From: Clostridia bacterium
GTDB taxonomy: Bacteria > Bacillota > Clostridia > Christensenellales > CAG-917
Direction of reading: 5' to 3'
Assembly (NCBI GenBank): GCA_045613765.1
Contig: JAZLBO010000022.1
Coordinates: 15,854 to 79,853 of the forward strand
DNA length: 64,000 nt
Shown: positions 1 through 64,000 of the stretch, piece by piece
Numbering within the stretch: position 1 is the stretch's first letter
Layout: each line of letters begins with the position of its first letter
The notes under the pieces: generated by a model
The model's input: the letters and a program-made list of their open reading frames with translations, nothing else
Told to the model about the DNA's origin: nothing
The model's database searches: none
Position numbers and translations under genes: made by a program

Positions 1-14
1 CGATTATTTTTTGT

Positions 15-956
15 TTATTTGCGAGCAAGGGCGCGTCTTGATGCCTCTATAATATCCTTGGTTGTAAGCCCAAATCTTTCGCTGAGATAAGGCAATTTGC
101 CAACTTCTCCAAAGGAATTGCGCACACCAACCATTTCCACGGGTGCAGGGCACTTTTCAACAACCACTTCTGCCACTGCAGAGCCAAGGCCACCGTTGGT
201 GGAGTGGTTTTCACAAGTGACAATTGCGCCTGTCGTTTTCACTGCGTCAATGATTGCGTCTTCGTCAATAGGTTTCCAAGTGTGCATATCAAGGACGGTG
301 GCGTTGATGCCTTCCTCCTTCAGCATATCTGCTGCCTCGATGGCACGTGCAACCATAATTCCACTTGCGATAATTGTGAGATCTTTGCCGTCACGGACTT
401 TGATTGCTTTGCCAAGGGTGAAATCTTTGATTTCATCATAGACTTTTTCTTGCTTTTTTCTGGGCATACGGATATACACAGGGCCGTTGTGCTCAATGAT
501 TGCAGGCAATGCTCTTTCAATCATTGTTGCATCGGCAGGTTCAAAGCATACCATCTTGGGAATTGCGCGCATAAGTGACATATCTTCAAAAGGCATGTGT
601 GTGCCACCGTTGGCTTCTGCTGTCACACCGGGGTCTGTGCCGACGATTTTGACAGGTTGCTTGGCATAAGCCACTGAAATGAAGATTTGGTCATAACAAC
701 GTCTTGTTGCAAATGGGCCAAAGGAATATGCAAAGGGGATTTTGCCCATGGTTGCAAGACCTGCAGACACACCAATAAGGTTTTGCTCTGCAATGCCTAC
801 GTTGATAAATCTATCGGGGTATGCTGTCTTAAAGCCTTTTGTTGCATGGCAACTCATAAGGTCGGCTTCAAGGACGACTATTCTGTTGTCTGTTTCTGCC
901 TCTTTGACAAGTGCATCGGCAAGTGCTTGTCGCATTTCTTTGTTGTCAGTCATCAT
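15..956 (-). CDS. transketolase, C-terminal subunit (split tkt)
   Basis: 313-aa ORF. FINVGIAEQNLIGVSAGLA and GGTHMPFEDM motifs match the pyrimidine-binding/C-terminal half of transketolase. ATGA start/stop overlap with 953..1771. Confidence 0.9.
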   Translation of the reverse strand: MMTDNKEMRQALADALVKEAETDNRIVVLEADLMSCHATKGFKTAYPDRFINVGIAEQNLIGVSAGLATMGKIPFAYSFGPFATRRCYDQIFISVAYAKQPVKIVGTDPGVTAEANGGTHMPFEDMSLMRAIPKMVCFEPADATMIERALPAIIEHNGPVYIRMPRKKQEKVYDEIKDFTLGKAIKVRDGKDLTIIASGIMVARAIEAADMLKEEGINATVLDMHTWKPIDEDAIIDAVKTTGAIVTCENHSTNGGLGSAVAEVVVEKCPAPVEMVGVRNSFGEVGKLPYLSERFGLTTKDIIEASRRALARK

Positions 957-1771
957 TCATACCTCCCTGTTTCTTTGCGCCAAAGTTCTTCGGGGATTGC
1001 CATACTATGACAATTTGCAAGACCTTCAGTGAAACTTGCGCCATATCCCTTGATTGTGTCAAGGACGATCATACTTGCCTTGCCCTTTTGTGCTTTTGCA
1101 TTGTCAATGGCAGTGCTGATTGCTTCAAGGTCGTGACCGTTGACTTCTTGTGTGTAGAAACCAAATGCCTTCCACTTGTCCACTGCAGGTGTGATTGCAT
1201 TGATATCGTCGGTGCGTCCGTCAAGTTGAAGTTTGTTGTTGTCAAGGAAAAGGATAAGGTTGTCAAGCCCACGGTTGCCTGCAAGCATTGTTGCCTCCCA
1301 CACTTGTCCTTCTTGTGCTTCACCGTCGCCAATGAAACAATAGATGGTTGCAGGGTTACCGTCCATCTTTGCACCGATTGCCATACCCACTGCGCAAGAT
1401 ATGCCTTGACCAAGTGAGCCTGCCGTCATATCAATGCCGGGAGTCTTGTTCATATCGCAGTGAGAAGGAAGATTTGTTCCGTTTTTGTTGAGAGTCTTTG
1501 TCCACTCTTTAGGATAATATCCAAGGTCTGCAAGGACTGCATACATAGCAGGGCCTGCGTGTCCCTTTGACATAATAACTCTGTCACGATCAACCATTTT
1601 GGGGTTGGTGGGATCAATGTTGGCTTTGTCGTAGTAGATGACTGTCAATGCATCAACAACAGACATTGCGCCACCAATGTGTCCACTGCCAAAATGCCCA
1701 ATGATTTCAATGACGTCATCACGGATTTTGCGTGCTTTTGTTGTCAAAAATTCAAGTTTCGTTTTGTCCAT
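953..1771 (-). CDS. transketolase, N-terminal (TPP-binding) subunit (split tkt)
   Basis: 272-aa ORF. GHIGGAMS, SKGHAGPAMY and GDGEAQEGQVWEA motifs match the thiamine-diphosphate-binding half. Confidence 0.9.
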   Translation of the reverse strand: MDKTKLEFLTTKARKIRDDVIEIIGHFGSGHIGGAMSVVDALTVIYYDKANIDPTNPKMVDRDRVIMSKGHAGPAMYAVLADLGYYPKEWTKTLNKNGTNLPSHCDMNKTPGIDMTAGSLGQGISCAVGMAIGAKMDGNPATIYCFIGDGEAQEGQVWEATMLAGNRGLDNLILFLDNNKLQLDGRTDDINAITPAVDKWKAFGFYTQEVNGHDLEAISTAIDNAKAQKGKASMIVLDTIKGYGASFTEGLANCHSMAIPEELWRKETGRYE

Positions 1772-1962
1772 AACTTTCTCCTGTATTTGCTATTATACCA
1801 CCATATCCCTTTCAATACAAGAGCCAATTTGAATATTTCTCACTGGCTTAAAACCGAGCGTTTCTCTTTGTTTTACGCTGTTTTTGATATGATAAATGTT
1901 GATTGATAGTTAAAATAACAAATTTTTGTCAACATTTTTTTGTAATTTTTCGTATAATAGTA

Positions 1963-1991
1963 TTGACAAACGCTCATACTTTATATAAAAT
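1963..1991 (+). promoter_or_regulatory. sigma-A-type promoter upstream of the NYN-domain gene
   Basis: TTGACA (1963-1968), 17-nt spacer, TAAAAT (1986-1991). About 85 nt upstream of ATG 2079. Confidence 0.55.
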
Positions 1992-2078
1992 GTAAGCACG
2001 ATATTCAATTCTTGGGAGTAGATTTCCTAATATACAGGAGCCTTCGAAACCAGGAATTTTTTTTTAGAGGTGCTACTA

Positions 2079-2789
2079 ATGAAAAGTGTTGCTATCTTGG
2101 TTGATGGTGGTTTTTACAAAAAACGTGCTCGTTTTCTTTTTGGAGATAAATCTCCGGAAGAAAGAGCCGATGAATTATATCAATATTGTTTGCGCCATGT
2201 TGCTTGCAAACAAAAAGATGTAGAGGAGCATTTGGAACTCTATAGAATTTTTTACTATGATTGTCATCCGTCAGATAAGAATGTTTTTGATCCTTTAACA
2301 GAAAAATCAATTTCGCTGAAGAAAGAACCTGCATATGAATGGAATGAAAAGTTTTTTGCAGAATTGATAAAAAAACGGAAAGTTGCTCTTCGTATGGGTG
2401 AAATTCTTGATGGTTCTTTGGCGTATAGACTTAAGGTTGATGTAACCAAAAAACTTTGTCGTAAAGAAATTGCTATTGATTCTTTGACGTTAGATGATTT
2501 TGAGCTTGAGATCAAACAAAAGGGTGTAGACATGCGTATCGGTTTAGATATTGCTTCTATTGCTCATAAGCAACAAGCTGACCGCATTATTCTAATTGCC
2601 GGAGATAGTGACTTTGTGCCTGCTGCAAAACATGCAAGGCGAGAAGGAATTGATTTCGTTTTAGATCCATTATGGCAACCAATAAAGCCTAGTTTGATGG
2701 AACATATAGACGGACTTATTTCAAAAACTCATAAACCAGGAAATAATACTAAAGATCCATTGTGTAGCAAACCTATTAAATTAATATAG
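2079..2789 (+). CDS. NYN-domain (LabA/limkain-b1-like PIN-fold) protein, predicted RNase
   Basis: ORF track gives 2070..2789. I place the start at ATG 2079, 9 nt after AGAGG. VAILVDGGF, GVDMRIGLD and IILIAGDSDFVPA follow the NYN acidic-residue pattern. Confidence 0.8.
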   Translation: MKSVAILVDGGFYKKRARFLFGDKSPEERADELYQYCLRHVACKQKDVEEHLELYRIFYYDCHPSDKNVFDPLTEKSISLKKEPAYEWNEKFFAELIKKRKVALRMGEILDGSLAYRLKVDVTKKLCRKEIAIDSLTLDDFELEIKQKGVDMRIGLDIASIAHKQQADRIILIAGDSDFVPAAKHARREGIDFVLDPLWQPIKPSLMEHIDGLISKTHKPGNNTKDPLCSKPIKLI

Positions 2790-2835
2790 TTTGCAATTAA
2801 TAATTCATTTGATTAAACTTTTGCCGAAAATGAAA

Positions 2836-2881
2836 AGAGTGGCGCCAGAAAGCGGTTTAGCGTGACGCCACTCTTTTTTTC
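2836..2881 (+). terminator. rho-independent terminator after the NYN gene
   Basis: AGAGTGGCG / CGCCACTCT 9-bp stem followed by a T-run. An A-run on the 5' side makes it potentially bidirectional. Confidence 0.7.
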
Positions 2882-2917
2882 TGCGCATATACTTTTTATT
2901 TTCTGCATAACTGGTAC

Positions 2918-3148
2918 AACGTTTATTACTGCCATCCATATTGTAGTTGTGAACGTGGAACAAATGAACGGATAAATCGTGAAATTCGTAGGCATGTTCC
3001 AAAGGGCACCGATTTATCAAAATTGACTGAAAGTGATGTGCAAAAGGTTGAAGATTGGGTGAATCAATATTCACGAAGAATCTTCAACTATGCATCTTCA
3101 CAGGAGTTGTTTGACCGGCAAATTGAATTGTTGTATTCATCTGGATAG
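2918..3148 (+). pseudogene. IS30-family transposase, C-terminal remnant (5'-truncated)
   Basis: Manual translation gives NVYYCHPYCSCERGTNERINREIRRHVPKGTDLSKLTESDVQKVEDWVNQYSRRIFNYASSQELFDRQ...*. This fits the IS30 DDE C-terminus pattern (P-Y-x-S-W-E-R-G-x-N-E-N...PKG-x-D-x-S...E-x-F). There is no start codon and no N-terminal two-thirds. Confidence 0.75.
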
Positions 3149-3246
3149 TATTTTATTTCCCAAAGCGAAAAAACCAACAAATAAAGGCAAGAAATGACGC
3201 TTGTCCGGTTTACTTTTCGCATTTATTGTTAAAAATTGATCTTTAG

Positions 3247-3282
3247 CCCCTACCCAAGGCGAAATTTCGCCTTGGATAGGGG
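3247..3282. repeat. 36-bp near-perfect palindrome
   Basis: CCCCTACCCAAGGCGAAA|TTTCGCCTTGGATAGGGG, 17 of 18 positions pair. Followed by GTTTTG. Lies between the IS30 remnant and the next gene. Confidence 0.8.
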
Positions 3283-3385
3283 GTTTTGCTATTAATTATA
3301 CACAATTTTAATTTTTAAGAAAAAATTGGCAGAAATTGTTGACATTTACAAATATTTCTCACTCATCTTCACAAACTACCCCCGT

Positions 3386-3889
3386 ATGAAAAAATCAACA
3401 CAAAATGTTCCCCCGTCTTCAAAGGAAATCAACCACACAATATACACATTCATACTGCCGATTTTTGTGGCAACTTTTTCTTTATGCCTTCTGTTGTTTG
3501 TCCTTGTCAACACCCTGACAAATGCAAGATACAACCACATTGCAAAGGCATCTGGATTTGAGTTTGAAGTCACTGATGAATTTGTAGATTTTTATGAAAA
3601 CGAAATCTCTCATCACAAGGTCATTTCCAACCTTGAAGATGAACACTTTGCCACCCTTGAAAGCAAGTACAATTTGACAAGAAACAAAGTGGCACTTCTC
3701 CTTATCCTTGAAGACTTTGGCAAGTTGGTTGACAACCCAAAGACTTTTGATGAATTGACAAAAACAAGTGATAACAAGTTGATTTTGTATGCTAAAACCC
3801 TTGTTAATGCATATAGCCAAAATCTTGACGAAGATGAAAAAGACCTTTTGAAACTGAAATTCCTCACCCTTTTGAAAGGCAAATCTTGA
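3386..3889 (+). CDS. hypothetical single-pass membrane protein
   Basis: ORF track gives 3326..3889. ATG 3386 (MKKSTQNV...) is preferred as the start. One hydrophobic helix (IYTFILPIFVATFSLCLLLFVLV) followed by an acidic helical region. No clear RBS. Confidence 0.5.
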   Translation: MKKSTQNVPPSSKEINHTIYTFILPIFVATFSLCLLLFVLVNTLTNARYNHIAKASGFEFEVTDEFVDFYENEISHHKVISNLEDEHFATLESKYNLTRNKVALLLILEDFGKLVDNPKTFDELTKTSDNKLILYAKTLVNAYSQNLDEDEKDLLKLKFLTLLKGKS

Positions 3890-4214
3890 AAAAATCAACC
3901 CCACAACCACAACAAATCAACACCCTGTTTTTAGGGCGCAAGCCACCATCTTCAACCCCTGTCTGTCACCCAAAATACACCCCCTTTCAAACAACAAACA
4001 ACGTTTTTGTGCAACGGGAATTTCAAGACACAACACACAACAAACTGACGTCAAAAAGGCGTCATTTTTTTGTGCATATTTGCATCTTTATACAAGTTTT
4101 TTCTTCATAGACACAAAAATCACACTTTTTCAAAAATATTTTTTGAAACCTATCTCAAAATTTGTTGATTTTTGACATTTTTGTGTTATCTTAAATAACA
4201 AGAGGTTATTTATT

Positions 4215-5999
4215 ATGATTTTTGGAAAACCAATCAACAAATACTACTTGCGATACGGCTGGGCATTGTTGCTGGGCGTATTGTTTCTTATTTTGGTGGA
4301 CTATCTTCAATTGGAAGTGCCAGAGTTGTATCGTATGGTAGTCAACGGCGTCAATAACGGCGAAGTTATGAAAGACGGTGTGATGTACACCTTCAATATG
4401 GATTTCATACTCGACGAAATTTGCAAGCCATTTTTTATCATTATTGCACTGATTGTTGCAGGTAGATTTGCTTGGCGTATCTGCCTTTTTAGTGCTGCTC
4501 ACAAGGTGGAAAGAAACCTTCGTGCAAGTATGTTCTCTAAGGCAAAAGACCTTTCACAACAATACTACCAAGTCAACAAAGTTGGCGATCTTATGTCCCT
4601 TTTCACCAATGACGTGAAGACGATACAAGAGTGCTTTGGTTGGGGCGTTTTGCAAATGAGTGACGCCATCTTCCTTGGTGGATTGGCACTTTACAAGATG
4701 TTCAATATGAACTGGATTCTTGCACTGCTCACCCTTATCCCCATATCAATTTTGTTTGCCATCAGCGTTGTCTTGGGCAAATATATGGACAAAAAATGGG
4801 ACGAGCGTCAAGCAGCATTTTCTTCACTTTCGGACTTTGCGCAAGAAAGTTTTTCTGGCATTGCCGTTGTCAAGGCTTTTGTCAAGGAATTCAATGAACT
4901 GTGGGCATTCAAAAAACTCAATCGCAACAACGAAGATGCCAACGTTGCCTTCACAAAGGCATCAACACTTCTCCACGTCCTTGTGACGTTGCTCGTTGAG
5001 TCAATCGTCTGCATCATTTTGGGATACGGTGGATATCTTGTCTATCAATCCATCTTCAATGCAGGACAACTGATTGAATTTATTGCATATTTCAATGCAA
5101 TCATTTGGCCTGTCATGGCAGTGTCCGAACTTATTGGTATGCACGCAATGGGCAAGGCATCGCTTAGACGTATCGAAAGACTTCTTAATGCAGAAGTTGA
5201 TGTCAAAGATCGTGAAGACGTTGTGGATATTGAAGAAATCAAAGGCGAAATTGAGTTTAGAAATCTCAGTTTTACATACCCCGACGCAGACTATCAAGCA
5301 TTGACAGACGTTTCCTTCAAGGTCAACGCAGGGGAAAGCGTTGGTATCATTGGTCGCACGGGCGCAGGCAAGACAACTTTGGTTGACCTTCTTCTTCGTG
5401 TGTACAACGTGGAAGACGGCACGCTTTTCATTGACGGACATGACGTCAACTCTATCCCTATCAAGCGTGTCCGTGAGTTCTGCTCATACGTGCCGCAAGA
5501 CAACTTCCTTTTCAGCGACACCATTGAAAACAACATTGCATTTTCTCTTGACAGTGTTGACGCAGATGCAGTCAAAGAAAGCGCAATATTTGCAGGTGTC
5601 AATGACGATATCGTTGAATTCCCCATGGAATATCAAACAATACTTGGCGAGCGTGGTGTGACAGTGTCCGGTGGACAAAAGCAACGTATTTCAATCGCTC
5701 GTGCTTTGGTCAAAGATGCACCCATACTCATTTTGGACGACTCTGTTTCTGCAGTTGACACCAACACAGAAAAGACAATCCTTACAAACCTTGCCAACAC
5801 TCGCAAGGGCAAGACAACAATCCTTATTGCCCACAGAGTGTCAACAATTCAATCTATGGACAAAATCGTTTTCGTTGATGACGGAAAGGTTATTGCCGTA
5901 GGCAACCACGACGAACTCTATGAAAACTGCGTAGAATATCGCAGAACTGTAGAACTTCAAAAACTCGAAGACGAAAAAGGAGGTGAGTTCAATGCGTGA
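4215..5999 (+). CDS. ABC exporter permease/ATPase, subunit 1 of a heterodimer (degenerate Walker B)
   Basis: 594 aa. N-terminal 6-TM exporter domain. Walker A GRTGAGKTT, signature VSGGQKQRISIARAL, Walker B ILILDDSVSAVD with Asp in place of the catalytic Glu. RBS AAGAGG. Confidence 0.9.
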   Translation: MIFGKPINKYYLRYGWALLLGVLFLILVDYLQLEVPELYRMVVNGVNNGEVMKDGVMYTFNMDFILDEICKPFFIIIALIVAGRFAWRICLFSAAHKVERNLRASMFSKAKDLSQQYYQVNKVGDLMSLFTNDVKTIQECFGWGVLQMSDAIFLGGLALYKMFNMNWILALLTLIPISILFAISVVLGKYMDKKWDERQAAFSSLSDFAQESFSGIAVVKAFVKEFNELWAFKKLNRNNEDANVAFTKASTLLHVLVTLLVESIVCIILGYGGYLVYQSIFNAGQLIEFIAYFNAIIWPVMAVSELIGMHAMGKASLRRIERLLNAEVDVKDREDVVDIEEIKGEIEFRNLSFTYPDADYQALTDVSFKVNAGESVGIIGRTGAGKTTLVDLLLRVYNVEDGTLFIDGHDVNSIPIKRVREFCSYVPQDNFLFSDTIENNIAFSLDSVDADAVKESAIFAGVNDDIVEFPMEYQTILGERGVTVSGGQKQRISIARALVKDAPILILDDSVSAVDTNTEKTILTNLANTRKGKTTILIAHRVSTIQSMDKIVFVDDGKVIAVGNHDELYENCVEYRRTVELQKLEDEKGGEFNA

Positions 6000-7887
6000 G
6001 TATTATCCCCTTCTTGCAATCGGTGCAATTCTCGGCACAGTTTCAACAATACTTCTCATAGCCTTTGCTCTTGTCAAAGACAAAAAAGAAGCAATGGGCT
6101 TTGACCGCAAAATCAAGGATAGCGAAATCATCAAGCGCCTTGCAAAGTATGCAAGACCTTATTGGAAAAACTTTGTCCTTGTGGGATTTTTGATGCTCAT
6201 ATCAATCGCATACGAAATCCTTTCTCCCCTTATCGTCAAGTACATTGAGGAACTTGTCCTTCAACAATTTGAGTTGAAGACGCTGTATATTGCCGTTGCC
6301 GTGTACGGAAGTGTCCTTGTGCTTTCACTTGTCAGCACCTACTTCCAATCATTGATACTGCAAAAGACAGGTCAAAAGATCGTGTCCGGTCTTCGTGAAG
6401 ACATATTCACTCATATCGAATCACTTTCACACGCTCAACTGCACTCAACCCCCGTTGGCAAATTTGTCACAAGAGTCACCAACGATACCAATGCAATTTC
6501 ACACACGTTTACAAGCATAGTTGTTCAACTTGCCAAAAATATGGTTGTGGTTGCAGGCGTTCTTGTTGCAATGTTCTGCCTCAACTACTTACTTGCATTG
6601 ATGATCCTTTGTTTTGTGCCCTTTATCGTGCTCTTTACAATCTTCTTCCGCAAGTTTACAAGACGTGCATTTAGACGTGAAAAAGATTGCACGACCGACA
6701 TCAATACATATCTCAGTGAGCACCTTTCTGGCATGAAGATCATCCAAATCTTCTCAAAGGAAAACCAAAAGGTTGCCACATTTGAAGAAAAGAACAACAA
6801 TCTCTACAAGGCAGCCCAAGAAATTATCTACGTCTTTGGCATATTCCGTCCTCTTATCTACCTTCTCTCTGCATTGGCAACACTCTGCTTGTTCTACGTA
6901 GGCTCAAAGGGATACATTGAAGGGGCGACATTTATGGGGCAAGCAATTTCAAGTGGTACAATCATTGCTTTCTATATGTACACTTCCAAGTTCTTCAATC
7001 CCATCCAAAGCCTTGCAGAACAATTCCACAGTCTTCAATCGTCATTTGCATCTGCAGAAAAGATTTTCACAATCCTTGATATGCAGCCCGAAATCGTGGA
7101 CGATCCCGATGCAATCGAACTTGACGAAGTCAAAGGGGAAATCGAATTTAAGAACGTTTGGTTCCAATACGTCCCTGACACTTGGGTACTCAAGGACGTG
7201 TCCTTCAAGATTGACGCAGGTCAAACAGTGGCATTTGTTGGTGCAACGGGTTCTGGCAAGACAACCATCTTGTCACTGCTCTGTCGCAACTACGAAGTGC
7301 AACAAGGCGAAATCTTGCTTGACGGCATCAACATCAACAAAATCAAGGTGTCATCTTTGAGAAAACACTTTGGACAAATGCTCCAAGACGTGTTCCTTTT
7401 CTCTGGAACAATCAGGAGCAACATCACCCTTCGTGATGAAGAATTCACCGACGAGCAAATTATGGATGCTTGCAGATACGTCAATGCAGACAAGCTCATT
7501 GACAAATTGCCCAAAGGTCTTGATGAAGAAGTCCGTGAAAGAGGCAACAACTTCTCTGCAGGTCAACGTCAACTTTTGTCCTTTGCTCGTACAATGATTC
7601 GCAAGCCCGAAGTTATGATCCTTGACGAAGCCACTGCCAATATCGACACCGAAACCGAGCAACTCATCCAAGACTCTCTTGAAAAGATGATGTCGGTGGG
7701 CACAATGCTTATTGTTGCACACAGGCTTTCAACCATCCAACATGCAGACAATATTATCGTCCTTGGTGATGGCGAAATCTTGGAACAAGGCAACCACAAT
7801 GACTTGCTCAAAAATAAAGGCAAGTATCACAGCCTTTATATGCTCCAATATGAAAAACAACGTCTTGAAAAGGGCGAAAGTGATTGA
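5992..7887 (+). CDS. ABC exporter permease/ATPase, subunit 2 of a heterodimer
   Basis: ORF track gives 5983..7887. ATG 5992 lies 8 nt after GGAGG and overlaps the upstream stop by 8 nt. Walker A GATGSGKTT, deviant signature FSAGQRQLLSFARTM, canonical Walker B VMILDEATANID. Confidence 0.9.
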   Translation: MREYYPLLAIGAILGTVSTILLIAFALVKDKKEAMGFDRKIKDSEIIKRLAKYARPYWKNFVLVGFLMLISIAYEILSPLIVKYIEELVLQQFELKTLYIAVAVYGSVLVLSLVSTYFQSLILQKTGQKIVSGLREDIFTHIESLSHAQLHSTPVGKFVTRVTNDTNAISHTFTSIVVQLAKNMVVVAGVLVAMFCLNYLLALMILCFVPFIVLFTIFFRKFTRRAFRREKDCTTDINTYLSEHLSGMKIIQIFSKENQKVATFEEKNNNLYKAAQEIIYVFGIFRPLIYLLSALATLCLFYVGSKGYIEGATFMGQAISSGTIIAFYMYTSKFFNPIQSLAEQFHSLQSSFASAEKIFTILDMQPEIVDDPDAIELDEVKGEIEFKNVWFQYVPDTWVLKDVSFKIDAGQTVAFVGATGSGKTTILSLLCRNYEVQQGEILLDGININKIKVSSLRKHFGQMLQDVFLFSGTIRSNITLRDEEFTDEQIMDACRYVNADKLIDKLPKGLDEEVRERGNNFSAGQRQLLSFARTMIRKPEVMILDEATANIDTETEQLIQDSLEKMMSVGTMLIVAHRLSTIQHADNIIVLGDGEILEQGNHNDLLKNKGKYHSLYMLQYEKQRLEKGESD

Positions 7888-7911
7888 TAAACTGCTTGTT
7901 TGGAGAATAAG

Positions 7912-8370
7912 ATGAACAACAAGGCATACAATTATTACGGCGCAGAGCATAAAATAAACGTGAAAAATTGCTTGTATGACGGCATAAAAAACATACACGA
8001 TTTATACGACGCTCTCGTCAAATCTTGGTCAAGAGAAACCTGCACCCAAAGGCTACGGCACAAGTGGACAAAGGAAGATTACACCTGTGGACAATGTGCA
8101 ATCACTGCCTTTGTTGTGCAAGATATTTTTGGCGGGGACATATATGAAATCCCTCTTGAAAGCGGTGGCGTGCACTGTTTCAACCTTATTGACGGAGTGG
8201 CAGTTGACCTTGCCAGTGAGCAGTTTGGCGACAAGGCAAAAGACTTGGACTACACAAACAATATCGCACTCCAAGACCGAGAACTTCGTATGCTACAGCC
8301 GGGCAAGAAAGAAAGATATGAACTGTTGAAATCCAACCTGAAAGCATATCTTGACGGCAACAAACATTAA
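7912..8370 (+). CDS. YunG-like protein (uncharacterised family)
   Basis: ATG 7912 follows GGAGAA. SWSRETC...CGQCAITAFVVQDIFGGDIY...HCFNLIDGVAVDLASEQF resembles the pattern I recall for B. subtilis YunG-family proteins. Confidence 0.65.
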   Translation: MNNKAYNYYGAEHKINVKNCLYDGIKNIHDLYDALVKSWSRETCTQRLRHKWTKEDYTCGQCAITAFVVQDIFGGDIYEIPLESGGVHCFNLIDGVAVDLASEQFGDKAKDLDYTNNIALQDRELRMLQPGKKERYELLKSNLKAYLDGNKH

Positions 8371-8395
8371 AGAAAATCACAAAAAATACAAAAGA

Positions 8396-8424
8396 AAACG
8401 CACCGAAATTGGTGCGTTTTTTGT
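8396..8424. terminator. bidirectional rho-independent terminator
   Basis: AAACGCACC-gaaatt-GGTGCGTTT flanked by an A-run and a T-run. Sits between convergent genes 7912..8370 (+) and 8447..8818 (-). Confidence 0.8.
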
Positions 8425-8446
8425 TTTATGAAATTTCTCTATTAAG

Positions 8447-8818
8447 TTAAAAATAAAAATAAGGCAACTGATTATATTCGGGATTATTTCTATACTGGTC
8501 GGGAAGATTTGTGTTTGCCATATATTTGTCACGAAAACTATTGTCGGGCATATCACATAAACAAATATAGGAGCACTTCCCTTCAAGTTCCTTGACAAGC
8601 TTGGACTCATATTGAGGAAAAGCAAACTTGTTCAAATACTCAATAAACCCATCATCACTGGGGCTTCTCCCCATCTTCCTTTTTATAGATTCTGCTTCAG
8701 GTGACTTGCTGAGCCAAGTGCAATATTTAAGACAATGCTCTCTCAAATTGTCTGCAACCTCATTGGGCACTGAATATACGTTGCAACTATATGTTTCACC
8801 AAGCAATACTTTCTTCAT
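8447..8818 (-). CDS. hypothetical small cytoplasmic protein, paralog 1 (MKKVLLG...PEYNQLPYFYF family)
   Basis: 123 aa. N- and C-termini nearly identical to 10385..10732, centre diverged. Consensus promoter upstream. Confidence 0.75.
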   Translation of the reverse strand: MKKVLLGETYSCNVYSVPNEVADNLREHCLKYCTWLSKSPEAESIKRKMGRSPSDDGFIEYLNKFAFPQYESKLVKELEGKCSYICLCDMPDNSFRDKYMANTNLPDQYRNNPEYNQLPYFYF

Positions 8819-8849
8819 AGTTTTTCCTTTTTTTGTGTTTGTTGTTATT

Positions 8850-8877
8850 ATTATAGCAGTCTTTATAGTGTTGTCAA
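8850..8877 (-). promoter_or_regulatory. consensus sigma-A promoter of paralog 1
   Basis: Minus strand reads TTGACA, 16 nt, TGcTATAAT (extended -10). About 30 nt upstream of ATG 8818. Confidence 0.7.
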
Positions 8878-8913
8878 TCTTTTACTTCAAAGGATTGTGT
8901 GTACCTTTATAAA

Positions 8914-8942
8914 TTGGATTTTTTATTTTTTTGTGATATAAT
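8914..8942 (+). promoter_or_regulatory. sigma-A-type promoter upstream of the ECF sigma operon
   Basis: TTGGAT (8914-8919), 17 nt, TGaTATAAT (extended -10, TATAAT at 8937-8942). Confidence 0.55.
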
Positions 8943-9015
8943 CAACAAAAAGAAACATTTACAACAAGCAATCAACAAACAATTTATCACAAATTTTAAT
9001 TTTTTTGCTTTTTGA

Positions 9016-9044
9016 TGAAACGTTTTGCGTAGTTGTGAGTCTTA
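9016..9044 (+). promoter_or_regulatory. candidate ECF-type autoregulatory promoter
   Basis: TGAAAC (9016-9021), 16 nt, aGTCTTA (GTC at 9039-9041). Resembles SigW/SigM-type AAC-N16/17-CGT(C/A) promoters. Lies just upstream of the RBS. Confidence 0.3.
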
Positions 9045-9063
9045 TAAGCGAGGAGGTGAGAAA

Positions 9064-9555
9064 GTGACAGATTTTGAAAAGATATACGCTCAATACTTTG
9101 AGGGCGTATACAGATACGTCTTTTCGCTTTGTAAAAACCAATCCGTTGCAGAAGACATAAGCCAAGATGCGTTTTATAAGGCAATGGAACACATGGATCA
9201 ATTTGACGGACAATGCAAGTTATATACTTGGTTGTGCCAAATTGCCAAAAACACATATTTTACATACGCAAAAAAGCAAAGTCGCCATACGGCAGAAACA
9301 GACGTCAGTTTGTGCGAGCCCTCAGAGCCAAATTTTGAAGAAAAACTTTTGAAAAAGGAATCTGCGTGGGAAATTCACAAACTGATACACCAACTTAGCG
9401 AGCCATACAAGGAAGTTTTCTCATTGCGAGTCTTTGGAGAATTGTCCTTCTCACAAATCGGGGAACTATTTGGCAAAACGGACAGTTGGGCAAGACTAAT
9501 TTTCTATCGAGCAAAAAAGGAATTAAGGAGAGATAGTGATGAAGACAAATTGTGA
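9064..9555 (+). CDS. ECF-type RNA polymerase sigma factor (sigma-70 family, group 4)
   Basis: ORF track gives 9025..9555. GTG 9064 follows GAGGAGGTGA. Region 2 is YRYVFSLCKNQSVAEDISQDAFYKA. Region 4 is FSLRVFGELSFSQIGELFGKTDSWARLIFYRAKKELR. Confidence 0.85.
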   Translation: MTDFEKIYAQYFEGVYRYVFSLCKNQSVAEDISQDAFYKAMEHMDQFDGQCKLYTWLCQIAKNTYFTYAKKQSRHTAETDVSLCEPSEPNFEEKLLKKESAWEIHKLIHQLSEPYKEVFSLRVFGELSFSQIGELFGKTDSWARLIFYRAKKELRRDSDEDKL

Positions 9556-10306
9556 TATTATTCAAGACATACTACCACTCTACTGCGACAACGTTTGCAG
9601 TGAAGTAAGCAGACAAACAGTTGAAGAACATATAAAAGAGTGCGAAAACTGCAGAAACGATTTAATGCAAATGCAAAAGGAAGTCAAGGAGCAAGCACCC
9701 AAACTTGACGAAAAGAAAGTTGCCAAATCTGCAAAATCTGCTTGGAACAAGAAAAAAACAATTGCCTTTGTGGCAGGTTGCCTTGCTGTCTTGTTAGTTA
9801 TATCTGTGGGGATAGTGGCAGGTTTGACATTTCACATAGCATATTCCGTCGACGGAAACGACTATGAGGCAATGGCAAAGCATGCACAACAATATCGCGA
9901 CTATGGAGAATTAACCATAGAAAAAGTTGCAATTAGAGGGAATTACTTGGCTGCTCTATGCAAAAATGAAGACGGCGAGTGGCTTATGTATGAATTTGAA
10001 CGTGACGGTATATTCCGCAATCGCTGGGTTGTATCAGGTGGAACAATGGGCATACAAGAAGGTGCTATATTCGGCACATTCAATTATGGAAGTCCCATGG
10101 GAGAAGCCGTAATTATCGTCTTCGGTGGAGATATTCCCGATGAAGTGCATAGTTATAAGCTTGAAGTTGGCGGAATAACATATATTTGCCCTATTGATGG
10201 TGATACTGTATTAGATATTTATGTAATACAGGATGAAAATGACATCAGTGCAACTCCTCATGCTTTGGATGCAAATGGAGAAGAAATTCCCGGATATCTT
10301 TATTAA
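9539..10306 (+). CDS. zinc-finger (zf-HC2, H-x3-C-x2-C) anti-sigma factor, single-pass membrane
   Basis: Overlaps the sigma gene's 3' end. HIKECENC motif, one TM (IAFVAGCLAVLLVISVGIVAGL) and an extracytoplasmic domain of about 150 aa. Confidence 0.8.
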   Translation: MKTNCDIIQDILPLYCDNVCSEVSRQTVEEHIKECENCRNDLMQMQKEVKEQAPKLDEKKVAKSAKSAWNKKKTIAFVAGCLAVLLVISVGIVAGLTFHIAYSVDGNDYEAMAKHAQQYRDYGELTIEKVAIRGNYLAALCKNEDGEWLMYEFERDGIFRNRWVVSGGTMGIQEGAIFGTFNYGSPMGEAVIIVFGGDIPDEVHSYKLEVGGITYICPIDGDTVLDIYVIQDENDISATPHALDANGEEIPGYLY

Positions 10307-10331
10307 ATAACGTTTGTATCCACCATATAAC

Positions 10332-10362
10332 AAAACGCACCTTGTTTGGGTGCGTTTTTTGT
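10332..10362. terminator. bidirectional rho-independent terminator (homologous to 8396..8424)
   Basis: AAACGCACC-ttgttt-GGGTGCGTTT followed by a T-run. The flanking sequence is near-identical to the 8.4-kb copy. Confidence 0.8.
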
Positions 10363-10384
10363 TTTATAAAACTTCTCTATTAAG

Positions 10385-10732
10385 TTAAAAATAAAAATAT
10401 GGCAACTGATTATATTCGGGGTTATTTCTATATCGGTCAGGGAGATTTGGGTTTGGCATTGAGTAATCAATGATGCAACCACCTACTATCTCAAGCTCCT
10501 CAACAAGCTTAGATTCATACTGAGGAAACTTAACCTTGTTTAAATACACCTTTACAAATCGCTCGTCGCCAGGAAACGGCGGGTATTTCTTTCTGAGCCT
10601 CTCCGCTTCGGGTGAGGTCCCGCGCAACCACTCGCAATATTCCATGCAATAATCATCCAAATTGTCTGCCACCTCATTGGGCACCAAGTACACGTTGCAA
10701 CTATAGACGCCGCCAAGCAATACCTTTTTCAT
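10385..10732 (-). CDS. hypothetical small cytoplasmic protein, paralog 2
   Basis: 115 aa. MKKVLLGGVYSCNVYLVPNEVADNL...NLPDRYRNNPEYNQLPYFYF. Paralog of 8447..8818. Confidence 0.75.
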   Translation of the reverse strand: MKKVLLGGVYSCNVYLVPNEVADNLDDYCMEYCEWLRGTSPEAERLRKKYPPFPGDERFVKVYLNKVKFPQYESKLVEELEIVGGCIIDYSMPNPNLPDRYRNNPEYNQLPYFYF

Positions 10733-10765
10733 ATTTCTTTCCTTTTGTTTCTTGTTGTATATATT

Positions 10766-10793
10766 ATTATAGCAACATTGATGGGTTTGTCAA
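10766..10793 (-). promoter_or_regulatory. consensus sigma-A promoter of paralog 2
   Basis: Minus strand reads TTGACA, 16 nt, TGcTATAAT. Same architecture as 8850..8877. Confidence 0.7.
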
Positions 10794-10799
10794 CATAGC

Positions 10800-11357
10800 T
10801 CAAACAGGACTTATAAAAAGAGGTAGATTCGGTGGCGCATAGGTGAACGTGACAAAGAGTGCACCTATCACTATTATGACTGTCAATGACAAGACACTCC
10901 ACACCTTTCTACATCCGCCCTCCGCCCTTTTGAAGAGCATATACTCTACGGCGTAGGCGCAGATGTCTGCCCACATAAATATGGATATGTTGAGCCAATC
11001 GGGAGATTTGCCAAAGGCTCCGTTGTAGGTGTAAAACACCATGGGGATAAACGCAATCCCAACCACTATTCCAACAAGTTTGACGGCAAAAAAGCAAGGG
11101 TATTCGTGACGGAAGAAAAACCACTGCACCACACCAAACAACAACATTGGCACGTATAATATCTTCATGTGTTGCCACGTGCTTTCATCTATGGCAGAAA
11201 AGGGTTTGACAACACCACTTTGCCCCGTCCAGTCGTACAAAAAATGTAAAACAGTGCCAAGTATCGCCACCGTCAGCACTCCACCAACACACCACCAAAA
11301 CAATTTATCTCTTGCCGACGCCCTGATTTTCATACAAATAGTGTATGATTTCACCAC
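10800..11357 (-). CDS. multi-pass membrane protein, DUF6512-like
   Basis: 185 aa with about 5 TM segments. LGTVLHFLYDWTG...FSAIDESTWQHMKILYVPML fits the pattern I recall for DUF6512. The start is uncertain: GTG 11357 or ATG 11333. Confidence 0.6.
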   Translation of the reverse strand: MVKSYTICMKIRASARDKLFWWCVGGVLTVAILGTVLHFLYDWTGQSGVVKPFSAIDESTWQHMKILYVPMLLFGVVQWFFFRHEYPCFFAVKLVGIVVGIAFIPMVFYTYNGAFGKSPDWLNISIFMWADICAYAVEYMLFKRAEGGCRKVWSVLSLTVIIVIGALFVTFTYAPPNLPLFISPV

Positions 11358-11394
11358 CGCTTTTATACGCTTTCACTCAACTCCCTGCAAAACG

Positions 11395-11436
11395 GCAAAA
11401 AAAGCCTAACTTGAACACGCAGTTCAAGTTAGGCTT
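11395..11436 (-). terminator. rho-independent terminator of the toxin/immunity-like cassette
   Basis: Perfect 14-bp stem AGCCTAACTTGAAC / GTTCAAGTTAGGCT. T-run on the minus strand. Confidence 0.85.
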
Positions 11437-11532
11437 TGTCTGGTAGAAAGTTCGGTGTATAAACCGATATTTATATTACGAATATTGATTTATGTAAAAT
11501 GTTTTGTGGTTAACAAGCCGATTTATGATGAC

Positions 11533-12018
11533 CTATTTTATCACCTTTAAATCTTCTATTTTAACAGAAATGCAATCCCCATAAAAATTGCCTTTTTCAT
11601 CAATGCCAGAAAAATCTACTTCTATATAGTTTTGGACAGCAGTGTTGTTCATTACACATCCTCTGTCACCTTTGGCTATACCCAACTTTGTATATTCTTC
11701 CGCATCAACCATCAATTCAACCATGTCATATTCATTAATTACAACTGGTTGTAAGACATTTGTCGCTTTCTTCAAAATATTCTTTATATTTTCATATAGT
11801 TCTTGTTGTATTTTATGCGGCAATTTCTCTTTATCTGCGCTTAAATCATGAATGTTTACATCAACTACTGCACAATTGCCTATATTTTGAGGATTAAAAA
11901 ATAAAACAGAAATGGTGTCTGCATTTTTGCCCATGACAACACCATGCATGTCTTTTTGCAAATTATTTTTTATGTATGGTTTTTCATTTGTCAATTTTAC
12001 CAAATCATACGTTCTCAT
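11533..12018 (-). CDS. tandem DUF4926-like protein (candidate immunity/antitoxin)
   Basis: ATG 12018 overlaps the upstream stop (ATGA). Two SH3-like halves: YDLVKL...MHGVVMG... and YDMVELMV...GDRGCVMN...IEVDF. Confidence 0.65.
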   Translation of the reverse strand: MRTYDLVKLTNEKPYIKNNLQKDMHGVVMGKNADTISVLFFNPQNIGNCAVVDVNIHDLSADKEKLPHKIQQELYENIKNILKKATNVLQPVVINEYDMVELMVDAEEYTKLGIAKGDRGCVMNNTAVQNYIEVDFSGIDEKGNFYGDCISVKIEDLKVIK

Positions 12019-12599
12019 TTTATCCAACCCCCAAACGGTGTGGTGTTCCTGATTTCACCCTCAGGACAAAGCAGCCAACCACTATAAAAAGTTTTTCCAT
12101 TTAGTTTTATAGGAATTGCCAATCGTTGTCCATTTTTGTCCAAATTCTTTAATACATAATCCCCTAACAAATATTGATTTATTGCTTGTTTGCAGTATTC
12201 GTTTTGTAAATATGAAGAATCATTTATATCAAAACCTAAATCATAAAATATTTTGTTTTTACCTTTTGAAACTTCTGTGGCTTTAAAAACATATTCAGTA
12301 AATTTTCTTATATCGCATTCTGCTGATGATTTGTTTTTGACCTTTGAGTATGCTATATCCTTTTTATGGCAGTCGCAATTTTCATGAAGCGGTTGTTCGG
12401 GCATATTTCTTGCTGCCAAAAAACAACCATCCAGTGCCGAACAACTCATACAGTGGCCAAGCAAAGCCATTATATTACGCAAAATCTCTCTTAACCATTT
12501 TGGCTTGTTAGGAATTGAGAAGTGGTCCCACTCTATCCATTGATTAAAAACAATTTCGCCATCTTTACCAATTTGAATTAAATCATTAAATATACCCAT
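12015..12599 (-). CDS. MuF/SPP1-gp7 C-terminal signature fused to a DUF6883-like module (candidate orphan polymorphic-toxin tip)
   Basis: 194 aa. RBS AGAGGAG. HCMSCSALDGCF...PEQPLHENCDCH matches the C-x2-C...P-L-H-x-N-C-x-C end of the MuF domain. C-terminus reads KFTEYVFK...GKNKIFYDLGFD... Confidence 0.6.
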   Translation of the reverse strand: MGIFNDLIQIGKDGEIVFNQWIEWDHFSIPNKPKWLREILRNIMALLGHCMSCSALDGCFLAARNMPEQPLHENCDCHKKDIAYSKVKNKSSAECDIRKFTEYVFKATEVSKGKNKIFYDLGFDINDSSYLQNEYCKQAINQYLLGDYVLKNLDKNGQRLAIPIKLNGKTFYSGWLLCPEGEIRNTTPFGGWIK

Positions 12600-12829
12600 A
12601 GTATAACAAATCTCCTCTTAAAATGCAAAAGTTTAGAGAAATAATAGCGTGTTTCAGTCCTTGCAGCCATGCGTTTTTTTGATTTTCAAAACAACTTGTT
12701 ATGAAATACTATTTTTTCGTCCAAATAATTGATTAATTAAATGCTATCACGAGAATTTTGCATATTCAAGACTTTGTGCCAATTATTTTTTTTAACGCGT
12801 TCGGGAAAATCTGCATTGAGAAAACCACC

Positions 12830-12970
12830 TATTAGGGATTTGTAGCGAACTTGTGAGCGTAATAGCGAAGCGAGTGTGCTTGCATACGTGAGTGGAGCGC
12901 CAGCCTGGCGTGGCAGGGTTCAGTGCCATACAACTATGGCACAGGTGCATAGCACCAAAATCCCTGCGAA
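12830..12970 (-). other. GC-rich structured intergenic element, copy A (related to 40417..40830)
   Basis: Minus strand reads GGCTGGCG, 21 nt, CACTCGCT, t, CGCTATTACGCTCAC, colinear with copy B. Contains an 8-bp hairpin GTGCCATA-caac-TATGGCAC (12923-12942) enclosed by GCAGGG/CCCTGC. Confidence 0.45.
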
Positions 12971-12975
12971 ACGAC

Positions 12976-13010
12976 AAAAAAAGGACATCGAGATTGATGT
13001 CCTTTTATTT
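12976..13010. terminator. bidirectional terminator downstream of tRNA-Ser
   Basis: AAGGACATC-gagatt-GATGTCCTT flanked by an A-run and a T-run. Confidence 0.8.
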
Positions 13011-13102
13011 TGGCGGAGAAGCAGGGATTTGAACCCTGGCTACGATTCTCTCGTACTACTCCCTTAGCAGGGGAGCCCCTTCGGCCTCTTGGGTACTTCT
13101 CC
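13011..13102 (-). tRNA. tRNA-Ser (anticodon GCU), CCA encoded
   Basis: Manual fold of the 92-nt sequence. Acceptor GGAGAAG/CTTCTCC. Anticodon stem CTCCC/GGGAG with loop CT-GCT-AA. Long variable arm (TACGA/TCGTA). T-arm CAGGG-TTCAAAT-CCCTG. Ends in G-CCA. Confidence 0.9.
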
Positions 13103-13140
13103 ATATTGCCGAATATTCAGTGCATTTTTAATGCTTGATA

Positions 13141-13169
13141 ATGATAGCACAGAGAGTGGCTGTTGTCAA
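13141..13169 (-). promoter_or_regulatory. sigma-A-type promoter for tRNA-Ser
   Basis: Minus strand reads TTGACA, 17 nt, TGcTATCAT. About 40 nt upstream of the mature tRNA 5' end. Confidence 0.55.
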
Positions 13170-13263
13170 TAATTTTTGCCGATTTTCATATTTTATCCTA
13201 ATACAATTGCTAAAACGGAAGATTATATTGGCTTTGAGCGGGTAGGTTTCGGTGGCAAAAGGG

Positions 13264-13291
13264 TTGCAATTTTGTTGATGTGTGGTATAAT
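13264..13291 (+). promoter_or_regulatory. sigma-A-type promoter of the 72-aa gene
   Basis: TTGCAA, 16 nt, TGgTATAAT (extended -10). Confidence 0.55.
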
Positions 13292-13325
13292 GATTTCGAA
13301 AAAACAATTTTTTAAGGAGAGAAAT

Positions 13326-13544
13326 ATGGAACAATTCATGCACAAAGAAGCAATTATCACTGTTGCCGGTAGAGGTGCATCACATGGCACGTTTTATATC
13401 GGGAAGATAGTGAATATTGATGGGGATTTTGTTGAAATCGCATATGATCCAACAAAAAAAATGAACAGGTTACACCACGATTCTAATGCAACAGGCAGAG
13501 CGCTTGTGAACAAGAGATATTTGGTGTACATTGACTTGCTGTAA
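13326..13544 (+). CDS. hypothetical small protein (72 aa)
   Basis: ORF track gives 13176..13544. ATG 13326 is preceded by AAGGAGAG. No recognisable family. Confidence 0.55.
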   Translation: MEQFMHKEAIITVAGRGASHGTFYIGKIVNIDGDFVEIAYDPTKKMNRLHHDSNATGRALVNKRYLVYIDLL

Positions 13545-13565
13545 TGTTGTATTAAATATCATCAC

Positions 13566-13601
13566 AAAAAAGGAAAGGATGCCCTGCTCGGCATCCTTTT
13601 T
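13566..13601. terminator. bidirectional rho-independent terminator
   Basis: GGATGCC-ctgctc-GGCATCC with an A-run and a T-run. Lies between convergent genes. Confidence 0.75.
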
Positions 13602-13613
13602 AAGTGTTTGATC

Positions 13614-14384
13614 TTAATATATGTTTGGCTCTTTGTATGGTCCTCTTTCGATACTATTGAGATCTATATAGTAATTGTTGTGATACATATCTGCAAATTT
13701 TCGTGCCTCATATCCTTCCCTTTCAAAATAGATATCAACCAAGCAACCTGTGTAAAGTTCGAAATTTTCTTCAAAGTATGTGCTTTTGTAGTCAAATCCA
13801 TCCACAGTACAATAAAAGTGAGGATGTGGTGCAGATATGATTGAGGCAACGGTTGCCCTAATCTTGACCCCCGTTTCAATGAGTTTTTGTATGCGTTCTT
13901 GTTCTTTTCGCTTTCTTATACACGATACAACGGCATAAACGACAATTGAAAGGAAAATCAAGGAACCTGCAACAATAATCCCTATTGCAAGGCCATAAGA
14001 TTCTTTTGCATTTGCTATGGGAGTATCGGGGTTGCGCTCATCATACGTAACGGTGACAGTTTGCCCCACTTTCATTTTAATGTTAGAGCCCGGCAATTTG
14101 GCGTCTTCATAAGTTTTGTCATCTACGGTGTAAGTCACATATACGTCACGCACTTTCGTAATAATACGCCTTCCGTCCGGTTTTTCTTCTATGGTCTCGT
14201 ATTCGTCTATTGAAGTTATAACGGCAGATGTTTCTCTATAGTACACCTTGTCTTTGTTGGTTTTTACAATCATAAAACTGCCTGCCACAACAAATAAAAC
14301 AGCCACAAGCAACAAGATTATTTTAACATAAATTGGATTTTTCGTTTTTGCCGGATTCAATATAATCCTTTCATCCTTGGACAT
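13614..14384 (-). CDS. DUF3592-like membrane protein
   Basis: 256 aa. TM, beta-rich domain, TM architecture (IILLLVAVLFVVAGSFMIV...GLAIGIIVAGSLIFLSIVVYAVV) plus an extra C-terminal domain. RBS GGAGAT. Confidence 0.65.
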   Translation of the reverse strand: MSKDERIILNPAKTKNPIYVKIILLLVAVLFVVAGSFMIVKTNKDKVYYRETSAVITSIDEYETIEEKPDGRRIITKVRDVYVTYTVDDKTYEDAKLPGSNIKMKVGQTVTVTYDERNPDTPIANAKESYGLAIGIIVAGSLIFLSIVVYAVVSCIRKRKEQERIQKLIETGVKIRATVASIISAPHPHFYCTVDGFDYKSTYFEENFELYTGCLVDIYFEREGYEARKFADMYHNNYYIDLNSIERGPYKEPNIY

Positions 14385-14416
14385 AGTACATCTCCTATTT
14401 CAATAATGATAATATT

Positions 14417-14445
14417 ATTTTATCAAAATTTCATAATCTATGCAA
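14417..14445 (-). promoter_or_regulatory. sigma-A-type promoter of 13614..14384
   Basis: Minus strand reads TTGCAT, 17 nt, TAAAAT. Confidence 0.5.
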
Positions 14446-14573
14446 GTTCTTTGATGCCAACGGCACTTTTTTTTACAACAATCTTGCCATCAATAATTAT
14501 ACGCATATTGACAAAATCGCAGTTTTATTCCATATTTTAACCACAATAAAACCCTTGTTTTGTCAATATAATC

Positions 14574-14607
14574 AAAAAAATATCTCTGCTGTTATTGCAG
14601 AGATATG
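14574..14607. terminator. rho-independent terminator after 14648..15451
   Basis: ATATCTCTGC-tgttat-GCAGAGATAT 10-bp stem. A7 upstream, T-rich downstream. Confidence 0.8.
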
Positions 14608-14647
14608 CTTTGTTTTCGGTTGGTTTTGTGAGTTGATTTTGCTTTTG

Positions 14648-15451
14648 TCAAATCTCGTCTGTGGATGATATGGCATTGTGATTGCGCTGTTCATCCTTGC
14701 CGACAACCATGTGTTTATTGCCTGCGTTGTCAATGTATTCCTTTTTGATAAGGACTTCTCCGTTTTTGGTTGCTTCCTTTTCGAGCTGGGCAAGTTCATA
14801 TCCAGAGCGATCGCCGTACTTATCTTTGCCTTCAGCAAGTCTCTTTTCCTTCTTTGCAAAACTTGTGAGATAGAAAGTGATAAAGAGTGCCACTGCAAGA
14901 ATAATAAATCCGTACAAAACAAAGTCCGTGTAGCCTTCAGGCACAAGGGCGACGATAAGTGTCAATATGCCTGCTGCAATGATATTGCCAATAAACACAG
15001 ACAATGCTGCTTTCCACAACTTAAAGTCCAGTATGCTTGCGATTGCACTGCCCGTCCAACTGCCTGTCATGGGCAACGGCACTGCCACAAACACCAAGAC
15101 ACCCCAAAACTTTTTGGCGTCCATAGACAATTTTTTCTTGCCCTTGCCGTCTTTGTCAAGTTCGGGCGCTCTTTCGTTCAAGTTGTTTTCAAGAGCCTTG
15201 CCAAGTTTGCCAAAGGTTTTGCTTTGTTTCATTTTGCGAATAAGGGGGCGTATGACAAGGATAAGAGGCACAACCATCAATGATGAGCCTGCCACACAAC
15301 AAAACATCCCTGCCACCATATTCACATCCATGCCACTCATGAATATAATTGCCCCACGAAGTTCGATAATGGGGATAATGGATATGATGAACAAGGTCAA
15401 GTAATCGTTGCCTGTCAACTCTCTAAAAAATGTGATAATTGTTTCTGTCAT
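14648..15451 (-). CDS. putative small multidrug export family (COG2426-type) membrane protein with C-terminal extension
   Basis: 267 aa. The IIPIIELRGAII motif is typical of this family. About 70-aa charged C-terminal tail. Confidence 0.7.
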   Translation of the reverse strand: MTETIITFFRELTGNDYLTLFIISIIPIIELRGAIIFMSGMDVNMVAGMFCCVAGSSLMVVPLILVIRPLIRKMKQSKTFGKLGKALENNLNERAPELDKDGKGKKKLSMDAKKFWGVLVFVAVPLPMTGSWTGSAIASILDFKLWKAALSVFIGNIIAAGILTLIVALVPEGYTDFVLYGFIILAVALFITFYLTSFAKKEKRLAEGKDKYGDRSGYELAQLEKEATKNGEVLIKKEYIDNAGNKHMVVGKDEQRNHNAISSTDEI

Positions 15452-15554
15452 ATTGCACCTTGAAAGGAATTATATATCAAAAGTTTTCGCCCGTCAACAA
15501 AACTCATACCTATTATACTTGCCTAAAACCACCATTATGCATTATAATAAAAGC

Positions 15555-16301
15555 ATGCAAAAGATACTTTCAGCAATGCGCAGAGCAATCCAAGACTACG
15601 ATATGATCCAAGACGGCGACAAAATCTTCGTCGGTCTTTCTGGTGGAAAGGATAGCACGCTGCTTTTGGCAGGCCTGAAGGCCTATCAACGCTTTTCTCC
15701 AGAGCGCTTTACCCTTGAGGCCATAACCATTGATATGGGGCTTAAAGATGCCAATAAAGAGGAAATGAATGCGTTGACTGCTTGGTGCGAGTCTATGGAC
15801 GTCCCACATCACGTTGTAAGCACCGATATAGCCGAGATAGTCTTCGAGGCAAGGCAAGAGTCCAATCCGTGTTCACTGTGCGCTAAAATGCGTCGTGGCG
15901 CGTTGAACAGCACTCTCTTGGAACTTGGTGGTGGCAAACTCGCACTTGGACACAACGCAGATGACGTGGCAGAAACAATGCTCCTTTCATTGCTCTATGA
16001 AGGAAGATTCTCTTGTTTCTCCCCCACGGCATATATGGACAAGAAAGGCGTGCACCTTATCCGTCCTATGATATACCTTGAGGAATATGACGTCCGTAGC
16101 ACCGTGGATAGACTTGGCTTGCCCATCGTCAACAACCCCTGCCCTATGAACCATACAAGCAAGAGAGAGTATGCAAAGGATCTCATCAAGCATATCTGCA
16201 AAGATATTCCCTTTGCAAAAGACAGAATACTTGGTGCAATCTACCACCCCGAACGCAACAATCTCTGGCAAAAACCCGAAAAGAAAGACGACAAAGAATA
16301 A
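15555..16301 (+). CDS. PP-loop ATPase, TtcA-family tRNA thiolation enzyme-like
   Basis: ORF track starts at 15408, which would overlap the divergent gene. ATG 15555 (MQKILSAMRRAI...) is preferred. SGGKDS PP-loop, CSLCAKMRRG and NPCPM Cys motifs. Confidence 0.8.
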   Translation: MQKILSAMRRAIQDYDMIQDGDKIFVGLSGGKDSTLLLAGLKAYQRFSPERFTLEAITIDMGLKDANKEEMNALTAWCESMDVPHHVVSTDIAEIVFEARQESNPCSLCAKMRRGALNSTLLELGGGKLALGHNADDVAETMLLSLLYEGRFSCFSPTAYMDKKGVHLIRPMIYLEEYDVRSTVDRLGLPIVNNPCPMNHTSKREYAKDLIKHICKDIPFAKDRILGAIYHPERNNLWQKPEKKDDKE

Positions 16302-16325
16302 TCAAACAAATAACAATGACAATAT

Positions 16326-16352
16326 AAAAAGACGGAACACTCCGTCTTTTTT
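16326..16352. terminator. rho-independent terminator after the TtcA-like gene
   Basis: GACGGA-acac-TCCGTC flanked by A5 and T6. Confidence 0.7.
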
Positions 16353-16396
16353 CTTTTATCAACCGTGATTTGCTCGCCTTCGTATTTCAGCAACAC

Positions 16397-16425
16397 AAAA
16401 AAACACCGACAATTCAGTCGGTGTT
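16397..16425 (-). terminator. rho-independent terminator ending the ribosomal super-operon
   Basis: AACACCGAC-aattca-GTCGGTGTT. A7 on the plus strand gives a T-run on the minus strand, right after the rplQ stop. Confidence 0.8.
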
Positions 16426-16442
16426 TTAATGTTGGTTATCAA

Positions 16443-16946
16443 TTAGATGAGTTTGACAATAACTCTTTGTGCTGCGTCACCACGGCGAAGGTCGAGTTTC
16501 AAGATACGTGTGTATCCGCCACCTTGGCCAAGTTCGTTTGCACGTGCATCGTATTTGGGTGCGTATTCTCTGAAAATCTTTTCAATGAGAGGGTGTTTGA
16601 CATCCTTAATACGTGCGATAAATGCTGCCTTGCTTTCTTTGTCTTCACGTTGTGCTTGAAGATCACGAAGTTCTGCCATAAGACGACGACGTGCTGCAAG
16701 TTTCTTGACACCGTCATTGGTGAATTCTTTTGCAACTTTGTTGCCTTTTGCGTCTGTGACTGTCTTTGTCACTTTGACGTCATCTTGATATGTGCGAATT
16801 GCAAGGGTGATATACTTTTCAGCAAGTGCTCTCACTTCTTTTGCTCTGTCCAAAGTGGTTTCGATTTGGCCGTACCAGAGAAGTTCAGAAACTTGGTTGC
16901 GAAGCATTGCCATTCTTTGATCTGTAGGTCTACCTAATTTACGCAT
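16443..16946 (-). CDS. rplQ: 50S ribosomal protein L17 (with ~45-aa internal insertion)
   Basis: 167 aa. MRKLGRPTDQRMAMLRN...GGGYTRILKLDLRRGDAAQ. The middle KVTKTVTDAKGNKVAKEF...REDKESKAAF segment is absent from the ~120-aa L17 of Bacillus. Confidence 0.95.
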   Translation of the reverse strand: MRKLGRPTDQRMAMLRNQVSELLWYGQIETTLDRAKEVRALAEKYITLAIRTYQDDVKVTKTVTDAKGNKVAKEFTNDGVKKLAARRRLMAELRDLQAQREDKESKAAFIARIKDVKHPLIEKIFREYAPKYDARANELGQGGGYTRILKLDLRRGDAAQRVIVKLI

Positions 16947-16956
16947 TGTGTTCCTC

Positions 16957-17907
16957 CTAGTCCTCTTGTGCCTTCAAGCTGAGACCAAGGTCTTCAAGCT
17001 TCTTTTGGACTTCTTCAAGAGATTTTCTGCCGAGATTTCTTACTTTGAGCATATCGTCTTCTGTACGATGTGTAAGATCACCGACTGTATGAATATTTGC
17101 ACGTTTCAAGCAGTTGTATGAACGGACTGAAAGGTCAAGATCTTCGATTGACATTTCGAGGGTCTTTTGGCTTTCGTCTTCGCCTTCTGACTTGATAAAC
17201 GTATTGTCACGCATTCCATCAACAAGGTCAATAAAGAGATTGAGATGTTCGTTCATGACTTTTGCTGCAAGTGAAGCGATTTCAGTTGCAGATGTTGTGC
17301 CGTCTGTTGTAACTTCAAGTGTGAGTTTGTCGTAGTCGATGCTTTGTTCGACACGAGTTGCTTCCACTGTGTAGTTGGCTTTGACAACGGGGGTGAAGAT
17401 GCTATCCACGGGAATATAACCAATAGGTTCATAGATGTCCTTGTTGCGATCTGCAGGGACGTAGCCTCTGCCGTATCCAACGTAGATGGTCATATCCAAC
17501 TTGCCACCTTCATCAAGGGTGCAGATTGTTTGTTCAGGGTTGAGGACTGAAATGCCTGTGGGCAAATCAATGTCCCCTGCCTTCACTGTGCCGACTTCGT
17601 CTGCATAGAGATGAACTTCGGTTTTTGTTGTGCTGGGCACGTCAACCTTGAAACGAACAGTCTTGATGTTGAGGATAATTTCGGTCACTTCTTCCTTGAC
17701 GCCTTTGATGGTTGAAAACTCGTGGTCCACTCCGTCGATCTTGATGCCAACTGCTGCGGCACCGGGGAGTGCAGAGAGGAGAATTCTTCTCAAGCAATTT
17801 CCGAGAGTTGTACCAAAACCTCTGTCCAAAGGTTCGACTACGAACTTTGCATAATTTCCGCTTTTGGTTTCCTCGAGATTTATCTTGGGTTTCTTGATTT
17901 CCATCAT
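16957..17907 (-). CDS. rpoA: DNA-directed RNA polymerase subunit alpha
   Basis: 316 aa. FVVEPLDRGFGTTLGNCLRRILLS... and a C-terminal domain with LDLSVRSYNCLKRANIHTVGDL. Confidence 0.97.
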   Translation of the reverse strand: MMEIKKPKINLEETKSGNYAKFVVEPLDRGFGTTLGNCLRRILLSALPGAAAVGIKIDGVDHEFSTIKGVKEEVTEIILNIKTVRFKVDVPSTTKTEVHLYADEVGTVKAGDIDLPTGISVLNPEQTICTLDEGGKLDMTIYVGYGRGYVPADRNKDIYEPIGYIPVDSIFTPVVKANYTVEATRVEQSIDYDKLTLEVTTDGTTSATEIASLAAKVMNEHLNLFIDLVDGMRDNTFIKSEGEDESQKTLEMSIEDLDLSVRSYNCLKRANIHTVGDLTHRTEDDMLKVRNLGRKSLEEVQKKLEDLGLSLKAQED

Positions 17908-17930
17908 AATATTTTAATCCTCCAAAGCGC

Positions 17931-18554
17931 TTATTTAGAATACAATTCGACGATGAGATGTTCCTTGATGTCTGCGTCAACGTCTGCTCTTTCAGGAAGT
18001 GCTACGACCTTGCCGTTGAGGTTTTCATTGTCCCATTCAAGCCACTTGACAAGGCTGAGGTTCTTGACTTCTTTTGCTGCTTGCCAGAGTGTCATATCTT
18101 TCTTGTTTTCTTTGACTGCGATAATATCGCCTGCTTTTACGAGATATGAAGGAATGTCCACTGTCTTGCCGTTGACTGTGATGTGGCCGTGGTTTACGAT
18201 TTGGCGTGACATTGCTCTTGATGAGCCGAGGCCAAGACGGTAAACAACGTTGTCGAGTCTGCGTTCGATAAGGACGAGCATGTTTTCACCTGTGATACCA
18301 CGCATTTCAGTTGCCTTTGTGTAGTACTTGAGGAATTGCTTTTCGCTTACGCCGTAGATTCTCTTTGCCTTTTGCTTTTCACGGAGTTGGACTGAATATC
18401 CTGATGCTTTCTTTCTGCTCTTGCCGTGTTGTCCGGGAGGTGCAAACTTTGTGAGAAGTGTACACTTGTCAGAATTACATTTTTCGCCTTTCAAATAAAG
18501 CTTGCAGCCTTCGCGTCTGCAAAGACGGCAGCTGGGTCCTGTATATTTAGCCAT
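17931..18554 (-). CDS. rpsD: 30S ribosomal protein S4 (Cys-containing form)
   Basis: 207 aa. [31 protein letters not shown]... Confidence 0.97.
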
Positions 18555-18568
18555 ATTATTACCTCCGA

Positions 18569-18964
18569 TTACAGTCTTCTACGCTTGGGAGGACGGCATC
18601 CATTGTGAGGGATGGGTGATACGTCTTGGATGAGTGTAACTTCCATGCCAACGTTTGCAAGAGCACGAATTGCTGATTCTCTGCCTTGGCCGGGTCCCTT
18701 GACGTAAACTTCCACGGTTCTCATACCTTGATCGTATGCCACCTTTGCTGCGTCTTCACTGACCATTTGTGCTGCGAAGGGTGTTGCTTTACGGCTGCCT
18801 CTGAGCTTAAGTTTGCCAGAAGATGACCATGAGATAGCATTACCATTCATGTCTGTGATGGTCACGATGGTGTTGTTAAAGGATGCGTGAATGTGTGCTT
18901 GGCCTTTTTCAACACGCTTTATGTCTTTTCTTTTCTTAATATTCTTTCTTGCTATACCTGCCAT
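18569..18964 (-). CDS. rpsK: 30S ribosomal protein S11
   Basis: 131 aa. [18 protein letters not shown]...[13 protein letters not shown]. Confidence 0.97.
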
Positions 18965-18976
18965 AACACGCCTCCG

Positions 18977-19345
18977 TTATTTCTTCTTGCGACTGACAGT
19001 ACGCTTGGGACCTTTACGGGTTCTTGCGTTTTGTTTTGTGCTTTGGCCTCTGACGGGGAGTCCTTTTCTGTGACGGACGCCTCTGTAACAGCCAATTTCC
19101 ATGAGTCGCTTAATGTTGAGACCGACATCTCTCTTGAGGTCGCCTTCGACGCGAAGATACTTTTCAATATAATCACGGATAAGGCTGACATCACCTTCGG
19201 TGAGGTCCTTAACTCTTGTGTCGGGGTTGATGCCTGTTTCCTTCAGGATTTCTTTTGAAGTGGTAAGACCGATACCATAAATATAGGTAAGACCGATTTC
19301 CACTCTTTTGTCACGCGGCAAATCTACGCCTGCTATACGTGCCAT
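18977..19345 (-). CDS. rpsM: 30S ribosomal protein S13
   Basis: 122 aa. [26 protein letters not shown]... Confidence 0.97.
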
Positions 19346-19445
19346 TTGTTACCTCCAATAAGTGTAAAAATATGTTTATGCTACACACGGGTAGTTGCAT
19401 AAAATTTGGAATGATGCAACCAGCCGCCCCGTGGGGATTGCTTTC

Positions 19446-19562
19446 TTAACCTTGACGTTGTTTGTGATTGGGATATTTAGGGCAGATAACCATAACTCTG
19501 CCGTTTCTTTTGATAACCTTGCATTTGTCGCACATAGGTTTAACACTGGGTCTGACTTTCAT
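19446..19562 (-). CDS. rpmJ: 50S ribosomal protein L36 (zinc-binding form)
   Basis: Not in the ORF track because it is under 60 aa. Manual translation gives [46 protein letters not shown]. Confidence 0.95.
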
Positions 19563-19582
19563 GATAACCTCCAAATAATAGT

Positions 19583-19801
19583 CTATTTGTTTCTGTAAAT
19601 AATTCTACCTTTCGTAAGATCGTAAGGGGACATTTCGATACGAACCTTGTCGCCTTCAAGGATACGGATATTGTTGATGCGCAACTTTCCGCCGAGATAA
19701 GCAAGAATCACGTGATTGTTGAGAAGTTTCACCTTGAATTGTGTTTTGGGAAGAACTTCAATCACTATACCTTCAGTTTCGATTACATCTTCTTTGGACA
19801 T
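19583..19801 (-). CDS. infA: translation initiation factor IF-1
   Basis: 72 aa. [26 protein letters not shown]...[14 protein letters not shown]. Confidence 0.97.
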
Positions 19802-19810
19802 AGAACTCCT

Positions 19811-20080
19811 TTACTTTGCGTTTTTTTCGTTATAGACTCTGATTGCACTTTTCAATTCCGAATCAAAAACTTGCAATCCATTTTCTAACTTTTCTGCGAT
19901 TTTGTCAAGTGTTTCAGCACTTGTTTTAAGATGTTTTATTTTCTTTAGTTTCGCCGTCTTAATTCTGCGCAGGTCTCCGTCTGCAATTTTGACGTGATTT
20001 TCATCAACTATTTCAACCACTGCAAAATATTTTCCGGCATCTCGTCCTGCGACTGACAGCACAACTTGACCTAATTTCAT
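19811..20080 (-). CDS. KOW-domain RNA-binding protein (L14E/L6E/L27E-like)
   Basis: 89 aa. MKLGQVVLSVAGRDAGKYFAVVEIVDENHVKIADG. ATGA overlap with the map stop. The position between map and infA is typical of Clostridia. Confidence 0.8.
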   Translation of the reverse strand: MKLGQVVLSVAGRDAGKYFAVVEIVDENHVKIADGDLRRIKTAKLKKIKHLKTSAETLDKIAEKLENGLQVFDSELKSAIRVYNEKNAK

Positions 20081-20820
20081 AGCGTTAAAATCTCTATTCC
20101 GTTTTCGGTGAGTGCCACCGTATTTTCGTAGTGAGCCGACGGGCTTCTGTCAACCGTCACGCAAGTCCAACCATCTCTGAGAGTTTCCACTTGCCAGTCA
20201 CCAAGAGTGATCATTGGTTCTATTGCAAGCACCAATCCTTTTTCAAGTTTTGGACCATATCCTGCTCTGCCAAAGTTTGGCACTTGAGGATCTTCGTGCA
20301 TCTCTCTGCCGATACCGTGTCCCACCATTGCTCTTACAACTCCAAACCCGTTGCTTTCAGCGTGTTGCTGTATTGCTTGTGATATGTCACCGAGTCTGTT
20401 TCCGAGTTTAAACTGCTCAATTCCTTTGAAAAAACTCTCTTTTGTGACATTTACGAGTCTTTTCTTTTCGGGAGTGGTATCGCCGACGATAAACGTTCTT
20501 GCTGCGTCTGATTGCCACCCATTGAGAATTGCACCAACGTCAATTCCAATGATTTCGCCTTCTTCAAGTCGTCTTGATGAAGGTATTCCGTGGACCACTA
20601 CTTCGTCAATGCTCGCGCATATTGTTCCGGGAAAACCACCATATCCAAGGAAGGAAGGTTTTGCCCCTTTGCGCTTGATGTAGTCGTAAGCAAATTCGTC
20701 AAGTTTCTTTGTGGTAATGCCCGGACGGACTTTTTCTTCCATAAAAAGAAGCAAGTCCCTGATTATCTCGCCAGATTGTTTCATCTTTGCGATTTCGGTT
20801 GGGCTTTTCAATTTAATCAT
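20077..20820 (-). CDS. map: type I methionine aminopeptidase
   Basis: 247 aa. GYGGFPGTICASIDEVVVHGIP...DVGAILNGWQSDAARTF...HGIGREMHE. Confidence 0.95.
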   Translation of the reverse strand: MIKLKSPTEIAKMKQSGEIIRDLLLFMEEKVRPGITTKKLDEFAYDYIKRKGAKPSFLGYGGFPGTICASIDEVVVHGIPSSRRLEEGEIIGIDVGAILNGWQSDAARTFIVGDTTPEKKRLVNVTKESFFKGIEQFKLGNRLGDISQAIQQHAESNGFGVVRAMVGHGIGREMHEDPQVPNFGRAGYGPKLEKGLVLAIEPMITLGDWQVETLRDGWTCVTVDRSPSAHYENTVALTENGIEILTL

Positions 20821-20821
20821 T

Positions 20822-21445
20822 TCAAAGCACCTTCTTTACTAATTCAAATACTTCTTCAACTGTGTCGCTTGCGCTTACGTCAACACTGACCAGATTTCCT
20901 TTTTTGCCGTAATATTCAACAAGGGGTGCAGTTTGCTTTGTGTAAACTTCAAGTCTTGCACTGACTGTTTCGGGCTTGTCGTCATCTCGTACGTACATCA
21001 CTTCGCCACATTTGGGACATCTTTTGTCGCTGTCCACCCATTGTATGTGTGAAGTTGCTCCACAAGAACACACAAGTCTGCCACCAAGTCTTTCTATGAT
21101 TGCATCAAAAGGAACGTTGATGTCAAGGACCAAATCAATGGTTGCAACCTTGTCAAGGGCTTCTGCCTGTGCGATTGTGCGGGGGAAACCATCAAGGATA
21201 TAACCGTTTTTTGCGTCATCTTGACCAAGTCTATCTGCGACAATATCAATGACAACTGAATCAGGAACAAGCATACCTTGATCAATGAAGGTTTTTGCTT
21301 GAACACCAAGTTCAGTGCCTTCCTTTATGTGCTTACGAAGGATTGCCCCCGTAGAGATATGAGGAATATTATATTCACTTGCTATCAAGGCTGCTTGAGT
21401 GCCTTTGCCGGCACCGGGAGCACCAAGAAGAACTATGTTTTTCAT
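20822..21445 (-). CDS. adk: adenylate kinase (zinc-lid form)
   Basis: ORF track starts at TTG 21457. ATG 21445 follows GGAGGA. P-loop GAPGAGKGTQ. Lid CSCG...CPKCG. Confidence 0.95.
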   Translation of the reverse strand: MKNIVLLGAPGAGKGTQAALIASEYNIPHISTGAILRKHIKEGTELGVQAKTFIDQGMLVPDSVVIDIVADRLGQDDAKNGYILDGFPRTIAQAEALDKVATIDLVLDINVPFDAIIERLGGRLVCSCGATSHIQWVDSDKRCPKCGEVMYVRDDDKPETVSARLEVYTKQTAPLVEYYGKKGNLVSVDVSASDTVEEVFELVKKVL

Positions 21446-21522
21446 ATTATCCTCCAAAGGATTGCCACATAAGACTTTGACTGCCCTGCCCGACTGTTGT
21501 CGGGCATAGGCTGTCTTTTTTC

Positions 21523-22848
21523 TTATTTAAGGAAGCCCTTGTAGTGCTTCATCATGATTTGTGATTCCAATTGCTTGTTGAATTCAAGTGCTGTGGAAAC
21601 AACGATGAGAAGTCCTGTTGCTGAGAATGCACCACCAAATCCAAGAGGTCCGCTGACGAAGGGGTTACCTGTACCACCTGAGATAGCGTTGAAGATGAAT
21701 GTGGGGATGAGTGCGATAAGTGCAAGGAAGATTGCTCCGAACAATGTGATACGGTTTGAAATCTTTCTCAAGAAATCGCTTGTGGGCTTACCTGCTCTAA
21801 TACCGGGGATAAATCCACCGTATTGTTGGATGTTCTTTGACACGTCGTCGGGGTTGAATTGTATTTGTGCATAGAAGTATGCAAAGAACACAATCAAGAT
21901 TACCATAAAGAGATAATATACCCATGTGCCTGAACCCATATTTTGGCTGTACCATGCATATGCTTCACTTGTGGGGAAGAACAATGCCATGATCATTTGA
22001 GGGAAGGTGAGCAATGAACTTGCAAAGATCATGGGCATAACGCCACTGCCGTTGACACGGATGGGGATGTATGTGGTTTGGCCACCGTACATCTTGTTGC
22101 CCTTGATTTGCTTGCTGTATTGGACTGTGATTCTTCTTTCTGAAAGGTCAATGAAGACGATGAAGAAGAAGATGCCAACTACGATAAGGATAAATCCGAG
22201 GATATTCCAAATGTATGTCCATTCTTCGCCGACCATCTTGAATGCTTGAGCCATTGTTGTGCCTGCTGTTGAAAGAATACCAACAAAGATGATGAGTGAA
22301 GTACCGTTGCCGATTCCGTACTCTGTAATTCTTTCACTGAGCCACATACACATCATGCTACCTGCAACCAAAATGATGATGATGCCTGCCATTGTGAAGT
22401 AGGGGTATTCCCAGCCTGCTTCAAATGCGAACACACCAGTGATTGCTGTTTTCCAGCCGACCACGATACCAATGCCTTGGATCACTGCAAGACCAATTGC
22501 AAAGTATCTGGTGATTTGTGTAAGTTTGTTTCTGCCTTCTTCTCCTTCCTTGGACATTCTTTCAAATGCAGGAATGACCAAAGTGAGAAGTTGCATGATA
22601 ATAAATGCGTTGATGAAGGGGAGGATACCCAATGAGAACAATGTTGCGTTGGCAAGAGATCCACCGGTAATCATGGACAAAATACCGAGGAAGTCTGTAC
22701 CACCGAGCATTTGTTCAAGGGCGCCTGAATTAAGCCCTGGAATAGGAATATAACAACCTATTCTATAAACGAGGAGCATTGCAAGTGTGAGCCACATCTT
22801 GATGCGAATGTCCTTTGTTTTGAACGCATTGACTATTGTTTCAAACAT
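21523..22848 (-). CDS. secY: preprotein translocase subunit SecY
   Basis: 441 aa, 10-TM profile. RIGCYIPIPG...LGILPFINAFIIMQLL... Confidence 0.97.
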   Translation of the reverse strand: MFETIVNAFKTKDIRIKMWLTLAMLLVYRIGCYIPIPGLNSGALEQMLGGTDFLGILSMITGGSLANATLFSLGILPFINAFIIMQLLTLVIPAFERMSKEGEEGRNKLTQITRYFAIGLAVIQGIGIVVGWKTAITGVFAFEAGWEYPYFTMAGIIIILVAGSMMCMWLSERITEYGIGNGTSLIIFVGILSTAGTTMAQAFKMVGEEWTYIWNILGFILIVVGIFFFIVFIDLSERRITVQYSKQIKGNKMYGGQTTYIPIRVNGSGVMPMIFASSLLTFPQMIMALFFPTSEAYAWYSQNMGSGTWVYYLFMVILIVFFAYFYAQIQFNPDDVSKNIQQYGGFIPGIRAGKPTSDFLRKISNRITLFGAIFLALIALIPTFIFNAISGGTGNPFVSGPLGFGGAFSATGLLIVVSTALEFNKQLESQIMMKHYKGFLK

Positions 22849-23297
22849 TATTCAATTACCTCTGCTGTTCCGCCGAGTGCTTGAATTTTCTCAACTGCTG
22901 ATGCTGAGAACTTGTTTGCCTTGACGGTGAGTTTCTTTTCAAGAGTTCCGTTGCCGAGAACTTTGAGTCCATAAGCTTCAACTTTCTTTATGATGCCACA
23001 TGCAACGAGTTCGTCAATGCCCACTGTTGCGCCATCTTCAAAACGATTGAGGACGTCAACGTTGACACAGTTGTAAACGTGTGCAAATTGCTTGTTGTTG
23101 AATCCAAATTTAGGGATTCTTCTTGTCATAGGCATTTGGCCACCTTCGAAGTTGGGGCGAACACCGCCACCACTTCTTGCCCATTGACCTTTATGGCCAC
23201 GGGTTGAAGTTTTGCCCATGCCTGAGCCGATGCCACGGCCAACTCTCTTGACGGAGGATTTTGCGCCTTCTGCAGGTCTCAAATCTTGAATATTCAT
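22848..23297 (-). CDS. rplO: 50S ribosomal protein L15
   Basis: 149 aa. [26 protein letters not shown]. Confidence 0.97.
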
Positions 23298-23306
23298 ATT
23301 GCCTCC

Positions 23307-23519
23307 TTAGATTTCTTCAACCTTGACAAGGTGAGAAACTTTCTTGATCATGCCTCTTACGATAGGGGTATCGTCAAAAGTGTTTGATGCGCCGATCTTC
23401 TTAAGACCGAGTGCTTCAATGTTTGCCTTTTGGTTTTTAAGACATGCGATTGTTGACTTTACGAGTGTGACTTTGATTTTTTTGACTTCGGGAGTTTCAA
23501 CTTTCTTTCTTGCTGCCAT
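23307..23519 (-). CDS. rpmD: 50S ribosomal protein L30 (short N-terminal extension)
   Basis: 70 aa. ...IKVTLVKSTIACLKNQKANIEALGLKKIG...VRGMIKKVSHLVKVEE. Confidence 0.93.
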   Translation of the reverse strand: MAARKKVETPEVKKIKVTLVKSTIACLKNQKANIEALGLKKIGASNTFDDTPIVRGMIKKVSHLVKVEEI

Positions 23520-23531
23520 ATTAACCTCCTC

Positions 23532-24047
23532 TTAGCCTTCAACATCTACGCCACGAAGCTTTGCGATAAGCTCTGCATTGCGGAGTGAGCAAAGTCCTTC
23601 GAGTGTTGCTTTTGCACAGTTGATAGGATTGTTTGAACCAAGTGATTTTGTTCTAATATCCTTGACACCTGCTGCTTCAAGGACTGCACGGACTGCACCA
23701 CCAGCGATAACGCCAGTACCGGTTTCTGCGGGGAGAAGGAGAACTTGTCCACGTCCAAATTTACCAGTTGTTTGGTGAGGGATTGTGCCGTCTTTGAGTG
23801 CGATTGTTGCCATGCTACGCTTTGCAAGTTGTGTTGCCTTTTCGATTGCTTCAGGCACTTCTGCTGCCTTTCCCATTCCAAGACCAACTTTGCCTGCGCC
23901 GTCGCCCACTACTACGAGTGCGCTGAAACGCATATTGCGTCCGCCCTTGACAACCTTTGTGACACGGTTGACTGCGATGAGCTTGCTGTTGAGACCGTCG
24001 TCTTCTCTATTGTTCATTCTTTTTCTATTATCGCGTTGTTCTGCCAT
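23532..24047 (-). CDS. rpsE: 30S ribosomal protein S5
   Basis: ORF track extends to 24137 and would overlap rplR. ATG 24047 (MAEQRDN...) follows [30 protein letters not shown]. Confidence 0.95.
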
Positions 24048-24057
24048 TTTCTGCCTC

Positions 24058-24429
24058 CTAGAACACAAGACCGGCTTCTCTTGCGCCGTCTGCGAGTGCT
24101 TGAACTCTACCTGTGTAGAGATATCCGCCTCTGTCATAAACGACCTTTGTGATGCCGAGTTTCATTGCCTTTTCAGCGACTGCCTTGCCAACGACTTTTG
24201 CTGCTTCAACCTTTGTAAGTTCTGCAACTTCTGCTGCGATTGCCTTTTCTACTGTTGATGCTGCGCAAAGTGTGTTGCCAACTGAGTCATCGATGATTTG
24301 GGCGTAAATATGGTTTGTGCTACGATAAACTGAAAGACGGGGGCACTCTGCTGTGCCGGGTTTGATGTGACGTCTTACTCTTTCATGACGAATAATTCTA
24401 TCCGTATTTTTATCTTTCTTATTAATCAT
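24058..24429 (-). CDS. rplR: 50S ribosomal protein L18
   Basis: 123 aa. RHERVRRHI...[18 protein letters not shown]...[24 protein letters not shown]. Confidence 0.97.
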
Positions 24430-24439
24430 ATTTCACCTC

Positions 24440-24979
24440 TTATTTGCCAGCTGTTTTGCCTTCCTTACGCATGACGACTTCGTCTTTGTAATGGATGCCA
24501 TATCCGTGATAAGGTTCAACGGGTTTGACTGCCTTGATTGTTGCTGCCATTTGACCAACGAGTTGTCTGTCAATGCCCTTAACAACGATTTCAAGGGGTG
24601 CTGCCATTGCGAAGGTGATGCCTGCGGGGGCTGTAAGTTCAACGGGGTGTGAGAAACCGATGTTCATTGTGAGTTTTGTGTCTGTTGCTTGGACCTTGTA
24701 ACCAACGCCAGCAACGATAAGGTGCTTTTCAAAGCCCTTTGTGACACCAGTCACCATGTTGTTGATGAGTGCACGGTAAAGACCGTGAAGTGCACGATGT
24801 TCTTTGTCATCACTGTGACGTTCAACTGTGAGGACGTTGTTTTCAACCTTCACTGTGATTGAACTGTCGATCTTTTGTGAAAGTGTGCCGAGAGGGCCTT
24901 TCACTGTGATGATGCTGTTTTCGTTTTCAATAGTCACACCAGCGGGGACTGTAATGGGTGCTCTTCCGATACGAGACAT
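24440..24979 (-). CDS. rplF: 50S ribosomal protein L6
   Basis: 179 aa. MSRIGRAPITVPAGVTI...GVGYKV...EPYHGYGIHYKDEVV. Confidence 0.97.
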   Translation of the reverse strand: MSRIGRAPITVPAGVTIENENSIITVKGPLGTLSQKIDSSITVKVENNVLTVERHSDDKEHRALHGLYRALINNMVTGVTKGFEKHLIVAGVGYKVQATDTKLTMNIGFSHPVELTAPAGITFAMAAPLEIVVKGIDRQLVGQMAATIKAVKPVEPYHGYGIHYKDEVVMRKEGKTAGK

Positions 24980-24989
24980 ATTCTACCTC

Positions 24990-25385
24990 CTACCAAACGT
25001 AAGCAAGCACTTCGCCGCCCACTTTTTGTTCTCTGGCTTCTTTGTCTGTGAGGATACCCTTGTTTGTTGAAAGGATTGCGATACCCATTCCGTTCAAAAC
25101 TTTGGGGAGATTATCCACGCCTGCGTAAACACGAAGACCAGGTGTTGAAACTCTCTTGAGACCGGTCACAACTTTGAGGCCCTTAACGGGTGCGTACTTA
25201 AGTGTGATAAGGATGTCGTTTTGGACTTCCTTTTCAACGATTTCAAAGCTCTTAATATAACCTTCTCTTACGAGTATGTCTGCGATTGCCACCTTTGTTT
25301 TTGATGCAGGAACAATAACTGTTTCGTGCTTGGCGGTCAATGCGTTTCTGATTCTAGTAAGCATATCTGCAATAGGGTCTGTCAT
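24990..25385 (-). CDS. rpsH: 30S ribosomal protein S8
   Basis: 131 aa. [15 protein letters not shown]...[18 protein letters not shown]...GGEVLAYVW. Confidence 0.97.
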
Positions 25386-25399
25386 TTATTGTTCCTCCT

Positions 25400-25585
25400 T
25401 TACCAGCTTGCCTTCTTGACTCCGGGGATTTGGCCTTTGTATGCCAAGTCACGGAAACAAACTCTGCAAATGCCGTATTTTCTAAGAACCGCGTGGGGAC
25501 GTCCACAAATCTTGCAACGTGTGTATTCTCTTGTTGAGAATTTTTGCGGTCTTGCTTGTCTTACTTTTTGTGAAGTTTTAGCCAT
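25400..25585 (-). CDS. rpsN: 30S ribosomal protein S14, type Z (zinc-binding, 61 aa)
   Basis: [61 protein letters not shown]. Confidence 0.97.
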
Positions 25586-25600
25586 AAAAACTGTTCCTCC

Positions 25601-26197
25601 TTACTTTGCAAAGGGCATGCCCATCAATCTCAAAAGTTCACGAGCTTCTTCGTCGGTCTTTGCTGTTGTTACGATACAGATATCGAAACCACGGACCTTT
25701 TCGATTTGGTCGTATGAAATTTCGGGGAAGATGAGTTGTTCTTTGACGCCGAGTGCATAGTTTCCTCTGCCATCAAATGACTTTGCGGAAACGCCACGGA
25801 AGTCACGCACTCTGGGGAGTGCGATGGACACGAACTTATCGAAGAAGTCATACATTCTTTCGTTACGAAGTGTGACTTTTGCTCCGACGTTCATTCCTTC
25901 TCTGACCTTGAAGTTTGCAACACTCTTTTTTGCCTTTGTGATAACAGGCTTTTGACCTGCGATTTGGTTGAGTTCTGCAACTGCGATTTGGAGTGATTTG
26001 CTGTTGTCTTTGCAATCACCAAGTCCCATGTTAAGGACGATCTTTTCAAGGCGAGGAACTTCGTTGATATTCTTGTAGCCAAAACGCTTTACGAGAGCAG
26101 GAACGACTTCTTCACGATACATCGTTCTCAATCTGTATCTGTCTGCACCATTATCGGTTGCAGGTGCGTTAGCAACCTGATTTTTCTTTTCTGCCAC
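25601..26197 (-). CDS. rplE: 50S ribosomal protein L5 (with ~19-aa N-terminal extension)
   Basis: 198 aa. GTG start 8 nt after GGAGGA. The extension [19 protein letters not shown] precedes the canonical [14 protein letters not shown]... Confidence 0.93.
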
Positions 26198-26213
26198 AGT
26201 TTAATCCTCCGGG

Positions 26214-26618
26214 TTAGTCTTTGTTCTCGGCTTTCTTAGCCTTTGATTTTGCTGCCTTCTTTGCTGCCTTTTTGGCTGAAGACTTTTCTTCAAGAGATGC
26301 ACCACACTTTGCGCAGACACGGATTGTCTTCAATTCGCCATTTGCGTTTTCTTCTTTTGCGTGACGTGCTCTGACAACTTGGCCACATGATGCGCAGATG
26401 AGCATGACGTTTGATGCGTCGATTGCTGCTTCTTGCTTCAAGATGCCACCCTTGTCTTGTGCATTTCTGGGTTTCTTGCTCTTGGAAACGATGTTGATGC
26501 CTTCAACGTACACTCTGTTTTCTTCGGGGAGAACTTTGAGGACCTTGCCTGCATTGCCTTTATCTTTTCCTGCGATAACCATGACGTTATCACCTTTTTT
26601 GACGTTCATTTTTGCCAT
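26214..26618 (-). CDS. rplX: 50S ribosomal protein L24 (C4 zinc-ribbon variant with Lys/Ala-rich tail)
   Basis: 134 aa. KOW motif VKKGDNVMVIAGKDKG. CASCG...CAKCG replaces the two beta-turns of canonical L24. Tail AKKAAKKAAKSKAKKAENKD. Confidence 0.95.
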   Translation of the reverse strand: MAKMNVKKGDNVMVIAGKDKGNAGKVLKVLPEENRVYVEGINIVSKSKKPRNAQDKGGILKQEAAIDASNVMLICASCGQVVRARHAKEENANGELKTIRVCAKCGASLEEKSSAKKAAKKAAKSKAKKAENKD

Positions 26619-26628
26619 ATTATCCTCC

Positions 26629-26997
26629 TTACAGCACTTCGGGTGCGAGAGAGATGATCTTCATGTAGTCTTTGTCACGAAGTTCTCTTGCGATGGGCCC
26701 AAAGATACGAGTGCCTTGGGGTTGTTTTTGGTTGTCGATTATGACTGCTGCGTTGTCGTCAAATTTAATCGAACTGCCGTCCGGGCGTTGAATACCAAAG
26801 TGTGTACGAACGATGACTGCCTTTACGACGTCGCCTTTCTTCACTTTGCCACCGGGGATAGCGGATTTAACAGATGCGACGATGACGTCACCAATGTTAC
26901 CGCTTCTACGGAAAGAACCGCCGAGGACTCTGATACACATAATTTCTTTTGCGCCGCTGTTGTCGGCAACTTTAAGTCTTGTTTGTGGTTGAATCAT
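26629..26997 (-). CDS. rplN: 50S ribosomal protein L14
   Basis: 122 aa. [27 protein letters not shown]... Confidence 0.97.
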
Positions 26998-27007
26998 AGC
27001 TCTCTCC

Positions 27008-27265
27008 TTATTTGGCCTTTTCGATAATTTCTACTACGCGCCAGCATTTGTCCTTTGAAAGAGGACGAGTTTCTGCAACACGCACTTTGTCGCCGATGCC
27101 ACATGCATTGTTTTCATCATGTGCCTTAAGCTTCTTTGTACGGCTTACGATTTTCTTATAAAGGGGGTGCTTAACTCTTTCTGTGATTGCGACGACGACT
27201 GTTTTGTCCATCTTGTCACTTGTTACAAGACCCACTCTTTCTTTTCTAAGATTTCTTTCTTCCAT
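27008..27265 (-). CDS. rpsQ: 30S ribosomal protein S17
   Basis: 85 aa. [27 protein letters not shown]... Confidence 0.97.
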
Positions 27266-27277
27266 AATACCCTCCGC

Positions 27278-27487
27278 TTAGTCGTTTGCCTTGTTGCTGG
27301 CAAGTTCTCTTTGACGAATGACGGTCTTGATACGTGCGATATCACGTCTTGTTTCAACAAGAACCATAGGGTTCGTCAATTGGTTGGTGGCATTTTTGAA
27401 ACGAAGGAAGAACAATTCTGCCTTAAGCTCATTGAGCTTTGTTTGAAGTTCCTTATCGGTCATTTCATGTACTTGTTTTGCTTTCAT
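27278..27487 (-). CDS. rpmC: 50S ribosomal protein L29
   Basis: 69 aa. [29 protein letters not shown]... Confidence 0.95.
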
Positions 27488-27918
27488 GCTTCACCGCCTT
27501 CGGCAACTTGATCTGCCTTTCTAACAAACTTGCACTTGACAGGAAGTTTGTGTGCTGCAAGACGAAGTGCCTCTTTTGCTATTGTTTCATCAACGCCTGC
27601 GATTTCAAACATCACACGGCCGGGCTTGACTACTGCTACCCAGTATTCAGGTGAACCTTTACCGCTACCCATACGAGTTTCAGCAGGTTTTGCTGTTACG
27701 GGTTTGTGGGGGAAGATATCCACCCAAACTTGACCGCCACGACGGATATATCTTGTCATAGCGACACGAGCTGCTTCGATTTGGTTTGAGGTAATCCATG
27801 CAGGTTCTTGTGCAACAAGACCAAATTCACCGTATGCGATGATGTTGCCCTTGTTTGCCTTACCTTTCATTCTTCCACGGAATTGACGGCGTCTTTTAAC
27901 GCGTTTAGGCATCAACAT
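27484..27918 (-). CDS. rplP: 50S ribosomal protein L16
   Basis: 144 aa. [19 protein letters not shown]...[21 protein letters not shown]. Confidence 0.97.
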
Positions 27919-28580
27919 TATTTGTTACCTCCTTCCAAAGGATTTTTGCCAAGGACTTCGCCCTTGTAGATCCAGCACTTAACGCCGATTGCACCAAAGG
28001 TGGTGTTTGCTGTTGCTGTGCCGTAATCAATGTCTGCACGAAGTGTTTGAAGGGGAATTGAACCTTCATGATAACTTTCGCTTCTTGCGATTTCTGCACC
28101 GTCAAGACGTCCGCTGACTTTGGTTTTGATACCCTTTGCGCCTGCTTTCATTGCTCTTGACATTGCTTGCTTCATGCTACGACGGAATGATGCTCTGTTT
28201 TCAAGTTGCTTTGCGATTGATTCTGCAACGAGTTGTGCATCTGCATCTGCATGTTTAACTTCCATGATGTTGACGCTGACTTTCTTGTCTGCTGCAACAA
28301 GTGCTTTGACTTCCTTGTTGAGTTCTTGTGCGCCAGCACCTTCTTTGCCGATAAGGACTGCAGGACGTGCTGTGTAGATGGATACAACAACCTTGTCTGC
28401 TGCTCTTTCGATTGTGATCTTGGAGATGCAAGTATCGTAATATTTCTTTTTGATGAACTTACGGATCTTGTTATCTTCTACAAGATTGTCGGCAAAATGT
28501 TTGCTGTCGGCATACCAGGTGGCTTCCCAGGGTCTGATAACGCCGGTTCTAAGTCCTTTAGGATTAACTTTTTGTCCCAT
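27918..28580 (-). CDS. rpsC: 30S ribosomal protein S3
   Basis: 220 aa. [24 protein letters not shown]... Confidence 0.97.
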
Positions 28581-28592
28581 GTTTGCCTCCTA

Positions 28593-28982
28593 TTATGCGT
28601 TGATTGTGTCGAGAACGACTGTGATGTGGCTTGTTCTCTTGTTGATACGGCTTGCGCTACCCTTTGCTCTTGCCATGATGCGCTTGAGTGTGGGGCCTTC
28701 GTTTGCGTAGCATTCTGCTACGAACAAGTCGTTTCTTGAGAGATTTTGGTTATTTTCTGCATTTGCTGCTGCGCTGTTCACGAGTTTGTAGAGAACTTCA
28801 CTTGCTGACTTGGGAGTGTTTTCCAAGATTGCCAATGCTTCGATAACTGATTTGCCTTTGATGATATCAAGAACGATACGGACCTTAAAAGGAGAAATTC
28901 TTACGAATTTTGCTGTTGCTCTAGGTCTTGTATCTGCATTTGCTTTACGTGCAATTGCCTTTTGCTTACTTCTAGTTGCCAT
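28593..28982 (-). CDS. rplV: 50S ribosomal protein L22 (with ~17-aa basic N-terminal extension)
   Basis: 129 aa. [20 protein letters not shown] precedes [23 protein letters not shown]... Confidence 0.95.
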
Positions 28983-28993
28983 AGCTCCTCCTA

Positions 28994-29272
28994 TTATTTC
29001 TTGCCGGTTGTCTTGTCGCCGGCGTGTCCTCTAAATGTTCTTGTGGGAGCAAACTCACCAAGTTTGCAACCAACCATATCTTCTGTCACGTACACGGGAA
29101 CGTGTGTGCGACCATTGTGAACTGCGATGGTGTGTCCAACCATTTCAGGGAAAATGGTGGATGAGCGTGACCATGTTTTGACGGGACGCTTGTCACCGCT
29201 TGCGTTCATCTCGTTGATTCTTTTCATAAGTCTTTCTTCTACGAAAGGTCCTTTTTTAACGCTTCTACTCAT
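28994..29272 (-). CDS. rpsS: 30S ribosomal protein S19
   Basis: 92 aa. [15 protein letters not shown]...[32 protein letters not shown]. Confidence 0.97.
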
Positions 29273-29283
29273 TTTACATCCTC

Positions 29284-30111
29284 CTAGTTCACACGCTTGA
29301 TGATGAACTTGTTAGTAATGTTCTTCTTCTTTCTGGTCTTATAACCAAGAGCAGGCTTGCCCCAAGGTGTAACAGGTGTAGGCATACCGATAGGTGATTT
29401 GCCTTCGCCACCGCCGTGAGGGTGGTCGCAGGGGTTCATAACGACACCACGAACTGTGGGTCTGACACCCATGTGACGTGTCTTACCAGCTTTACCGATT
29501 CTCACGATTTCGTGATCGAGGTTGCCGACTTGACCGATTGTTGCTCTGCATGCGATAGGAACATATCTCATTTCGCCACTAGGCATACGAAGTGTTGCAT
29601 ATTTGCCTTCTTTTGCCATGAGTTGTGCGCTGTTACCTGCTGATCTTGCGACTTTACCGCCTCTGCCGGGTTGGAGTTCAATGTTGTGGATCATTGTACC
29701 AACGGGGATATTTGCAAGTTGCATTGCGTTGCCGACTTTGATGTCTGCTGCGTCTGCACTGATGACTGTGTCACCAACTGTAAGACCGAGAGGTGCGATA
29801 ATATAACGCTTTTCGCCGTCTGCGTAGTAAAGAAGTGCGATGTTTGCTGAACGGTTAGGATCGTATTGGATTGCCTTAACTGTTGCGGGGACGTTGTCCT
29901 TATTGCGCTTGAAGTCTACGATACGGTATTTGTTTCTGTTTCCGCCACCGATATGACGAACTGTGATTCTGCCTTGTGCATTTCTGCCGCCTGTGTGGTT
30001 CTTTGAAACCAACAAGCTTCTTTCAGGTGTTGTTGAAGTGATTTCATCATAGGCAGACACTGTCATAAAACGACGAGCGGGAGATGTAGGTTTATATTTC
30101 TTAATTGCCAT
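29284..30111 (-). CDS. rplB: 50S ribosomal protein L2
   Basis: 275 aa. [15 protein letters not shown]...[18 protein letters not shown]. Confidence 0.97.
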
Positions 30112-30122
30112 AGTCTTTCTCC

Positions 30123-30413
30123 TTATGCCAAGCTTTCGAAGAATTCGATTGCCTTGCTGTTTTCTGTCAAGGTGACGATTGCTTTCTTATAGCTTGCTGT
30201 TCTGCCTTCGTGGCGTCCCATTCTCTTCACCTTTCCGTCGTAGTTTGCTGTGTTGACCTTTGCAACCTTAACGCCGAAGATTTGTTCCACTGCGCCCTTG
30301 ATTTGAGTCTTGTTTGCGTTCTTTGCAACTTTGAATGTGTATCTCTTTTCTGCGATACCATCATAGCTCTTTTCTGAAAGGACGGGTTCAATGATAATGT
30401 CGTAAACTGTCAT
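30123..30413 (-). CDS. rplW: 50S ribosomal protein L23
   Basis: 96 aa. [13 protein letters not shown]...[26 protein letters not shown]. Confidence 0.96.
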
Positions 30414-31033
30414 TATTTTGCTTCCTCCTCGATTTTCTTGATTGCATCAGCGGTGATGACGATGTTCTTGTTTGAAACGATTTCATAAACGCTGAGTTGT
30501 CTGCATTCTGCGAGAGAAACGGTAGGAATGTTTCTGCTTGCACGGAGTGCTGCTTCGTCGTATTCGCTCACTACGAACATGACTGAACCCTTAAGACCAA
30601 GGTTGTCAACTGTTTCTGCGACGATCTTTGTCTTTGCTTCTGCAAGTGCAAAGTTGTCGATAACTGTGAGTTCATTTTGACGGATCTTTTGTGAAAGTGC
30701 GCTGTAGAATGCTGCTGCTTTCATGTTCTTGTTGATCTTTTGTGAGAAGTCACGGGGTTTCTTTGCGAAGACCACACCACCACCGACGTAGATAGGAGCA
30801 ACGATACTGCTGTGACGTGCACGGCCTGTGCCCTTTTGACGATAGATCTTTGCGCCGCCTCCACGAACTTCTGAGCGTGTGAGTGCTGCGTGTGTGCCTT
30901 GGCGCTTATTTGCAAGTTGTGCTACGACGACTTGGTGGATAAGTGCTTCTTTGTACTCTGCGCCGAAGATAGCATCGCTGACTTCGATTGTACCTGCTGC
31001 TTTACCAGCCATATTGAGAACGTTCAGTTTCAT
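30413..31033 (-). CDS. rplD: 50S ribosomal protein L4
   Basis: 206 aa. [36 protein letters not shown]. Confidence 0.97.
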
Positions 31034-31045
31034 ATCTACCTCCGA

Positions 31046-31675
31046 TTAACCCTTTACGGATTCCTTGATGACAACGATGCCACCCTTTGCTCCGGGGATT
31101 GCGCCCTTGATGAGAAGAAGGTTTCTTGCGCTGTCAACTCTTGCGACTGTCAAGTTTTGGATTGTAACCTTTTCGTTACCCCATTGACCTGACATGTGTT
31201 TGTTCTTAAAGACTCTTGACGGTGATGAGCATGCACCCATTGAACCGACGCCTCTGTGATAACCTGAACCGTGTGCCATAGGTCCACGATGTTGGTTCCA
31301 TCTTTGAATGACGCCACTGAAACCGTGACCTTTGCTTGTGCCGGTGACATCAACTTTGTCGCCTTCTGCAAATGTGTCGCAAGTCAGTTCCTGACCCAAA
31401 GCATATTTGGAGCAGTCTGCGAAACGGAATTCACGAAGATAACGTTTTGCTGTCACGCCAGCTTTCTTAAAGTGTCCGGCTTGGGGTTTGTTAACTCTGG
31501 TTTCTTTTACTGTGCCAAATCCAACTTGGATTGCATCGTAACCGTCGTTTTCTTTTGATTTAATCTGCACTACGGGGCAGGGACCTGCTTCCACTACTGT
31601 TACGGGAATGACCTTGCCGTCTTCTGTGAAGATTTGGCTCATGCCTAATTTCTTTCCGATGATTGCTTTATCCAT
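31046..31675 (-). CDS. rplC: 50S ribosomal protein L3
   Basis: 209 aa. [29 protein letters not shown]...[16 protein letters not shown]. Confidence 0.97.
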
Positions 31676-31722
31676 GTAAAGTTCACCCTCCTAATTATTT
31701 TGCGATTTTGGTTTTGTTGTGA

Positions 31723-32031
31723 TTAGAGCTTGATTGAAATGTCAACGCCGGCGGGCAAGTCAAGTTTCATGAGTGAATCAACTGTCTTGCTGGTGGGATT
31801 GAAAATGTCGATCAAACGCTTGTGTGTTCTGAGTTCAAATTGCTCACGGCTATCTTTGTACTTGTGAGTTGCACGAAGAATTGTGACGATTTCCTTTTCT
31901 GTGGGAAGGGGGATAGGTCCTGAAACCTTTGTGCCAGTCTTCTTCACTGACTCAACGATCTTTTCTGCTGAGATGTCGATGAGATTGTGGTCGTAAGCTT
32001 TGAGCTTGATTCTAATTTTTTGTCCAGCCAT
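31723..32031 (-). CDS. rpsJ: 30S ribosomal protein S10
   Basis: 102 aa. [19 protein letters not shown]...[11 protein letters not shown]. First gene of the cluster. RBS AGGAGG. Confidence 0.97.
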
Positions 32032-32134
32032 TATTTAGCCTCCTAAATATTTAACACTTATCCGTGTGTGTCTTTATTTTTTTTATCGCCGTTTTGGCGG
32101 CGAAAACAGTGCCCGACGAGGACACAGCGCGAAT

Positions 32135-32163
32135 AGAATACTAATTTACAAAGGCTTTGTCAA
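32135..32163 (-). promoter_or_regulatory. candidate sigma-A promoter of the S10 operon, with a ~100-nt two-hairpin leader
   Basis: Minus strand reads TTGACA, 17 nt, TATTCT. The leader contains GTGTCC-tcgtc-GGGCAC and TCGCCG-ccaaaa-CGGCGA hairpins. Confidence 0.45.
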
Positions 32164-32164
32164 G

Positions 32165-32789
32165 CAAAAAAACGCACTTTTTCAAAAAAAGTTCTAATAT
32201 TGTAAAAAAATATGCGTCTTTTAATATATATAAAGGTATAAATAGCAAAAAATCGCCCTTTTCAGCAGATTTCCACCCACCAAGTCCAAGAGCGATTTTG
32301 ATCAATTTTTCACTTGATTTTTACGTTCGTTTCAAAATTTTTCGTCCGTCACAAAAATTTTTTCTTTCTATTTCTTTTCAAAATTTTCTTTCGCCAAACA
32401 CCTTTCTCAAAATCAATTTTCTTGCATTTTTGCTTTTGTTTTTTTTAGCAAAATTCATCAAATTTACAATAAATCTTGCCAGTTTTTTAGGGTTTTCAAT
32501 CCAAATTTTAACTGTTTTTTTGACACTTTTTCGTGTAAATTTTTGCCAATATTTATGTGTTTTCTACACCAATATTTTAGGCAATTTTTATCTTTTTTTC
32601 AACCAAAATCAAGTCGATTTTTTCCTAAAATTTCGCAAGTTTTGCCCCTGTTTTTGATCTAAAATTCGCCATATTCTACCCATTTTTAACTATGTTTTGA
32701 GTGAGTTTAAGGTGCGTTTTTTGGGGTATTTTTGAATACGCTTTTCCAAAAAATGACTATATTTTTTGTTGGATTTTGGGTGCAAAACG
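32165..32789. other. 625-bp coding-free, strand-asymmetric AnTn-tract-rich region
   Basis: About 20 motifs of the type CAAAATTTT, CAAAAATTTTTT, CCAAATTTTA, CCTAAAATTTC. Plus strand is T-rich. The only ORF (32157..32657) is F/L/K low-complexity. Confidence 0.6.
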
Positions 32790-33920
32790 CTACTTCAAAC
32801 ACTTCCCTGTCAAAGCATCTTGGTATATTATCCAGTAGCCTTTGCCATTGTTTTCTGCAATTGACAGCCACACTGCAAGATCTTTGATTTCAGCAGGTGG
32901 GGTGGTTTTGTCAGTTGATGGCACGCCATAGCATATATAACTGACATCGTCGCCGTCAAGGACAAGACCAACGACGTAATAGCCGTCTTGAGTGTCAATG
33001 CGCACCCATCTACTGTTGGGCACTGTGGCGTTGAGCAGTTCATCTTCAGGATAGCACACAAAGATTTCATCAAGTTGTGGCTTGACGGAAAGATAAAAGT
33101 TGTTGCCGTCAAATCGCACGGTATCAAAGGAAAATATTTTGCTTTCATCTCTTTGCAAGGCTTGTCTATCACTCTCTTTTTGTCCACCGTGCATATCACT
33201 TTCAAAAGCAAAAACACCTTGTTTGTCTTTGTCTAAATTGTGATGATCATCAACCTTTTGCGCACCACTATTCTGTGTAACTTTTTCACTTAAAATCTGT
33301 CCGTGGAAATCGGTGTTTTTCAAGCCATTTTCAACCGTTGAATTTGCCATATCTTCAAGAGTATTTTCACCCTCTAAGCCGTATGTATTTTTACCGTCGA
33401 TTTGCACCGATTTTTCAACTGTCTTTTCCATTGATTTTACTGCAGGTTTTTCAGCGTATTTTTCACGGCAGGAATCATATCCCCTGACGGCACAGGCGCC
33501 ATCAACAACACTACTTGCAATATTGCTATTTTGACAGTGTTTCTCATCTCCGTTTTCACTCTCAAACTCACTTGATTTGACAGCGTTTTCAAGGGCGTTT
33601 TCGTACCCTAAAATACGGGCCTTAACATCTCTATGTTTTGGTGTTTTGCCAGTGCCACCAACGTAAGTTTTGCCACCCACACAAACTGCAACTTCAATAT
33701 GTTCTTTTGCACAAAATCGCACTTTATAATCATATTTATCATTGTAAAGCACTTGTTTTGCTATTTCTTCCCCAATTAAGTATATATTGCCACCACCCAT
33801 ATCAACCCCTTCGGGCAAGTGAATTTCAACTGAATTGCCATCTCTATTTACACTCATTTTAAGGTGTCTTTTATCCCCATTTTCTGCCACTAAAACAACA
33901 ACATATTTTTCAATTTTCAT
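32790..33920 (-). CDS. hypothetical protein (uncharacterised Clostridia-type C-terminal domain)
   Basis: ORF track gives 32790..33953. ATG 33920 (MKIEKY...) lies 9 nt after GGGAG. The C-terminus FYLSVKPQLDEIF...YYVVGLVLDGDDVSYICYGVP...GYWIIYQDALTGKC resembles a recurrent uncharacterised clostridial domain. Confidence 0.7.
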   Translation of the reverse strand: MKIEKYVVVLVAENGDKRHLKMSVNRDGNSVEIHLPEGVDMGGGNIYLIGEEIAKQVLYNDKYDYKVRFCAKEHIEVAVCVGGKTYVGGTGKTPKHRDVKARILGYENALENAVKSSEFESENGDEKHCQNSNIASSVVDGACAVRGYDSCREKYAEKPAVKSMEKTVEKSVQIDGKNTYGLEGENTLEDMANSTVENGLKNTDFHGQILSEKVTQNSGAQKVDDHHNLDKDKQGVFAFESDMHGGQKESDRQALQRDESKIFSFDTVRFDGNNFYLSVKPQLDEIFVCYPEDELLNATVPNSRWVRIDTQDGYYVVGLVLDGDDVSYICYGVPSTDKTTPPAEIKDLAVWLSIAENNGKGYWIIYQDALTGKCLK

Positions 33921-33953
33921 AGACATTTTCTCCCGTGCAATCTTATGCTCCAC

Positions 33954-34245
33954 ATCCCATATTTATGCCTATTATTTTGTTGTTTTTCATCATCAACACA
34001 CCGTCAAATTCGCCCTAAAATCCCACTTGTTTTTATCTCAATTTTATGCTTATTTTCGCACCAATTTACACACCATTTATGCCGAAAATTTTGCTCACAT
34101 TTACCCCTTTTCAAGCCCGAAATTTTACCTTGATTTTTGCCTTAAATCACACCTAAAATTTCCAGTTTTTTCACGTTAATTTTATCGTCATTTTTCTTCG
34201 ATCATTTTGTTGGAATTTCAATCGTTTTCCCACTTTTTTTTGCAA
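33954..34245. other. second AnTn-tract-rich coding-free region (same word vocabulary as 32165..32789)
   Basis: Shares CCTAAAATTTC (34152-34162 vs 32624-32634) and AAATTCGCC (34006-34014 vs 32662-32670). Plus strand is T-rich. Confidence 0.55.
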
Positions 34246-34270
34246 CAAAAAACCCGACCAAAAGGTCGGG
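34246..34270 (-). terminator. rho-independent terminator after 34288..34770
   Basis: CCCGACC-aaaa-GGTCGGG. A6 on the plus strand gives a T-run on the minus strand. Confidence 0.8.
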
Positions 34271-34287
34271 TAAATTTTGGTTGTTTT

Positions 34288-34770
34288 CTACTTTACCAAA
34301 TCAATTCTTTGGACTCTTACACCTGCGTCAATCAAGATGAAAAGAAATTGCTCAACACTGCCCTTGTCGACTAATTTGAAGGTTATTTTTTTCGTTTCAT
34401 CAACTATTGTTATAACATAGTGCAGACTTCTTGGCCTTCTGTTGTTTCCAACACTTCCTTTCAATCTGCAAGTGCACTCGATACCATTGTGAATATCCAT
34501 CTTCTTTGTGCCGAGAATTCCTCTCACTTTGATTGTCTTATCTTCAACCACAACTCTGAAAAGTAGTGTGTGGGCAAGATAAACCAGCGCCATAAGAAGA
34601 AGCACACTCATAGTCGCAACGCCTACGATTTGCATTGTATTGTCTTCTGTGGGACTCATATCAAGCAATCCTTTAATAGACATAACCAACAACGCGCATG
34701 GAAATGCCAAATATACGAGTGCAACAAGAATATATTCCTTGCAAGTTCCTTTAAATCTAAAATTGTCCAT
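34288..34770 (-). CDS. hypothetical two-TM membrane protein
   Basis: ORF track extends to 34854 and would overlap rsmA. ATG 34770 (MDNFRFKG...) lies 8 nt after the rsmA stop. Two hydrophobic helices followed by a soluble beta-rich domain. Confidence 0.6.
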   Translation of the reverse strand: MDNFRFKGTCKEYILVALVYLAFPCALLVMSIKGLLDMSPTEDNTMQIVGVATMSVLLLMALVYLAHTLLFRVVVEDKTIKVRGILGTKKMDIHNGIECTCRLKGSVGNNRRPRSLHYVITIVDETKKITFKLVDKGSVEQFLFILIDAGVRVQRIDLVK

Positions 34771-34777
34771 ATTTCTC

Positions 34778-35605
34778 TTAAAATTCTTTACTAAGACGGA
34801 TATAATCTTCAAGGGAAAGGGCTTCGCCACGGACTCTTTCATCAAGTCCTGCACGGTTTAGTCTTTCGGTTGCCTCTTGTTTGGACATGCCAAAACTTGC
34901 GTTCAAGTTGTTGACAAGGGTTTTTCTTCTCATAGCAAAGGCACTGCGCACGATTTTGTGTATGAGTGGTTTGTTTTCCCCTTCAAGTTTGTTTCTGTCA
35001 ATATCTATGCGCACCACTGCACTGTCAACGTTGGGGGCAGGATAAAACATATTTCTGCCCACTTTTCGTGTGATTGATGCTTGTCCACGGAGCAAAACTG
35101 CAAGTGTAATTGCAGAATAGTCTGCTGTATTGGGTTTTGCAACAAGACGGAGCCCCACTTCTTCTTGCACCATGATTGTCAAGGACTTGACGGGCAAATC
35201 ACTTTCAAGAAAGCGCATAATAAGGGGTGTTGTGATGTAGTAGGGCAAGTTTGCCACCACTTTGAAGTCGCCTGTGCCAATGATTTCTTGGATTTCTTCG
35301 TCCTTCATCTTGAGTATATCACGGAAAATGACTTCCACGTTGTCAACGCCTTGCAATGAAAGTGCGTGGACAGGCTCAAGGTTTTTGTCAACTTCAAAGG
35401 AAAACACTTTTTTTGCCACACTTGCAATTTGTCTTGTAAGAGTGCCTGCACCAGTGCCGATTTCAACAACAACGTCATCTTCAGTGACGCCACTGTCACC
35501 TACGATACCCTTGAGAAGATTTGTGTCGGATATAAAGTTTTGTCCAAGCGCCTTGTTAAACCTAAAAGATGTGGCTTGCAAGACGTCCTTCATTTTCATT
35601 TCCAT
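34778..35605 (-). CDS. rsmA: 16S rRNA (adenine1518/1519-N6)-dimethyltransferase
   Basis: 275 aa. RFNKALGQNFISD...VVEIGTGAGTLT...VVANLPYYITTPLIM. Confidence 0.93.
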   Translation of the reverse strand: MEMKMKDVLQATSFRFNKALGQNFISDTNLLKGIVGDSGVTEDDVVVEIGTGAGTLTRQIASVAKKVFSFEVDKNLEPVHALSLQGVDNVEVIFRDILKMKDEEIQEIIGTGDFKVVANLPYYITTPLIMRFLESDLPVKSLTIMVQEEVGLRLVAKPNTADYSAITLAVLLRGQASITRKVGRNMFYPAPNVDSAVVRIDIDRNKLEGENKPLIHKIVRSAFAMRRKTLVNNLNASFGMSKQEATERLNRAGLDERVRGEALSLEDYIRLSKEF

Positions 35606-35725
35606 ATTTTACCTATGCTTGCAATGGATATATCTTGACCCACTGCACAAAATACCATTGTGCCAAAGATGAAATATCCAAAGCACAAAAGATAAAAGGG
35701 GCAACCAATCGGTTGTCCTTTCTCG

Positions 35726-36328
35726 TTATTCTCTTATAGTTTCACGGACGCGATATTTTGCGCCCAGTTGTTCTGCAAGAATACGGCAACTTTCAATTTC
35801 TTCTTCCCCAATGAAATCAACCACTGTGAGAGTTGTGTCAATGCCGTTTTCAATGCAACCCTTTGCAAATTCAATCATTGCATCAAAGGCGTCTTCGCCA
35901 TAAATACTTCTGCAGATTTCTTGATAGAGTTCTCTATTTGATGCGTTCAAAGAAATTGACACAGAGTCAATATACTTTGAGATAAGCATGGGGATATCTT
36001 TGCGCTTGTTCCAAAGCCCACCAAGTCCGTTGGTATTAAGACGAGTCCTAAGTCCAAGGCGTTTGATATAAGGTGCAACTTGGCTCAAAACAGACAATGC
36101 GCAAAGGGGCTCGCCATAGCCACAAAAGACAATCTCGCCATACTTCTTCAAAGGGTACAAAGAAAGGTCTTCCTTGATGTCTTCAAAGTTGGGCTCACGT
36201 GTCAAACGAAGGTCATCTTCCCCAATGCCGTTGCGAATATTTCTCACGCAAAACTCACAATCATTGGGACACTTGTTGGTGAGATTGATATAAAGGCTTC
36301 CACCATATTCATATACAAAGTTTTTCAT
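35726..36328 (-). CDS. radical SAM protein, TatD-family-associated type
   Basis: 200 aa. CPNDCEFC (C-x3-C-x2-C) near the N-terminus. FCGYGEPL. Immediately downstream of the TatD hydrolase gene. Confidence 0.85.
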   Translation of the reverse strand: MKNFVYEYGGSLYINLTNKCPNDCEFCVRNIRNGIGEDDLRLTREPNFEDIKEDLSLYPLKKYGEIVFCGYGEPLCALSVLSQVAPYIKRLGLRTRLNTNGLGGLWNKRKDIPMLISKYIDSVSISLNASNRELYQEICRSIYGEDAFDAMIEFAKGCIENGIDTTLTVVDFIGEEEIESCRILAEQLGAKYRVRETIRE

Positions 36329-36358
36329 TGTTTTCTCAAAATCAATAGTTTATCTATG

Positions 36359-37132
36359 CTATTTCATCTTATAAAATAGCGTTTTTGTGTTTTTGTTGGT
36401 TATTGATGCAAGTTCAGTTTTGTCTATACCAAGTATTTCACTTGCTTTTTCAAGGACAAGTGCAGTGTATTTTGGCTCGTTGATTTTGCCCCTAAAAGGA
36501 ACAGGTGTCATGTATGGTGCATCTGTTTCAAAGAGCAATCTATCAAGTGGAACTGCCTTCAAAGACTCAATGTTGTGCACTGCATTTTTGAAGGTTATTG
36601 GGCCACCAAATGCAAAGTATGCATCATATTTTGAAAAGACTTTGACCATCTCACTTGATCCAGAATAACAGTGCAAAAGCACCCCGTTTGTGAGAAGATG
36701 CTTGTTGTCTTCAAGTATTCTTTCAGTGTCGCCGTATGCCTCACGGACGTGAAGTGCGATAGGCAATTTCAATGAATATGCCATTTCAATTTGCTCTTGA
36801 AACACCTTTTGTTGCACGTCTCTTGGGGACAAATCGTAGTGATAGTCAAGCCCAATTTCGCCCACTGCCACAACCTTTGGAGAGGTGGCAAGACCCCTAA
36901 ATTCATCATAGATTTCAGGTGTCATCAATCGGCTATCGTGGGGGTGCATACCCACTATTGCATAGACCTTTTCGTACTTGTCTGCAATTTCCACGCCAAC
37001 AGCAGAAGACGGCAGGTCGTAGCCTACCGTAATCACGCTTTCTATTCCGTGTTCGCCAAGTCCGTTGACGATTTCGTCAACTATTGGAAAAAGGCGTTCA
37101 TCAGTCAAATGGCAGTGGCTGTCAATGATCAT
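36359..37132 (-). CDS. TatD-family metal-dependent hydrolase/DNase
   Basis: ORF track extends to 37207. ATG 37132 (MIIDSHCHL...) overlaps the metG stop by 1 nt (TAATG). HCHL, GEIGLDYHY, HVREA, LFETDAPY motifs. Confidence 0.9.
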   Translation of the reverse strand: MIIDSHCHLTDERLFPIVDEIVNGLGEHGIESVITVGYDLPSSAVGVEIADKYEKVYAIVGMHPHDSRLMTPEIYDEFRGLATSPKVVAVGEIGLDYHYDLSPRDVQQKVFQEQIEMAYSLKLPIALHVREAYGDTERILEDNKHLLTNGVLLHCYSGSSEMVKVFSKYDAYFAFGGPITFKNAVHNIESLKAVPLDRLLFETDAPYMTPVPFRGKINEPKYTALVLEKASEILGIDKTELASITNKNTKTLFYKMK

Positions 37133-39075
37133 TATCTTACCGTTGCGCCACTGGGCATTTTCTTTTCGGGTGTGACAAGGACGATTTCTTCGTCTGTGCA
37201 AGCACAAAGAAGCATACCTTGGCTTTCAATTCCACAAAGTTTTGCAGGTTTCAAGTTGCTGACAACAACCACTTGCTTGCCAATCATTTCATCGGGGTTG
37301 TAGTATTTTGCAATGCCACTGACGATTGTGCGAGTTTCTTCACCAATCTTTACTGCAAACTTCAAGAGTTTGTTGGCTTTGGGCACTTTCTCTGCCTCAA
37401 CGATTTCGCCAACACGAAGTTGAACTTTCATAAAATCTTCAATGCCGATTTCGCTGATTGCCACAACGTTTTCTGCCTTTTCAACTTTTGTTTCTTTGGG
37501 TTTGCGTGCTTCGTACATTGCATTGACCTTTTCGCTGATTTCCTTTTGGTCAAGACGCTTGAAAAGGATTTCGGGATTTGACGTGACCTTTGTGCCGTCT
37601 TTGAGAAGACCAAATTTGTCAAGATCTGCAAAGGGTCTTGCTTCTACGCCAAATTCTGCATAGACTTTCTTTGCAGTTTCGGGCATGAAACTTTCAAGGA
37701 GTGTTGTGCCGATTATAATGCTTTCTGCAAGGTTGTAAAGAACTGTTGCAAGTCTATCTTGCTTGGTTTCGTCCTTTGCAAGTGCCCAAGGCATTGTTTC
37801 ATCAATATATTTGTTGGCTCTACGGAAGATTGTAAAGACGTCTGCAAGTGCATCTGCAACTCTATATCCGTCAATCTTGTCTGCGACTTTCTTGTATGCG
37901 CCTGTGACAACTGCTTTGAGTTCATTGTCAACGTCTTCAACAACACCCTTGTTTTCAAGGACGCCATCAAAGTACTTGTTGGACATTGCGATTGTTCTGC
38001 TGACAAGGTTGCCATATACGTTGGCAAGTTCACTGTTGATGGTTTCTGTGACCATATCCCAGTTGATGACGCCGTCATTGTCATAAGGCATTTGTGAGAG
38101 CAAGAAGTATCTCACTGCATCAACGCCATAGAAGTCAACAAGGTCGTCTGCATAGATGACGTTGCCTGTTGATTTTGACATTTTGCCACCGTCTTGAAGA
38201 AGCCAAGGATGTCCGTAAATTTGTTTGGGGAGAGGTTCGCCCATAGCCATAAGGAAGATGGGCCAATAGATTGCGTGGAAACGTACGATATCCTTGCCGA
38301 TAACGTGAACATCTGCAGGCCAATACTTTTTGTAAAGGTCACCGTGATTGCCGTCAACGTCAAAGTTTATGCCCGTAATGTAGTTTGAAAGTGCGTCAAG
38401 CCACACATAAACTACGTGTTTTGCATCAAACTCCACTGGAATACCCCATGTAAATGATGTTCTTGAAACACACAAATCTTGAAGACCGGGCTTCAAGAAG
38501 TTGTTGACCATTTCGTTCTTTCTTGACACGGGAACGATAAAGTCGGGGTGGGTGTTGTAGTATTCCATAAGTTGATCGGCATACTTGCTCATCTTAAAGA
38601 AATATGCTTCTTCTTCTGCCACGTGGACTTCTCTGCCACAGTCGGGACACTTGCCGTCAACAAGTTGGCTTTCTGTCCAGAAAGACTCACAGGGTGTACA
38701 ATACCAGCCGTGGTATGAACCCTTGTAGATGTCCCCTTGATCGTAGAATTTTTTGAACATCTTTTTGATTTGTTTTTCGTGATATTCATCTGTTGTACGA
38801 ATAAACTTATCGTAAGACGTGTTCATCAAATCCCAAATATTCTTTATGCCACCTGCAACTTCGTCAACAAATTGCTTGGGTGTCTTGCCTGCTGCTGCAG
38901 CCTTGAGTTCGATCTTTTCGCCGTGTTCGTCTGTGCCTGTTTGGAAGAAAACGTCGTATCCTTGGGCGCGCTTAAATCTTGCCAAAAGGTCTGCGAGTAC
39001 GATTTCATAGGTGTTGCCTATATGAGGCTTGCCTGATGTATAGGCGATTGCTGTGGTGATATAATATTTTTCCAT
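37132..39075 (-). CDS. metG: methionine--tRNA ligase with C-terminal tRNA-binding (EMAP-like) domain
   Basis: ATG 39075 follows GGAGGA. AYTSGKPHIGNTYE (HIGH-type), KMSKSTGN (KMSKS), zinc knuckle CTPCE...CPDCG. C-terminus VGEIVEAEKVPKANKLLKF... Confidence 0.95.
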   Translation of the reverse strand: MEKYYITTAIAYTSGKPHIGNTYEIVLADLLARFKRAQGYDVFFQTGTDEHGEKIELKAAAAGKTPKQFVDEVAGGIKNIWDLMNTSYDKFIRTTDEYHEKQIKKMFKKFYDQGDIYKGSYHGWYCTPCESFWTESQLVDGKCPDCGREVHVAEEEAYFFKMSKYADQLMEYYNTHPDFIVPVSRKNEMVNNFLKPGLQDLCVSRTSFTWGIPVEFDAKHVVYVWLDALSNYITGINFDVDGNHGDLYKKYWPADVHVIGKDIVRFHAIYWPIFLMAMGEPLPKQIYGHPWLLQDGGKMSKSTGNVIYADDLVDFYGVDAVRYFLLSQMPYDNDGVINWDMVTETINSELANVYGNLVSRTIAMSNKYFDGVLENKGVVEDVDNELKAVVTGAYKKVADKIDGYRVADALADVFTIFRRANKYIDETMPWALAKDETKQDRLATVLYNLAESIIIGTTLLESFMPETAKKVYAEFGVEARPFADLDKFGLLKDGTKVTSNPEILFKRLDQKEISEKVNAMYEARKPKETKVEKAENVVAISEIGIEDFMKVQLRVGEIVEAEKVPKANKLLKFAVKIGEETRTIVSGIAKYYNPDEMIGKQVVVVSNLKPAKLCGIESQGMLLCACTDEEIVLVTPEKKMPSGATVR

Positions 39076-39195
39076 ATAACCTTCCTCCGGCAAATGAGCC
39101 GAATTTATAATATTTAGTGAGAAATATTATACCCCCAAATTCGACTTTTGTAAACCAAAACGAATATCAAGTGGATTTTGCGAGTAAAATATTGT

Positions 39196-39873
39196 ATGAA
39201 TTTGGTGTTTTCAGTGCTACTTCTTGCCTCGGGGATATTTATGCTCATATCAAACCCCACAGAGATTTTCCCCACTATGATTGATGGCGTGGGCAGTGCC
39301 ATAAATCTGCTTATAAAACTGATTGCCATATATTCTATATGGCTTTCTCTCCTGAAAATCATGGAAAAGACGGGGCTTGACGCCAAATTATCACGTATTC
39401 TGCACCCCGTCATCAAAAGATTGTTCAAGGGGGAGAAAGATGAAACGTACAAGTGGATTTCTGTCAACCTTGCGTCAAATATGTTGGGTATGGGTGGTGC
39501 AAGCACACCTGCAGGCATAAAAGCAATGGAACTTATGGAAAAAGATGGCAGAGCAACTGGCAATATGGACTTGCTTGTTGTGATAAATGCCACCTCAATC
39601 CAACTTATCCCTGCAACAGTCATTGCACTTAGAGCAACGGCAGGAAGTGACAACCCATCATCAATTATACTGCCCACACTCATATCTTCAACCATTGCAA
39701 CAGTGGCAGGCGTTGTGCTTTGTAAGGTCTTTGAAAAGAAAGGCGAAAACAATCCACAAACACTGTCAAAAGGCAGTGCAAGGTTGAAAAGGACAAAAAT
39801 AAAACAACTTCAAAAGACAATGAAGTTGCACCACAAATCAAGTGAAAAACTGAAAAAGGATAGAAGACAATGA
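39196..39873 (+). CDS. spmA: spore maturation protein A (nucleoside-recognition-domain membrane protein)
   Basis: ATG 39196 (MNLVFSVLLLASG...). LIKLIAIYSIWLSLLKIMEKTGL...NMLGMGGASTPAGIKAM. Basic C-terminal tail. Confidence 0.85.
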   Translation: MNLVFSVLLLASGIFMLISNPTEIFPTMIDGVGSAINLLIKLIAIYSIWLSLLKIMEKTGLDAKLSRILHPVIKRLFKGEKDETYKWISVNLASNMLGMGGASTPAGIKAMELMEKDGRATGNMDLLVVINATSIQLIPATVIALRATAGSDNPSSIILPTLISSTIATVAGVVLCKVFEKKGENNPQTLSKGSARLKRTKIKQLQKTMKLHHKSSEKLKKDRRQ

Positions 39874-40376
39874 GCGTGTACGTCCTGCCAATATTCATCA
39901 TTGCATTGTCCCTTTTTGCAGTGTATAAAAAAGTCAAAATTTACGATTGTTTCCTTGATGGCACAAAGGAGGCACTATCACTTGTAAAGACAGTTTTTCC
40001 GTATATCGCAACCATATACATTGTCATAATGTTGTTCAAAACAAGTGGCTTGTCCACCCACATGACCAACGCTTTGGCAACCCCTCTGGGCTATCTTGGA
40101 ATACCCAAAGAAATCACGGAAATTATGTTGCTCGTGCCAATCAGTGGCAACGGCACAATCGCCCTTCTTGAAGAAGTGATCGCCACCCACGGTGCAGACA
40201 GTTATATAGCAAGATGCGCAGCAGTTGTGGCAGGTGGCAGTGAAACAATATTCTACATATCGGCAGTTTATCTGTCAAAATGTCAAGTTAAACGCCTAAA
40301 TCGTGCAATTCCCATTTCTCTGTTCTGTACACTTATAGGTGTCGTGCTCGCTTGCGCCCTGTGTAGAATAATGTAG
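39870..40376 (+). CDS. spmB: spore maturation protein B
   Basis: 168 aa. ATGA overlap with spmA. FLDGTKEALSLVKTVFPYIATIYIVIMLFKTSGL... Confidence 0.85.
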   Translation: MSVYVLPIFIIALSLFAVYKKVKIYDCFLDGTKEALSLVKTVFPYIATIYIVIMLFKTSGLSTHMTNALATPLGYLGIPKEITEIMLLVPISGNGTIALLEEVIATHGADSYIARCAAVVAGGSETIFYISAVYLSKCQVKRLNRAIPISLFCTLIGVVLACALCRIM

Positions 40377-40416
40377 GAATACTCTAAAAAATCATATATA
40401 TTCTTTATCAAAGTGA

Positions 40417-40830
40417 GTGCGAACATATCAATTTAGGATTCCCCCCTTCCTCATGTGTTTCCCCCCATTTGCCTATGGCAAAGCCCTACGGGCAGGGGCA
40501 CTCGACGCGATTGACTTCGTAGCAATCGCTATTCCGTCACTTTGTTCCTTACGGCACGCGCACATTAAGTGTCGTTCTCTCATTATGTCACTTGCCACTT
40601 GGGTGGGAAAAACAGGATCCCCAAGTGGCTGGCGTACTTTCATCTGGTGCTTGGCACTCGCTATGTAGGAGTGTGTGGCGACGCGATTATAAATCGCTAT
40701 TCCGTCGCACACTCCTTACCCGTTCCGTCTTTGAATAAGTGAGTGCTTGTATAAGTACCCACGCTCATGCCGTAAACCCTTTTATTTCGGGTGCACGTGG
40801 CTACGCTCCCTTTTTAGAACATAAAAACGC
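40417..40830 (+). other. GC-rich structured intergenic element, copy B (candidate ncRNA/repeat, internally duplicated)
   Basis: No credible ORF. Stems CCACTTGGG/CCCAAGTGG (40594-40629) and GGAGTGTG..GCGACG/CGTCGC-ACACTCC (40668-40716). Block GGCACTCG...ACGCGATT..AATCGCTATTCCGTC occurs twice (40497-40540 and 40653-40710). Confidence 0.5.
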
Positions 40831-40889
40831 AATATTTGGATGAAGAACAAGGAAAGAAAAATTCTATAATACAGTGCGTTTCATAAAAA

Positions 40890-41003
40890 GGCATCACAAA
40901 GATGTATAATGCGAAAAGCCCCCTATATACCGACCGACGTGTACTTGGCGTACATGAGGGTGGGATATAGGGGGCTTGACAAAATTAGACGCTTTGTGAT
41001 GAC
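40890..41003 (-). terminator. long compound hairpin downstream of 41007..41204 (probable terminator/3' structure)
   Basis: Inner 12-bp stem AGCCCCCTATAT/ATATAGGGGGCT and outer CATCACAAAG/CTTTGTGATG. TTTT follows on the minus strand. Confidence 0.5.
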
Positions 41004-41006
41004 TTT

Positions 41007-41204
41007 TTATTCGATGGTGGCATTCAACTCTGCCAACAACTCATCAATGTCAACACCGTGAACAACGGCGATGTCACCGATTGTTTCTTGATGTGCAAGT
41101 GCACAACCGAGGCAATGGAGTCCTGCGTTTTGGAGAACTTTTGCCACTTTTTCAGGGTTACCGATGTTGAGTGCATCGAAGATAAGAGTGTCTTTGGTGA
41201 TCAT
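41007..41204 (-). CDS. DUF1858 / hybrid-cluster-protein-associated redox disulfide domain protein
   Basis: 65 aa. MITKDTLIFDAL...GLHCLGCALAHQETIGDIAVVHGVDIDELLAELN. RBS GGAGG. Confidence 0.8.
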   Translation of the reverse strand: MITKDTLIFDALNIGNPEKVAKVLQNAGLHCLGCALAHQETIGDIAVVHGVDIDELLAELNATIE

Positions 41205-41229
41205 AATATATACCTCCGTGTGATTAATC

Positions 41230-42261
41230 TTATTGGGTCAAATACATGTATACAATAAATCCTATGATGGCGAGGACAAAGAGAACAACACTTGCGACCT
41301 TGACAGGTGACAAGGGATACTTGCCGTAGGAACGTCCCGTTCTGCCATTGACGATATAGCGATATTCCTTTTCCTTGTGCTTGCAACCAAACATATAGAT
41401 GGGCACGAGTGCATAGTTGAATCCAATGTCGCTATATGAAATGTCGGCATTAAATGAGCCAACGACGTCATAAGTGTAGTTGGACAAGACTTCGTTTTTG
41501 ATGATTTCTTGCATAACTTCCTTTGCCTTCAAGAAACCTTGGTCAAGGCTCTCGTTGTTGCGTTCTGCAGAGAAACCTGCAACATACTCTTGCTTGTATG
41601 CTTCAAGGTTGGCAAGGTCAAATGGATTGATCTTTTGGATTTCACCTTGTGTGATATGTCTTGTTGCCTCAACAAGCACGTTTTTGAATGCTCTTGCAAA
41701 GTCGCCACTGACTGTAAACCATCTTGTGTATGTGCGACGGTTTTTGCCAGAGCCGGTTGAGCAAGTCTTACCAAGACGTGCCGTGTATTTAGTATGTGTG
41801 TTTGTTGCAAAAACATAAGAGGGGATATAAAGTCCTTCAAGATTTTCTGCTTTGAAGTTCTTTTTGAAAGAGCCAAGGGCAAAAACTTTGGACTTAATCC
41901 ACTTCTTTCCTGCCTCCATTGCCATTTCTTTTGTGTAAAGGAAAGGCAAAATGCCGTCAGGGTTTAATCCCTCGACGGCTGGTGTTTTTACAACGTTTGT
42001 TGCAGAACAGAAAGGACACTTTGTTGCTGTCACATAAGCGTCGAAATCCACTTCGCCACCACAGTTGGGACAGACATACTTGTATGCGTTTGTGTCCGTG
42101 ACGCTGTTGGCTCTTTCTGCGTGAAAATCTTTCTTAGGTGCAGGTGCTTTTTCTATTTCTTTTTTGCCATCACAGTAAGGGCAGATAAGACCCTGTGTTT
42201 TGGGGTCGAACACCATATCTGCCCCACAGTTTGGACATTTGATTACGTGTGTATTTTTCAT
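41230..42261 (-). CDS. YdjG-like zinc-ribbon protein with C-terminal TM anchor
   Basis: 343 aa. CPNCG...CPYC and CPNCGG...CPFC ribbons. C-terminal helix VASVVLFVLAIIGFIVYMYL. Follows the YdjI-like gene by 3 nt. Confidence 0.75.
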   Translation of the reverse strand: MKNTHVIKCPNCGADMVFDPKTQGLICPYCDGKKEIEKAPAPKKDFHAERANSVTDTNAYKYVCPNCGGEVDFDAYVTATKCPFCSATNVVKTPAVEGLNPDGILPFLYTKEMAMEAGKKWIKSKVFALGSFKKNFKAENLEGLYIPSYVFATNTHTKYTARLGKTCSTGSGKNRRTYTRWFTVSGDFARAFKNVLVEATRHITQGEIQKINPFDLANLEAYKQEYVAGFSAERNNESLDQGFLKAKEVMQEIIKNEVLSNYTYDVVGSFNADISYSDIGFNYALVPIYMFGCKHKEKEYRYIVNGRTGRSYGKYPLSPVKVASVVLFVLAIIGFIVYMYLTQ

Positions 42262-42264
42262 AAA

Positions 42265-43392
42265 TTATTTGACTTTATATCCACATTCAGGGCAGAACTT
42301 TGCACTGCCTTTGATTTCTGCTTTACAGCCGGGGCAAACTGTCTTTGTGGGTGCTCCACATTCGGGACAGAACTTGCTTCCTTCGGGGATATTTGCCTTG
42401 CAGTTGCCACAGACAGCTGTTGCGCCTGCGTTGTTCTTTTCACCACAATTGGGGCAGAATTTTGCATTTGCAGACATTTTAGCGCCACATTTTGCACATT
42501 GAACTGTCTTTTCTGCAGGTTGTGCAGTCATTGCTGCGTTAAGGTTTTGTGCAAATCCTGCGCCAATGGTTGAGCCTGCGCCAAGGCCTACTCCCATGCC
42601 TGCGAACATGCCTGCTGCACCGGGATTTTTGGCTGCGTCACGCATTGCTGCAACACTTTCGTATTGTGCATAAGCACTCATCTTGTCGCCCATGATACCA
42701 AGGGTTGTACGCTTGTCCATGGCTTGTTCAACTTCTTCAGGAAGTTTGAGATTCTTGATGATGACTTCGTCTGCTGCAACACCGAGTTTTGCAAATTTTT
42801 CTTTGACCTTTTCTCTTGCTGTATCGCCAAGTTCACGATAGTTTGATGCAAGGTCAAGTGCAGGGATTTCACATTCGCCAAGAAGGTCTGTGACTTCCAT
42901 AAGGATGATGTCTTTCAAGTATTCATGGATTGTGTCTGATGAATATGAACGGACTGTGCCAAAACATTCTCTCATAAACACTGAAGGATTTTCAACGTGG
43001 AATGAGTATTCGCCGTGACCTTTGATACGGATCATGCCGAATTCCTTATCTCTCAACATAATGGGATTGACTGTGCCCCATTTCATATCAATGAATTGCT
43101 TGAGGTTGACGAAGTAGATGTCAACTCTATTGGGCATTTCCCATGCATACTTCCATGCTGCAAGTTTGCTGAGAATGGGGACGTTGTCTGTTTCGAGAGT
43201 CCATGTACCTGCTGTAAAGACGTCTGCGATTTGTCCTTGATATACAAAAATTGCTGCTTGGCTTTCACGAACGATAAGTTTTGACTTGTTCATGATTTCA
43301 TAGCGATCAGGAATTTCATACTTGTGTACCATTTGGTTTTGTGAAAATTCCCATTCTATAACCTTAAGTAAGTTCTTTTTGATAAAACCCAT
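42265..43392 (-). CDS. YdjI-like SPFH (stomatin/flotillin-type, COG4260) protein with triple C-terminal zinc ribbon
   Basis: 375 aa. LKVIEWEF...LIVRESQAAIFVYQGQ...VDIYFVNLKQF...KWGT resembles B. subtilis YdjI. C-terminus has three C-x2-C...FCP(N/E)CG ribbons. RBS AGGAGA. Confidence 0.8.
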   Translation of the reverse strand: MGFIKKNLLKVIEWEFSQNQMVHKYEIPDRYEIMNKSKLIVRESQAAIFVYQGQIADVFTAGTWTLETDNVPILSKLAAWKYAWEMPNRVDIYFVNLKQFIDMKWGTVNPIMLRDKEFGMIRIKGHGEYSFHVENPSVFMRECFGTVRSYSSDTIHEYLKDIILMEVTDLLGECEIPALDLASNYRELGDTAREKVKEKFAKLGVAADEVIIKNLKLPEEVEQAMDKRTTLGIMGDKMSAYAQYESVAAMRDAAKNPGAAGMFAGMGVGLGAGSTIGAGFAQNLNAAMTAQPAEKTVQCAKCGAKMSANAKFCPNCGEKNNAGATAVCGNCKANIPEGSKFCPECGAPTKTVCPGCKAEIKGSAKFCPECGYKVK

Positions 43393-43622
43393 AATAAATC
43401 TCCTATATTATATGTAGTTTTGTTTGTATTGTTTTTTTGTTTTGTGCAATTCAAGTCTTTTTGACTTTGTGATTATATTATACATTGGTTTTTGCCACAA
43501 ATAAATAACTTTTTTGTTAAAATAACCACATCTATTTTGCAACCAGCGCAAAATAACACATATTTATTCTATTATACCACTCAAATCGCCCCATTTCAAC
43601 AAATATTTTTAAGTATGGATAT

Positions 43623-43660
43623 AAAAAAAGCAAGGATTGGTTGCCCTTTCCTTGCTTTTT
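43623..43660 (-). terminator. rho-independent terminator of the giant gene
   Basis: AAGCAAGGA / TCCTTGCTT 9-bp stem. A7 on the plus strand gives a T-run on the minus strand. About 55 nt after the stop at 43714. Confidence 0.75.
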
Positions 43661-43713
43661 GCTTTTTGATGATGACATATCACCAAGGTGATATATCTGC
43701 TTTGATACGGCTT

Positions 43714-46700
43714 TTAGCCTGCGATTGTGATCTTCACTCTTTCGCCACTGCCGATTTGGACGTTGATGACTGCGTTGCTTGTGACGGTTGTGGGCATGAT
43801 TGTTGACACGTATGCGAAGACCTTTGAGAACTTGTCGCCATTTGCGTGTTTTTCCCAACCTGTACCACCGTTGGTTGCTGCGACAAACGTCACGTTGCCT
43901 TCACTGTCAACGACGGGATTTTCCACGGTAAAGGTGACTTTGAGTCCCTTGGGGAAACTGCCGAGTGAGAGATTGTAGCCTACTGATGCAACTCCGTTGA
44001 CAACTGCTGATGTGTATGCGCCAGTTGAGTATCTTGTTGCTTTGATCTTGGGTGATGCCACTCTTTCTTCGTCAACGTAATAGACTGTTGTGATCTTTGA
44101 CACTGTCATCTTTTGGACGAGGAAAGGAATGTTGAGGTTTTGTGAACTTCCGTCAGGACCTGTGAGCACTGCTGTGAGATATGTGATGCCACCGGTGTAT
44201 GTGGGACGGAAATCTCTCATTGACCATGCAAGTTTGTAGGTGTTGTTTGTTGTTGAGAATGTGATTTGTTCTGTGCCTGTGGCTGTCTTGACTTCAACTG
44301 TCAATGAATTGGGAAGGCTCAATGTTGATGAATAGTATTCATAGGGGTTGATGTATGTTTGAGTCTTGCCTGTGCTGTCTTGCCACATATAGCCTACGTT
44401 TGATGTAAGGCCACTATTTGCGCTTTCAACGATACCTACGGCTGTTCTGTCAATGATGACGAGTCTTGCTCTTACAGATTGTGTGCCGACGCCAAATTCG
44501 CTGCCGTCAAGGATTGCAGTGATGTTGTATGTTCCACCTTGGCAGTTGACCTTGGCAATGCCGAAGTCCCAAGTGACGGGAACATTGACTGTGTTGCCAC
44601 CTTCAACAGTGATTGTTGCTCTTGCAGGGAAATACTTGTAGTTGCCTGTTGAGAGTTGTTCAAAGACGTTGGGTGTGACGAAGGGGTCAAACGTGAAGGT
44701 CAAAGTGTTGTCTGTGACTTCCATATAACTTGACACTGCATCACTGTCAACAAAGTCTGTTGCATCTGCACTGATTGCCACTGCCGTGCCGTCAAGGACG
44801 AAGATGGGCACTTTGACTTCTGTTGATGCTCCACCGTTTGACACTGTTGCATAGACATAGTTGTCGCCACCCTTGACACTGAGTGCTGTTTGGTTTGCGT
44901 TCCAATCTACTTCAAGTTGTTGACTGACTGTGTAAACGAAGACGTATGTGTTTCTTGCTGTGCCTTGTACGTCAACCACTGTATAGGTCTTTGTTGTTGA
45001 ATCGTATTGATAGTAGGTGGGTGTGCCAATTCTATCTCCGTTGCCGTCCACTGCAACTCTGCCGTCAACGACTGTGCCGTTGCCAAGGACTTTGTAGAGA
45101 TATTCGCCAGTGGTCATGTATCTTGACATTCTATAACTATTTGATGCAACCTTGTTCCATTCTTCAAGTGAGATGAACTTGCCATCGGGGTAGAAGGTGG
45201 TTGTTGCAAGATAGTTGTTGGTATTGTACACACTGTTGCCGTTGTCTGCATCTTCATATACTTCAAATGAATCATAGAGCAAGTCGTTTGACATATTGTG
45301 AGATGCGATTGTGCTGTTGTGTCTTGTGACACTGACCTTCTTCACTGTAAATGTGAGTTCAAATGAGAAAAGTTCGAAGTCCATTGTGCTATTGGGATAG
45401 ACACGGGCTGTCACTTTGTATTCATTTGTGACTGTGACGTCAAAGTTTTGTGAGAGTTGGTCAATGCCGTCAAGGACAACGTAGTAGCGCTTGACTTCAC
45501 CTGTCTTTGCAAATGTGATGTCAATTTCATTGGGCATTGTTGTGCCTGCCACTGCAAAGCCATTGTAGAAGATGACTTCTGTGGGCATATTTGTCTTTGC
45601 ACTGTACACCACATCAACAAGGTTGCCGAGTGTGGTGTCTGTGCCGACGTATTTGATTGTGTAAGAACTGCGTGAATCTGTGCGTGTTGCCTTTTCAAAT
45701 TCAGGTGTGACAAATTCTGCTGATGAAACTTCTCTGCTCAAGACGACAACGGGGATATTGACTTGTTGTGTTGCGCCCATTACATAACGGCTATCGTCGT
45801 ATGTGCCACCAACTGCATCTGCTTCTGCCACTGTGCCGTAGCGCGTGATTTCAATGCCGTTTGACATGTAGGTGTACTTGACATAAGTTCCGTCTGTTGA
45901 AAGTGCGTATGATCTAAATGTGACCATATAACCGGGGTTTTCATAACCCTTTGCACTGATGAGTGAATCATCAGGCCATTCGGGAACAAATGTTGCCACT
46001 GTGCCGTCGCTGAGATATGCTTCGATTTCAAGAGGCAATCCAAGGCCACCTTCACGGAAGGTATCATAACGATAAGGATCAACTGTGATTGAACGATACA
46101 TGGGGTTGACGATCTTGTCGATTGTTCTGTCCATGACTTCGCAGTTGACTGTCATCTTTTGTGATCCACCGGGATATGTAAATGTGATGTCGAATGCCAA
46201 TGTCTTGCCGAAGTAGTTGACTGTGTTTGTAAACAAGTCTTGAGGCAATGTGTAGTCTGCGTTGACTGTGACGACTTCATAGATTTCTGTGCCGTCTGCT
46301 GCAGTGCCAACTGTTGCAAGAACTTGTTGTGCGCCCTTTCCAAAGAGTGTTGTTTCAACACCGAGAGGATCGATGACAAATGTTTCTGTCATGTTGACGT
46401 CTGCATAAGCAATCTTTGTTGCGCTGACTGAAAGCATAACCTTTGTTTCAAGTTTGACACCGTTTGCACTGATTTCAACGTTGACTGTGCCGTCTTCGTT
46501 CAAACCTGATGTGATGTTGCCGTTGTTGTCGTACTTGACTTTCCAGTTGAGTTTTGCAATGTATGAAACGCTCTTGCTTTCCTTGTCAGGATAGATTGTT
46601 GCACTTGTAGGAAGTCCGTTGTAGAACTTGTCTGCTGTCAATGTGTATGCAAGATCACCTGCTGTGCCAAGACCTTCAACTTCGTATGCGTATGCAACTG

Positions 46701-49700
46701 CGAAGGTATATTCTGCACTCATGATGTTTGCACCAATGTATGCTGTTCTTGTAAATGTGCCTGCCTCGATTTCATCTGTTGTAGGTGCGCCTGCGCTCCA
46801 AACAACGGGGACGCCTTCCTTGGTGGGTGTGCCGTCATTGTACACCACGTCTGCCACTGTGGGCAATGAGAACTCGCCAAATGCGTTGTAGATGAGGTTG
46901 AGGTTCTTGGGTGCAGTGAGAATTGTATCGACGTTTTCTGCGCCTGAAACGATTGTTTCACCGTTGTCGCCAACGAGATAAATCTTCACTTCAAATGAAT
47001 CTCTTGCAGGATAGACGATGCTGCCTTCATTGTAGAATTGGACTTCACGGATGACGTATGCACCGTTTTCGTCTGTTCTAAAGACCATCTTGCCGTTTTC
47101 TTCCACAAAGTCTGTTGCAAGTGAACCGGGTGTGCTGTCATCAATCCAGTTGACCTTGACGTTGGTCATTGTTGTTGCAACTTGTTCGCCCTTGACTGTG
47201 ACTGTTGTGGGAAGTTGCCATGCCTTGAATACGTTGTATTCAAATGAAGGAACTTCGTTTACGAAGTTGAGTCCTGTGAGTGTGGTGTTGCCACCGAAGA
47301 ACTTCACTGAACTATCTCCTTCAAGTGTCATTTCTGTGATTGCAAGTGAAGGAGTTGCAAGTTTGACTCTAAATTCTTGTGCGCCTACGGTTGCGATTGC
47401 ATATCTGTCGCCACCAACAGAGTTGACTGTAAATCCACCAAGATTCCAATCACGGACAAATGCCATTTCTGTATATTGTACGCCATCTGTTGTGTATGTG
47501 ATTGCAACTGCTGTGCCGTTTCTATAATCGCCCCACTCTCCAACTCTGAAATAGTTTTCAGAGTTGAGAATGTAGTGATATGTTGAAAGGTTGTAGGTCT
47601 TGCCGTCAAGGACGTATTCTGCATAGCCACTTGCTGTGTAGTTGTTGATGTCTTCAAGTGTTGCTTGTGACAATGTGTCGATTGCGCCACTTGTGATCAT
47701 ATCAACGTTGCTTGTGTTTGCAAGGAACTTGATTGATTTGATGTCCTTTTGAGGCACTGTAAGTCTAAGTTTGATGACTTGTGCTTGACCGTTGTGTGCG
47801 CCGTAAGGTACGCCGTTTGCATCCACCAAGAGATTGCCGTCTGCATCACAGGGATTTGCCTCTACCGTTGCGTAGAATGTGCCACCCTTGAAGATGTTGT
47901 CAACTTCCTTGGTGTATGTTGCATTGCTGTAGTACTTGACTGTTGACCAATCGGGCTTCATTGTGTGGTCAGGTGTTCCCTTTTCCTTGAAGTTGATTGT
48001 CAAGATGTTGTACTCATCTGAAAGGTTGTACCACTCAGGATCAAGAGTATGTTCACGGTTGACTGTAAGTCTATAGACGTTTGCAGTCATTGCTGTGACG
48101 TTGATAGGCACGTAAATGGTTTGTTTTCCACTCTTTTCTGTGCCGATATCAAGTTTTGCGTAAAGGTCTTGACCTTCGTAGCCGAGATATGAGAATTGTT
48201 CTCTTGTGACGCCCTCTGCAATGAGTGAATATTCACCGTCAACCTTCACGAAAGGTGCTGTGATTGTAAGTGAACTGCTGTCAAGGACGACAGGTTTGTC
48301 AGTGCCTTCAAAGATTGCCTTGATGTTGGTTGCAAATGATTCACCATTGATGACATCACTTGAATATGTGTCAAACGTGAGAGATTCTGTTTCAAGTGAA
48401 CTGAACACTCTGCCTGCAATCTTGACGGGGACTGAAACCTTTTGTGCGATTGCACCGTTGCCGGCTGTCAAATCGCCATCGCCAACAAATCCGTAGATAG
48501 GATCGCCATTGTCATCATAGCCTGTGACGTAACGGAATACGTTTGCGCCGACCAATGCTGTGACTGTGACGTCAATGCCCTTGTAGTAATCGTATGACAC
48601 TGAACCGTCTGCGCCTACTACCTTGATTTCTTCAAGGCGTTTTTCAAGGTTTGTAAGATCCCATGACACTGAAAGGTCTTGATATTGACCACTTGTGTAC
48701 TTGCCGTTTACATAGACAAATGTCTTGATGTATTCAGCGATTGAGTTATTAAGACTTGCATCTGCAAGGATGCTGTCAAGATCTCCAAATGCATCAAATG
48801 ATGTGAAGTTTGTTCTCTTGTCTGCATCCGTTGCGTTTGCTGATGTTGTTGTTGAGAAGTTTGCAATCTTTGCAGGATCGATTTCGTATCCCTTGACTGA
48901 AACTGTGACACTGCTTTCTGCGACTGCACTGAAGCCCCATTGATATTCAAAGTTGACGTCCACTGCACCACCTTCCCAGTTGAATGTGTATTCGTCGTAT
49001 GCGATCCAACCGACGGGGAAGTTTTTGCCTGTAGGCAACTTGTTGTAATCAAGGACTGCGTATTCAACGCCTTCAACAGTTTCTGTGACAACCTTGTAGT
49101 ATGTGCCACCTTCCACTGCACTGCCAACTGCCACTGCCACATATCTATCTGCCAACTTGGTGTACAAGCCCATTGTGAGTGCACCTGCGTTGAAGGATGA
49201 AATATCGCTTGCTGTTGCAACTGTGTACTTCAAGCCTGCAGTGTATGCATATTCAATCTTGTACTTGTTGCCGTGGATGTTGACCTTTTGATTGCCGTTG
49301 ACGTCGTTGTCAAGGACTTTATTGCCCTTTGCACGTGCATAGACCATGTCGCCATTGATGTCTGTGAGCACTGTACCGAAGGTGTACACCTTGCCGTTTT
49401 GGAACTTGATTCTCACAAGGTCAGGCATTGAAGGATTGTACTTGTTGCTGTCTGCATTGATGTCAATATTGATTGCAGATTGATTGAAGGTTGAGCCAGA
49501 TTGTGTATATGCGTACACGTTGGTAAGTGCGTATGCAGTTGTCGTATAGACGGGGATTGCATACATGACTTTGTTGAGTACGTAGCCATATACGTGACCC
49601 GCAAGATATTCGCCACTTGATGTGAGTTCTGCTGCACTGAAATCAATGGTTGATGCGTCCCAAATGATTGTTGTACCACCAAGGTAGTTTGTGTCGCCGG

Positions 49701-49775
49701 GGTTTGTTGATCCCACTGAGTCATATCCCTTGCCCGTTCCATTTGCCCAAGTGACCTTTGCCTTTTGAGGGAAGA
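43714..49775 (-). repeat. C-terminal array of degenerate Big_4-like (bacterial Ig-like, group 4 pattern) modules within the giant ORF
   Basis: Recurrent pattern [LF]-P-x-x-[AV]-x-V-x-[YW]-x-[DN]-G...V-x-W-[DS]...G-x-[YF]...V-x-V. Examples: FPQKAKVTWANGTG...IIWDAS, LPTTVTVKGEQV...VKVNWID, LPTVADVVYNDGTPTKEGVPVVWSA, FPARATITVEGGNTVNVPVTWDF. Confidence 0.55.
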
Positions 49776-52700
49776 TACTGGGATTTTCAAGGGCAGACTC
49801 GTTGAGAGTGATTGGCTTGCCGTCTGCAGTTGCTGCTCTTGTTGCAATATCTGTGACGATGATCTTTTCAGGAGGTGAGGATACTTGGTCACCGATGGTT
49901 GTTTCTTCAACCTTGGACACTTCCATAAATCCAAGCATTGCCGTGTTGTTTGAACCACTACCATCATTGTCGTAGGGGTTCATACGGAGGACGAAGTAAT
50001 CCCAACCACCGTTGTACATACCACTACCGAAGAAGTTGTCGCTGGTAGATGCATTGTCAAGACTGCTGAGTTCAACAACGCCACCACTGTAGCCGTAGGT
50101 CTTGCCCAAGTTATTTTGTCCCTTATAGATACCGTGGTTTGTATAAGTGTTGACAACTGTGCCTGCCTTTGTCTTGCTTGAGTTGACGTAGAGTTCAATT
50201 GCTTGAATACCACTGTACATCTTGAAGGTGCTGTTTGATGCAAAGCCGTAGTCGGTCTTGTTGGGGTTGATATCGATATAGATGCAGAGTGTAGGATCTG
50301 CTGCGCCTGCTTGTGCAAAAGGTATAGGCAAGATTGATGCAATGAGTTTTGATATGTTTGCAACAACGCCGTTTGCAAGTCCAGATGCCGCACCAAATGC
50401 TGCTGTGCCAACCATCTTTTCAACCACATCATCAAGGACCCACTTTGTCATTGCTGTAGGCAATGATCTCACAAGAGGTTCAAGGATGTTGACTCTTGCT
50501 GCAGTGTTGCCTGCCTTGCTGAGTTGGTCGAAGATGCTTGCAATATAACCCTTTTTATTTGCACCAAGTGATCTGTCTGCGCTCCAACTTTCTCCACTTG
50601 ACGTAATACCGTTGCCGTTGTTTACTGCAAGTTTTGCCATGTCGACGAAGTAATGTCTATCACTATGGCTATCAATACCTGTGTTGGTAAGACCGTCCAT
50701 TTTTTCTTGGAGCAAGCCAAGGACCATTGTGTACACGAAGACAAGAAGTTCGTTGTATGAATTCTTGTTGAGTGTGACCTTGATGGACATGTATCTTGTA
50801 TCGTCTGCCTTTGAAGGATCAAGTGCTTTCATGCCTGAGTAGTAAGGCACGTAGCCGTTGCTGTTGAACAAGTTCATTTCAACTTTCTTGAGAAGTCCTT
50901 CAAGACTCAAAGGATAACTGTACGTTGCTGCTGAATCACTTTCTTCGCCACTGCTCATTGCTTCACTTGCAGGATAACTGTAGGTGTATTGATCGCCATC
51001 CTTGTTTGATGTGAGTGCGATGAAGTGTGAGCCGTCTGTATTTGTCAAGGGGAATCCACTGACAAGGCTGCCAAGCAAACTGTTGAGTGTATCGCCCAAG
51101 AAGTCGAAGTCTGTGATGTACAAACTGTTGTTGAAGAAGTCGATTGATGCGCCCATTGCGCCACTGCCGTCACGTCTGTTGGGGTGAGTCATTGATGCCT
51201 TGAACGTCAATCTGTTGGTTGTGACGCCGTCACGGGTGACGTTTGCACGTGTTCCTATGAGTTCCACTCTCGTTGCAACGTTTTCTGTGATAACGTTGTT
51301 GCTTGTTGAGAGAATTGCGCCGTCAACCGTTGCTGTCCAGACACGCTTGTCGATTGTAATCTTCAGTGCAGGATTGAGTGATTCAATGACGCTTTGGACT
51401 GTTGCCATCATACCTGCAGTTGATGAGAGTGCAAGACCAATCTTTGCGCCCTTGAGTTCGTTGACTTTTGCGTTTACGTCAATCAAAGGCTTGTTGATTG
51501 ATGCGCTAATGCCACTGATGTCAACACCAAGGACTGTGTTGTGTCTGTCAAGAACGATTGTTGTGTTGACTGTTGTTGCGCTAAGGCCTTGGTTCAAGTC
51601 ATAGTTGATGCCTGCGCTGATTTGTTGGATGGGGAATCCATCAAGCATATCGCCAAGGTCAAGACCGAGCAAACTGATGAGTGTATTGATGAGTGCGCTA
51701 TCTGCCTTGAAGCCGATATATCCTTCTTGGATGTCAAGTTGGATGTCAACGCCACCAGTTGTTGCGCTTGCTGTTGCATCTTCTGCTGTTGATGATGCTT
51801 CGCTTTCGCTTGCGATCATACCACCGAGAAGTCCTTCAAGGTCCATACCTGCACTGCCACTGTTGGGATCGGTATTCATAGGATTGAGGATACCTGCCAA
51901 GCCATGGAAGTTGATGAGGCCAAGACCAAGACCTGTTGCATCAATGTAGAGTGAGTCTGCAAAGATCTTGTTGACGTCTGTTGTTGCCACAAGGTCATAG
52001 ACGTTGCCGTTCTTCTTAAGACCTGTTGAGCCAAGATAGTAGATTGCAAGGAAACTCTTGTTGGGAAGAATATCATCAATGGTGATGTCGATTGCAAAGT
52101 CACTGTACATGATGCCTGCAATACCCTTTGTGAGAAGTGCAGGAACATTGATGTCTGCTTCAACGTCAACGTTGATTGTGATAGGTCTTTGAGGCAATGT
52201 GATGATGAACTCGGTGTTCTTCAAAAGATCGATTTCGCCAACGAAACTCAAGATAAGGCTTTCAAGCCAGCCAACGAAGGTTTCGCTATATTCGGGGTTG
52301 AGCTTGCCGTTTGAATCGTACTTGGTGATACCTTCTGATGAGAGTGTCATTGACACTTCAAGTGTAAGGCTGATTGTTTCAATGCCGATTTGACCTGTTG
52401 TCACGTTGTATGCTTCGGTGTATGCAATGACGTGATCGCCGTTTCTATCGAGTACATAGTGTTCTTCAACATACTTGTATTCGCCATCCTTTGATGTGAC
52501 GTATTCACTGCCGACCTTTGCATAGCGTTGACCTTCATAACCTGCCTCTGCAAGTGCGTAGCCTGCTTCAACTTTGTTGTATCTTGTGCCTGCGTACTTA
52601 TACTTGCCGTTTGCAGATTCGGTGTAAGAGCCGTCTGCTTGTTTGTCGTATGTTTGACCTTGATAGTTCAAGAGTTCATCACCTGTGAGTTCAACAAATC

Positions 52701-55700
52701 TGTCGCCAAGTGCCTTGTGGGTTGCATTTGCAGAGTTGTAAACTTCGTACAAACTTGTTGTGCCAAAGCCTTCCTTCTTGTGCATACCAAATTCAAGGTT
52801 GACAACGTCTGCGCTTGCATAGAAGCCGTCGCTCATCTTGATGTTGAAGCTTGCAATATAAGGTCTTTCATCAACGCCATTGACAGGAGCGTATCCGTAT
52901 GAGTCAAACATGACTTCGCCAAGGTTGGGAAGGACGTTGCCAAGTTCTTTGCCTTGTTCGGAGTAGATTCTGTTGATAATTGCGTTGATTGTTGCCATTG
53001 ACAATGTCAATGAGAAGTATTGAGGATGGATCATTGCTTGCAAGAATGCCCAATCGTGAAGTGAAAGACCACCTGCAACGGTGCTTGTTGCTGCCATTGC
53101 TTCGCCATCTTCTACTGTTTCTGTGGGATTGAGGATTCCACCAAGGATTTCGTCAAGCATTGCGCCAAGTCCAAGTTCGCCAAGGTAAATCTTGCCTGTT
53201 TCGCCAAGGATTGTTGATGCGTCAATGTAAACGTTGTCGTTGGCAAGATAGATTGCCACGATGGGTTGATCCAAAACATTGCCGTTCTTATCATATTGGA
53301 CAACTTCAAATGCGATTTCAGTTGCGCCAAAGTTGTTAAGATCAATGTATGCGCCCAATTTGACTTGTGCTGAAGGATACTCTGCACTGCCCATATCGTT
53401 GATGATATTAAGGCGAAGTGTTGAGCCTGCCATATCGCTTGTGGGTGCAACGAGTCCAAATACAAGGTCAAGGATTTCGCTCAAATCAATGACGTTGTCT
53501 TCTTCGCCAATCTTTGCACTGCCGTAGTAGCTGACGTCCATTGCCATTGTAAGATTGAGTGTTGACTTTGTGATGTCTGCATAGTCAACAACCTTCTTGC
53601 CATCTGCGTCAACGTACTCGCCGTCTTCTTGTGCAATATTGAGGCTATCTCTGTTGGTGTAAAGACCAAGACCGTAAACCTTCATGTTAAGGCTCAAATC
53701 GCCGATAAGGAGATAATCGCCTGCTGTTGTCACATCATAACTTGCTCTGTCGTCTGCAACTGTCTTGCCCACGAGTTTTTCGTATGAATTGACGGGGAGA
53801 TATCTGTTGCCATCTGTGCCGTATGATGCGTATCTTGTGAGTTTGGTGGCTGCAAGATCTTCTGCTGTGAGCATTACAAATGCACCCTTGCCGTCTGCAT
53901 TGAGTGTAAATTCATTTGCGCTCTTCTTGAGTGTGCCGTTTTCACTGACAACGTATTGACCGTTCTTAAGTTCGTAACGTTGTCCTGTGTAGCCTGCTTC
54001 TGCAGTTTCAAATCCACTGAATACCTTTGTAAATGTTGTGCCGTCTGCTTCAAGGACGTATCTGTCGCCTGTCCATGCACTATTTGCATAGTCAACAAGT
54101 GCGTACTTGTCGCTTGAAACTTTGACGTGTGTGCCGTTGCCGTCAACCACGTATTGATCGTCAACAAGGCTGAACTTGACACCGTTGTAGTTTGCATATT
54201 CACTGACTTCTGCATAACTTTCGTAGCCGACCACAAATCCAAGGTTGATGCCAACTGAAGGTGAGCCGCCGCCAAGGTTGATGACGATACCACTTGTGTT
54301 TGCATCTTCTGTGATTTCAAGTTTGGGCAAGTAATCTGCGCCTTCAAAGTTGGGTGCGAGCATCTTGACCAAATCAACGAGAAGTTTGTCGTTGAAGCCG
54401 ATTGCAATAATGTCGTGTCCAAAGAGCACTTGACCAAGCACCATTTCTACGATACCAAAGATATCTTCGGGGATGATACCTGTGCTGCTTGTGACGTTTT
54501 CAATGCCGAGTTCTTCAAAGCCGAGTGTTTCTGCGCTTGATTGTGCCTCGCTGTCCATCAATGAGCCAAGGAGTGAAGCAATTTCAAGACCTTCAAACTT
54601 AACCTTGCTGAAGAAGTCACCAAGACCGACGATCTTGTCAAGTTCTTCAAGGTTCATATAGAGATTGAGTTTGCCGTCGTTGTCAATGTTCATCCAAACT
54701 TCGATGGTTGCGTTTTCATTGAAGTAGTTGGTTGTGCAAGTGATGTTGAAGTAGAGTTCGACACCCTTGAGAGCATTGATAATATCCCCACCGTTTTGTA
54801 CATAGTCAAGAAGGTTTTGGACGTTGAGTTTTGCCTTCATGTCAATGACAAGACCAATGTTTGCACCAAAGTTGCCGTTGTCCCAATCTGTTGATGCAAG
54901 GATAAATTCAAAGTAGTCATAGAGTTCTGTTGACAAGAACTGGGTCATTTGTTCTGTCCAGTTGATGACGTCACTGAGTCTAAGATCTATTGCAAGTGAC
55001 ATATCAAGTTCGACAGTTCCAAGATCCTTGAGCATTTCAAAGATGTCAATTTCGCCACCTGAAATGATTTGTCCAAGGTCAACGCTCATGATTGTGTTGT
55101 AGTTTGTGAAGTCATCTACTGCCTTGTAGTATGTTTCATTTGTGTCAAGGTTGATTGCAATGCCGTTTGCATCATATTCAACTTCCTTGCGCACATCACC
55201 ATCATAGTAGTAGAGTGAGCCACTTTCGTCCTTATCCCATGCAGGAATATAGTACTTCTCTATAGTTTCAAATGCTCTATATACACTAATATAACGTGCG
55301 TAGATGGATGTTGCCTTGGGTGAGATTTCAATGTGTGTGAAGTCTGCGCCTTCTGCCTTCACTGCGACACCGCCAACAATGTTGTAGCGTCTTGAAGGTG
55401 CAACGTATTCCATTGTGCCACTGTTGATGATATTTTCAACAACATATTCCTTGTCTGTGATGTTCCAGCAGTTGAGCATATCAATGTAGTTCGCCTTGCT
55501 GATGACCACGTTGAAGACTGAATCGTTGTTTACTTCTGCGTATCTTACTTCTGCTCTCTTATAGACAAGGATACCTGTTTGGACTGCGCTGTTGAATGCG
55601 CTTTCCGTTGCGTACACTTCTGTTGCCTTGACATAGTACTTGCGATCTGTGTGATATACGCCATTGCCAACGTCAACTGCATCTTCGGGGATAATTTCGC

Positions 55701-58700
55701 CTTGTGCCTTAAGTTCGCCAATTGCGTTGCCAATCTTCACGTATGCTTCTTCATAAGATGCATTATCGTCACGGACAAAGTTGCCGTAGTAGAAGATGTG
55801 GTTGTCTGCAACGTCGCCGTCAACTTCAATGCTACCCTTGTAGATTTCAATTCTTGAGTTGAAATCTTCCATTGTGCCGAAGTCGATTGTTGAACTGTTT
55901 TCTGTGCCGTTGAAGAGTTGTGTTTCAAGGCCGATTGTAAGGATACCCTTTGTGCCGTCTTCGTTGTAGAGATTGATATTTACACCTGCTGTGTAGGGGT
56001 TGAGTGTAAGGTTGACTCTTGTGTCAAAGTTGGGGAGCATATCGCCAAGTTCAACACCGAGAAGTTGAAGGAGAACTTCAACAAAGCCCTTTGTGATTGC
56101 AAGTGTAAGTTTTCTTGTGTAGATATTGATATACACGCCTGCGAGTGCAGGATTTGCATATCCGTCAACAAGACCTTCTGCTGCGCTTGCTTCTGCTGTG
56201 CTTGCTTCACTGCCACCAAGTGCGATTTCGCCTGAAAGGATACCTGCAATGAGTTCTTCAATTGAGTATGCACTCATATCAACTGCAAGTTTTCCACCTT
56301 CGCCGAGCATCCATTCAAGATCAAGATAGAGTGCTGCTTCGCCAGTGTCGATATCGTGGTTGTAGTAGATGCCGACCATGTGTGTGAGTGTGCCATCTTG
56401 ATAATTTTCGCCATCGTTTTCTCTGCGCCATACGTCAATTGCAAGGTCGAGATCAAAGATGTTGAGTTTGATTTCAGGTTTCCAGTCAATACGATATGAA
56501 ATGTTGATCTTGATTTCAAAGAGCATTTCTTCTGTGAAACCTTCAAGGACTCTAATCATTGCATTGTCAAGGTCGCCAACAATACCACCAAGCACTGAGC
56601 CAAGTGATTCTTCAACGCCTGTTGAGTACAAGACGTATTCGCCATTGTTGTATTGTTCGTAGTTGCCTTGGACAAATGTGTAACGGAGTGAAGGATCAAT
56701 GTCTGCTTCTGTGATTTGTTCACTTGCTGACTTGCCTGTGTTGACAAGTGCAAGATAATCTTCAACTGTCATGTAGTCATAGTAACCACTGACTGAAAGA
56801 CCACCACGGACTGTGAGTGCGATAAAGAACATATCGTCACTGTCAACGTACTTGATTTCTTCTCCACTTTCGTAGAGTGCAAGGTGCTTGACTTTTTCAA
56901 GGGTTGAGTCTGTGTTGACTTCCCAATCCTTTGTTGTGAAGTATGTTGCAAGATATTCGCCCACGGGCATATATGATCTTGTCCAACTGTCATACACGCT
57001 AAATGTTGTTTGTTCTGCTGTGTATGTTGCAAGTCTGTCTGCATCATAAAGTTCTTTGACCTTGCCGTCTGCACTTGTGAGTGATGTGCCAAGGACAAAT
57101 GCGTTTTCGTTCCAATTCCAGACGTATTCGCCATTGTTTTCAATTTCTGCAAGTTCCATCTTGTGGGTTGCTCTTGAAACAACGTTTTCTACTGTTGCAC
57201 GTTGATAATAGACTGTGCCGGCAGGTTCTGTGCCGTCTGCACGGACATAACTGTCACGATACCAAACTTGCTTGTAGAGTGCGTTTGTTGTAATTTCTTC
57301 GTAACGCTTGATGCCGAGTTCTGCAAGTTCAAAGTTGATGAAGAATGTACGGCCGTCTGCCATGAAGTCAACCATTTCTCCATCTGCAAAGTCAACTTCT
57401 GTATAGACTGTTGATGCAGGTACGTAGTTGCCTGATGCATCAATAACATAGAGTGATTCTGCATTGATTGCATAGTATTCGCCTTGATAGTAGAAGTAAC
57501 GGACGTTGTCGTTGTAGTTGCCAACGATATCAAGGCCGTCTGCTGTTGTACCGACGATGCTTTCCTTGACAATCCATTCGTCCTTTGTATCTACACTGCC
57601 AACAAATGTGTATGCGTATTCGGGTACAATATAATATCTGTCCCCTGCAGGTGTGTTTTCGTCTGCAAGTACGTAGTTGAAACCTTCAACACTGATTTCA
57701 GGGAAACCAACGTTGACACCGATTTCATATTCCCACAAATAGACCATGACGGACATGATGGGCTTTCTTTCGTATTTTGCAGGGTATGACACGAGCATAT
57801 CTGCTTCATCAATTGCGCTGAATACATAGTATTCATTGTTTGCTGATGAATCAAATGATGCCACTGCATATTTGCCACCACCAACGTGATAGTATGCATC
57901 TTCAAAGTTGGTTGTGCCAGTCTTTGAATAGTACTTGAAGTTGTCACCTGACATTTCTGCTCTTGCCTTTTCAATTGCGCTTGCCTTTGAAAGTGATTGA
58001 TAGTAATGTCCGGTTGATGTCAAAACCTTAAGATATGTGTCGTATGCCTTGATGGAGTAGAATTCGCCTTGATATGCTTCAAGTTCTGCATCTGTCAAGT
58101 CTGCCTTTGCAACATAGACACCGTCAACAAGAGCATAGTTTCCATTTGTCACGCCATCTTCAATGAAGAATCTCATATCTGAGTTGCTTTCTTCTGCTGT
58201 CAATGCGCTTTCATAGTAATAGACTGCTCTGTCTGTGTTGAGTTGTACGTAAGGTTCTTTTGTAAAGTCATTTTCATTGAATTGAAGACCTGTGTCAGAT
58301 CCTGCAAAGACCAATGAGAGAACTTCGTTGATGAAGTTGCTGTTGACAACGATTTGGACAAATGTTGATGTCATACGTACGCCAACCAAGAATGCTGTGA
58401 CATATTCTGCAAGTTCATCATCCAAGAGAGGAATTGCATTGTCGATTGTGTCTGTAATGCCCTCTGCTGTTTGTGCTTCTGATCCACCGTTTTCAAGGCT
58501 ACCAAGGAGTGAGCCAAGGATGCTTTCGACTTCGCCGATATGATCGTTTACTGTGCTACGGATTGAGTCACTATTGACATAGAAGCTGGGGAGATTGAGA
58601 TAACTGAGATCAAGGAACAATCCACCTCTTTCACGTCTGTAATCGCCATTGGGGTTGTTGTAGTAGTAGGTTGCGTCGTATGCATAACGAGTCATACCAA

Positions 58701-61700
58701 CTGATTCAATACCTTCGGGATCATAGACGAATTCGCCTCTTGCTGCATTGTAATAGTAGTTGCCATTTTCGTTTTCAAAGTAATGGCTATAACGGTATTC
58801 AGGAGCAACATAGTTTTCACTGCCGGGTGTTCTTTCGTCTTGTGTCATTTCACGGTATTCACCGCTTTCCATATAAACACCCACGAGTGTATGTGTATCT
58901 GATACTGTATATTTTTCGTTGCCGTCAACAACAACCTTATCTGCTGTTGTTTGGACAATCATTGATGCGTTGATGTATGAAAGGATTTCACTGATTGTTG
59001 CAAAATCAAGGTTTTGGACTGCACCAGCAATGACGTTGATGATGTCTGTGACACTCATTTCTGAGTTGATATTGCCCATTTCATCATTGAAACCACATTG
59101 ACGCAAGTAGTTGAGAAGTGCTGCAAACTTGACTTCAACTGTCAAGACAACTTCAATCTTACGTGCAACGTCGCCATTTGCATCTGAAACTGCACTGATG
59201 ATGAGTGCAAGTTCTTCAGGATCCATTTGGGGGAACAACCATTCAAGAACTGCTGTCATATCAATATCACTGCCCTTGACAAATCTTGTTGTAAGGTCAA
59301 CTGATTCTGTGATGACAATTCTGTCAAGTTCTGTGACTTCGGTGTATTCCTTCAAGTCTTCTGCTGTCAAGTGATATTCGTGTTCTGATGTGAACTTGAC
59401 GTCAACGTCTTTCACTGCAACCATAAGGTTGACTGCTGTATCGTATTCGTTCAAGTTGCCTGCGCCATCACTTTCACGTCTAAAGTACTTGGTTGTAGGA
59501 TCGTCATTTGCGCTTGCTTTTTCACGGACGTAAACCACTGAAGGTCTTGCCCCATCGGGTGCGAGTGCTGTGTATGATTCGCCCTTTTCAATGTAAAGTT
59601 GTCTGCCCTTGTGGTCAGGATTGCTTTCATCATAGAGTACGAAGAAGTAGTCGCCTTCAACAAGAACTGTGCCGTCATAGTCAACTTCTTCAAGGACGGG
59701 TTCGTCAACTGCAACATAACGGCTGCCTTCCATCATGAACTTGACTGTTGTGTCAAGTGCCAATGCATCATCAAATGCTGCGTTGATTTCTGCTGATGCA
59801 AGGATCTTGTCTGTGATGTACTTGTCAAGGTCAAGACCTTCCACGAGCATATCAATGACTGAACGGATGAGTTTGTTGCTGATTGAGATTGTAAGTTTAC
59901 GCTTGCTGATGAGAAGGAGTGCATCTGCTTCGTCTTCTGCCACAGGTGCTGCTGCCATTGCTTCACTGCTTGCATCGTTCTTGGGAAGTTCATTTTCTGT
60001 GTAAATGTCTTCGTCAAGAAGTCCACCCAGTGTTTCGCTGATGAATTCTGCCACTGCAGGTGACGTGATGCTGAGTTTAGGCACGTTGAAGTAAGGTGCA
60101 TCAAGGAAGAACTTGCCACTGAAATAGTAGATGCCAATCCAGAGATTGTCTGCGCCTGTTTCTGCAATGTTATAGATTTCGATTGCCACTTCACTGTTTG
60201 CCATTTCTGCAAAGTCAACAACGAGAGATGTGTCAACACGGAAGTGTGCTGATGAATAACCCTTTGTTGTTGTGGGCATTTCGAGCATCAAGCCTTGGAC
60301 GTTGCCAAGAACATTGCTTACGATTGTGCCAAGGTCAATTTGACCTTCTGTGATGCCAAGGTCAATTTCCACTGATGCCTTGACTGACACTGATGTTTCA
60401 TAGAAAGGTACGATGGGGACGTACTTACTTGCATCATCTCTGTCTGTTTCGTTGAGAATATAGTCAGGGATAAGTGCTGTGCTGTTGCCACCGATTTGGA
60501 GTTCAAGGCCACCGACTGCAAAGCCGAGTTCAACGCCGTTGACGTCAAGGTTCAAACCAAATGAGAAATCTTTGATTTCTGTGTATGACTTGACATAGCG
60601 ATAGTAGTCGCCTTCTGCATCAATAACGTAACCTTGATATCTGTCTGCAAAGCCTGCAACGGGTGCAAACTTGCCACTTCTACGGACATAGTATTCTGCA
60701 TTTGCATCGTAGTGATCTGCGATATCTTCTGCTTTGACAAGGTTATAACTGCCGTCAACAAGTACGTAGAGTGAGTATTTTTCTGCATCAAAGTATTCAT
60801 ACTCAGGTGTGCCATCAACTTCGCCAACTTCTACTTTTGCATATCTGCCGTCGTAGTTGTTGTCTTTCCAAGTGATTTCATCATAGTATGTATATCTTTC
60901 GTTCAAAGGAAGGATGAGTGTGTAGATTTCCTTTTCTGCATTTTCTTCTTCTACAAGGATTGTCTTTTGCTTGTAGATTGCTTCTGCGCTGTCTTCTGCT
61001 TCTGCAAATGTGACACTGTATCTTACTGTGCCTTCTGCAAGTGCATTGACATCGTCAATGTAGAGATAGTAATCCTTTCCGTTGATTGTTTGCTTGTAGT
61101 AGTCACCGTTTGCATCTTCTTGTGCAGATGAAACAAAGTATTTTGCGCCTGTATAAAGTTCTGCAAGGACTTCTTTTTCAAGATCTGCATCTGCAGGATC
61201 AAAGAATTTTGCATATTCATACTTGCCCATTTCTGCATTGAGTGAAACTTCAAGGCTTTCAAAAATGTCAAGGATTGAGCCCATATCGGGGAGCAATGTT
61301 GCAATGATCACTGAAAGGAGTGTCTTGCTGATGAGCACTTGACTTGCAGTATTTGAGTAGATGAGTGAAATGACTGCACCTCTTTCTGCATCAACTGTTT
61401 CATCACTTGCTGCCATTGCTTCTTCTGTTGCAAGACCTTCGAGAAGGCTCATAACAAGTTCAACGAAGTTGGGCACTTTTGTATATGCTGTTGAGAGATT
61501 GTAAAGGCCTGTGCCGTCAATGTACAAGTCACCTCTGTAGAGATAGACGCCACCGAGAGCAACAAAGTCGCCGTTTGCATCTCTTACAGGAGTTCCCTTG
61601 TCATCTGTACGGAGAATTTCAAGAGCAAATTCGATTGTATCAAGGTCGCTTGTTGCAATAAATTCTGCAAGCATTGCTTCCACATTGTCGCCACCTGCAA

Positions 61701-64000
61701 GAAGTGCGCCAATGTTGAGTGCACTAAGGTCGCCTTGGAGTGAAATTCTTGCTGCAACACCGTCGTGGAATGCACCTGTTGTCTTTGCTTGGATAAGAAG
61801 GTCTGCGATATAGTTTTCAACAAGACCACCAAGTTCAAGTGTGGCAACGTCTTCACTGTCAAAGTTGATCATGACGTTCATGCCAACACCCAAAGTCATT
61901 GTGCTGAGGTTTTCATCCATAGGATACTTCTCGGGGTCAATGATTGACATGAGAAGGTCAATGTATGATGAGATTTCTGTATAGTCGTTCTTGTCAAGTT
62001 GTGAGAGAACGGGGCTATAATCTTCGTCTGCAACAGAGAGTGTCATACCTGCACCCATCTTGATGGTCATGCCTGTGCCTGACACTGTGGTGAGGTTCAT
62101 TGCAAGACTATGCTTGCCGTCCATTGTTGCATCGTTGAGTTTGATGAAGATACCACTTTCGCTTTCATCAAGATTGAACATATCAAGACGAATGTCTTGT
62201 CCTGTGATGAGTGATGCGATATCTGCAATGAGAGTTGAGTTGAGAAGGATATCAATTCCGTCAAATTTGTTGTACCAGAATTCGTCGCCTTCTTGGTATG
62301 CATTGCCACCCATACCGATTGCAGTGCTCTTGATGATGATGCGCTTGATGAACTTGTTGAGATAGTCAACAATGCCGGGTGCTGCAACTTCTTCGTCGGC
62401 GGCGGCTTGTGCTTCTTCTTCGCCACCAAGGACGCCAAACATATCAAGGATATCGCCAAGGTTGAACTTCACTTGAGGTCCTTTGAGATCGCCAAGGTTG
62501 ATGTAGAGATCGCCACCCAAGAGATAGATGCCGATTGACACTTCATCTGCTTCGCCATAGTTGAAGACCATTTCAACTGCCACTTCAAGTGCGCTCAAAA
62601 TTGTTTCAACGTCAAAGTTGAAGTTTTCAATGTCAAGTTTTGTAAGCAAATCACTTACACCAAGGACGCCAAGATCAACACTGCCTGAAACACGGAAGAC
62701 CACTGTTTCGCTGATAGGATCGTTCAAGTACATTTCAAGACCAAGTCTGTCAATGATTGCGCCAACAAGGTTCTTCACTGTGCCTTCTTCAAGACCTACG
62801 AGAAGGTTTTGGACTGCATCAAGGCTGAAGATTGTGTCAACCAAATCGCTGTAAACAAGAGGATCTTTGACGTACAAGCCGTTGGGATCTTGTGCATAAG
62901 TTCCGTCGGATTCACGACGTGAATATCTTTCATCGTCGCTGTAAAGTTTTGCTGTTGCTTCGTCAACAAGGATATAGGTGTCTGCAAAGTTGAATTGAAT
63001 TTCAAATTCAAGTTCAAATGCAACCTTTTCATTGTTTGCATAGTTGTTGAATCTGTCTGCACCGTTTTCGCCACCAACATATCTATAATATGTTGTTCCG
63101 TTATTTTCAAGTGTTCCTGTATAACGGACGTACATGCCATCTTCTTTTACGAAGACCTTGTCGGTTTCTGTGTTGACGTATGCGTATTCAACTGCACTGA
63201 TAACTGTGTAGTTGCTGTCGTTTTGATAGTGATAGATGCCGTCTTCAAGTCTTGCAGTGACAGAGTCAAGTCTTGTTGCTGCAATTCTGGGATTACGGAC
63301 ATTGATTGATGCGTTGACAAGGTCACTTGCAAAGTCAAATGACAATGAGCCACCTGCAAAGTCAACGTCAAAGTTGAGTTCAATGCCAAGTTCGGGGAGT
63401 TTCTTGATTGCTTCGCTGATATTGATATCGCCAAGGACTGAACCACCTTCTTCACTTGACATAACAAGTTCAACCACAAATGCAAGGATGCCAACAAGGG
63501 TTTGTTGTGTGATTGAAAGTGAAATTCTTTCACTTGCGATTGCAAGGACGATTTCAAGTGCTTCTTCACTGGTCATTGTTGCACTTTCTTCGCTTGCTGC
63601 CATGGCTTCGCCATCTTCTTCTGTTTCAGACCCAAAGATTGCACTGATTGTTTCAACAATCCAAGTTGAAATGCCAGTGTTTTCAATCATAAAGTCTTCA
63701 TTTGACAAGATGCCCATGTCAACGTAGAGTTTTCTACCTTGCAAATAGATGCCAATGATTGTGCTGTCTGCTGCTGCGTTTGTGCCTGCAACAAGGTTCT
63801 TGATTTCAATCACCAATTCTGTTTCTTCGGGATTGTCAAGAGAGATATTTCCTGCGATCAACATTTCAATGTTGACAAGCATATCCTTTTCAATTTCAAC
63901 GCCGATTGCAAGTGCAAAGTCTGCCACAAATGCTGAAACGATATCATTGATGGGCAATTCATCATTTTCAAAGTCTTGTGTGTCGCAGATTTCAAGGCTC
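43714..64000 (-). CDS. giant acidic modular protein, >6,760 aa, 5'-partial (runs off the window). Probable secreted/surface protein of unknown family
   Basis: ORF track gives 43714..63957 (6,747 aa). The 14 codons from 63958 to 63999 are also sense in frame (..SLEICDTQDFENDE-), so the ORF is open at the edge and the track's Met is a TTG artefact. Content is repeat modules plus Ig-like repeats. Confidence 0.9.
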   Translation of the reverse strand, partial: SLEICDTQDFENDELPINDIVSAFVADFALAIGVEIEKDMLVNIEMLIAGNISLDNPEETELVIEIKNLVAGTNAAADSTIIGIYLQGRKLYVDMGILSNEDFMIENTGISTWIVETISAIFGSETEEDGEAMAASEESATMTSEEALEIVLAIASERISLSITQQTLVGILAFVVELVMSSEEGGSVLGDINISEAIKKLPELGIELNFDVDFAGGSLSFDFASDLVNASINVRNPRIAATRLDSVTARLEDGIYHYQNDSNYTVISAVEYAYVNTETDKVFVKEDGMYVRYTGTLENNGTTYYRYVGGENGADRFNNYANNEKVAFELEFEIQFNFADTYILVDEATAKLYSDDERYSRRESDGTYAQDPNGLYVKDPLVYSDLVDTIFSLDAVQNLLVGLEEGTVKNLVGAIIDRLGLEMYLNDPISETVVFRVSGSVDLGVLGVSDLLTKLDIENFNFDVETILSALEVAVEMVFNYGEADEVSIGIYLLGGDLYINLGDLKGPQVKFNLGDILDMFGVLGGEEEAQAAADEEVAAPGIVDYLNKFIKRIIIKSTAIGMGGNAYQEGDEFWYNKFDGIDILLNSTLIADIASLITGQDIRLDMFNLDESESGIFIKLNDATMDGKHSLAMNLTTVSGTGMTIKMGAGMTLSVADEDYSPVLSQLDKNDYTEISSYIDLLMSIIDPEKYPMDENLSTMTLGVGMNVMINFDSEDVATLELGGLVENYIADLLIQAKTTGAFHDGVAARISLQGDLSALNIGALLAGGDNVEAMLAEFIATSDLDTIEFALEILRTDDKGTPVRDANGDFVALGGVYLYRGDLYIDGTGLYNLSTAYTKVPNFVELVMSLLEGLATEEAMAASDETVDAERGAVISLIYSNTASQVLISKTLLSVIIATLLPDMGSILDIFESLEVSLNAEMGKYEYAKFFDPADADLEKEVLAELYTGAKYFVSSAQEDANGDYYKQTINGKDYYLYIDDVNALAEGTVRYSVTFAEAEDSAEAIYKQKTILVEEENAEKEIYTLILPLNERYTYYDEITWKDNNYDGRYAKVEVGEVDGTPEYEYFDAEKYSLYVLVDGSYNLVKAEDIADHYDANAEYYVRRSGKFAPVAGFADRYQGYVIDAEGDYYRYVKSYTEIKDFSFGLNLDVNGVELGFAVGGLELQIGGNSTALIPDYILNETDRDDASKYVPIVPFYETSVSVKASVEIDLGITEGQIDLGTIVSNVLGNVQGLMLEMPTTTKGYSSAHFRVDTSLVVDFAEMANSEVAIEIYNIAETGADNLWIGIYYFSGKFFLDAPYFNVPKLSITSPAVAEFISETLGGLLDEDIYTENELPKNDASSEAMAAAPVAEDEADALLLISKRKLTISISNKLIRSVIDMLVEGLDLDKYITDKILASAEINAAFDDALALDTTVKFMMEGSRYVAVDEPVLEEVDYDGTVLVEGDYFFVLYDESNPDHKGRQLYIEKGESYTALAPDGARPSVVYVREKASANDDPTTKYFRRESDGAGNLNEYDTAVNLMVAVKDVDVKFTSEHEYHLTAEDLKEYTEVTELDRIVITESVDLTTRFVKGSDIDMTAVLEWLFPQMDPEELALIISAVSDANGDVARKIEVVLTVEVKFAALLNYLRQCGFNDEMGNINSEMSVTDIINVIAGAVQNLDFATISEILSYINASMIVQTTADKVVVDGNEKYTVSDTHTLVGVYMESGEYREMTQDERTPGSENYVAPEYRYSHYFENENGNYYYNAARGEFVYDPEGIESVGMTRYAYDATYYYNNPNGDYRRERGGLFLDLSYLNLPSFYVNSDSIRSTVNDHIGEVESILGSLLGSLENGGSEAQTAEGITDTIDNAIPLLDDELAEYVTAFLVGVRMTSTFVQIVVNSNFINEVLSLVFAGSDTGLQFNENDFTKEPYVQLNTDRAVYYYESALTAEESNSDMRFFIEDGVTNGNYALVDGVYVAKADLTDAELEAYQGEFYSIKAYDTYLKVLTSTGHYYQSLSKASAIEKARAEMSGDNFKYYSKTGTTNFEDAYYHVGGGKYAVASFDSSANNEYYVFSAIDEADMLVSYPAKYERKPIMSVMVYLWEYEIGVNVGFPEISVEGFNYVLADENTPAGDRYYIVPEYAYTFVGSVDTKDEWIVKESIVGTTADGLDIVGNYNDNVRYFYYQGEYYAINAESLYVIDASGNYVPASTVYTEVDFADGEMVDFMADGRTFFINFELAELGIKRYEEITTNALYKQVWYRDSYVRADGTEPAGTVYYQRATVENVVSRATHKMELAEIENNGEYVWNWNENAFVLGTSLTSADGKVKELYDADRLATYTAEQTTFSVYDSWTRSYMPVGEYLATYFTTKDWEVNTDSTLEKVKHLALYESGEEIKYVDSDDMFFIALTVRGGLSVSGYYDYMTVEDYLALVNTGKSASEQITEADIDPSLRYTFVQGNYEQYNNGEYVLYSTGVEESLGSVLGGIVGDLDNAMIRVLEGFTEEMLFEIKINISYRIDWKPEIKLNIFDLDLAIDVWRRENDGENYQDGTLTHMVGIYYNHDIDTGEAALYLDLEWMLGEGGKLAVDMSAYSIEELIAGILSGEIALGGSEASTAEASAAEGLVDGYANPALAGVYINIYTRKLTLAITKGFVEVLLQLLGVELGDMLPNFDTRVNLTLNPYTAGVNINLYNEDGTKGILTIGLETQLFNGTENSSTIDFGTMEDFNSRIEIYKGSIEVDGDVADNHIFYYGNFVRDDNASYEEAYVKIGNAIGELKAQGEIIPEDAVDVGNGVYHTDRKYYVKATEVYATESAFNSAVQTGILVYKRAEVRYAEVNNDSVFNVVISKANYIDMLNCWNITDKEYVVENIINSGTMEYVAPSRRYNIVGGVAVKAEGADFTHIEISPKATSIYARYISVYRAFETIEKYYIPAWDKDESGSLYYYDGDVRKEVEYDANGIAINLDTNETYYKAVDDFTNYNTIMSVDLGQIISGGEIDIFEMLKDLGTVELDMSLAIDLRLSDVINWTEQMTQFLSTELYDYFEFILASTDWDNGNFGANIGLVIDMKAKLNVQNLLDYVQNGGDIINALKGVELYFNITCTTNYFNENATIEVWMNIDNDGKLNLYMNLEELDKIVGLGDFFSKVKFEGLEIASLLGSLMDSEAQSSAETLGFEELGIENVTSSTGIIPEDIFGIVEMVLGQVLFGHDIIAIGFNDKLLVDLVKMLAPNFEGADYLPKLEITEDANTSGIVINLGGGSPSVGINLGFVVGYESYAEVSEYANYNGVKFSLVDDQYVVDGNGTHVKVSSDKYALVDYANSAWTGDRYVLEADGTTFTKVFSGFETAEAGYTGQRYELKNGQYVVSENGTLKKSANEFTLNADGKGAFVMLTAEDLAATKLTRYASYGTDGNRYLPVNSYEKLVGKTVADDRASYDVTTAGDYLLIGDLSLNMKVYGLGLYTNRDSLNIAQEDGEYVDADGKKVVDYADITKSTLNLTMAMDVSYYGSAKIGEEDNVIDLSEILDLVFGLVAPTSDMAGSTLRLNIINDMGSAEYPSAQVKLGAYIDLNNFGATEIAFEVVQYDKNGNVLDQPIVAIYLANDNVYIDASTILGETGKIYLGELGLGAMLDEILGGILNPTETVEDGEAMAATSTVAGGLSLHDWAFLQAMIHPQYFSLTLSMATINAIINRIYSEQGKELGNVLPNLGEVMFDSYGYAPVNGVDERPYIASFNIKMSDGFYASADVVNLEFGMHKKEGFGTTSLYEVYNSANATHKALGDRFVELTGDELLNYQGQTYDKQADGSYTESANGKYKYAGTRYNKVEAGYALAEAGYEGQRYAKVGSEYVTSKDGEYKYVEEHYVLDRNGDHVIAYTEAYNVTTGQIGIETISLTLEVSMTLSSEGITKYDSNGKLNPEYSETFVGWLESLILSFVGEIDLLKNTEFIITLPQRPITINVDVEADINVPALLTKGIAGIMYSDFAIDITIDDILPNKSFLAIYYLGSTGLKKNGNVYDLVATTDVNKIFADSLYIDATGLGLGLINFHGLAGILNPMNTDPNSGSAGMDLEGLLGGMIASESEASSTAEDATASATTGGVDIQLDIQEGYIGFKADSALINTLISLLGLDLGDMLDGFPIQQISAGINYDLNQGLSATTVNTTIVLDRHNTVLGVDISGISASINKPLIDVNAKVNELKGAKIGLALSSTAGMMATVQSVIESLNPALKITIDKRVWTATVDGAILSTSNNVITENVATRVELIGTRANVTRDGVTTNRLTFKASMTHPNRRDGSGAMGASIDFFNNSLYITDFDFLGDTLNSLLGSLVSGFPLTNTDGSHFIALTSNKDGDQYTYSYPASEAMSSGEESDSAATYSYPLSLEGLLKKVEMNLFNSNGYVPYYSGMKALDPSKADDTRYMSIKVTLNKNSYNELLVFVYTMVLGLLQEKMDGLTNTGIDSHSDRHYFVDMAKLAVNNGNGITSSGESWSADRSLGANKKGYIASIFDQLSKAGNTAARVNILEPLVRSLPTAMTKWVLDDVVEKMVGTAAFGAASGLANGVVANISKLIASILPIPFAQAGAADPTLCIYIDINPNKTDYGFASNSTFKMYSGIQAIELYVNSSKTKAGTVVNTYTNHGIYKGQNNLGKTYGYSGGVVELSSLDNASTSDNFFGSGMYNGGWDYFVLRMNPYDNDGSGSNNTAMLGFMEVSKVEETTIGDQVSSPPEKIIVTDIATRAATADGKPITLNESALENPSIFPQKAKVTWANGTGKGYDSVGSTNPGDTNYLGGTTIIWDASTIDFSAAELTSSGEYLAGHVYGYVLNKVMYAIPVYTTTAYALTNVYAYTQSGSTFNQSAINIDINADSNKYNPSMPDLVRIKFQNGKVYTFGTVLTDINGDMVYARAKGNKVLDNDVNGNQKVNIHGNKYKIEYAYTAGLKYTVATASDISSFNAGALTMGLYTKLADRYVAVAVGSAVEGGTYYKVVTETVEGVEYAVLDYNKLPTGKNFPVGWIAYDEYTFNWEGGAVDVNFEYQWGFSAVAESSVTVSVKGYEIDPAKIANFSTTTSANATDADKRTNFTSFDAFGDLDSILADASLNNSIAEYIKTFVYVNGKYTSGQYQDLSVSWDLTNLEKRLEEIKVVGADGSVSYDYYKGIDVTVTALVGANVFRYVTGYDDNGDPIYGFVGDGDLTAGNGAIAQKVSVPVKIAGRVFSSLETESLTFDTYSSDVINGESFATNIKAIFEGTDKPVVLDSSSLTITAPFVKVDGEYSLIAEGVTREQFSYLGYEGQDLYAKLDIGTEKSGKQTIYVPINVTAMTANVYRLTVNREHTLDPEWYNLSDEYNILTINFKEKGTPDHTMKPDWSTVKYYSNATYTKEVDNIFKGGTFYATVEANPCDADGNLLVDANGVPYGAHNGQAQVIKLRLTVPQKDIKSIKFLANTSNVDMITSGAIDTLSQATLEDINNYTASGYAEYVLDGKTYNLSTYHYILNSENYFRVGEWGDYRNGTAVAITYTTDGVQYTEMAFVRDWNLGGFTVNSVGGDRYAIATVGAQEFRVKLATPSLAITEMTLEGDSSVKFFGGNTTLTGLNFVNEVPSFEYNVFKAWQLPTTVTVKGEQVATTMTNVKVNWIDDSTPGSLATDFVEENGKMVFRTDENGAYVIREVQFYNEGSIVYPARDSFEVKIYLVGDNGETIVSGAENVDTILTAPKNLNLIYNAFGEFSLPTVADVVYNDGTPTKEGVPVVWSAGAPTTDEIEAGTFTRTAYIGANIMSAEYTFAVAYAYEVEGLGTAGDLAYTLTADKFYNGLPTSATIYPDKESKSVSYIAKLNWKVKYDNNGNITSGLNEDGTVNVEISANGVKLETKVMLSVSATKIAYADVNMTETFVIDPLGVETTLFGKGAQQVLATVGTAADGTEIYEVVTVNADYTLPQDLFTNTVNYFGKTLAFDITFTYPGGSQKMTVNCEVMDRTIDKIVNPMYRSITVDPYRYDTFREGGLGLPLEIEAYLSDGTVATFVPEWPDDSLISAKGYENPGYMVTFRSYALSTDGTYVKYTYMSNGIEITRYGTVAEADAVGGTYDDSRYVMGATQQVNIPVVVLSREVSSAEFVTPEFEKATRTDSRSSYTIKYVGTDTTLGNLVDVVYSAKTNMPTEVIFYNGFAVAGTTMPNEIDITFAKTGEVKRYYVVLDGIDQLSQNFDVTVTNEYKVTARVYPNSTMDFELFSFELTFTVKKVSVTRHNSTIASHNMSNDLLYDSFEVYEDADNGNSVYNTNNYLATTTFYPDGKFISLEEWNKVASNSYRMSRYMTTGEYLYKVLGNGTVVDGRVAVDGNGDRIGTPTYYQYDSTTKTYTVVDVQGTARNTYVFVYTVSQQLEVDWNANQTALSVKGGDNYVYATVSNGGASTEVKVPIFVLDGTAVAISADATDFVDSDAVSSYMEVTDNTLTFTFDPFVTPNVFEQLSTGNYKYFPARATITVEGGNTVNVPVTWDFGIAKVNCQGGTYNITAILDGSEFGVGTQSVRARLVIIDRTAVGIVESANSGLTSNVGYMWQDSTGKTQTYINPYEYYSSTLSLPNSLTVEVKTATGTEQITFSTTNNTYKLAWSMRDFRPTYTGGITYLTAVLTGPDGSSQNLNIPFLVQKMTVSKITTVYYVDEERVASPKIKATRYSTGAYTSAVVNGVASVGYNLSLGSFPKGLKVTFTVENPVVDSEGNVTFVAATNGGTGWEKHANGDKFSKVFAYVSTIMPTTVTSNAVINVQIGSGERVKITIAG
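50926..63609 (-). repeat. >=10 copies of a large (~280-760 aa) unclassified repeat unit, delimited by acidic Ala/Ser linkers, within the giant ORF
   Basis: Linkers lie at 63595-63609, 62377-62424, 61408-61422, 59950-59964, 58462-58494, 56173-56217, 54521-54559, 53089-53103, 51751-51813 and 50926-50973. Each is preceded by an IGIYLxGxxLYID-type hairpin and an LLGxL helix. Confidence 0.7.

Follow-up and report, generated by a model that had tools for sequence, protein, structure and literature searches.

Are two small overlapping genes beside a tRNA gene, one of them bearing a trace of a phage head protein, the displaced end of a larger toxin gene or a complete toxin with its antidote? The question is raised by the region at 11.4-13.0 kb of a 64-kb stretch of DNA from a Clostridia bacterium, the whole of which is referred to here as the window. 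The first-pass annotation had likened the pair to the orphan modules of Cdi/Rhs loci, with only the junction and tip of a MuF-type toxin surviving, and had named a compact two-gene TA-like system as an alternative. The alternative proved the better fit. The region is probably a horizontally acquired toxin-immunity cassette of the polymorphic-toxin type, which now exists as a stand-alone TA-like unit.

Organisation of the locus

Both open reading frames lie on the minus strand, where the first-pass annotation had placed them. Gene A (12015..12599) encodes a candidate toxin of 194 aa and gene B (11533..12018) a candidate immunity protein or antitoxin of 161 aa. The stop codon of gene A occupies 12015-12017 and, because inspection of the sequence shows that 12015-12018 reverse-complements to ATGA, it overlaps the ATG of gene B, the two genes having 4 nt in common. 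Gene B starts with an ATG ('MK...') at the same overlap in 9 of 9 other relatives checked, and wherever the contig of an A-family locus continues beyond the A stop the 4-nt overlap is present, except at one locus (L005), where a 174-aa copy of A is followed by a B-type gene after a gap of 56 nt. In the loci examined, B-family genes always adjoin an A-type gene. Being translationally coupled, B would be made together with A, presumably in comparable amounts. A TTG at 12027 is an alternative start for gene B, and gene A is overlapped there too. The translation of 12599..12015 contains both the peptide HCMSCSALDGCFLAARNMPEQPLHENCDCH (residues 49-78) and the peptide KFTEYVFKATEVSKGKNKIFYDLGFD...NTTPF.

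The pair has its own ribosome-binding site and terminator, as had been read from the sequence initially. A Shine-Dalgarno-like GAGGAG (12612..12617, minus strand) was read 12 nt 5' of the gene A ATG, and the DNA homology with other cassettes reaches to ~12640, thereby including this site. The intrinsic terminator of the A-B operon (11396..11442, minus strand; inverted repeat I1, stem GCCTAACTTGAAC / GTTCAAGTTAGGC) consists of a perfect 13-16 bp stem with a 5-nt loop and a T7 tail on the minus strand. A consensus scan gave a weak candidate sigma-70-type promoter, TTGGCA-16-CAAAAT (12755..12782, minus strand), ~155 nt 5' of gene A with 9 of 12 consensus matches. No special structure was predicted for the GC-rich 170-nt stretch 5' of gene A (z -0.99).

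On the same strand, 411 nt 5' of gene A, lies a tRNA-Ser(GCT) gene (13011..13102, minus strand; ARAGORN, Rfam tRNA 54 bits) with its terminator hairpin at 12976-13009 (minus strand), and an Rfam scan of 11300-13300 returned nothing besides the tRNA. According to a Pfam scan the gene neighbours include YunG, an ECF sigma/anti-sigma pair, DUF6512, DUF3592, an exporter and a PP-loop ATPase. The absence of nearby phage genes, remarked on at first reading, holds for the ten neighbouring ORFs scanned (7900 to 16301): they contain no phage-related Pfam families, and portal or terminase neighbours are lacking. Scans with PADLOC, NCBIfam and PHROGs yielded no useful matches for the proteins of gene A or gene B.

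The DUF6883 domain of protein A

The candidate toxin domain, recognised by Pfam and profile search, comprises residues 86-194 of A (12018..12344, minus strand). Pfam DUF6883 (PF21814) matches residues 86-177 with an E-value of 6.5e-6, spanning profile positions 1-94 of 110, and its 26.8 bits are 0.2 bits under the cut-off of 27. About half of A's close relatives carry a precomputed PF21814 label, and the A-family profile, which collected 587 representatives at 50% identity, reaches proteins that pass the DUF6883 cut-off (28-39 bits) at E-values of 1e-20 to 1e-30. Judged by these profiles, the DUF6883 homology of A is secure though the strict Pfam threshold is missed, and the DUF6883-type C-terminal module proposed in the first-pass annotation was borne out.

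The proteins found with the A-family profile have the DUF6883 domain at their extreme C-terminus, on differing carriers. These are Phage_Mu_F in P0347 (Pfam, 50.5 bits) and in the L011 toxin (31.3 bits; this protein passes both the MuF and the DUF6883 Pfam cut-offs), WXG100_2 in P0359, a YD-repeat end with PG_binding_1 in P0370, and Rhs-type core ends in P0346, L014, L017, L020, L024 and L025. Among 35 related loci, 16 have a DUF4926-type ORF of 62-134 aa that lies -19 to +15 nt from the stop codon of the toxin gene. The Pfam DUF4926 cut-off was passed by seven of the ten partners tested (E 3.5e-15 to 1.2e-8, 35-56 bits), and hhalign tied the remaining three to the same family (E 4e-9). The varied carriers and the DUF4926 gene directly downstream provide strong comparative support for the toxin-immunity reading, and the original suggestion to that effect was thus upheld.

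In the AlphaFold model of protein A (pLDDT 89.8, pTM 0.87) the C-terminal domain is predicted to consist of helices (98-144) followed by a four-stranded antiparallel sheet (strands 149-192). This order agrees with a BECR-type layout; when the full two-domain model was compared with the PDB by Foldseek, no match was significant, the top ones being the CdiA-CT EC3006 entry 6cp8_A (E 0.19) and MqsR (E 1.6). PDB sequence searches with A, B and a diverse DUF6883 profile likewise gave no meaningful match. DUF6883 is the sole Pfam family that matches A at E <= 1, and no described PBECR family was therefore detected. In a diverse DUF6883 alignment (A3) K99 and K114 are invariant and Y103, Q138, Q158, W175 and T187 nearly so, while R159 is invariant inside the A family (alignment A1). 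The C-terminal domain of A has a pI of 9.1, and toxin domains overall range from ~9.1 to 9.4.

A 2026 preprint classifying BECR RNases (10.64898/2026.08.28.747851), the only paper found to mention DUF6883, has this term six times and DUF4926 twice. On the basis of the basic pI, the conserved K, Y, Q, R and T residues and the occurrence of the DUF6883 term in that preprint, we infer that the DUF6883 domain of A is probably a metal-independent RNase.

The N-terminal region and its MuF-end motif

Homologues of protein A form 197 clusters at 90% identity, nearly all of them 190-197 aa long. Residues 1-85 (12345..12599, minus strand) make up a family-specific N-terminal domain in alignment A1, where W21, E23, R37 and R41 are invariant within a conserved N-terminus of ~47 residues. 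The same alignment has 40 invariant columns, among them H49, C50, C53, H72, C75 and C77. From this conservation of length and residues, the A family is best read as a functional family with an N-terminus of its own and no decayed remnant, and the initial view that only a junction and a tip survive did not hold.

The resemblance to MuF proteins resides in the CxxC...HxNCxC motif at residues 48-81 (12357..12458, minus strand), which corresponds to the C-terminal end of the MuF domain (PF04233). When compared by hhalign with an alignment of three CxxC..HxxCxC MuF proteins, this segment scored a probability of 86% (E 5.2e-6). Of the A-family profile only positions 45-80 align with MuF regions, over ~34 residues at ~26% identity, and both real MuF regions (16.2 and 8.7 bits) outscored all 1000 shuffles (maximum 8.1). 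MuF similarity of residues 1-47 was not detectable in this profile comparison. Pfam Phage_Mu_F gave no match to protein A at E <= 1, and matched one of ten distant stand-alone relatives of A (E 0.26). A BLASTP alignment of A with the MuF-DUF6883 protein P0347 (35% identity, E 9e-26) begins at C50, equivalent to C111 of P0347, inside the Pfam MuF match of the latter. As judged from these comparisons, the MuF resemblance of A is confined to an end motif of ~34 residues. The MuF-end signature recorded in the first-pass annotation therefore stands at the level of a motif, and a Pfam Phage_Mu_F domain does not. The invariant H49, C50, C53, H72, C75 and C77 make the CxxC...HxNCxC motif a probable Zn site.

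One explanation for this motif takes A for a 3' fragment that was displaced from a full-length MuF toxin gene or stockpiled, and that serves as recombination material with the MuF junction as a homology arm. Its CxxC..HxNCxC does stand directly before the toxin domain, an order shared with P0347, and stand-alone toxin cassettes are recognised in polymorphic toxin systems (PMC3482391). However, the orphan tips of Cdi/Rhs loci are 5'-truncated and have no start of their own, whereas A has an ATG, an RBS and a conserved, family-specific N-terminus of ~47 residues, and its length is the same across hundreds of clusters. Furthermore, homologous recombination would need far more than a similarity over ~34 residues with ~26% identity, the 64-kb window contains neither a second copy of A nor a full-length MuF gene, and no phage Pfam families are on record beside the A-family loci examined. 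We regard this explanation as very unlikely.

A second explanation links A to phages more directly, as a MuF stub by which the toxin is loaded in trans into capsids of a resident or infecting SPP1/Mu-like phage and carried to other cells, or which senses a phage portal or head protein by binding it and so frees the toxin from B in abortive infection. This is rather unlikely, though Foldseek comparison with viral models did match 'minor capsid protein' entries (E 4.5e-6 and 5e-3) and the N-terminal domain of A is strongly conserved. What argues against it is that just the last ~34 residues of MuF are recognisable, the rest of the Pfam MuF domain being without counterpart in A, and that A-family members are absent from phage collections: A-family and DUF6883 patterns were not found in IMG/VR, and tblastn of A gave no hits in INPHARED phages or PLSDB plasmids. 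PADLOC gave no match either, and phage genes were not found near the copies examined. The single high pTM for the whole protein in the model suggests that the N-terminal domain is integral to the toxin and not a capsid packaging module.

Protein B is a tandem SH3-like partner

Homologues of protein B fall into 388 clusters and are essentially all ~161 aa long. The AlphaFold model (pLDDT 89.7) predicts two small beta domains with a helix between them, and the PDB entries that match it best, at E 2e-4 to 9e-4 across ~160 columns, are tandem KOW/Tudor/SH3-like proteins.

The C-terminal SH3-like domain (residues 88-161; 11536..11757, minus strand) was assigned to the DUF4926 family by Pfam and hhalign. 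Pfam DUF4926 (PF16277) matches B at residues 96-143 only, with an E-value of 9.5e-4 and 19 bits, thus not reaching the cut-off of 29.1, and a precomputed PF16277 label is carried by 5 of the 120 B-family clusters listed. In hhalign comparisons the C-terminal half aligned with bona fide DUF4926 partners (probability 94%, E 1.4e-7) and with the single-domain partners of stand-alone toxins (probability 98%, E 5e-14). The N-terminal SH3-like domain (residues 1-66; 11821..12018, minus strand) was delimited by AlphaFold strands at 6-61 and by hhalign. It aligned with the single-domain partners of stand-alone toxins with a probability of 70% (E 3.9e-5), and weakly with canonical DUF4926 (E 0.0036). 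BLASTP of one half against the other found no similarity, and the duplication is therefore seen solely by fold and profile-profile comparison. By these comparisons B is best described as a divergent, tandemly duplicated relative of DUF4926. Of the two DUF4926-like halves that had been claimed, the C-terminal one is clearly of this kind and the N-terminal one probably so.

The two proteins also appear to belong together by their charge and history. The toxin domain is basic and the partner acidic (pI ~9.1-9.4 versus ~4.3-5.1, with 4.3 for the C-terminal domain of B), and their charges are thus complementary. Over 45 pairs the pairwise identities of A and B are correlated (r 0.72), and B evolves faster than A (mean identity 53% versus 66%).

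Proposed function and comparison with known systems

We propose that A would act as a cytoplasmic toxin of 194 aa, with its activity residing in the basic DUF6883 domain at the C-terminus (residues ~86-194). This domain would most likely be a metal-independent RNase of BECR-like alpha+beta architecture, with K99, Y103, K114, Q138, Q158/R159 and T187 as candidate functional residues. The small N-terminal domain would retain just the Zn-knuckle end of the MuF head-protein domain. B, the acidic tandem SH3-like (DUF4926-type) protein, would neutralise A by direct binding, and its C-terminal domain would correspond to the DUF4926 immunity proteins, each a single domain, that accompany full-length toxins. 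Persistence of the cassette may be due to addiction or to protection from related delivered toxins, which seem the more probable roles, or possibly to abortive-infection defence. An export signal is not apparent by eye in the N-terminal sequence of A, and a role in interbacterial killing, though possible, can therefore not be assumed.

MuF polymorphic toxins of temperate phages have been described previously (Jamet et al. 2017, PMC5576092; Zhang et al. 2012, PMC3482391). The genuine MuF proteins P0347 and L011 toxin have the same C-terminal domain as A and are followed by a small immunity ORF; A likewise has the MuF-end CxxC..HxNCxC right before its toxin domain, and the trait of a C-terminal DUF6883 domain followed by a small overlapping immunity ORF is present here in the form of gene B. 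MuF toxins are ~300-500 aa or more in length, whereas A has 194 aa and no Pfam-detectable MuF (PF04233) N-terminal domain. Their immunity protein is a single domain, whereas B is a tandem. Furthermore, they sit in a head-morphogenesis module, unlike the cassette, which adjoins neither portal nor terminase genes and was not found in the phage collections searched.

The Rhs- and WXG100-carried DUF6883/DUF4926 pairs have a homologous toxin domain (profile E 1e-20 to 1e-30) with an SH3-like partner directly downstream, and show the same combination of a basic toxin and an acidic partner. These toxins bear delivery or secretion domains and repeats (Rhs/YD, WXG100, PG-binding), of which A has none, and their partners are single-domain proteins of 62-75 aa, whereas B has 161 aa and two domains joined by a helical linker.

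Toxin-first type II TA systems (higBA, mqsRA; RelE/BECR RNases) likewise consist of two small, coupled, co-directional genes with their own terminator and the toxin upstream of its neutraliser, and are scattered over unrelated chromosomal sites. Like them, A-B is a mobile two-gene unit, with its 4-nt overlap, shared terminator and at least 8 contexts, and the toxin domain is modelled as an alpha+beta fold of helices followed by a four-stranded sheet. However, A has no sequence match and no significant structural match to RelE, HigB or MqsR. The type II antitoxin is usually DNA-binding, whereas B has no HTH, RHH or other DNA-binding domain; Pfam and NCBIfam contain no DNA-binding family that matches it, and classical type II autoregulation is therefore not evident. 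Signs of labile-antitoxin regulation are also lacking for A-B. The PBECR RNase domains, which are fused to MuF or portal domains and also occur as solo versions (Iyer et al. 2017, PMC5512222), represent the same concept of a predicted RNase domain that is linked to MuF yet also found alone, but were described in phage and conjugative-element contexts, unlike the A-B locus.

The cassette thus extends a known kind of system, and its novelty is the stand-alone, 194-residue form of a toxin tip otherwise found on MuF, Rhs and WXG100 carriers. If confirmed, this would provide a function for two widespread DUFs of gut Clostridia/Christensenellales, with DUF6883 as toxin and DUF4926 as SH3-like immunity protein. 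It would also show how the tip of delivered polymorphic toxins (phage MuF, Rhs, WXG100-type) became domesticated, as one of two genes that form a free-standing cassette for addiction or defence and hop from one chromosomal site to another. The MuF Zn-knuckle that was retained and the duplication of the immunity domain would be concrete, testable handles on the evolution of such modules.

Mobility and genomic context

A-B cassettes were found in at least 8 unrelated chromosomal contexts. The cassette of the window has a GC content of 31-34%, against 40-47% in the flanks. In the closest relative (L046) the tRNA-Ser(GCT) and the DUF6512 gene are 226 nt apart and the cassette is absent between them. 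The L046 locus also has the tRNA segment inverted and a second region missing, and hence is not a clean 'empty site'. The low GC, the varied contexts and the absence from L046 identify the cassette, as far as genome comparison can tell, as a horizontally acquired accessory unit that changes chromosomal site as a pair. A conserved housekeeping operon, an outcome that the first-pass annotation had allowed for, was rejected because the context is different in every locus and L046 lacks the cassette.

The same observations bear on the speculation that no toxin is involved, with A as a benign Zn-dependent protein that binds or modifies nucleic acids, B as its Tudor/KOW-like partner and the two having a regulatory or housekeeping role. 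The KOW/Tudor/SH3 fold class of B is common among RNA- and ribosome-associated proteins, and the cassette adjoins tRNA-Ser, with the ribosomal-protein gene L17 (16443..16946) ~4 kb away. Against this, Rhs, MuF and WXG100 carriers bear the C-terminal domain of A as a variable tip, which is the hallmark of toxins, the context differs at each locus with the nearest relative devoid of the cassette, and the GC content is atypical of the surroundings. We consider a non-toxin role most improbable, and retain the toxin-immunity cassette as the preferred reading.

The tRNA-Ser(GCT) gene is a likely landmark of the insertion site. Of 18 stand-alone cassettes, five are directly preceded by a tRNA gene on the same strand. 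In the window the cassette is bracketed by a 31-nt direct repeat, D1 (84% identity), whose left copy (11374..11404) comes directly after the operon terminator and whose right copy (12953..12983) directly after the tRNA-Ser terminator hairpin, as read on the minus strand. The 20-nt core of the repeat occurs at these two sites only in the 64 kb, and two matches were obtained in 0 of 100 shuffles. The cassette may spread with no recombinase of its own, by inserting directly behind host terminators or tRNA genes and duplicating local sequence in the process.

Such recombinase-free spread can be combined with the speculation that the MuF-derived Zn-knuckle is a phage-sensing or docking module, so that the cassette would be a minimal system of abortive infection, or else a capsid 'hitch-hiker'. 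The N-terminal domain of A may then recognise an incoming SPP1/Mu-like portal or head, upon which the DUF6883 toxin is released or delivered. We hold this combination to be distinctly unlikely. Among the cassette copies DNA homology stops at the B stop and ~40 nt upstream of A, and flanking repeats of 31, 39 and ~190 nt are present in three cassette loci.

Organisation of the locus

Gene A (12599..12015, minus strand) encodes the 194-aa toxin candidate and gene B (12018..11533, minus strand) the immunity candidate, 161 aa counted from its ATG. The stop of A and the start of B overlap at 12015-12018 (minus strand), of which the reverse complement is ATGA. Inspection of the sequence revealed a GAGGAG 12 nt upstream of the ATG of A, and a GGGGG run within the last codons of A, 9 nt upstream of the ATG of B, both on the minus strand. 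A perfect hairpin of 13-16 bp followed by T7 is located ~95 nt past the stop of B (11396-11442, minus strand). The GC content is 31-34% in the cassette versus 40-47% in its flanks. A tRNA-Ser(GCT) gene with its own terminator (12976-13009) is found at 13011-13102, on the same strand as A and B.

A Pfam scan of ten neighbouring ORFs (7900-16301) revealed no phage genes. The products are YunG, an ECF sigma factor with a zf-HC2 anti-sigma factor, DUF6512, DUF3592, a small exporter and a PP-loop ATPase, while three of the ten gave no Pfam match; the gene for ribosomal protein L17 starts at ~16.4 kb. The sigma/anti-sigma pair (around 9025-10306) is flanked by two paralogous small genes on the minus strand, 8447-8818 and 10385-10732, encoding 123 and 115 aa, neither with a Pfam match. 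Both products start with MKKVLLG..YSCNVY.VPNEVADNL and finish with NPEYNQLPYFYF. Roughly 8877-10327 is missing from L046, the closest relative available, and so resembles a further insertion or duplication within this variable region. A GC-rich stretch of ~170 nt (12790-12960) separates the tRNA-Ser terminator from the candidate promoter of gene A and contains a GTGCCATA/TATGGCAC hairpin; it has no counterpart in L046 or the other cassette loci, no Rfam match, and an ordinary predicted stability (z -0.99).

Protein A and its DUF6883 domain

Pfam places DUF6883 at residues 86-177 of protein A (E 6.5e-6, 26.8 bits against a cut-off of 27). An exhaustive profile search returned 587 representatives at 50% identity, and among the best 150 of these the majority were stand-alone proteins of ~180-200 aa or shorter fragments. 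The last ~110 residues of A also recur at the very end of longer proteins, behind differing carrier domains: Phage_Mu_F (P0347 and a 528-aa protein of locus L011, the latter above both Pfam cut-offs), WXG100_2 (P0359), a YD-repeat end plus PG_binding_1 (P0370), Rhs-type core ends (P0346 and loci L014, L017, L020, L024 and L025) and an HExxH N-terminus (L016). Polymorphic-toxin domains are defined by this pattern of one variable tip shared among many delivery scaffolds (PMC3482391).

The close relatives of protein A group into a compact family: 197 clusters at 90% identity, almost all with lengths of 190-197 aa. Its named members derive from genome bins of Clostridia and Christensenellales. The family alignment holds 40 invariant columns. 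The invariant H49, C50, C53, H72, C75 and C77 look like a putative Zn site, and W21, E23, R37 and R41, likewise invariant, are located in an N-terminus peculiar to the family. R159 is invariant within the family; in a wider alignment of DUF6883 proteins K99 and K114 are invariant and Y103, Q138, Q158, W175 and T187 nearly so. The first-pass annotation had likened A to an orphan toxin tip, with a compact two-gene TA-like system as the alternative. The orphan-tip reading was not borne out: A has its own start codon, its N-terminus is conserved and its length is kept across hundreds of clusters.

Pfam gave no match to Phage_Mu_F (PF04233), the phage head-morphogenesis domain (MuF), in protein A. 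BLASTP aligned A to the MuF-DUF6883 protein P0347 (35% identity, E 9e-26), the alignment beginning at C50 of A, equivalent to C111 within the Pfam MuF match of P0347. Since most of this score came from the toxin domain, the N-terminal 85 residues of A were tested alone. Against their profile, two real MuF regions reached 16.2 and 8.7 bits, compared with at most 8.1 in 1000 shuffles; the alignment covered positions 45-80 only. Furthermore, hhalign matched the N-terminal region to an alignment of three motif-carrying MuF proteins, one of them the capsid morphogenesis protein of Clostridioides phage CD1801 (probability 86%, E 5.2e-6, 34 columns), and Foldseek of A against viral models returned 'minor capsid protein' entries at E 4.5e-6 and 5e-3. 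These three results uphold the MuF-end motif noticed in the first reading of the sequence. Judged by sequence, the MuF part of A is the putative Zn-knuckle end only, and residues 1-47 are proper to the A family.

A genuine MuF (PF04233) plus DUF6883 toxin is the 528-aa protein at L011:4094-5882, followed 14 nt later by a DUF4926 gene. The toxin gene is flanked by an M18 aminopeptidase gene (a MatE gene lying further upstream) on one side and by HNH and IS110-transposase genes on the other, outside any intact prophage head module. Even full-length MuF toxins of the DUF6883 type thus occur outside recognisable prophages.

A tandem SH3-like partner

Protein B belongs to a family of 388 clusters, essentially all of ~161 aa. 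Its AlphaFold model (pLDDT 89.7) has small beta domains at 6-61 and 99-159, separated by a helix at 68-84, and the best PDB matches of the model are tandem KOW, Tudor and SH3-like proteins (~160 columns, E 2e-4 to 9e-4). Pfam detects DUF4926 weakly and in the C-terminal half only (19 bits versus a cut-off of 29.1). In profile-profile comparisons this half matched bona fide DUF4926 partners (E 1.4e-7) and the single-domain partners of stand-alone toxins (E 5e-14); the latter were the only match of the N-terminal half (probability 70%, E 3.9e-5). BLASTP found no similarity between the two halves. B is acidic, with a pI of 5.2 for the whole protein and 4.3 for the C-terminal half.

A survey of 35 genomic loci encoding DUF6883 domains revealed, in 16 of them, a DUF4926-type ORF of 62-134 aa that follows the toxin gene at a distance of -19 to +15 nt from its stop. 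Seven of ten partners tested exceeded the Pfam DUF4926 cut-off (E 3.5e-15 to 1.2e-8), and the remaining three were tied to DUF4926 by hhalign (E 4e-9). Three partner forms occur: a single domain, a direct tandem (L032, 134 aa) and the 161-165 aa type of the window. Within the A family, the partner overlaps A by 4 nt at all loci where the contig reaches past the stop of A, with the sole exception of L005 (8001-9067), where the A-type gene, annotated with a length of 174 aa, ends 56 nt before the B-type gene; this variant of the toxin gene may have been shortened at its 5' end or use a different start. Across ten loci, pairwise identities of A and B are correlated (r 0.72), and B diverges faster than A.

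Proposed mechanism and relation to known systems

The gene structure shows that A and B are co-transcribed and translationally coupled. Conserved linkage, charge complementarity and analogy with other immunity proteins suggest that B binds and blocks A. Free A would harm the cell through its DUF6883 domain. The modelled C-terminal domain of A has helices followed by a four-strand sheet, as in BECR RNases. It is basic (pI 9.1; family median 9.4) and its conserved residues include K, Y, Q, R and T, with no histidine among them. BECR RNase domains fused to MuF constitute a known class, of which solo versions also exist (PMC5512222), and DUF6883 and DUF4926 appear at least as terms in a BECR classification preprint. 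The DUF6883 domain is a candidate for the BECR RNase fold, and metal-independent RNA cleavage would be its most likely chemistry, given the BECR-like layout, the basic pI and residue set, the MuF-fused BECR precedent and the preprint mention.

By analogy, the cassette is predicted to work like both a polymorphic-toxin immunity pair and a toxin-first type II TA module. It differs from the MuF toxin family as defined, membership of which is ruled out, in that A has no detectable MuF domain and the cassette lies outside a phage module. We regard it as a candidate domesticated stand-alone DUF6883 toxin, keeping a MuF Zn-knuckle stub, with a duplicated DUF4926 immunity protein. Points of note are what the stub does, what the extra immunity domain contributes, and the integrase-free insertions beside terminators and tRNA genes.

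Mobility and insertion sites

The cassette is a mobile, accessory unit. No two A-family loci examined share their flanking genes, which include a serine recombinase with ArdA; a glycosyltransferase; a flavodoxin with a copper ATPase; ThrRS with an HTH protein; UvrB with a transglutaminase-core protein; a VTT-domain protein with HTH proteins and Fic; ABC transporters; and, in the window, tRNA-Ser with DUF6512. DNA similarity between copies stops at the stop codon of B and ~40 nt upstream of the ATG of A. In L046, whose flanks are ~80% identical at the nucleotide level, 226 nt separate tRNA-Ser(GCT) from the DUF6512 gene and the cassette is absent between them. No copies were found in IMG/VR, INPHARED phages or PLSDB plasmids, no second copy or MuF gene within the 64-kb window, and no recombinase gene within the cassette unit.

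Direct repeats of local, host-specific sequence bracket the cassette at three loci. In the window they are 31 nt long and 84% identical (11374-11404 and 12953-12983), with a 20-nt core found nowhere else in the 64 kb, and on the minus strand both copies come directly after a terminator hairpin. The repeats of L008 are ~190 nt, 90% identical and include a terminator (7709-7901 and 9152-9339), and those of L005 are 39 nt and palindromic (7749-7787 and 9099-9137). At nine other loci no flanking repeats rose above shuffled controls. The bracketing repeats suggest insertion just past host terminators with target duplication, or Campbell-type integration.

Of 18 stand-alone DUF6883 cassettes, five have a tRNA gene directly upstream in the same orientation, namely L032, L034, L038 and L042 (230-470 nt before the toxin gene or its match) and the window (13011-13102). 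This looks far above expectation for a random gene and could reflect an insertion-site preference or read-through expression. Represented among them are Ser-GCT, Ser-TGA, Ser-CGA, Thr-CGT and a Met/Glu/Val cluster. At L001 a tRNA-Thr lies just downstream. The tRNA-Ser segment of the window (13011-13278) is inverted relative to its counterpart in the metagenomic relative L046 (349-616), and a 16-nt inverted copy of the flanking-repeat motif, I3, is found beyond tRNA-Ser at 13173-13188. The segment may have been flipped through recombination between these short repeats.

Follow-up and report, generated by a model that had tools for sequence, protein, structure and literature searches.

A structured, modular interspersed repeat behind spmB in a gut Clostridia genome

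Introduction

In the DNA analysed here, a stretch of 64,000 nucleotides from a Clostridia bacterium (hereafter the window), an spmB-like gene is followed by a gap of 630 bp that ends at a convergent DUF1858 gene (Table 1). What occupies this gap? An earlier note, made from the letters of the window, described a GC-rich, ORF-free and highly structured element with an internal duplication, and proposed that it was either a novel non-coding RNA or a member of a repeat family. We followed up this proposal by comparing the locus with the rest of its genome, with the genomes of relatives, and with known RNAs, repeats and mobile elements. All compared genomes are metagenome assemblies.

Results

The element behind spmB is one copy of a dispersed family

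Alignments of 15 full-length copies from the same genome and of 49 copies from the genus define a unit that runs from AAAGTGAGTGCGAACAT to ...GTGAGTGCTTGTATAAGTACCCCACGAACTTGCCGTA. The copy behind spmB starts with AAAGTGAGTGCGAACAT and finishes with CATGCCGTAA. The source genome (G000) is a draft metagenome-assembled genome of 1.32 Mb in 24 contigs, estimated at 97% completeness; the 15 full-length copies and approximately four partial ones were recovered from it by BLASTN and nhmmer at 70–96% identity, and several copies lie at contig ends. Since this genome contains ~19 copies and its relatives contain hundreds, the repeat-family half of the earlier proposal holds: the locus belongs to an undescribed family, and it is a dispersed repeat rather than a one-off RNA gene.

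No known RNA was recognised. Rfam 15 gave no match anywhere in the window at the gathering threshold, and at E ≤ 10 the region 40300–41100 gave only chance hairpin matches (miRNA, snoRNA), which fall in a neighbouring hairpin and not in the element. The classes without a match include ROOL, GOLLD, OLE, raiA, HEARO, 6S, tmRNA, RNase P, SRP, riboswitches, group I and II introns, self-cleaving ribozymes and IS605-associated motifs. Similarly, 20-mers from the core of the element did not occur in a literature text search.

The earlier note had also placed a shorter, colinear relative of the element, inverted, at 12.8 kb. That region is not a copy of the element. The Smith-Waterman score was 20, compared to a shuffle mean of 19.4 ± 1.9, and two family HMMs (--max, E ≤ 100) found no match there. 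The nearest true copy (G000:C22:8924-9216) lies outside the window. Part of the region 12780–12975 of the window belongs to another small repeat, which also matches C16, two places on C18, and C3; the region adjoins a tRNA gene on the minus strand (~13010–13100).

The element does have a higher GC content than its surroundings. The difference is modest (0.49–0.51 in the element vs. 0.40–0.46 around it), so the description "much more GC-rich" was an overstatement. Mechanically called ORFs of 83 aa (plus strand) and 79 aa (minus strand) overlap the element, as they would if the family consisted of decayed protein-coding genes or pseudogenes. However, indels of 46, 37 and 1 nt and swaps of whole blocks distinguish the copies, which share no conserved frame, and conservation tracks base pairing rather than codons. 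The element is thus ORF-free in effect, as first described, and a pseudogene family is hardly conceivable.

Between the element and the DUF1858 gene, the gap is occupied by other repeat families: a module at ~40821–40862, followed by a module with a "rod" hairpin at ~40882–40985 (the rod itself spans 59 nt, 40918–40976). In a sister strain, L268, the gap is built of these modules too, but they are ordered differently and the rod hairpin is another variant; the genes on either side are 94–98.5% identical.

Table 1. Features of the spmB–DUF1858 gap and its borders (positions in the window).
Feature	Position	Strand	Basis or remark
spmB-like gene	39870..40376	+	ORF list; stop codon 33 nt upstream of repeat copy
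Repeat copy, long form, 366 nt	40410..40775	+	nhmmer and HMM boundaries 40411–40775; own-genome and genus alignments
Direct repeat AAGTGAGTGC, 10 nt, 5′ copy	40411..40420	+	Second copy at 40737–40746
Nearly invariant 21-nt core CCCTTCCTCATGTGTTTCCCC	40444..40464	+	Invariant columns, 44 diverse copies
Nested mini-hairpin module, copy 1: TCGACGCGATTGAC..GTAGCAATCGCTATTCCGTC..CCTTAC	40502..40552	+	Stem 40507–40513 / 40523–40529
Central hairpin P3: CCACTTGGG / CCCAAGTGG, A-rich loop	40595..40628	+	At least 9 stem sequences, pairing kept in all
Nested mini-hairpin module, copy 2, within long stem 40668–40715	40663..40722	+	Carried by 3 of 15 own-genome copies
3′ tail AAGTGAGTGCTTGTATAAGTACCCACGCTCATGCCGTAA	40737..40775	+	Anchor scan, all copies
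Other repeat families, remainder of gap	40821..40985	.	Separate BLAST match sets within genome
DUF1858 gene, convergent, far boundary of gap	41007..41204	-	Pfam PF08984, E = 4e-12

The element combines a multi-helix fold with nested hairpin modules

The predicted fold of the copy behind spmB has an energy of −137.6 kcal/mol on the plus strand, compared to −101.8 ± 5.3 kcal/mol for dinucleotide shuffles (z = −6.7); the minus strand gives z = −3.3. "Highly structured" is therefore an apt description, and all of the stems listed in the earlier note were located to within 1–2 bases. The stem TTTGCC/GGCAAA was found at 40468–40482 by direct reading, and GCGATTG/CAATCGC forms the stem of the first nested module. 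The arms of the central hairpin P3 lie at 40595–40603 and 40620–40628. The long stem, in which GGAGTGTG..GCGACG pairs with CGTCGC..ACACTCC, encloses GCGATT-ata-AATCGC. In addition, the 3′ half of the core (GTGT..CCCC) pairs with GGGG..ACAC and closes a 5′ multi-stem domain; in a set of 24 copies, every pair of this helix (helix 1) is intact. The 10-nt direct repeats AAGTGAGTGC flank the body of the element, and the tail that follows exists in two alternative blocks, which segregate among the copies.

The common form of the family is ~290 nt long. The copy behind spmB measures 366 nt because a small hairpin module is nested at two places within it, and these modules are what had been noticed as an internal duplication, GGCACTCG occurring at 40497 and again at 40653 and being followed each time by GACGCGATT...ATCGCTATTCCGTC. 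The first is a 46-nt hairpin module located after the 5′ domain, which is present in 7 of the 15 full-length copies of this genome and absent from the other 8. The second takes the place of the usual small 3′ hairpin CTCGCCACCCTGTGGCTCG; three copies, including the one behind spmB, have this replacement. In copies from relatives, the mini-hairpin is also found at other internal positions, which gives at least three such positions overall. Since it occurs at several internal positions and also stands alone, both in this genome and in another genus, we conclude that the mini-hairpin is a small element in its own right that nests within the large element.

Some further observations concern the mini-hairpin itself (GACGCGATTG..CAATCGCTATTCCGTC, 40–50 nt). 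Nested copies always lie directly upstream of GGCAC. Other sites are G000:C11:80798-80853, C6:16544-16598, C16:46815-46870 and C5:23928-23983, as well as G001:C3:9125-9302 (two tandem copies) and G020:C6:66508-66538. Exact 31-nt matches occur in a genus without the large element.

The core is nearly invariant and the helices change in step

The 21-mer is invariant in 44 diverse copies, as are a few other short motifs, and the stems change in step. The core CCCTTCCTCAYGTGTTTCCCC stays the same between species with protein identities of just 65–88%. P3 is found in nine or more sequence versions, every one of which can pair, with four to five covarying pairs in each of two alignments. Two subgroups of copies were analysed separately because MAFFT misaligns helices between the subgroups in a mixed alignment (RNAalifold). 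A consensus built on 24 divergent copies has 39 pairs in 8 helices. In this set, 96.9% of cells are paired, whereas shuffled partners give 91.9% and slid partners 52.7% or less; changes on both sides of a pair occur in 51 cells (15.5 expected); and the covariation score is 0.179 vs. 0.090 in shuffles, with 0 of 500 shuffles reaching it, although these shuffle statistics overstate significance because copies within and between genomes are non-independent. All alignments are sequence-based. The genus-level alignment agrees for the central hairpin. Several helices thus covary.

An invariant core and compensatory changes in the helices are signs that a folded molecule is under selection, and neither is needed for purely selfish spread. 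These features favour an alternative in which the family consists of multicopy structured RNA genes or elements, each transcribed, with a functional fold and a functional C-rich core that might bind a protein or pair with a purine-rich sequence such as ribosome-binding sites. The distribution of conservation along the element fits this alternative as well: its most conserved part is internal and its termini are less conserved, whereas classical mobile elements conserve their ends.

The two strands were compared by the types of 1x1 mismatches, by a noGU consensus, by alifold on both strands, and by z-scores. The plus strand is slightly favoured by per-copy z-scores, which average −2.6 on the plus strand and −1.8 on the minus strand and are more negative on the plus strand in 19 of 28 copies (the copy behind spmB leans the same way). 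In addition, one long-range 4-bp helix uses U·G wobbles on the plus strand, and one of its pairs runs C–G / U·G / U–A. However, the consensus energies are as good or better on the minus strand (−45.5 vs. −42.3 and −26.2 vs. −24.0 kcal/mol), and single mismatches inside Watson-Crick stems (23 G·T vs. 17 A·C) carry no strand signal. The helices are ordinary palindromes that fold on either strand, with at most a weak lean to the plus strand, and the folded molecule could be RNA or single-stranded DNA. The copies also lack a conserved promoter or terminator, which weighs against individual transcription, and a promoter scan was no richer than in shuffles. A minus-strand promoter candidate (TGnCATAAT) was rejected, as its last T is not conserved.

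The family is restricted to two genera

BLASTN detected the element in each of the 11 other species of the genus, and it was nearly absent from the rest of a set of 40 relatives. We also scanned 108 genomes of the GTDB family with the pattern CCCTTCCTCAYGTGTTTCCCC, allowing up to 2 mismatches. The core was detected in 39 of these genomes, which belong to 2 of 16 genera: 12 of 12 genomes in the genus of the window and 27 of 52 in a second genus. No hits were obtained in the 14 other genera or with a reversed-pattern control. Carrier genomes have between 1 and 44 copies. The 25 species of the second genus that have no copy speak against a family of functional RNA genes, and an essential role is disfavoured by high-quality genomes in which no copy occurs.

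In a scan of all prokaryotes (one genome per species), the element was found in metagenome-assembled genomes of gut Clostridia only, such as CAG:238, CAG:475, UMGS1042 and UBA6880. Some carrier bins are labelled Bacteroidaceae, Bacteroides, Phascolarctobacterium or Anaeroplasmataceae (CAZJZV, CAZXUW, CAZCKS, CAZLVK, CAZRHE, CAVBBF, CAVKUX). These look like mislabelled relatives, because their proteins are 65–88% identical to those of the Clostridia genome studied here. Viral contigs, phage records and plasmids gave no match to the element. A second core variant, CCTTTCCTCAYGTGTTTTCCC, recurs many times beside the main core in several genomes (for example G056, G058 and G049), suggesting a sister subfamily.

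Copies lie between convergent genes and often just past terminators

Gene context was determined for 60 copies within their 8-kb surroundings. On the 3′ side of the element, the neighbouring gene is convergent in 46 of 53 cases; its 5′ counterpart points the same way as the element in 35 of 50. The gap itself is convergent for 25 of 43 copies and divergent for a single one of the 43. In 7 of the 15 full-length copies of this genome, an intrinsic terminator of the upstream gene lies 8–45 nt before the element. Therefore, the element usually sits outside the transcription unit of its neighbour, and if RNA were made from the many copies that follow terminators, each would have to be its own transcription unit, as expected of RNA genes.

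The copy behind spmB is an exception to this pattern. No terminator-like site was detected between 39800 and 41400, so there is none between the spmB stop codon and the element, which follows at a short distance (Table 1). Orthologues of spmB are present in 11 of the 12 genomes of the genus. No neighbouring gene recurs around the 60 copies; the neighbours are ordinary housekeeping genes.

Copies come and go at orthologous sites and exchange blocks

Occupancy of individual sites varies among the 12 species of the genus. The sites behind a PSP1 gene and behind GAPDH are filled in the genome of the window only. The site behind PFOR is filled in this genome, G011 and G002, and not in G007 or six others. 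Behind spmB, a copy in the same orientation is found in this genome, G007 and G002; G006 and a metagenome contig whose SpmB is 82% identical carry a copy in the opposite orientation; and the site is empty in a relative with 78% identity and in all more distant ones. Inverted or missing copies at orthologous sites would not be expected of a conserved RNA gene. Neither a base-exact empty site (the intergenic DNA of sister species does not align) nor a strain of the same species lacking the copy behind spmB was found.

The sister-strain locus (L268; ENA ERZ27297728, contig k141_860107) provides a closer comparison. Its flanks match the window at 94% identity over spmB plus the initial 255 nt of the element, and at 98.5% over the DUF1858 gene. 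The L268 element is present at the same base, lacks the second module and has the usual small hairpin instead. Where it departs from the window copy, it does so in short patches, and every patch corresponds to an alternative block seen in other copies of the window's genome. Among the 15 full-length copies of this genome, six two-state blocks can be scored, and 13 of the 15 block pairs show all four combinations. This requires repeated exchange between copies.

A dedicated mobiliser is not apparent

Multicopy structured elements of ~300 nt have turned out before to be parts of larger mobile systems; HEARO is the omega RNA of IscB. The element could similarly be the non-coding part of a gene-carrying mobile element (IS200/IS605, IscB/TnpB, IS110-type or group II intron), acting as a guide or scaffold RNA or as a recombination-site end, with the autonomous copies missing from the draft assemblies. 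In the genus, copies start with A|GTGCG just past terminators, which resembles the placement and 5′ GUGYG of class C group II introns; the divergent copies, half of the family, do not keep this start. However, a unit of 290 nt falls short of the length of a group II intron, and neither RF00029 nor group-II-D1D4 gave a match at E ≤ 10, nor did HEARO or the IS605-associated motifs at that threshold. The absence of a recurrent neighbour among the 60 copies also disfavours a gene-carrying element.

Neither terminal inverted repeats nor target-site duplications were found. The first 45 nt of each of the 15 copies, set against the reverse complement of its last 45 nt, gave terminal inverted repeat scores of 4–10 (shuffles ~6 ± 1.2). 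The longest flank match, a proxy for target-site duplication, was 0–4 nt in the same copies and inconsistent. No TnpB zinc-ribbon (PF07282), RAYT/Y1 transposase (PF01797) or IS110 DEDD transposase (PF01548) domain was detected in the 97%-complete genome, which is weak evidence, since draft metagenome-assembled genomes often lose multicopy transposase genes. The recombinases present are one tyrosine and one large serine recombinase.

The genome encodes a single reverse transcriptase (420 aa, RVT_1 only), located 20 kb from the nearest copy. Of the 12 genomes of the genus, 2 encode homologues, and none of the 52 genomes of the second carrier genus does, so this protein does not co-occur with the element and is not its mobiliser. 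The reverse transcriptase looks like recently acquired DNA, as only one other species of the genus has it. Its locus (L265, G000:C11:19967-23593) has a perfect 60-nt direct repeat after the gene (L265:2661-2720 and 2824-2883). Taken together, these data make it quite unlikely that the element is the non-coding part of a gene-carrying element of a known type.

Another conceivable reading is that the element is a mobile structured RNA (guide/scaffold or ribozyme-bearing) whose partner protein or nuclease is encoded elsewhere or has been lost from the drafts. The C-rich 21-mer and the covarying helices would then be read by the partner, and the element would be an orphan, as HEARO was before IscB. 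We consider this unlikely.

"Solo" sites were observed on C5 (reverse strand, L190 region), C19 and C1 of the source genome. In these, the usual 5′ flank, TTGCTCAAA, is followed by GTGAGTGC fused to the 3′ tail TTGTATAAGTACCCCACGAACTTGCCGTA, and the 250-nt body is missing. Such sites could have arisen by deletion between the two 10-nt direct repeats, or they could be targets that were not filled.

Discussion

On balance, we favour the interpretation that the stretch behind spmB is a copy of a clade-restricted, non-coding, interspersed mosaic repeat of the BOX/ERIC kind, a term that denotes a functional class and not a homology family; given the lineage, homology would not be expected. The traits of this class are present: dispersed non-coding copies in close relatives, optional internal modules, and presence or absence at orthologous sites. 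The element is probably parasitic or weakly functional. Transcribed RNA genes are a less probable explanation, given the invariant core and compensatory changes on the one hand, and the patchy range, either-strand folding and site turnover on the other.

The ~290-nt hairpin unit accumulates in "safe" DNA, between convergent genes and just past terminators; its copies come and go at orthologous sites and swap blocks by recombination or gene conversion. Spread would be that of parasitic or near-neutral DNA, driven perhaps by host recombination or by a trans-acting function that the draft genomes do not reveal. If the cell is affected, this would happen indirectly: the hairpins could act on the read-through transcripts of neighbouring genes by altering stability or termination. 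Such an effect would matter most at spmB, which has no terminator of its own.

These repeats break the assemblies of abundant uncultured Clostridia of human and animal guts, and they could be mistaken for RNA genes; a model of the family would clean up annotation. The family also presents a rare combination of features, in that a core and covariation like those of a functional RNA are found together with the patchy range, turnover and block shuffling of a parasite, and with no visible mover. If a partner or transcript exists, the family would represent a new RNA–protein or mobile-element system. If not, it would be a clean case of non-autonomous repeats whose persistence and recombination can be studied in very small genomes (1.3–1.7 Mb).

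How does the element compare with known systems? Like MITEs, it has no coding capacity, is dispersed and falls in their size range, but MITEs have the terminal inverted repeats and target-site duplications that it lacks (inverted repeat scores equal those of shuffles). HEARO (IscB omega RNA, RF02033) is likewise a multicopy structured element of ~300 nt whose function was not obvious at first. In contrast, our element has no Rfam match to it at any threshold, and no IscB/TnpB-like gene is found in the genome or beside the copies. REP, BIME and REPIN sequences share with the element an extragenic location, hairpin formation, clustering in mosaics behind genes, and folding on both strands. However, REP units are 20–40 nt long and REPINs are inverted doublets, whereas the element is ~290 nt long with at least 8 helices, and the RAYT (Y1) gene that accompanies those repeats has no Y1 counterpart in this genome.

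ERIC (IRU) sequences of enterobacteria are conserved across genera, and their copy number varies widely between related species. Longer ERIC variants arise from internal insertions at fixed sites, the mechanism of ERIC mobility is unknown, and it has been argued that their conservation operates on the folded transcript. The element resembles ERIC in its cross-genus conservation, its uneven copy number and its longer variants created by internal insertion. It differs in having several independent helices, whereas ERIC is a single imperfect palindrome of ~127 bp.

The repeats BOX, RUP and SPRITE of Streptococcus pneumoniae offer a further comparison (Croucher et al. 2011, PMC3049150). They are restricted to close relatives, modular, judged to be parasitic, and affect co-transcribed genes through their structure (PMC3049150). 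Like them, the element is non-coding, intergenic, hairpin-rich and modular, with a variable number of modules. It shares with BOX a range of tens to hundreds of copies in a few close species, slow turnover at orthologous sites, the lack of a transposase of its own, and a presumed action on co-transcribed genes via structure. There is no sequence relationship between the two, which occur in different phylum-level lineages. Furthermore, BOX is a chain of the form A-B(n)-C, whereas the element has a fixed multi-helix core of ~290 nt with an invariant 21-mer, and its variable module is a separate mini-element that nests at several positions.

Follow-up and report, generated by a model that had tools for sequence, protein, structure and literature searches.

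Megadalton non-enzymatic modular proteins that span the cell wall are found in Firmicutes, such as Ebh of S. aureus and Embp of S. epidermidis, to which a role in adhesion or envelope architecture is attributed and which are built from near-identical helical FIVAR/GA repeats with a C-terminal membrane anchor. Giant non-enzymatic surface proteins are already known as a kind. Compared with Ebh and Embp, the giant protein encoded in the window (the whole stretch of 64,000 nucleotides that was analysed) has beta-rich repeats of about 20% identity, its anchor would be an N-terminal lipobox, and it has no FIVAR/GA match in Pfam. It resembles RTX/BAP-type adhesins such as LapA, SiiE and MpIBP in being very long, acidic and non-catalytic and in having Ig-like arrays, and its business end would likewise be distal to the cell anchor. 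However, it lacks RTX nonapeptides, a T1SS signal and tandem near-identical repeats, and in contrast to these Gram-negative proteins it comes from a Clostridia host, would be tethered by a lipoprotein signal, and consists for two-thirds of a non-Ig module. Like the Big_4 (PF07532) surface proteins of Firmicutes, it contains Big_4 above the Pfam cut-off in its C-terminal third, although Big_4 is a small part of it, the Pfam model misses most copies because of their divergence, and the module array has no counterpart in those proteins. In canonical giant adhesins Ig-like repeats form the shaft and a distinct domain forms the tip. In the protein studied here, and in 13 of its relatives, no distinct tip domain was recognisable with Pfam, which speaks against reading it as an adhesin of this kind.

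Giant genes have also been surveyed in Omnitrophota and in mammalian-gut Clostridia, and an adhesion role was proposed for them (bioRxiv 10.1101/2023.11.21.568195). The surveyed Omnitrophota giants carry many TM regions and SecA-like domains, and the Clostridia giants carry RCC1, Listeria-Bacteroides, YG and dockerin repeats (bioRxiv 10.1101/2023.11.21.568195). The window protein has none of these domains. Among 13 distant members of its family, Pfam found Big_4 in 3, Flg_new (the Listeria-Bacteroides repeat) in 1, which is the sole trace of the surveyed Clostridia repeats in the family, and nothing else. Three features are unusual here: an N-terminal lipoprotein tether is predicted for a protein as long as ~8,400 residues, ~60% of its length is covered by a repeat unit that Pfam, NCBIfam, PHROGs and the PDB do not detect, and the gene is strictly conserved, as one syntenic chromosomal copy, across uncultured Clostridia of ruminant and other guts.

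Reading frame, N-terminus and orthologs

The giant ORF occupies 43714..63999 on the minus strand and contains 6,761 sense codons and a TAA stop (43716-43714), the first stop in the frame, and it is still open at the window edge. The original prediction of an uninterrupted frame of over 6,760 codons was right, and so was its stop end, while the start belongs at 63999 and not at 64000. The ORF listing begins the gene at TTG 63957, and a recheck of the 14 codons beyond this point again found all of them to be sense. Given the base composition of the gene itself, 5.6% of codons should be stops, which puts the probability of a run of 6,761 codons without one at ~1e-170. The window part of the protein (741 kDa, pI 4.26, net charge ~-521) is rich in V/G/A/T/Y/N and in acidic residues (D+E 14.4%) and poor in K+R (6.7%) and Cys (0.12%; 8 residues), in line with the composition claimed for it by eye.

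The protein ends with ...GERVKITIAG, and its C-terminal tail (aa 6656-6761; 43717..44034, minus strand) is beta-rich without an anchor motif. No LPXTG-like motif occurs anywhere in the window protein, and a hydropathy scan gave no stretch as hydrophobic as a typical TM helix: the peak over 19 residues averages only 1.77 and sits within a module helix. Pfam gave no match for SLH, choline-binding/CW_binding, LysM or dockerin/cohesin domains in the window protein, and no RTX nonapeptide (GGxGxDxUx) was found by pattern match, nor HemolysinCabind by Pfam. Enzyme domains were likewise not detected by Pfam, NCBIfam and a relaxed scan of the C-terminal region. Thus the claims that the C-terminus has no LPxTG, TM or SLH anchor and that the protein has no catalytic motif both stand. 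The gene also has its own terminator, as had been read from the letters: an intrinsic terminator (43620..43660, minus strand) lies ~55 nt past the stop, in which a hairpin at ~43660-43625 with a 12-bp stem (dG -18.2 kcal/mol, z = -5.0; 0 of 200 shuffles equally stable) is followed by a U-run. A simple terminator scan missed this hairpin, and its loop limit of 3-8 may be the reason.

To place the N-terminus, which had been expected to lie beyond the window together with any anchor, we used the orthologous loci. They contain ~1,670 further N-terminal residues upstream of the equivalent of the window start. Window aa 1 corresponds to ortholog residue 1,540-1,670 by BLAST and to residue 1,667 in the closest ortholog, L001, where it aligns to nt 10001 and the start ATG is at 5003. 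We relied on these two; a MAFFT multiple alignment that placed window aa 1 at ortholog residues ~820-920 is contradicted by both and was rejected. On this basis the window ORF would span residues ~1,667-8,427 of a full-length protein of about 8,400 aa (~0.9 MDa), and the window would hold the C-terminal ~80%. In L001-L004, the N-termini read MK(K/R)L(K/R)(I/F)ALL(I)(V/I)L...(F/V)AC and then (N/S), followed by a Pro-rich stretch, and all four have a lipoprotein signal and lipobox, starting with MKKLKIALLIVLLISMVTCMFAC before N. The same signal and lipobox Cys are found in 67 family members, including 20 of the 23 with at least 5,000 aa. As the definition of a lipoprotein signal we took a positive n-region, a hydrophobic h-region and the lipobox [LVI][ASTVI][GAS]C, all present in the orthologs. 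Since a lipoprotein signal peptide with its lipobox Cys opens the protein at the orthologous loci, we place the anchor at the N-terminus, which bears out the expectation that it lies outside the window; the lipobox of the window protein itself is extrapolated from orthologs at 59-75% identity. With the anchor N-terminal, the Ig-like array would be the membrane-distal end. Ahead of the start of the gene, a near-consensus promoter and a conserved 5' leader, which might occlude the SD/AUG, would be expected.

Against L001, dN/dS is ~0.22 along 4,000 codons and ranges from 0.17 to 0.26 over eight consecutive 500-codon blocks. The giant gene contains no DNA repeats >37 nt, its GC matches that of the flanks, and self-BLAST of the protein gave just a few stretches of 25-40% identity, so the protein does not count as repetitive in the ordinary meaning of the word. 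Seven colinear orthologs (7,286-7,924 aa, 27-30% identity) were found in independent assemblies. In the window, the giant gene neighbours ribosomal-protein, MetRS, KsgA and TatD genes, and an orthologous locus (P0004) shares with the window an SPFH/zinc-ribbon gene, a Zn-ribbon gene, a Gate-domain gene, MetRS and TatD. Besides, clustering at 90% identity groups two more distant relatives with near-identical sequences, 30 in one cluster and 39 in the other (~7,110 and ~5,590 aa, respectively), which come from many contigs of up to 1 Mb. Because of the dN/dS of ~0.22, the lack of DNA repeats beyond 37 nt and the colinear syntenic orthologs, we regard the ORF as a real gene that encodes a genuine giant acidic modular protein, as first proposed. 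The mis-assembly or collapsed repeat that might have undone this proposal left no sign, and no homology to a characterised giant adhesin family turned up either. Between loci, the 285-aa protein adjoining the giant is matched by phmmer at E 1e-88 to 1e-128, whereas the giant of L004 is 24% identical to the window protein. Judged by such comparisons, the giant protein evolves much faster than its neighbours, which is usual for exposed surface proteins.

Module array, Tyr-rich inserts and Ig-like array

A ~160-aa module occurs nine times, perhaps ten, in the window part of the protein, in diverged copies that are mutually only ~20% identical. Within each copy, five amphipathic strands precede a helix; an acidic disordered linker, present in every module, comes next, and strands and a helix follow. 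All nine copies lie on the minus strand and were located by an iterative family HMM. Copy 1 (aa 42-209; 63373..63876; E 1e-38) holds the motif IGIYLQGRKLYVDMG and the acidic linker EEDGEAMAASEE. It is followed by copy 2 (aa 441-622; 62134..62679; E 7e-34), copy 3 (aa 771-925; 61225..61689; E 9e-30) and copy 4 (aa 1251-1410; 59770..60249; E 4e-38). Copy 5 (aa 1767-1923; 58231..58701; E 7e-31) matches profile positions 41-161, its N-terminal strands being diverged. Copy 6 (aa 2500-2668; 55996..56502) is the block best conserved among orthologs (0.51 over aa 2519-2578). The remaining copies are copy 7 (aa 3048-3243; 54271..54858; E 4e-29), copy 8 (aa 3542-3700; 52900..53376; E 1e-33) and copy 9 (aa 3940-4136; 51592..52182; E 2e-26). 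A possible degenerate tenth module (aa 4301-4424; 50728..51099, minus strand) comes from one weak hmmsearch alignment, comprises only the helix, the acidic linker and the following strands, and is sub-threshold in other HMM runs.

Between the modules, most segments contain 7.8-10.8% Tyr (3.4% in aa 623-770), against 1-6% in the modules. The Tyr-rich stretches of the module region, counted as seven, lie at aa 246-323, 921-986, 1016-1156, 1690-1818, 1978-2221, 2399-2465, 2883-2975 and 3767-3873, and G-x-R-Y...(D/N)G-x-Y motifs recur in them. For example, Tyr content, motifs and ortholog gaps mark a Tyr-rich, indel-rich insert between modules 3 and 4 (aa 921-1156; 60532..61239, minus strand), and composition, motifs and ortholog alignment mark the largest insert (aa 1978-2221; 57337..58068, minus strand). 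Near aa 250, 1000, 2800 and 3800, the inserts show 7-16% identity and 40-64% gaps among orthologs.

A junction region (aa 4137-4714; 49858..51591, minus strand) leads from the module array to the Ig-like array. It is less acidic, contains well-conserved blocks at aa 4372-4431 and 4547-4606, and has no Pfam match. The array that follows (aa 4715-6655; 44035..49857, minus strand) is of a diverged Big_4 type, with at least seven copies by a family-specific HMM and a recurring pattern 'LP..v.v.y.dG....v.V.W'. Big_4 is also the sole Pfam match of the window protein at E <= 0.01, so the domain profile scan suggested with the original prediction returned nothing else. Two copies exceed the cut-off of 22.1 bits, at aa 5709-5754 (46738..46875, minus strand; 26.6 bits, E 4e-6) and aa 6451-6499 (44503..44649, minus strand; 28.2 bits, E 1.4e-6), and a relaxed Pfam scan of the C-terminal 2,400 aa found nothing relevant besides Big_4. 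The copy number varies between orthologs in the middle of the array (aa 5200-6000; gap fraction 0.25-0.75). The C-terminal third had been taken for an Ig-type adhesin stalk; its Ig-like nature is borne out, but the array is probably distal and need not be a stalk.

For the module itself, no match was found in Pfam (strict and relaxed), NCBIfam or PHROGs, nor by sequence in the PDB with single sequences and two profiles, and a word-indexed search with the module profile also gave no match. The assignment of the N-terminal two-thirds to a unit outside the named families is thereby upheld in all four resources. An exhaustive HMMER search found the module in only 177 of 1.84 billion representative proteins, and many of these 177 clusters span 7,000-7,900 aa. 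Those that were looked up come from Clostridia or Eubacteriales MAGs and are unnamed, 'hypothetical' or 'Ig-like domain-containing protein', the last being also the NCBI name of the closest C-terminal relative. A full-text literature search found no description of the module family. Hence the suggestion that the architecture is undescribed holds for the curated libraries and the literature searched, though sequence databases do hold 177 representative clusters that share the module. The giant may be regarded as well-conserved protein "dark matter" with an inferred function: annotation pipelines label a conserved gene of ~25 kb 'hypothetical', and the module merits a family definition and a structure.

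Structure prediction, also suggested at the outset, succeeded in part. AF2 on a 19-copy module alignment gave a model of moderate quality (mean pLDDT 68) in which five strands (block-mean pLDDT 64-91) lead into a helix, and a disordered acidic loop then connects this helix to a pair of strands and a final helix, while a 960-aa multi-module model from a 13-sequence ortholog alignment was poor and unreliable (pLDDT 52). With Foldseek, the module model had no significant match in the PDB or BFVD; the best BFVD match had E 7e-3 and TM-score 0.24, and none reached E <= 0.001.

Proposed surface role and alternative readings

We lean towards the reading that the giant is a lipid-anchored, wall-spanning surface fibre or adhesin of uncultured gut Clostridia, without a catalytic domain. 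The protein would be exported by Sec, its lipobox Cys would be lipidated and cut by signal peptidase II, and its N-terminus would be tethered to the outer face of the cytoplasmic membrane, given the signal found in the orthologs and presumed in its own copy. Behind a Pro-rich linker, the ~14 diverged ~160-aa alpha/beta modules predicted for the full length, with an acidic linker in each, may form a long polyanionic shaft that crosses the wall and projects beyond it. The Tyr-rich hairpin inserts between the modules, fast-evolving and indel-prone, are likely to be exposed surfaces, and together with the membrane-distal Big_4 array they could bind external ligands, the likeliest being glycans of plant fibre, mucus or other cells. 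In this way the giant would have a structural role at the surface, that of a fibre or adhesin. Should it be the main fibre on these cells, it would shape their attachment to partner cells, mucus or fibre, and be a dominant antigen.

The net charge of ~-521 and pI of 4.26 in the window part, with an acidic linker in every module, would also fit an envelope scaffold or polyanionic coat. Such a layer, lying in the wall or on it, would give structure, bind cations or protect, would function like teichoic acids or an S-layer and would have no specific external ligand. The absence of a recognisable ligand-binding tip domain points the same way, as does the conserved, syntenic position of the gene in a core chromosomal region beside the genes for MetRS and ribosomal proteins, a setting suggestive of a housekeeping-like role in the lineage. 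However, the indel-rich Tyr-rich inserts and the variable Ig number look like diversifying exposed surfaces, a single-copy protein of 0.9 MDa is a costly route to a layer, and Pfam detected no SLH or other wall-binding modules. We consider such a coat unlikely, though it deserves more weight than any other alternative to an adhesin or fibre.

A conduit for hydrophobic cargo or lipid is improbable. Here the modules would stack into a long membrane-anchored groove of amphipathic beta-sheet, a Gram-positive analogue of AsmA/TamB/RBG bridge-like lipid-transfer proteins or of TULIP-type carriers, which might reach another membrane or cell. The giant shares with AsmA/TamB and the eukaryotic RBG proteins its extreme length, a predicted N-terminal membrane tether, and the module order of five strictly amphipathic strands, a helix and a disordered loop, and a repeating-beta-groove unit already described resembles this order of elements. 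But the likeness is one of secondary-structure order only, and neither profile nor fold similarity was detected: the module profile, compared with E. coli TamB by hhalign, gave a probability of 0.2%, AsmA, TamB and DUF490-type Pfam families had no match in the window protein or 13 relatives, and Foldseek against the PDB with both models (one of them at pLDDT 52) returned no bridge-like, TamB or TULIP structure. Unlike these proteins, the giant has extra hydrophobic helices, Tyr-rich inserts and an Ig array, and no known partner membrane. Moreover, the two hydrophobic helices per module could cover the hydrophobic face of the sheet, a monoderm host, if it is one, has no second membrane, and the extreme surface acidity is atypical. 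A version in which the module has a new fold and its copies join up as a single continuous amphipathic sheet, giving a lipid-anchored conduit or tether of ~0.9 MDa, seems slightly less probable still; if a conduit were true, hydrophobic cargo would be carried from membrane through wall to a partner surface, and the protein would be no passive adhesin.

An assembly artefact, pseudogene, or mobile, phage-derived or toxin-delivery protein (for instance, a collapsed-repeat chimeric frame, a fibre from a prophage or a polymorphic toxin whose effector is C-terminal), towards which the probably metagenome-assembled window and the ~85 residues of apparent frameshift or chimeric junk at the end of a related entry (P0002) might point, is effectively refuted by uniform purifying selection, the lack of long repeats, full-length, colinear and syntenic orthologs in independent assemblies, the absence of a PHROG match, the core-chromosome context, and a C-terminus that is Ig-like without a toxin domain.

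We also considered a functional operon of the giant gene with the conserved upstream GH20, unknown and PIG-L genes. This was not adopted, because the giant gene comes with a promoter-like site and a terminator of its own and because the synteny reaches housekeeping genes; the synteny with the upstream genes may reflect chromosomal conservation alone.

The giant gene and its orthologs

The giant minus-strand frame contains 6,761 stop-free codons, from window position 63999 to a TAA at 43716-43714. Its ORF listing starts at TTG 63957, and none of the 14 codons before this TTG proved to be a stop, which leaves the frame open where the window ends, as the original prediction had claimed. For the base composition of this gene, 5.6% of codons would be expected to be stops, and the chance of such a run is about 1e-170. 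The window part of the protein (aa 1 is at the window edge) agrees with the acidic, K/R/C-poor composition noted before (D+E 14.4%, K+R 6.7%, 8 Cys) and, taken alone, has a pI of 4.26, a mass of 741 kDa and a net charge of about -521. It ends in ...GERVKITIAG before the stop, and neither an LPXTG-like motif (pattern search) nor a TM-like hydrophobic segment (hydropathy) was found, again as predicted. The gene also has its own terminator, a strong hairpin with a U-run ~55 nt 3' of the stop (dG -18.2 kcal/mol, z -5.0), which was missed by a simple scan whose loop limit of 3-8 may explain the miss.

The giant ORF is a real gene and not an assembly product. Self-BLAST of the protein gave just a handful of stretches (25-40% identical) and the longest direct DNA repeats in the gene are 30-37 nt, so there is no material for repeat collapse; the GC content (43-46%) is similar to that of the flanks. 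The closest ortholog, at locus L001 of a sheep-colon Clostridia MAG, is 73% identical at the amino-acid level (3,990 aligned codons; dN = 0.185, dS = 0.859). dN/dS is 0.17-0.26 in each of eight 500-codon blocks, and the gene is under purifying selection over the whole compared length. Among 1.84 billion representative proteins, searched exhaustively with a profile, were colinear full-length orthologs of 7,286-7,924 aa (27-30% identity). Two more distant family members belong to clusters that count 30 and 39 near-identical sequences; these come from many contigs, of which one is 1.04 Mb long. The locus of ortholog P0004 has the same neighbours as the window (SPFH/double-zinc-ribbon gene, Zn-ribbon gene, Gate-domain gene, MetRS and TatD), and a ribosomal-protein/SecY/RpoA cluster (16957-31675, minus strand) also lies within the window; therefore, the giant gene is a vertically inherited chromosomal gene.

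Family members with a named source come from Clostridia or Eubacteriales MAGs and are labeled "hypothetical protein" or "Ig-like domain-containing protein", and a full-text literature search found no paper describing the family. A giant-gene survey reported other Clostridia giants made of RCC1, Listeria-Bacteroides, YG and dockerin repeats (bioRxiv 10.1101/2023.11.21.568195), whereas the window protein is made of a ~160-aa module and a Big_4 array. It belongs among the known giant bacterial surface proteins, and what is new is that it largely consists of a module without described relatives.

Besides, the contig of orthologous locus L004 (CAZQGE010000006.1; 38.5% GC), labelled as an uncultured Bacteroidaceae MAG, carries a Clostridia-type giant lipoprotein with the same leader and the same GH20/unknown-protein neighbours, and is probably mis-binned. 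In P0002, an ENA protein, the last ~85 residues (~1691-1775; SALAFSLCLATITALSS...IILYFAIL) fall outside the family alignment and resemble a frameshift product or the end of a chimeric contig, so database fragments of this family can have junk termini.

Anchor, modules and Ig-like array

The N-terminus, with any signal or anchor, had been expected outside the window. In four orthologous loci from a scan of GTDB representative genomes (L001-L004, including MAGs of sheep colon and roe-deer cecum), window aa 1 aligns to locus position 10001 and the giant frame extends ~5 kb further upstream, with an ATG start (L001:5003). Thus the window would lack ~1,666 residues of a protein predicted at about 8,400 aa. 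The ortholog N-termini have a classical n-region and h-region, a lipobox cysteine and then a Pro-rich linker; the lipoprotein signal of L001 reads MKKLKIALLIVLLISMVTCMFAC/NDTPVTPPQPEPIIPVPP..., and the lipobox is ...LFAC/S in L002 and L003 and ...MVAC/N in L004. Across the family, 67 members have the same signal and lipobox. Of the 23 members with at least 5,000 aa, 20 have both, and the other three appear N-terminally truncated. The anchor that the first reading did not see would thus be N-terminal, as shown for the orthologs; for the window's genome we infer it from their sequences.

The N-terminal two-thirds, described before as a repeated unit outside named families, were resolved by an iterative HMM seeded on weak self-matches, which converged on a module of ~160 aa. 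It turned out that nine copies lie in aa 42-4136, with their starts ~330-730 aa apart, and aa 4301-4424 may be a degenerate tenth; the identity between copies is just ~16-24%. In the 5,695 known residues of L001 there are 13 copies, of which four precede the window edge, which suggests ~13-14 modules in the full protein. The consensus starts with five strictly amphipathic strands (signature (I/V)G(I/V)Y(L/Y)..G.LY(I/V)D(L/A)), followed by an amphipathic helix, an acidic low-complexity linker centred on (S/G)EA.(A/T)A.E, two further strands ("ISSEKL.ISLS"), a hydrophobic helix ("..LIN.LI.LL"), a variable stretch and a last strand. AlphaFold2 with a 19-copy alignment gave the same element order with a disordered acidic linker (mean pLDDT 68; ten-residue block means of 64-91 in the strand region) and added a short helix in the variable stretch. 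The giant contains many copies of this new alpha/beta module in a long array, and every copy has a disordered acidic linker. The module profile matches just 177 of the 1.84 billion representative proteins (E <= 1e-3; 32 at E <= 1e-30), many of which are 5,000-7,900 aa long with 12-16 copies each.

In the orthologs P0006, P0017, P0026 and P0030, Cys-rich knuckles D(A/G)(D/N)G.G.CD.CG are inserted in the acidic linkers, such as DADGDGVCDVCGA and DGKCDNCGG, sometimes several in series. Metal ions or disulfides could stabilise them as small inserts of an extracellular linker; the window protein, with its 8 Cys in total, has none.

Most inter-module segments contain Tyr-rich stretches (Y 7.8-10.8% vs 1-6% in modules; 3.4% in the segment aa 623-770) with recurrent G-x-R-Y...(D/N)G-x-Y hairpin-like motifs. 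The last module is followed by a less acidic junction region with strongly conserved blocks (aa 4137-4714) and then by diverged Ig-like domains, at least 7 copies by a family-specific HMM (aa 4715-6655). Pfam Big_4 is found above cut-off at aa 5709-5754 and aa 6451-6499, which bears out the Ig-type assignment of the C-terminal third, and by eye the pattern "LP..V.V.Y.DG....V.V.W" recurs at further places in the array. In an alignment with seven orthologs, the conserved parts (30-50% column identity) are the modules, the junction and, of the Ig-like domains, the first and the last. Conservation is poor and indels abound in the central Ig array and in the inserts around aa 250, 1000, 2800 and 3800 (7-19% identity, 25-75% gaps). 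The Tyr-rich inserts are hypervariable.

Putative function and alternatives

No enzyme, toxin, TM, SLH, choline-binding, dockerin, FIVAR or RTX element was detectable in the window protein, in line with the lack of a catalytic motif noted before, and domain scans of 13 distant family members gave just Big_4 (3 of 13) and Flg_new (1 of 13). Sequence searches, with profiles too, linked the giant to no solved structure, and Foldseek gave no match at E <= 0.001 for either model against PDB or for the module model against BFVD; the 960-aa multi-module model (pLDDT 52) is too poor for higher-order packing. The giant protein is conserved, selected, non-enzymatic and extremely acidic.

Its putative function, which we favour by somewhat more than an even chance, is that of a surface fibre or adhesin. 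The protein would be exported by Sec, lipidated and tethered to the outer leaflet of the cytoplasmic membrane, and the module array would form a long polyanionic shaft through the wall and beyond. The variable Tyr-rich inserts and the Big_4 array, which is C-terminal and so membrane-distal, would present ligand-binding surfaces. Aromatic-rich hairpin repeats, like Big_4 domains, are a typical feature of surface proteins that act on carbohydrates or bind them, which by analogy makes plant-fibre, mucus or cell-surface glycans plausible ligands.

A non-specific structural or polyanionic coat is an unlikely second reading. A conduit for hydrophobic cargo is quite improbable: the "five strands, helix, disordered loop" unit prompted comparison with AsmA/TamB/RBG-type grooves, but the E. 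coli TamB profile gave a probability of 0.2%, no such Pfam family matched, and no result favours such a groove. That the ORF is an artefact, such as the collapsed repeat or chimeric frame considered in the original prediction, or comes from a mobile element is hardly credible, given the short DNA repeats, the uniform purifying selection, the independently recovered colinear orthologs with shared neighbours at P0004 and the lack of any PHROG match. These readings together leave a part of the probability unassigned. Overall, the original observation stands and its interpretation is supported in part; the lipobox anchor, the ~8,400-aa size, the module definition, the small syntenic ortholog family and the selection are additions. 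While the function is putative, the module makes a good subject for a family definition and for solving a structure.

Leader and gene neighbourhood

The 5' leader of the giant (L001:4948-5005) is kept just 5' of the ATG in L002, L003, L004 and a fifth locus, L005, even where the ortholog is just 24-30% identical. It comprises a near-consensus promoter (TTGACA-17 nt-TAAAAT, by eye), then GTATATTAGTCTGTGC..., and a hairpin directly 5' of the GGAGG Shine-Dalgarno. In the RNAalifold structure the leader pairs with the SD/AUG region and 4 pairs have compensatory changes; no Rfam family matched. The leader may serve to stabilise the mRNA or to gate the translation of so long a transcript.

Upstream of the giant, four annotated orthologous loci (L001:1925-4503, L002:1427-4013, L004:375-3776 and L005:2230-7577) share a conserved block with a GH20 beta-hexosaminidase and a ~285-300-aa soluble protein, which has no Pfam match and is strongly conserved between loci (phmmer E 1e-88 to 1e-128). 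An HGSNAT-like acyltransferase is also present in L001 and L005, and a PIG-L-family deacetylase in L004 and L005. The block may mark a functional link (GlcNAc-glycan processing) or be no more than synteny.

The giant is followed immediately by the gene of an SPFH/Band-7 protein with several fused zinc ribbons (42265-43392, minus strand) and then by that of a 343-aa protein, which has a TFIIB-type zinc ribbon at its N-terminus (41230-42261, minus strand). The pair has its own promoter-like site (43599-43571, TTGAAA-17-TATAAT) and is also found 3' of the giant at the P0004 locus. ORFs 32790-33953, 34288-34854 and 39114-39752 have no Pfam match. What remains of the window is core chromosome of an ordinary kind, with KsgA, a radical-SAM gene, TatD and MetRS (34778-39093, minus strand), an ABC exporter gene pair (4215-7887, plus strand) and a split transketolase (15-1771, minus strand).

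Follow-up and report, generated by a model that had tools for sequence, protein, structure and literature searches.

What does the very large, length-variable internal repeat that a sequence-only reading proposed for this locus amount to, and what kind of protein does it build? We addressed this question in the window, that is, the whole 64,000-nucleotide stretch of DNA analyzed. The repeat region, including all of the sequence originally flagged, lies on the minus strand within a single open frame of 6,761 codons, which runs from position 43714 to beyond 64000 and carries one stop, the terminal one, being stop-free over its 20.3 kb in the window (Table 1). The intact frame across 20 kb and the recurrence of this architecture in 57 species led us to exclude a pseudogene, an assembly artefact, or an alternative genetic code. 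The encoded protein is acidic (pI 4.3) and contains 8 cysteines in 6,761 residues; a low pI and few cysteines are typical of exported Gram-positive surface proteins. Because the reading frame runs past the window edge, further copies of the repeat would lie beyond it. The conserved gene size is about 25 kb, and the complete protein is estimated at ~8,400 aa, probably with an N-terminal lipoprotein signal peptide. We consider it somewhat better than an even chance that, in this uncultured gut Clostridia bacterium related to Christensenellales, the region encodes the central stalk of a giant fibre or adhesin on the cell surface, lipid-anchored and built from a new repeat.

Repeat copies in the giant reading frame

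When each of the ten proposed junctions was searched for with a profile of the other nine, nine were re-found: J1 to J9 were recovered at 13.5 to 58 bits, as compared to top scores that were mostly at or below 9 bits, with one at 16, when the protein was locally shuffled 50 times. The weakest of these nine solid copies was J7. Chunk-against-chunk BLASTP also paired junctions with each other (E = 4e-6, 6e-6, and 9e-5), while self-BLAST of the whole protein returned the identity match only. The internal repeat is therefore real. J10 was missed both by its leave-one-out profile (2.4 bits) and by the iterated family profile; it keeps the hairpin SIDFFNNSLYITDF, the helix LNSLLGSLV, and the motif SEAMSS in the correct order, and a weak copy equivalent to it is present in the family member P0008. 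Thus, the count of "at least 10 copies" in the window stands for nine, with a degenerate tenth that profiles do not support.

The finer description of the junctions given by the sequence-only reading proved accurate. The four EAMAA linkers are encoded exactly at 63595-63609, 61408-61422, 59950-59964, and 53089-53103, the hairpins that it quoted are found where it had placed them, and the parts follow each other within each junction in the order described (in J1, a strand, the hairpin IIGIYLQGRKLYVDMG, a helix, the EAMAA linker, and a strand/helix). The spacing between junctions, reported as 280 to 760 aa, was measured as 411, 318, 480, 486, 763, 562, 480, and 406 aa, in line with that range.

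Table 1. Features of the giant gene and its downstream neighbors, in window positions; bits are given for leave-one-out (LOO) and family profiles.
Feature	Position	Strand	Residues	Remarks
Giant ORF, 5' end cut by window edge	43714..64000	-	at least 6,761 aa	
Repeat region (putative stalk)	50728..63999	-	aa 1-4424	units 6-14 of ~14 in family, plus degenerate fifteenth
Unit core J1	63424..63870	-	aa 44-192	LOO 51; family 86
Unit core J2	62167..62604	-	aa 466-611	LOO 20-21; family 72
Unit core J3	61258..61680	-	aa 774-914	LOO 28; family 78
Unit core J4	59812..60246	-	aa 1252-1396	LOO 58; family 107
Unit core J5	58267..58692	-	aa 1770-1911	LOO 25; family 66
Unit core J6	56023..56490	-	aa 2504-2659	LOO 37; family 75
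Unit core J7	54316..54771	-	aa 3077-3228	LOO 13.5; family 38
Unit core J8	52921..53367	-	aa 3545-3693	LOO 46; family 98
Unit core J9	51634..52107	-	aa 3965-4122	LOO 19.5-22; family 55
Degenerate terminal copy J10	50728..51285	-	aa 4239-4424	motif order only
Tyr-rich insert	60565..61233	-	aa 923-1145	17-21% aromatic; missing from P0001
Tyr-rich insert	59473..59730	-	aa 1424-1509	missing from P0001
Tyr-rich hairpin-type module	53875..54231	-	aa 3257-3375	paralogue of aa 3765-3864
Tyr-rich module	52408..52707	-	aa 3765-3864	paralogue of aa 3257-3375
Conserved post-repeat region	49360..50922	-	aa 4360-4880	mean column identity 44% over 9 orthologues
C-terminal Thr/Val-rich region	43717..48777	-		at least five Big_4-like Ig modules
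SPFH/Band_7 protein with zinc ribbons, first downstream neighbor	42265..43392	-	375 aa	Pfam
Zinc-ribbon protein with C-terminal hydrophobic tail, second downstream neighbor	41230..42261	-	343 aa	conserved

Unit make-up, acidic linker, and variable inserts

What had been taken for a boundary between units is instead the best-conserved part, a core of ~150 aa, of an alpha/beta unit of ~290 aa, the remainder of which is also conserved in the consensus. In the core, a strand is followed by a beta-hairpin (G-I-Y-Y..G.L-Y-I-D-L-S), another strand, a short amphipathic helix, an acidic Ala/Ser/Gly loop that is predicted to be flexible, and one or more strands plus a helix. Outside the core, the dominant pattern of the unit consensus is that of strands in which hydrophobic and polar residues alternate.

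The acidic loop carries a motif, EA-x-[AST]-[AST], that occurs 11 times in aa 1-4400: each of the ten junctions has one copy, except J6 with two, and there are none elsewhere, whereas 500 shuffles contained 1.4 on average and never more than 6. Its E and A are the sole invariant columns across 17 junctions of the close clade, and the segment in which it lies is of low confidence or flexible in AlphaFold models. These properties would fit a polyprotein that is cut at the linkers into ~15 surface fragments of 300 to 760 aa, the linkers acting as processing or modification sites. However, the EA-type linker, found at 9/9 junctions of the window protein and 5/5 of P0001, drops to roughly half to three quarters of junctions in the P0003/5/6/11 clade and is essentially nil in the distant subfamilies P0019/26/30/33/50, which nonetheless have the same unit and copy number. 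Thus, cleavage there cannot be essential to the family. Moreover, no dedicated protease gene was seen adjoining the giant gene, and concerted evolution of tandem units could account for the conservation of the motif. We regard processing at the linkers as very doubtful. As a part of the repeat, the E-A-M-A-A-type linker holds at every junction of this protein, while for the family it is a clade-specific trait only.

The units show a sharp length floor near 250 aa, a mode at 275 to 300 aa, and a long tail. Unit length varies because of variable inserts, as the sequence-only reading had suggested; they differ between relatives and occupy a few fixed loops of the unit, the insert sites clustering at few profile positions. 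Four Tyr-rich segments of 61 to 159 aa in the window protein are missing from P0001, a relative with 53% identity. In J5, a Tyr-rich stretch of 80 aa (aa 1713-1792) splits the hairpin, and the hairpin of J9 contains an insert of ~25 aa. Two of the Tyr-rich modules (Table 1) are 41% identical to each other (BLASTP, E = 7e-8), and comparison of the sequences indicates that such modules are gained and lost among related species. Similarly to the CW_binding_1 and YG repeats of wall- or glucan-binding proteins, the inserts have short motifs of spaced Tyr and Gly (R-Y-x-L-x-x-G-x-Y-V...G-x-Y) that recur every ~20 to 25 aa. In contrast to those repeats, the modules sit inside the loops of another domain rather than in a terminal array, and the inserts had no Pfam match to aromatic hairpin repeat families at E ≤ 1.

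A family of probably lipid-anchored giant proteins with conserved copy number

The sequence-only reading had proposed a search of protein sets with a junction profile. Such a search returned 165 representative clusters among 1.84 billion proteins, 24 of them at E ≤ 1e-30; a word-indexed homologue search yielded two close relatives with a 1,400-aa query and a single fragment when the junction alignment was the query. Many family members are 5,000 to 7,900 aa long, with 12 to 16 matched stretches each; many of 6,500 to 7,900 aa have a lipoprotein signal peptide at the start and 13 to 16 units, and the first unit copy begins ~95 aa after the protein start. Copy number is conserved at 13 to 16 (mode 14) across subfamilies that share only ~20% identity. 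Using the conserved post-repeat region as a query, we located the gene in 57 species-level genomes, all of them MAGs of uncultured Clostridia or Christensenellales from the gut of humans and other animals. The gene is single-copy and syntenic, and it is kept even in a 1.65-Mb MAG chromosome, where it accounts for over 1% of the coding capacity.

In almost every family member with a complete N terminus, a K/R-rich n-region and a hydrophobic h-region lead into a lipobox (for example, LVAC, LIAC, or LVGC), as judged by eye from the pattern [LVI][ASTVI][GAS]C after a positive n-region and a hydrophobic h-region. A protein-based scan of metagenome contigs found one relative holding the N terminus, while a degenerate DNA pattern of the window's 5' end had no match in these contigs. 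The relative L058 has the N-terminal sequence ...LVTCLFAC followed by NN; it shares 75% identity with the N-terminal part of P0002, which is itself a homologue with 73% identity to the window protein. As the N terminus of the window protein itself lies outside the window, we infer its lipobox from these relatives. A search for a cell-wall anchoring motif or a wall-binding domain found none.

Downstream of the repeat and the conserved region that follows it, the C-terminal tail extends over about 2,000 to 2,300 aa. An iterated profile placed Big_4-like modules at aa 5075-5152, 5706-5757, 6322-6388, 6435-6499, and 6549-6616. Big_4 (PF07532) itself scored 28.2 bits at aa ~6451-6499, as compared to a Pfam gathering threshold of 22.1, and it also exceeded the Pfam cut-off in L001, L011, and P0028. 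In contrast to Big_4 proteins, Big_4 spans only a few hundred of the at least 6,761 residues here and leaves the repeat unaccounted for. Apart from these generic modules and the unannotated Tyr-rich inserts, the analysis turned up no candidate domain for adhesion or ligand binding. The sequence-only reading had overlooked a single giant protein, putatively a lipoprotein, whose C-terminal third bears Big_4.

In the arrangement that we favor, a signal peptide would be followed by ~14 tandem units of ~290 aa, the conserved region of ~500 aa, and the Thr/Val-rich Big_4 tail. Lipidation of the lipobox cysteine would tether the N terminus to the cytoplasmic membrane, and the units, stacked head to tail, would form a long rod, its length being fixed by the conserved copy number. 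The rod could then hold the Tyr-rich modules and the distal Ig-like array off the membrane, through and past the wall, so that the protein may serve as a surface fibre or fibrillar adhesin and bind surface material of host, dietary, or microbial origin. Of the features by which fibrillar adhesins are recognized, a stalk repeat is present as ~14 tandem units and an anchor as the lipobox of the homologues. Surface exposure and a binding function are proposed as part of this reading; since the unit models reached a pLDDT of only 57 to 59 and a pTM of 0.34 to 0.44, the rod-like stacking is an assumption.

A single-copy, syntenic gene kept in small genomes would suggest a structural role in the envelope as well as adhesion. 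The giant protein could thus form an envelope scaffold or an S-layer-like coat and not an adhesin, with copy number setting spacing or thickness and with the inserts representing surface-exposed variation under phage or immune pressure. This would agree with the same architecture in 57 species, the 13 to 16 copies maintained over deep divergence, and the retention of the gene in the 1.65-Mb genome, as well as with gene order: the membrane-associated SPFH and tail-anchored zinc-ribbon genes accompany the giant gene at no fewer than 40 loci, the SPFH/Band_7 neighbor occupying the same position at at least 40 of the 57. However, synteny may merely mirror kinship inside one order, searches of Pfam and NCBIfam turned up neither SLH nor CWB2 nor any further domain of the S-layer or wall-binding type, and we know of no lattice-forming S-layer protein like a single chain of 8,400 aa. 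We hold a scaffold to be unlikely and retain the anchored fibre as the preferred reading.

Fold of the unit and comparison with known systems

The repeat had been described as unlike Ig, cadherin, Rhs/YD, LRR, collagen, or CWB repeats. In agreement with this, Pfam, NCBIfam, and PHROGs were blank over the repeat region, even at E ≤ 1-10. At E ≤ 1, Pfam-A matched no family in aa 1-3500 and Big_4 alone further on, and no consistent family emerged at E ≤ 10 from 30 units; NCBIfam and PHROGs yielded no meaningful match, the only rows being from NCBIfam and far below its cut-offs. Against PDB sequences, the best match of the junction profile had an E value of 0.58, and the C-terminal region had no match. 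Literature searches found no description of the family. Thus, the ~290-aa repeat is real and, by these sequence comparisons, appears to be new to the domain databases searched.

Two AlphaFold models of the unit were of low confidence, with a pLDDT of 59 and, in a second run on a single unit with an alignment of 30 paralogous units, of 57 (pTM of 0.34-0.44). They predict ~10 strands of up to 14 residues, with a strand pLDDT of 70 to 85, and four to five helices per unit. Foldseek with these low-confidence models, a check that the sequence-only reading had put forward, matched no well-described repeat, with nothing at E < 0.29 against PDB and nothing at E < 0.08 against PDB and BFVD together. 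In a mean-field DCA of 601 aligned units (Meff 560), gap and indel artefacts prevailed, and no usable strand pairing emerged. The beta-solenoid or repeating beta-groove fold that had been suggested is speculative. The models mix long strands with helices.

A conduit similar to the repeating-beta-groove proteins TamB, YhdP, VPS13, and ATG2, its strands joined in one continuous sheet with a hydrophobic face, would carry lipid or other hydrophobic cargo outward from the membrane. The giant protein shares with them long tandem arrays of amphipathic strands, alternating hydrophobic and polar residues and followed in each unit by a helix and loop, as well as one membrane-anchored end and a fixed unit number, as expected of a bridge of fixed length. 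However, no similarity was found by sequence, profile, or Foldseek: AsmA, AsmA_2, and TamB (DUF490) were unmatched in Pfam at permissive thresholds (protein, E ≤ 1; 30 units, E ≤ 10), and hhalign of the unit profile with Escherichia coli TamB gave a probability of 0.1%; Foldseek was likewise blank, though with low-confidence models. In addition, the anchor is the lipobox of the homologues and not a transmembrane helix, the Clostridia host lineage presumably has no outer membrane, and known groove proteins have neither acidic disordered loops and large Tyr-rich inserts nor an Ig-bearing C-terminal third of 2,300 aa. A groove-like conduit is therefore most improbable; if true, it would be the first bridge-like machine of this sort in a Clostridia lineage. 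A broader possibility, in which the ~290-aa unit is a new fold with ~14 copies forming a fixed-length structure from membrane to surface (for example, a hydrophobic-faced sheet or conduit) or a polyprotein cut at E-A, is in our view distinctly unlikely as well.

The main building block of a gene kept in at least 57 uncultured gut species is thus invisible to Pfam, NCBIfam, PDB, and Foldseek. Its definition by profile, boundaries, copy number, and insert hot spots provides an annotation handle for hundreds of "hypothetical" giant proteins. The family is likely to form a major surface structure of Christensenellales-like bacteria, which are linked to host phenotypes and hard to culture, and it raises questions about the fold, about what constrains the length, and about the E-A linker motif that is specific to one clade.

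For the anchored fibre that we favor, the closest known systems are the fibrillar adhesins and other giant, repetitive surface proteins of Gram-positive bacteria. Similarly to Ebh, SasG/Aap, and Bap-type proteins, the giant protein has several thousand residues, is acidic, poor in cysteine, and exported, and combines a long tandem stalk array and Ig-like modules with length and insert variation between relatives. In contrast to these adhesins, it has no recognized adhesive head domain, and the family is anchored by an N-terminal lipobox instead of a C-terminal LPXTG. Its stalk unit is a mixed alpha/beta domain of ~290 aa rather than an Ig, G5-E, or FIVAR-type domain of ~70 to 130 aa, and its copy number is conserved at 13 to 16, whereas that of Gram-positive fibrillar adhesins is freely variable.

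The repeat and its basic unit

The sequence-only reading had claimed at least 10 copies of a large, length-variable repeat at 50926-63609. This region lies entirely within one giant ORF on the minus strand, which, translated downward from 63999, comprises 6,761 codons with a single, terminal stop. The encoded protein is acidic (pI 4.3) and contains 8 Cys among its 6,761 residues. With residue i beginning at 63999-3(i-1), all motif positions of that reading matched, and four literal EAMAA linkers were confirmed at 63595-63609, 61408-61422, 59950-59964, and 53089-53103.

The internal repeat itself was borne out by chunked BLASTP, leave-one-out profiles, and motif counts. Comparison of chunks with each other aligned aa 60-177 with 1269-1387 (E = 4e-6), aa 52-192 with 3552-3693 (E = 6e-6), and aa 2501-2658 with 3543-3693 (E = 9e-5). 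Each of the ten junctions (J1-J10) consists of a hairpin (a), a short helix (b), an acidic Ala/Ser linker (c), and an amphipathic strand plus helix (d). Using profiles built from the remaining nine, we re-found J1-J9 at 13.5-58 bits; local shuffling of the whole protein (50 copies) gave top scores mostly at or below 9 bits, with one of 16. J10 was recovered neither by leave-one-out (2.4 bits) nor by the iterated family profile. Despite this, because it retains the hairpin, helix, and SEAMSS motif in intact order, we regard it as a degenerate last copy.

A profile from an alignment of 17 junctions (A1), searched against 1.84 billion representative proteins, matched 165 clusters at E <= 1e-3, 24 of them at E <= 1e-30; lengths of 5,000-7,900 aa with 12-16 matched stretches are frequent. 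After two local iterations of the profile, full-length members carried 13-16 copies (mode 14), the first ~95 residues after the protein start. Collinear alignment showed that J1-J9 correspond to copies 6-14 of the homologue P0003, and P0002, a 73%-identical fragment, has four further copies that lie before the first residue encoded in the window. Measured between equivalent points of 640 unit pairs, the spacing drops off sharply below ~250 aa, peaks at 275-300 aa, and trails off past 1,000 aa; thus, the basic unit is ~290 aa. The junction had been taken as the unit boundary; its conservation held, but it represents the best-conserved ~150-aa core of the unit instead. Conservation over 836 copies peaks at the two Tyr and the Asp in the hairpin, within G-I-Y-Y..G.L-Y-I-D-L-S. 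Outside the core, the consensus is made of strands in which hydrophobic and polar residues alternate, for example LDLDLGL, LGLSLGGLNIG, VSLELDLDL, and LDINLDLDIDANLDLKANLDL.

Linker motif and inserts

In the 17 close-clade junctions, E and A of the linker are the sole invariant columns. In 4,400 residues, the motif EA-x-[AST]-[AST] is confined to the junctions (linkers at 50950-63609, minus strand), each of which has one copy except J6, which has two, giving 11 occurrences versus 1.4 expected. It is found in 9/9 junctions of the window protein, 5/5 of its 53%-identical relative P0001, and 4/5 of P0002, in roughly half to three quarters of those in P0003, P0005, P0006, and P0011, and in about none of P0019, P0026, P0030, P0033, P0050, P0036, and P0037. 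Because these distant subfamilies carry the same ~290-aa unit, the motif is a clade-specific short signature. Thus, the EAMAA-type linker is present as described but does not define the unit. It may be a processing or modification site or a product of concerted evolution; its clade specificity disfavours the view that the giant protein is a polyprotein processed at the linkers.

Long inserts concentrate at few profile positions of the unit: mainly downstream of the strand succeeding part (d) (at least 25 aa in 72 units, maximum 342 aa), inside the acidic linker (65 units), and directly ahead of the next core. Comparison with P0001 (53% identity across 1,861 aligned residues) revealed four Tyr-rich segments of 159, 61, 86, and 80 aa that are absent from this relative, with an aromatic content of 13-21% versus 10.7% overall; the J5 hairpin is interrupted by one of them. 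Two Tyr-rich modules are paralogous (aa 3320-3370 with 3804-3854, 41% identity, E = 7e-8). The proposed hypervariable inserts are therefore real, lineage-specific modules.

Small Cys-containing modules, D-x-[DN]-G-x-C-D-x-C, were seen in or beside the otherwise nearly Cys-free acidic linker of the relatives P0005 (aa ~1418), P0014 (~1145, 1489, and 2512), P0022 (~806), and P0029 (~1254), and may represent metal-binding mini-domains. None occurs in the window protein.

Known families and predicted fold

The repeat region had no meaningful match in Pfam-A (E <= 1 for the whole protein, E <= 10 for 30 individual units), NCBIfam, or PHROGs, nor did that of shorter full-length family members; the best match of the junction profile among PDB sequences had an E of 0.58. 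AlphaFold2 confidence was moderate-to-low both for residues 30-940 with 20 orthologues (pLDDT 59, pTM 0.44) and for one unit aligned with 30 paralogous ones (pLDDT 57, pTM 0.34). Strands reached pLDDT 70-85 in both models; values were below 50 in every linker and, for the first model, in the part (d) segments after the linkers as well. These low-confidence models predict ~10 strands per unit, some 14 residues long, and 4-5 helices. Foldseek against PDB and BFVD returned nothing significant, and a direct hhalign test of the suggested repeating beta-groove fold against Escherichia coli TamB gave a probability of 0.1%. A groove-type conduit is thus disfavoured, as the TamB, Pfam, and Foldseek tests were all negative.

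Architecture, neighbourhood, and interpretation

A lipoprotein-type signal peptide and a lipobox, e.g., MRRLKFALLFVLVICLVASALVAC|N, are found at the start of nearly all N-terminally complete homologues. The lipoprotein signal ...KKLKIALLIVLLISLVTCLFAC|NNSIEPDNPDP also occurs in a near relative of this clade, on a metagenome contig that shares 75% identity with P0002 over its N-terminal part. Chaining such fragments suggests that the window's first residue is about residue 1,630 of a protein of ~8,400 aa. The repeats are followed by a well-conserved ~500-aa region (mean column identity 44%, 9 orthologues) and a Thr/Val-rich tail, in which Big_4 scored above the Pfam threshold and an iterated profile found five Big_4-related modules.

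Features of the window
Feature	Position	Strand	Remarks
S10/spc/alpha-type ribosomal-protein operon, complete, incl. secY, adk, rpoA	16957-32031	-	L3, L2, SecY, Adk, RpoA by Pfam; strong AT skew, same as giant gene's
Low-GC stretch	32001-34000		36% GC vs ~45% in flanks; GC skew -0.19; between ribosomal-protein operon and ksgA
ORF, 387 aa	32790-33953	-	no Pfam match
ORF, 188 aa	34288-34854	-	no Pfam match
ORF with 'Gate' (nucleoside recognition) domain, 168 aa	39870-40376	+	strand opposite to giant gene
Zinc-ribbon protein with C-terminal hydrophobic tail, 343 aa	41230-42261	-	next after SPFH/zinc-ribbon gene
SPFH/Band_7 protein with zinc ribbons, 375 aa	42265-43392	-	directly downstream of giant gene
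Giant ORF	43714 (end) to window edge	-	open at window edge

The surroundings are ordinary chromosome, as indicated by the complete ribosomal-protein operon; other genes include transketolase, ABC transporter genes, metG, tatD, and ksgA. Using the post-repeat region as a query on one genome per GTDB species, we found giant-gene loci in 57 species, all uncultured gut MAGs labelled Clostridia, Clostridiales, Christensenellales, or Christensenella (a few bins are evidently mislabelled), one in a 1.65-Mb MAG chromosome. As the best locus reaches 60% identity, the surveyed collection does not include the window's own species. At L030, a locus in a long-read MAG chromosome (CP091723.1, 646465-667934), the giant frame is broken, leaving a 2,991-aa open frame across the match; this could be due to assembly indel errors or a true pseudogene.

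Both downstream genes keep their strand and position in at least 40 of the 57 loci (identity 51-70% for the SPFH/zinc-ribbon and 41-60% for the tail-anchored zinc-ribbon protein), and a functional link with the giant gene is possible. Some lineages have an additional ~355-aa gene between the two. The 'Gate'-domain ORF lies near the giant gene in ~20 loci (57-66% identity).

The best-supported interpretation of these sequence features is that the repeat region would form the stalk of a giant cell-surface fibre or adhesin, lipid-anchored and assembled from a new repeat unit, with a structural envelope scaffold as one rival. In a fibre or adhesin, the variable Tyr-rich modules and the distal Ig-like array would be likely interaction surfaces. 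The observation of the repeat was confirmed, and its earlier interpretation was supported in part. We found no descriptive paper on this family, and neither the repeat unit nor its conserved copy number or lipoprotein context seems to have been described so far. A giant repetitive surface protein is a known kind of object.
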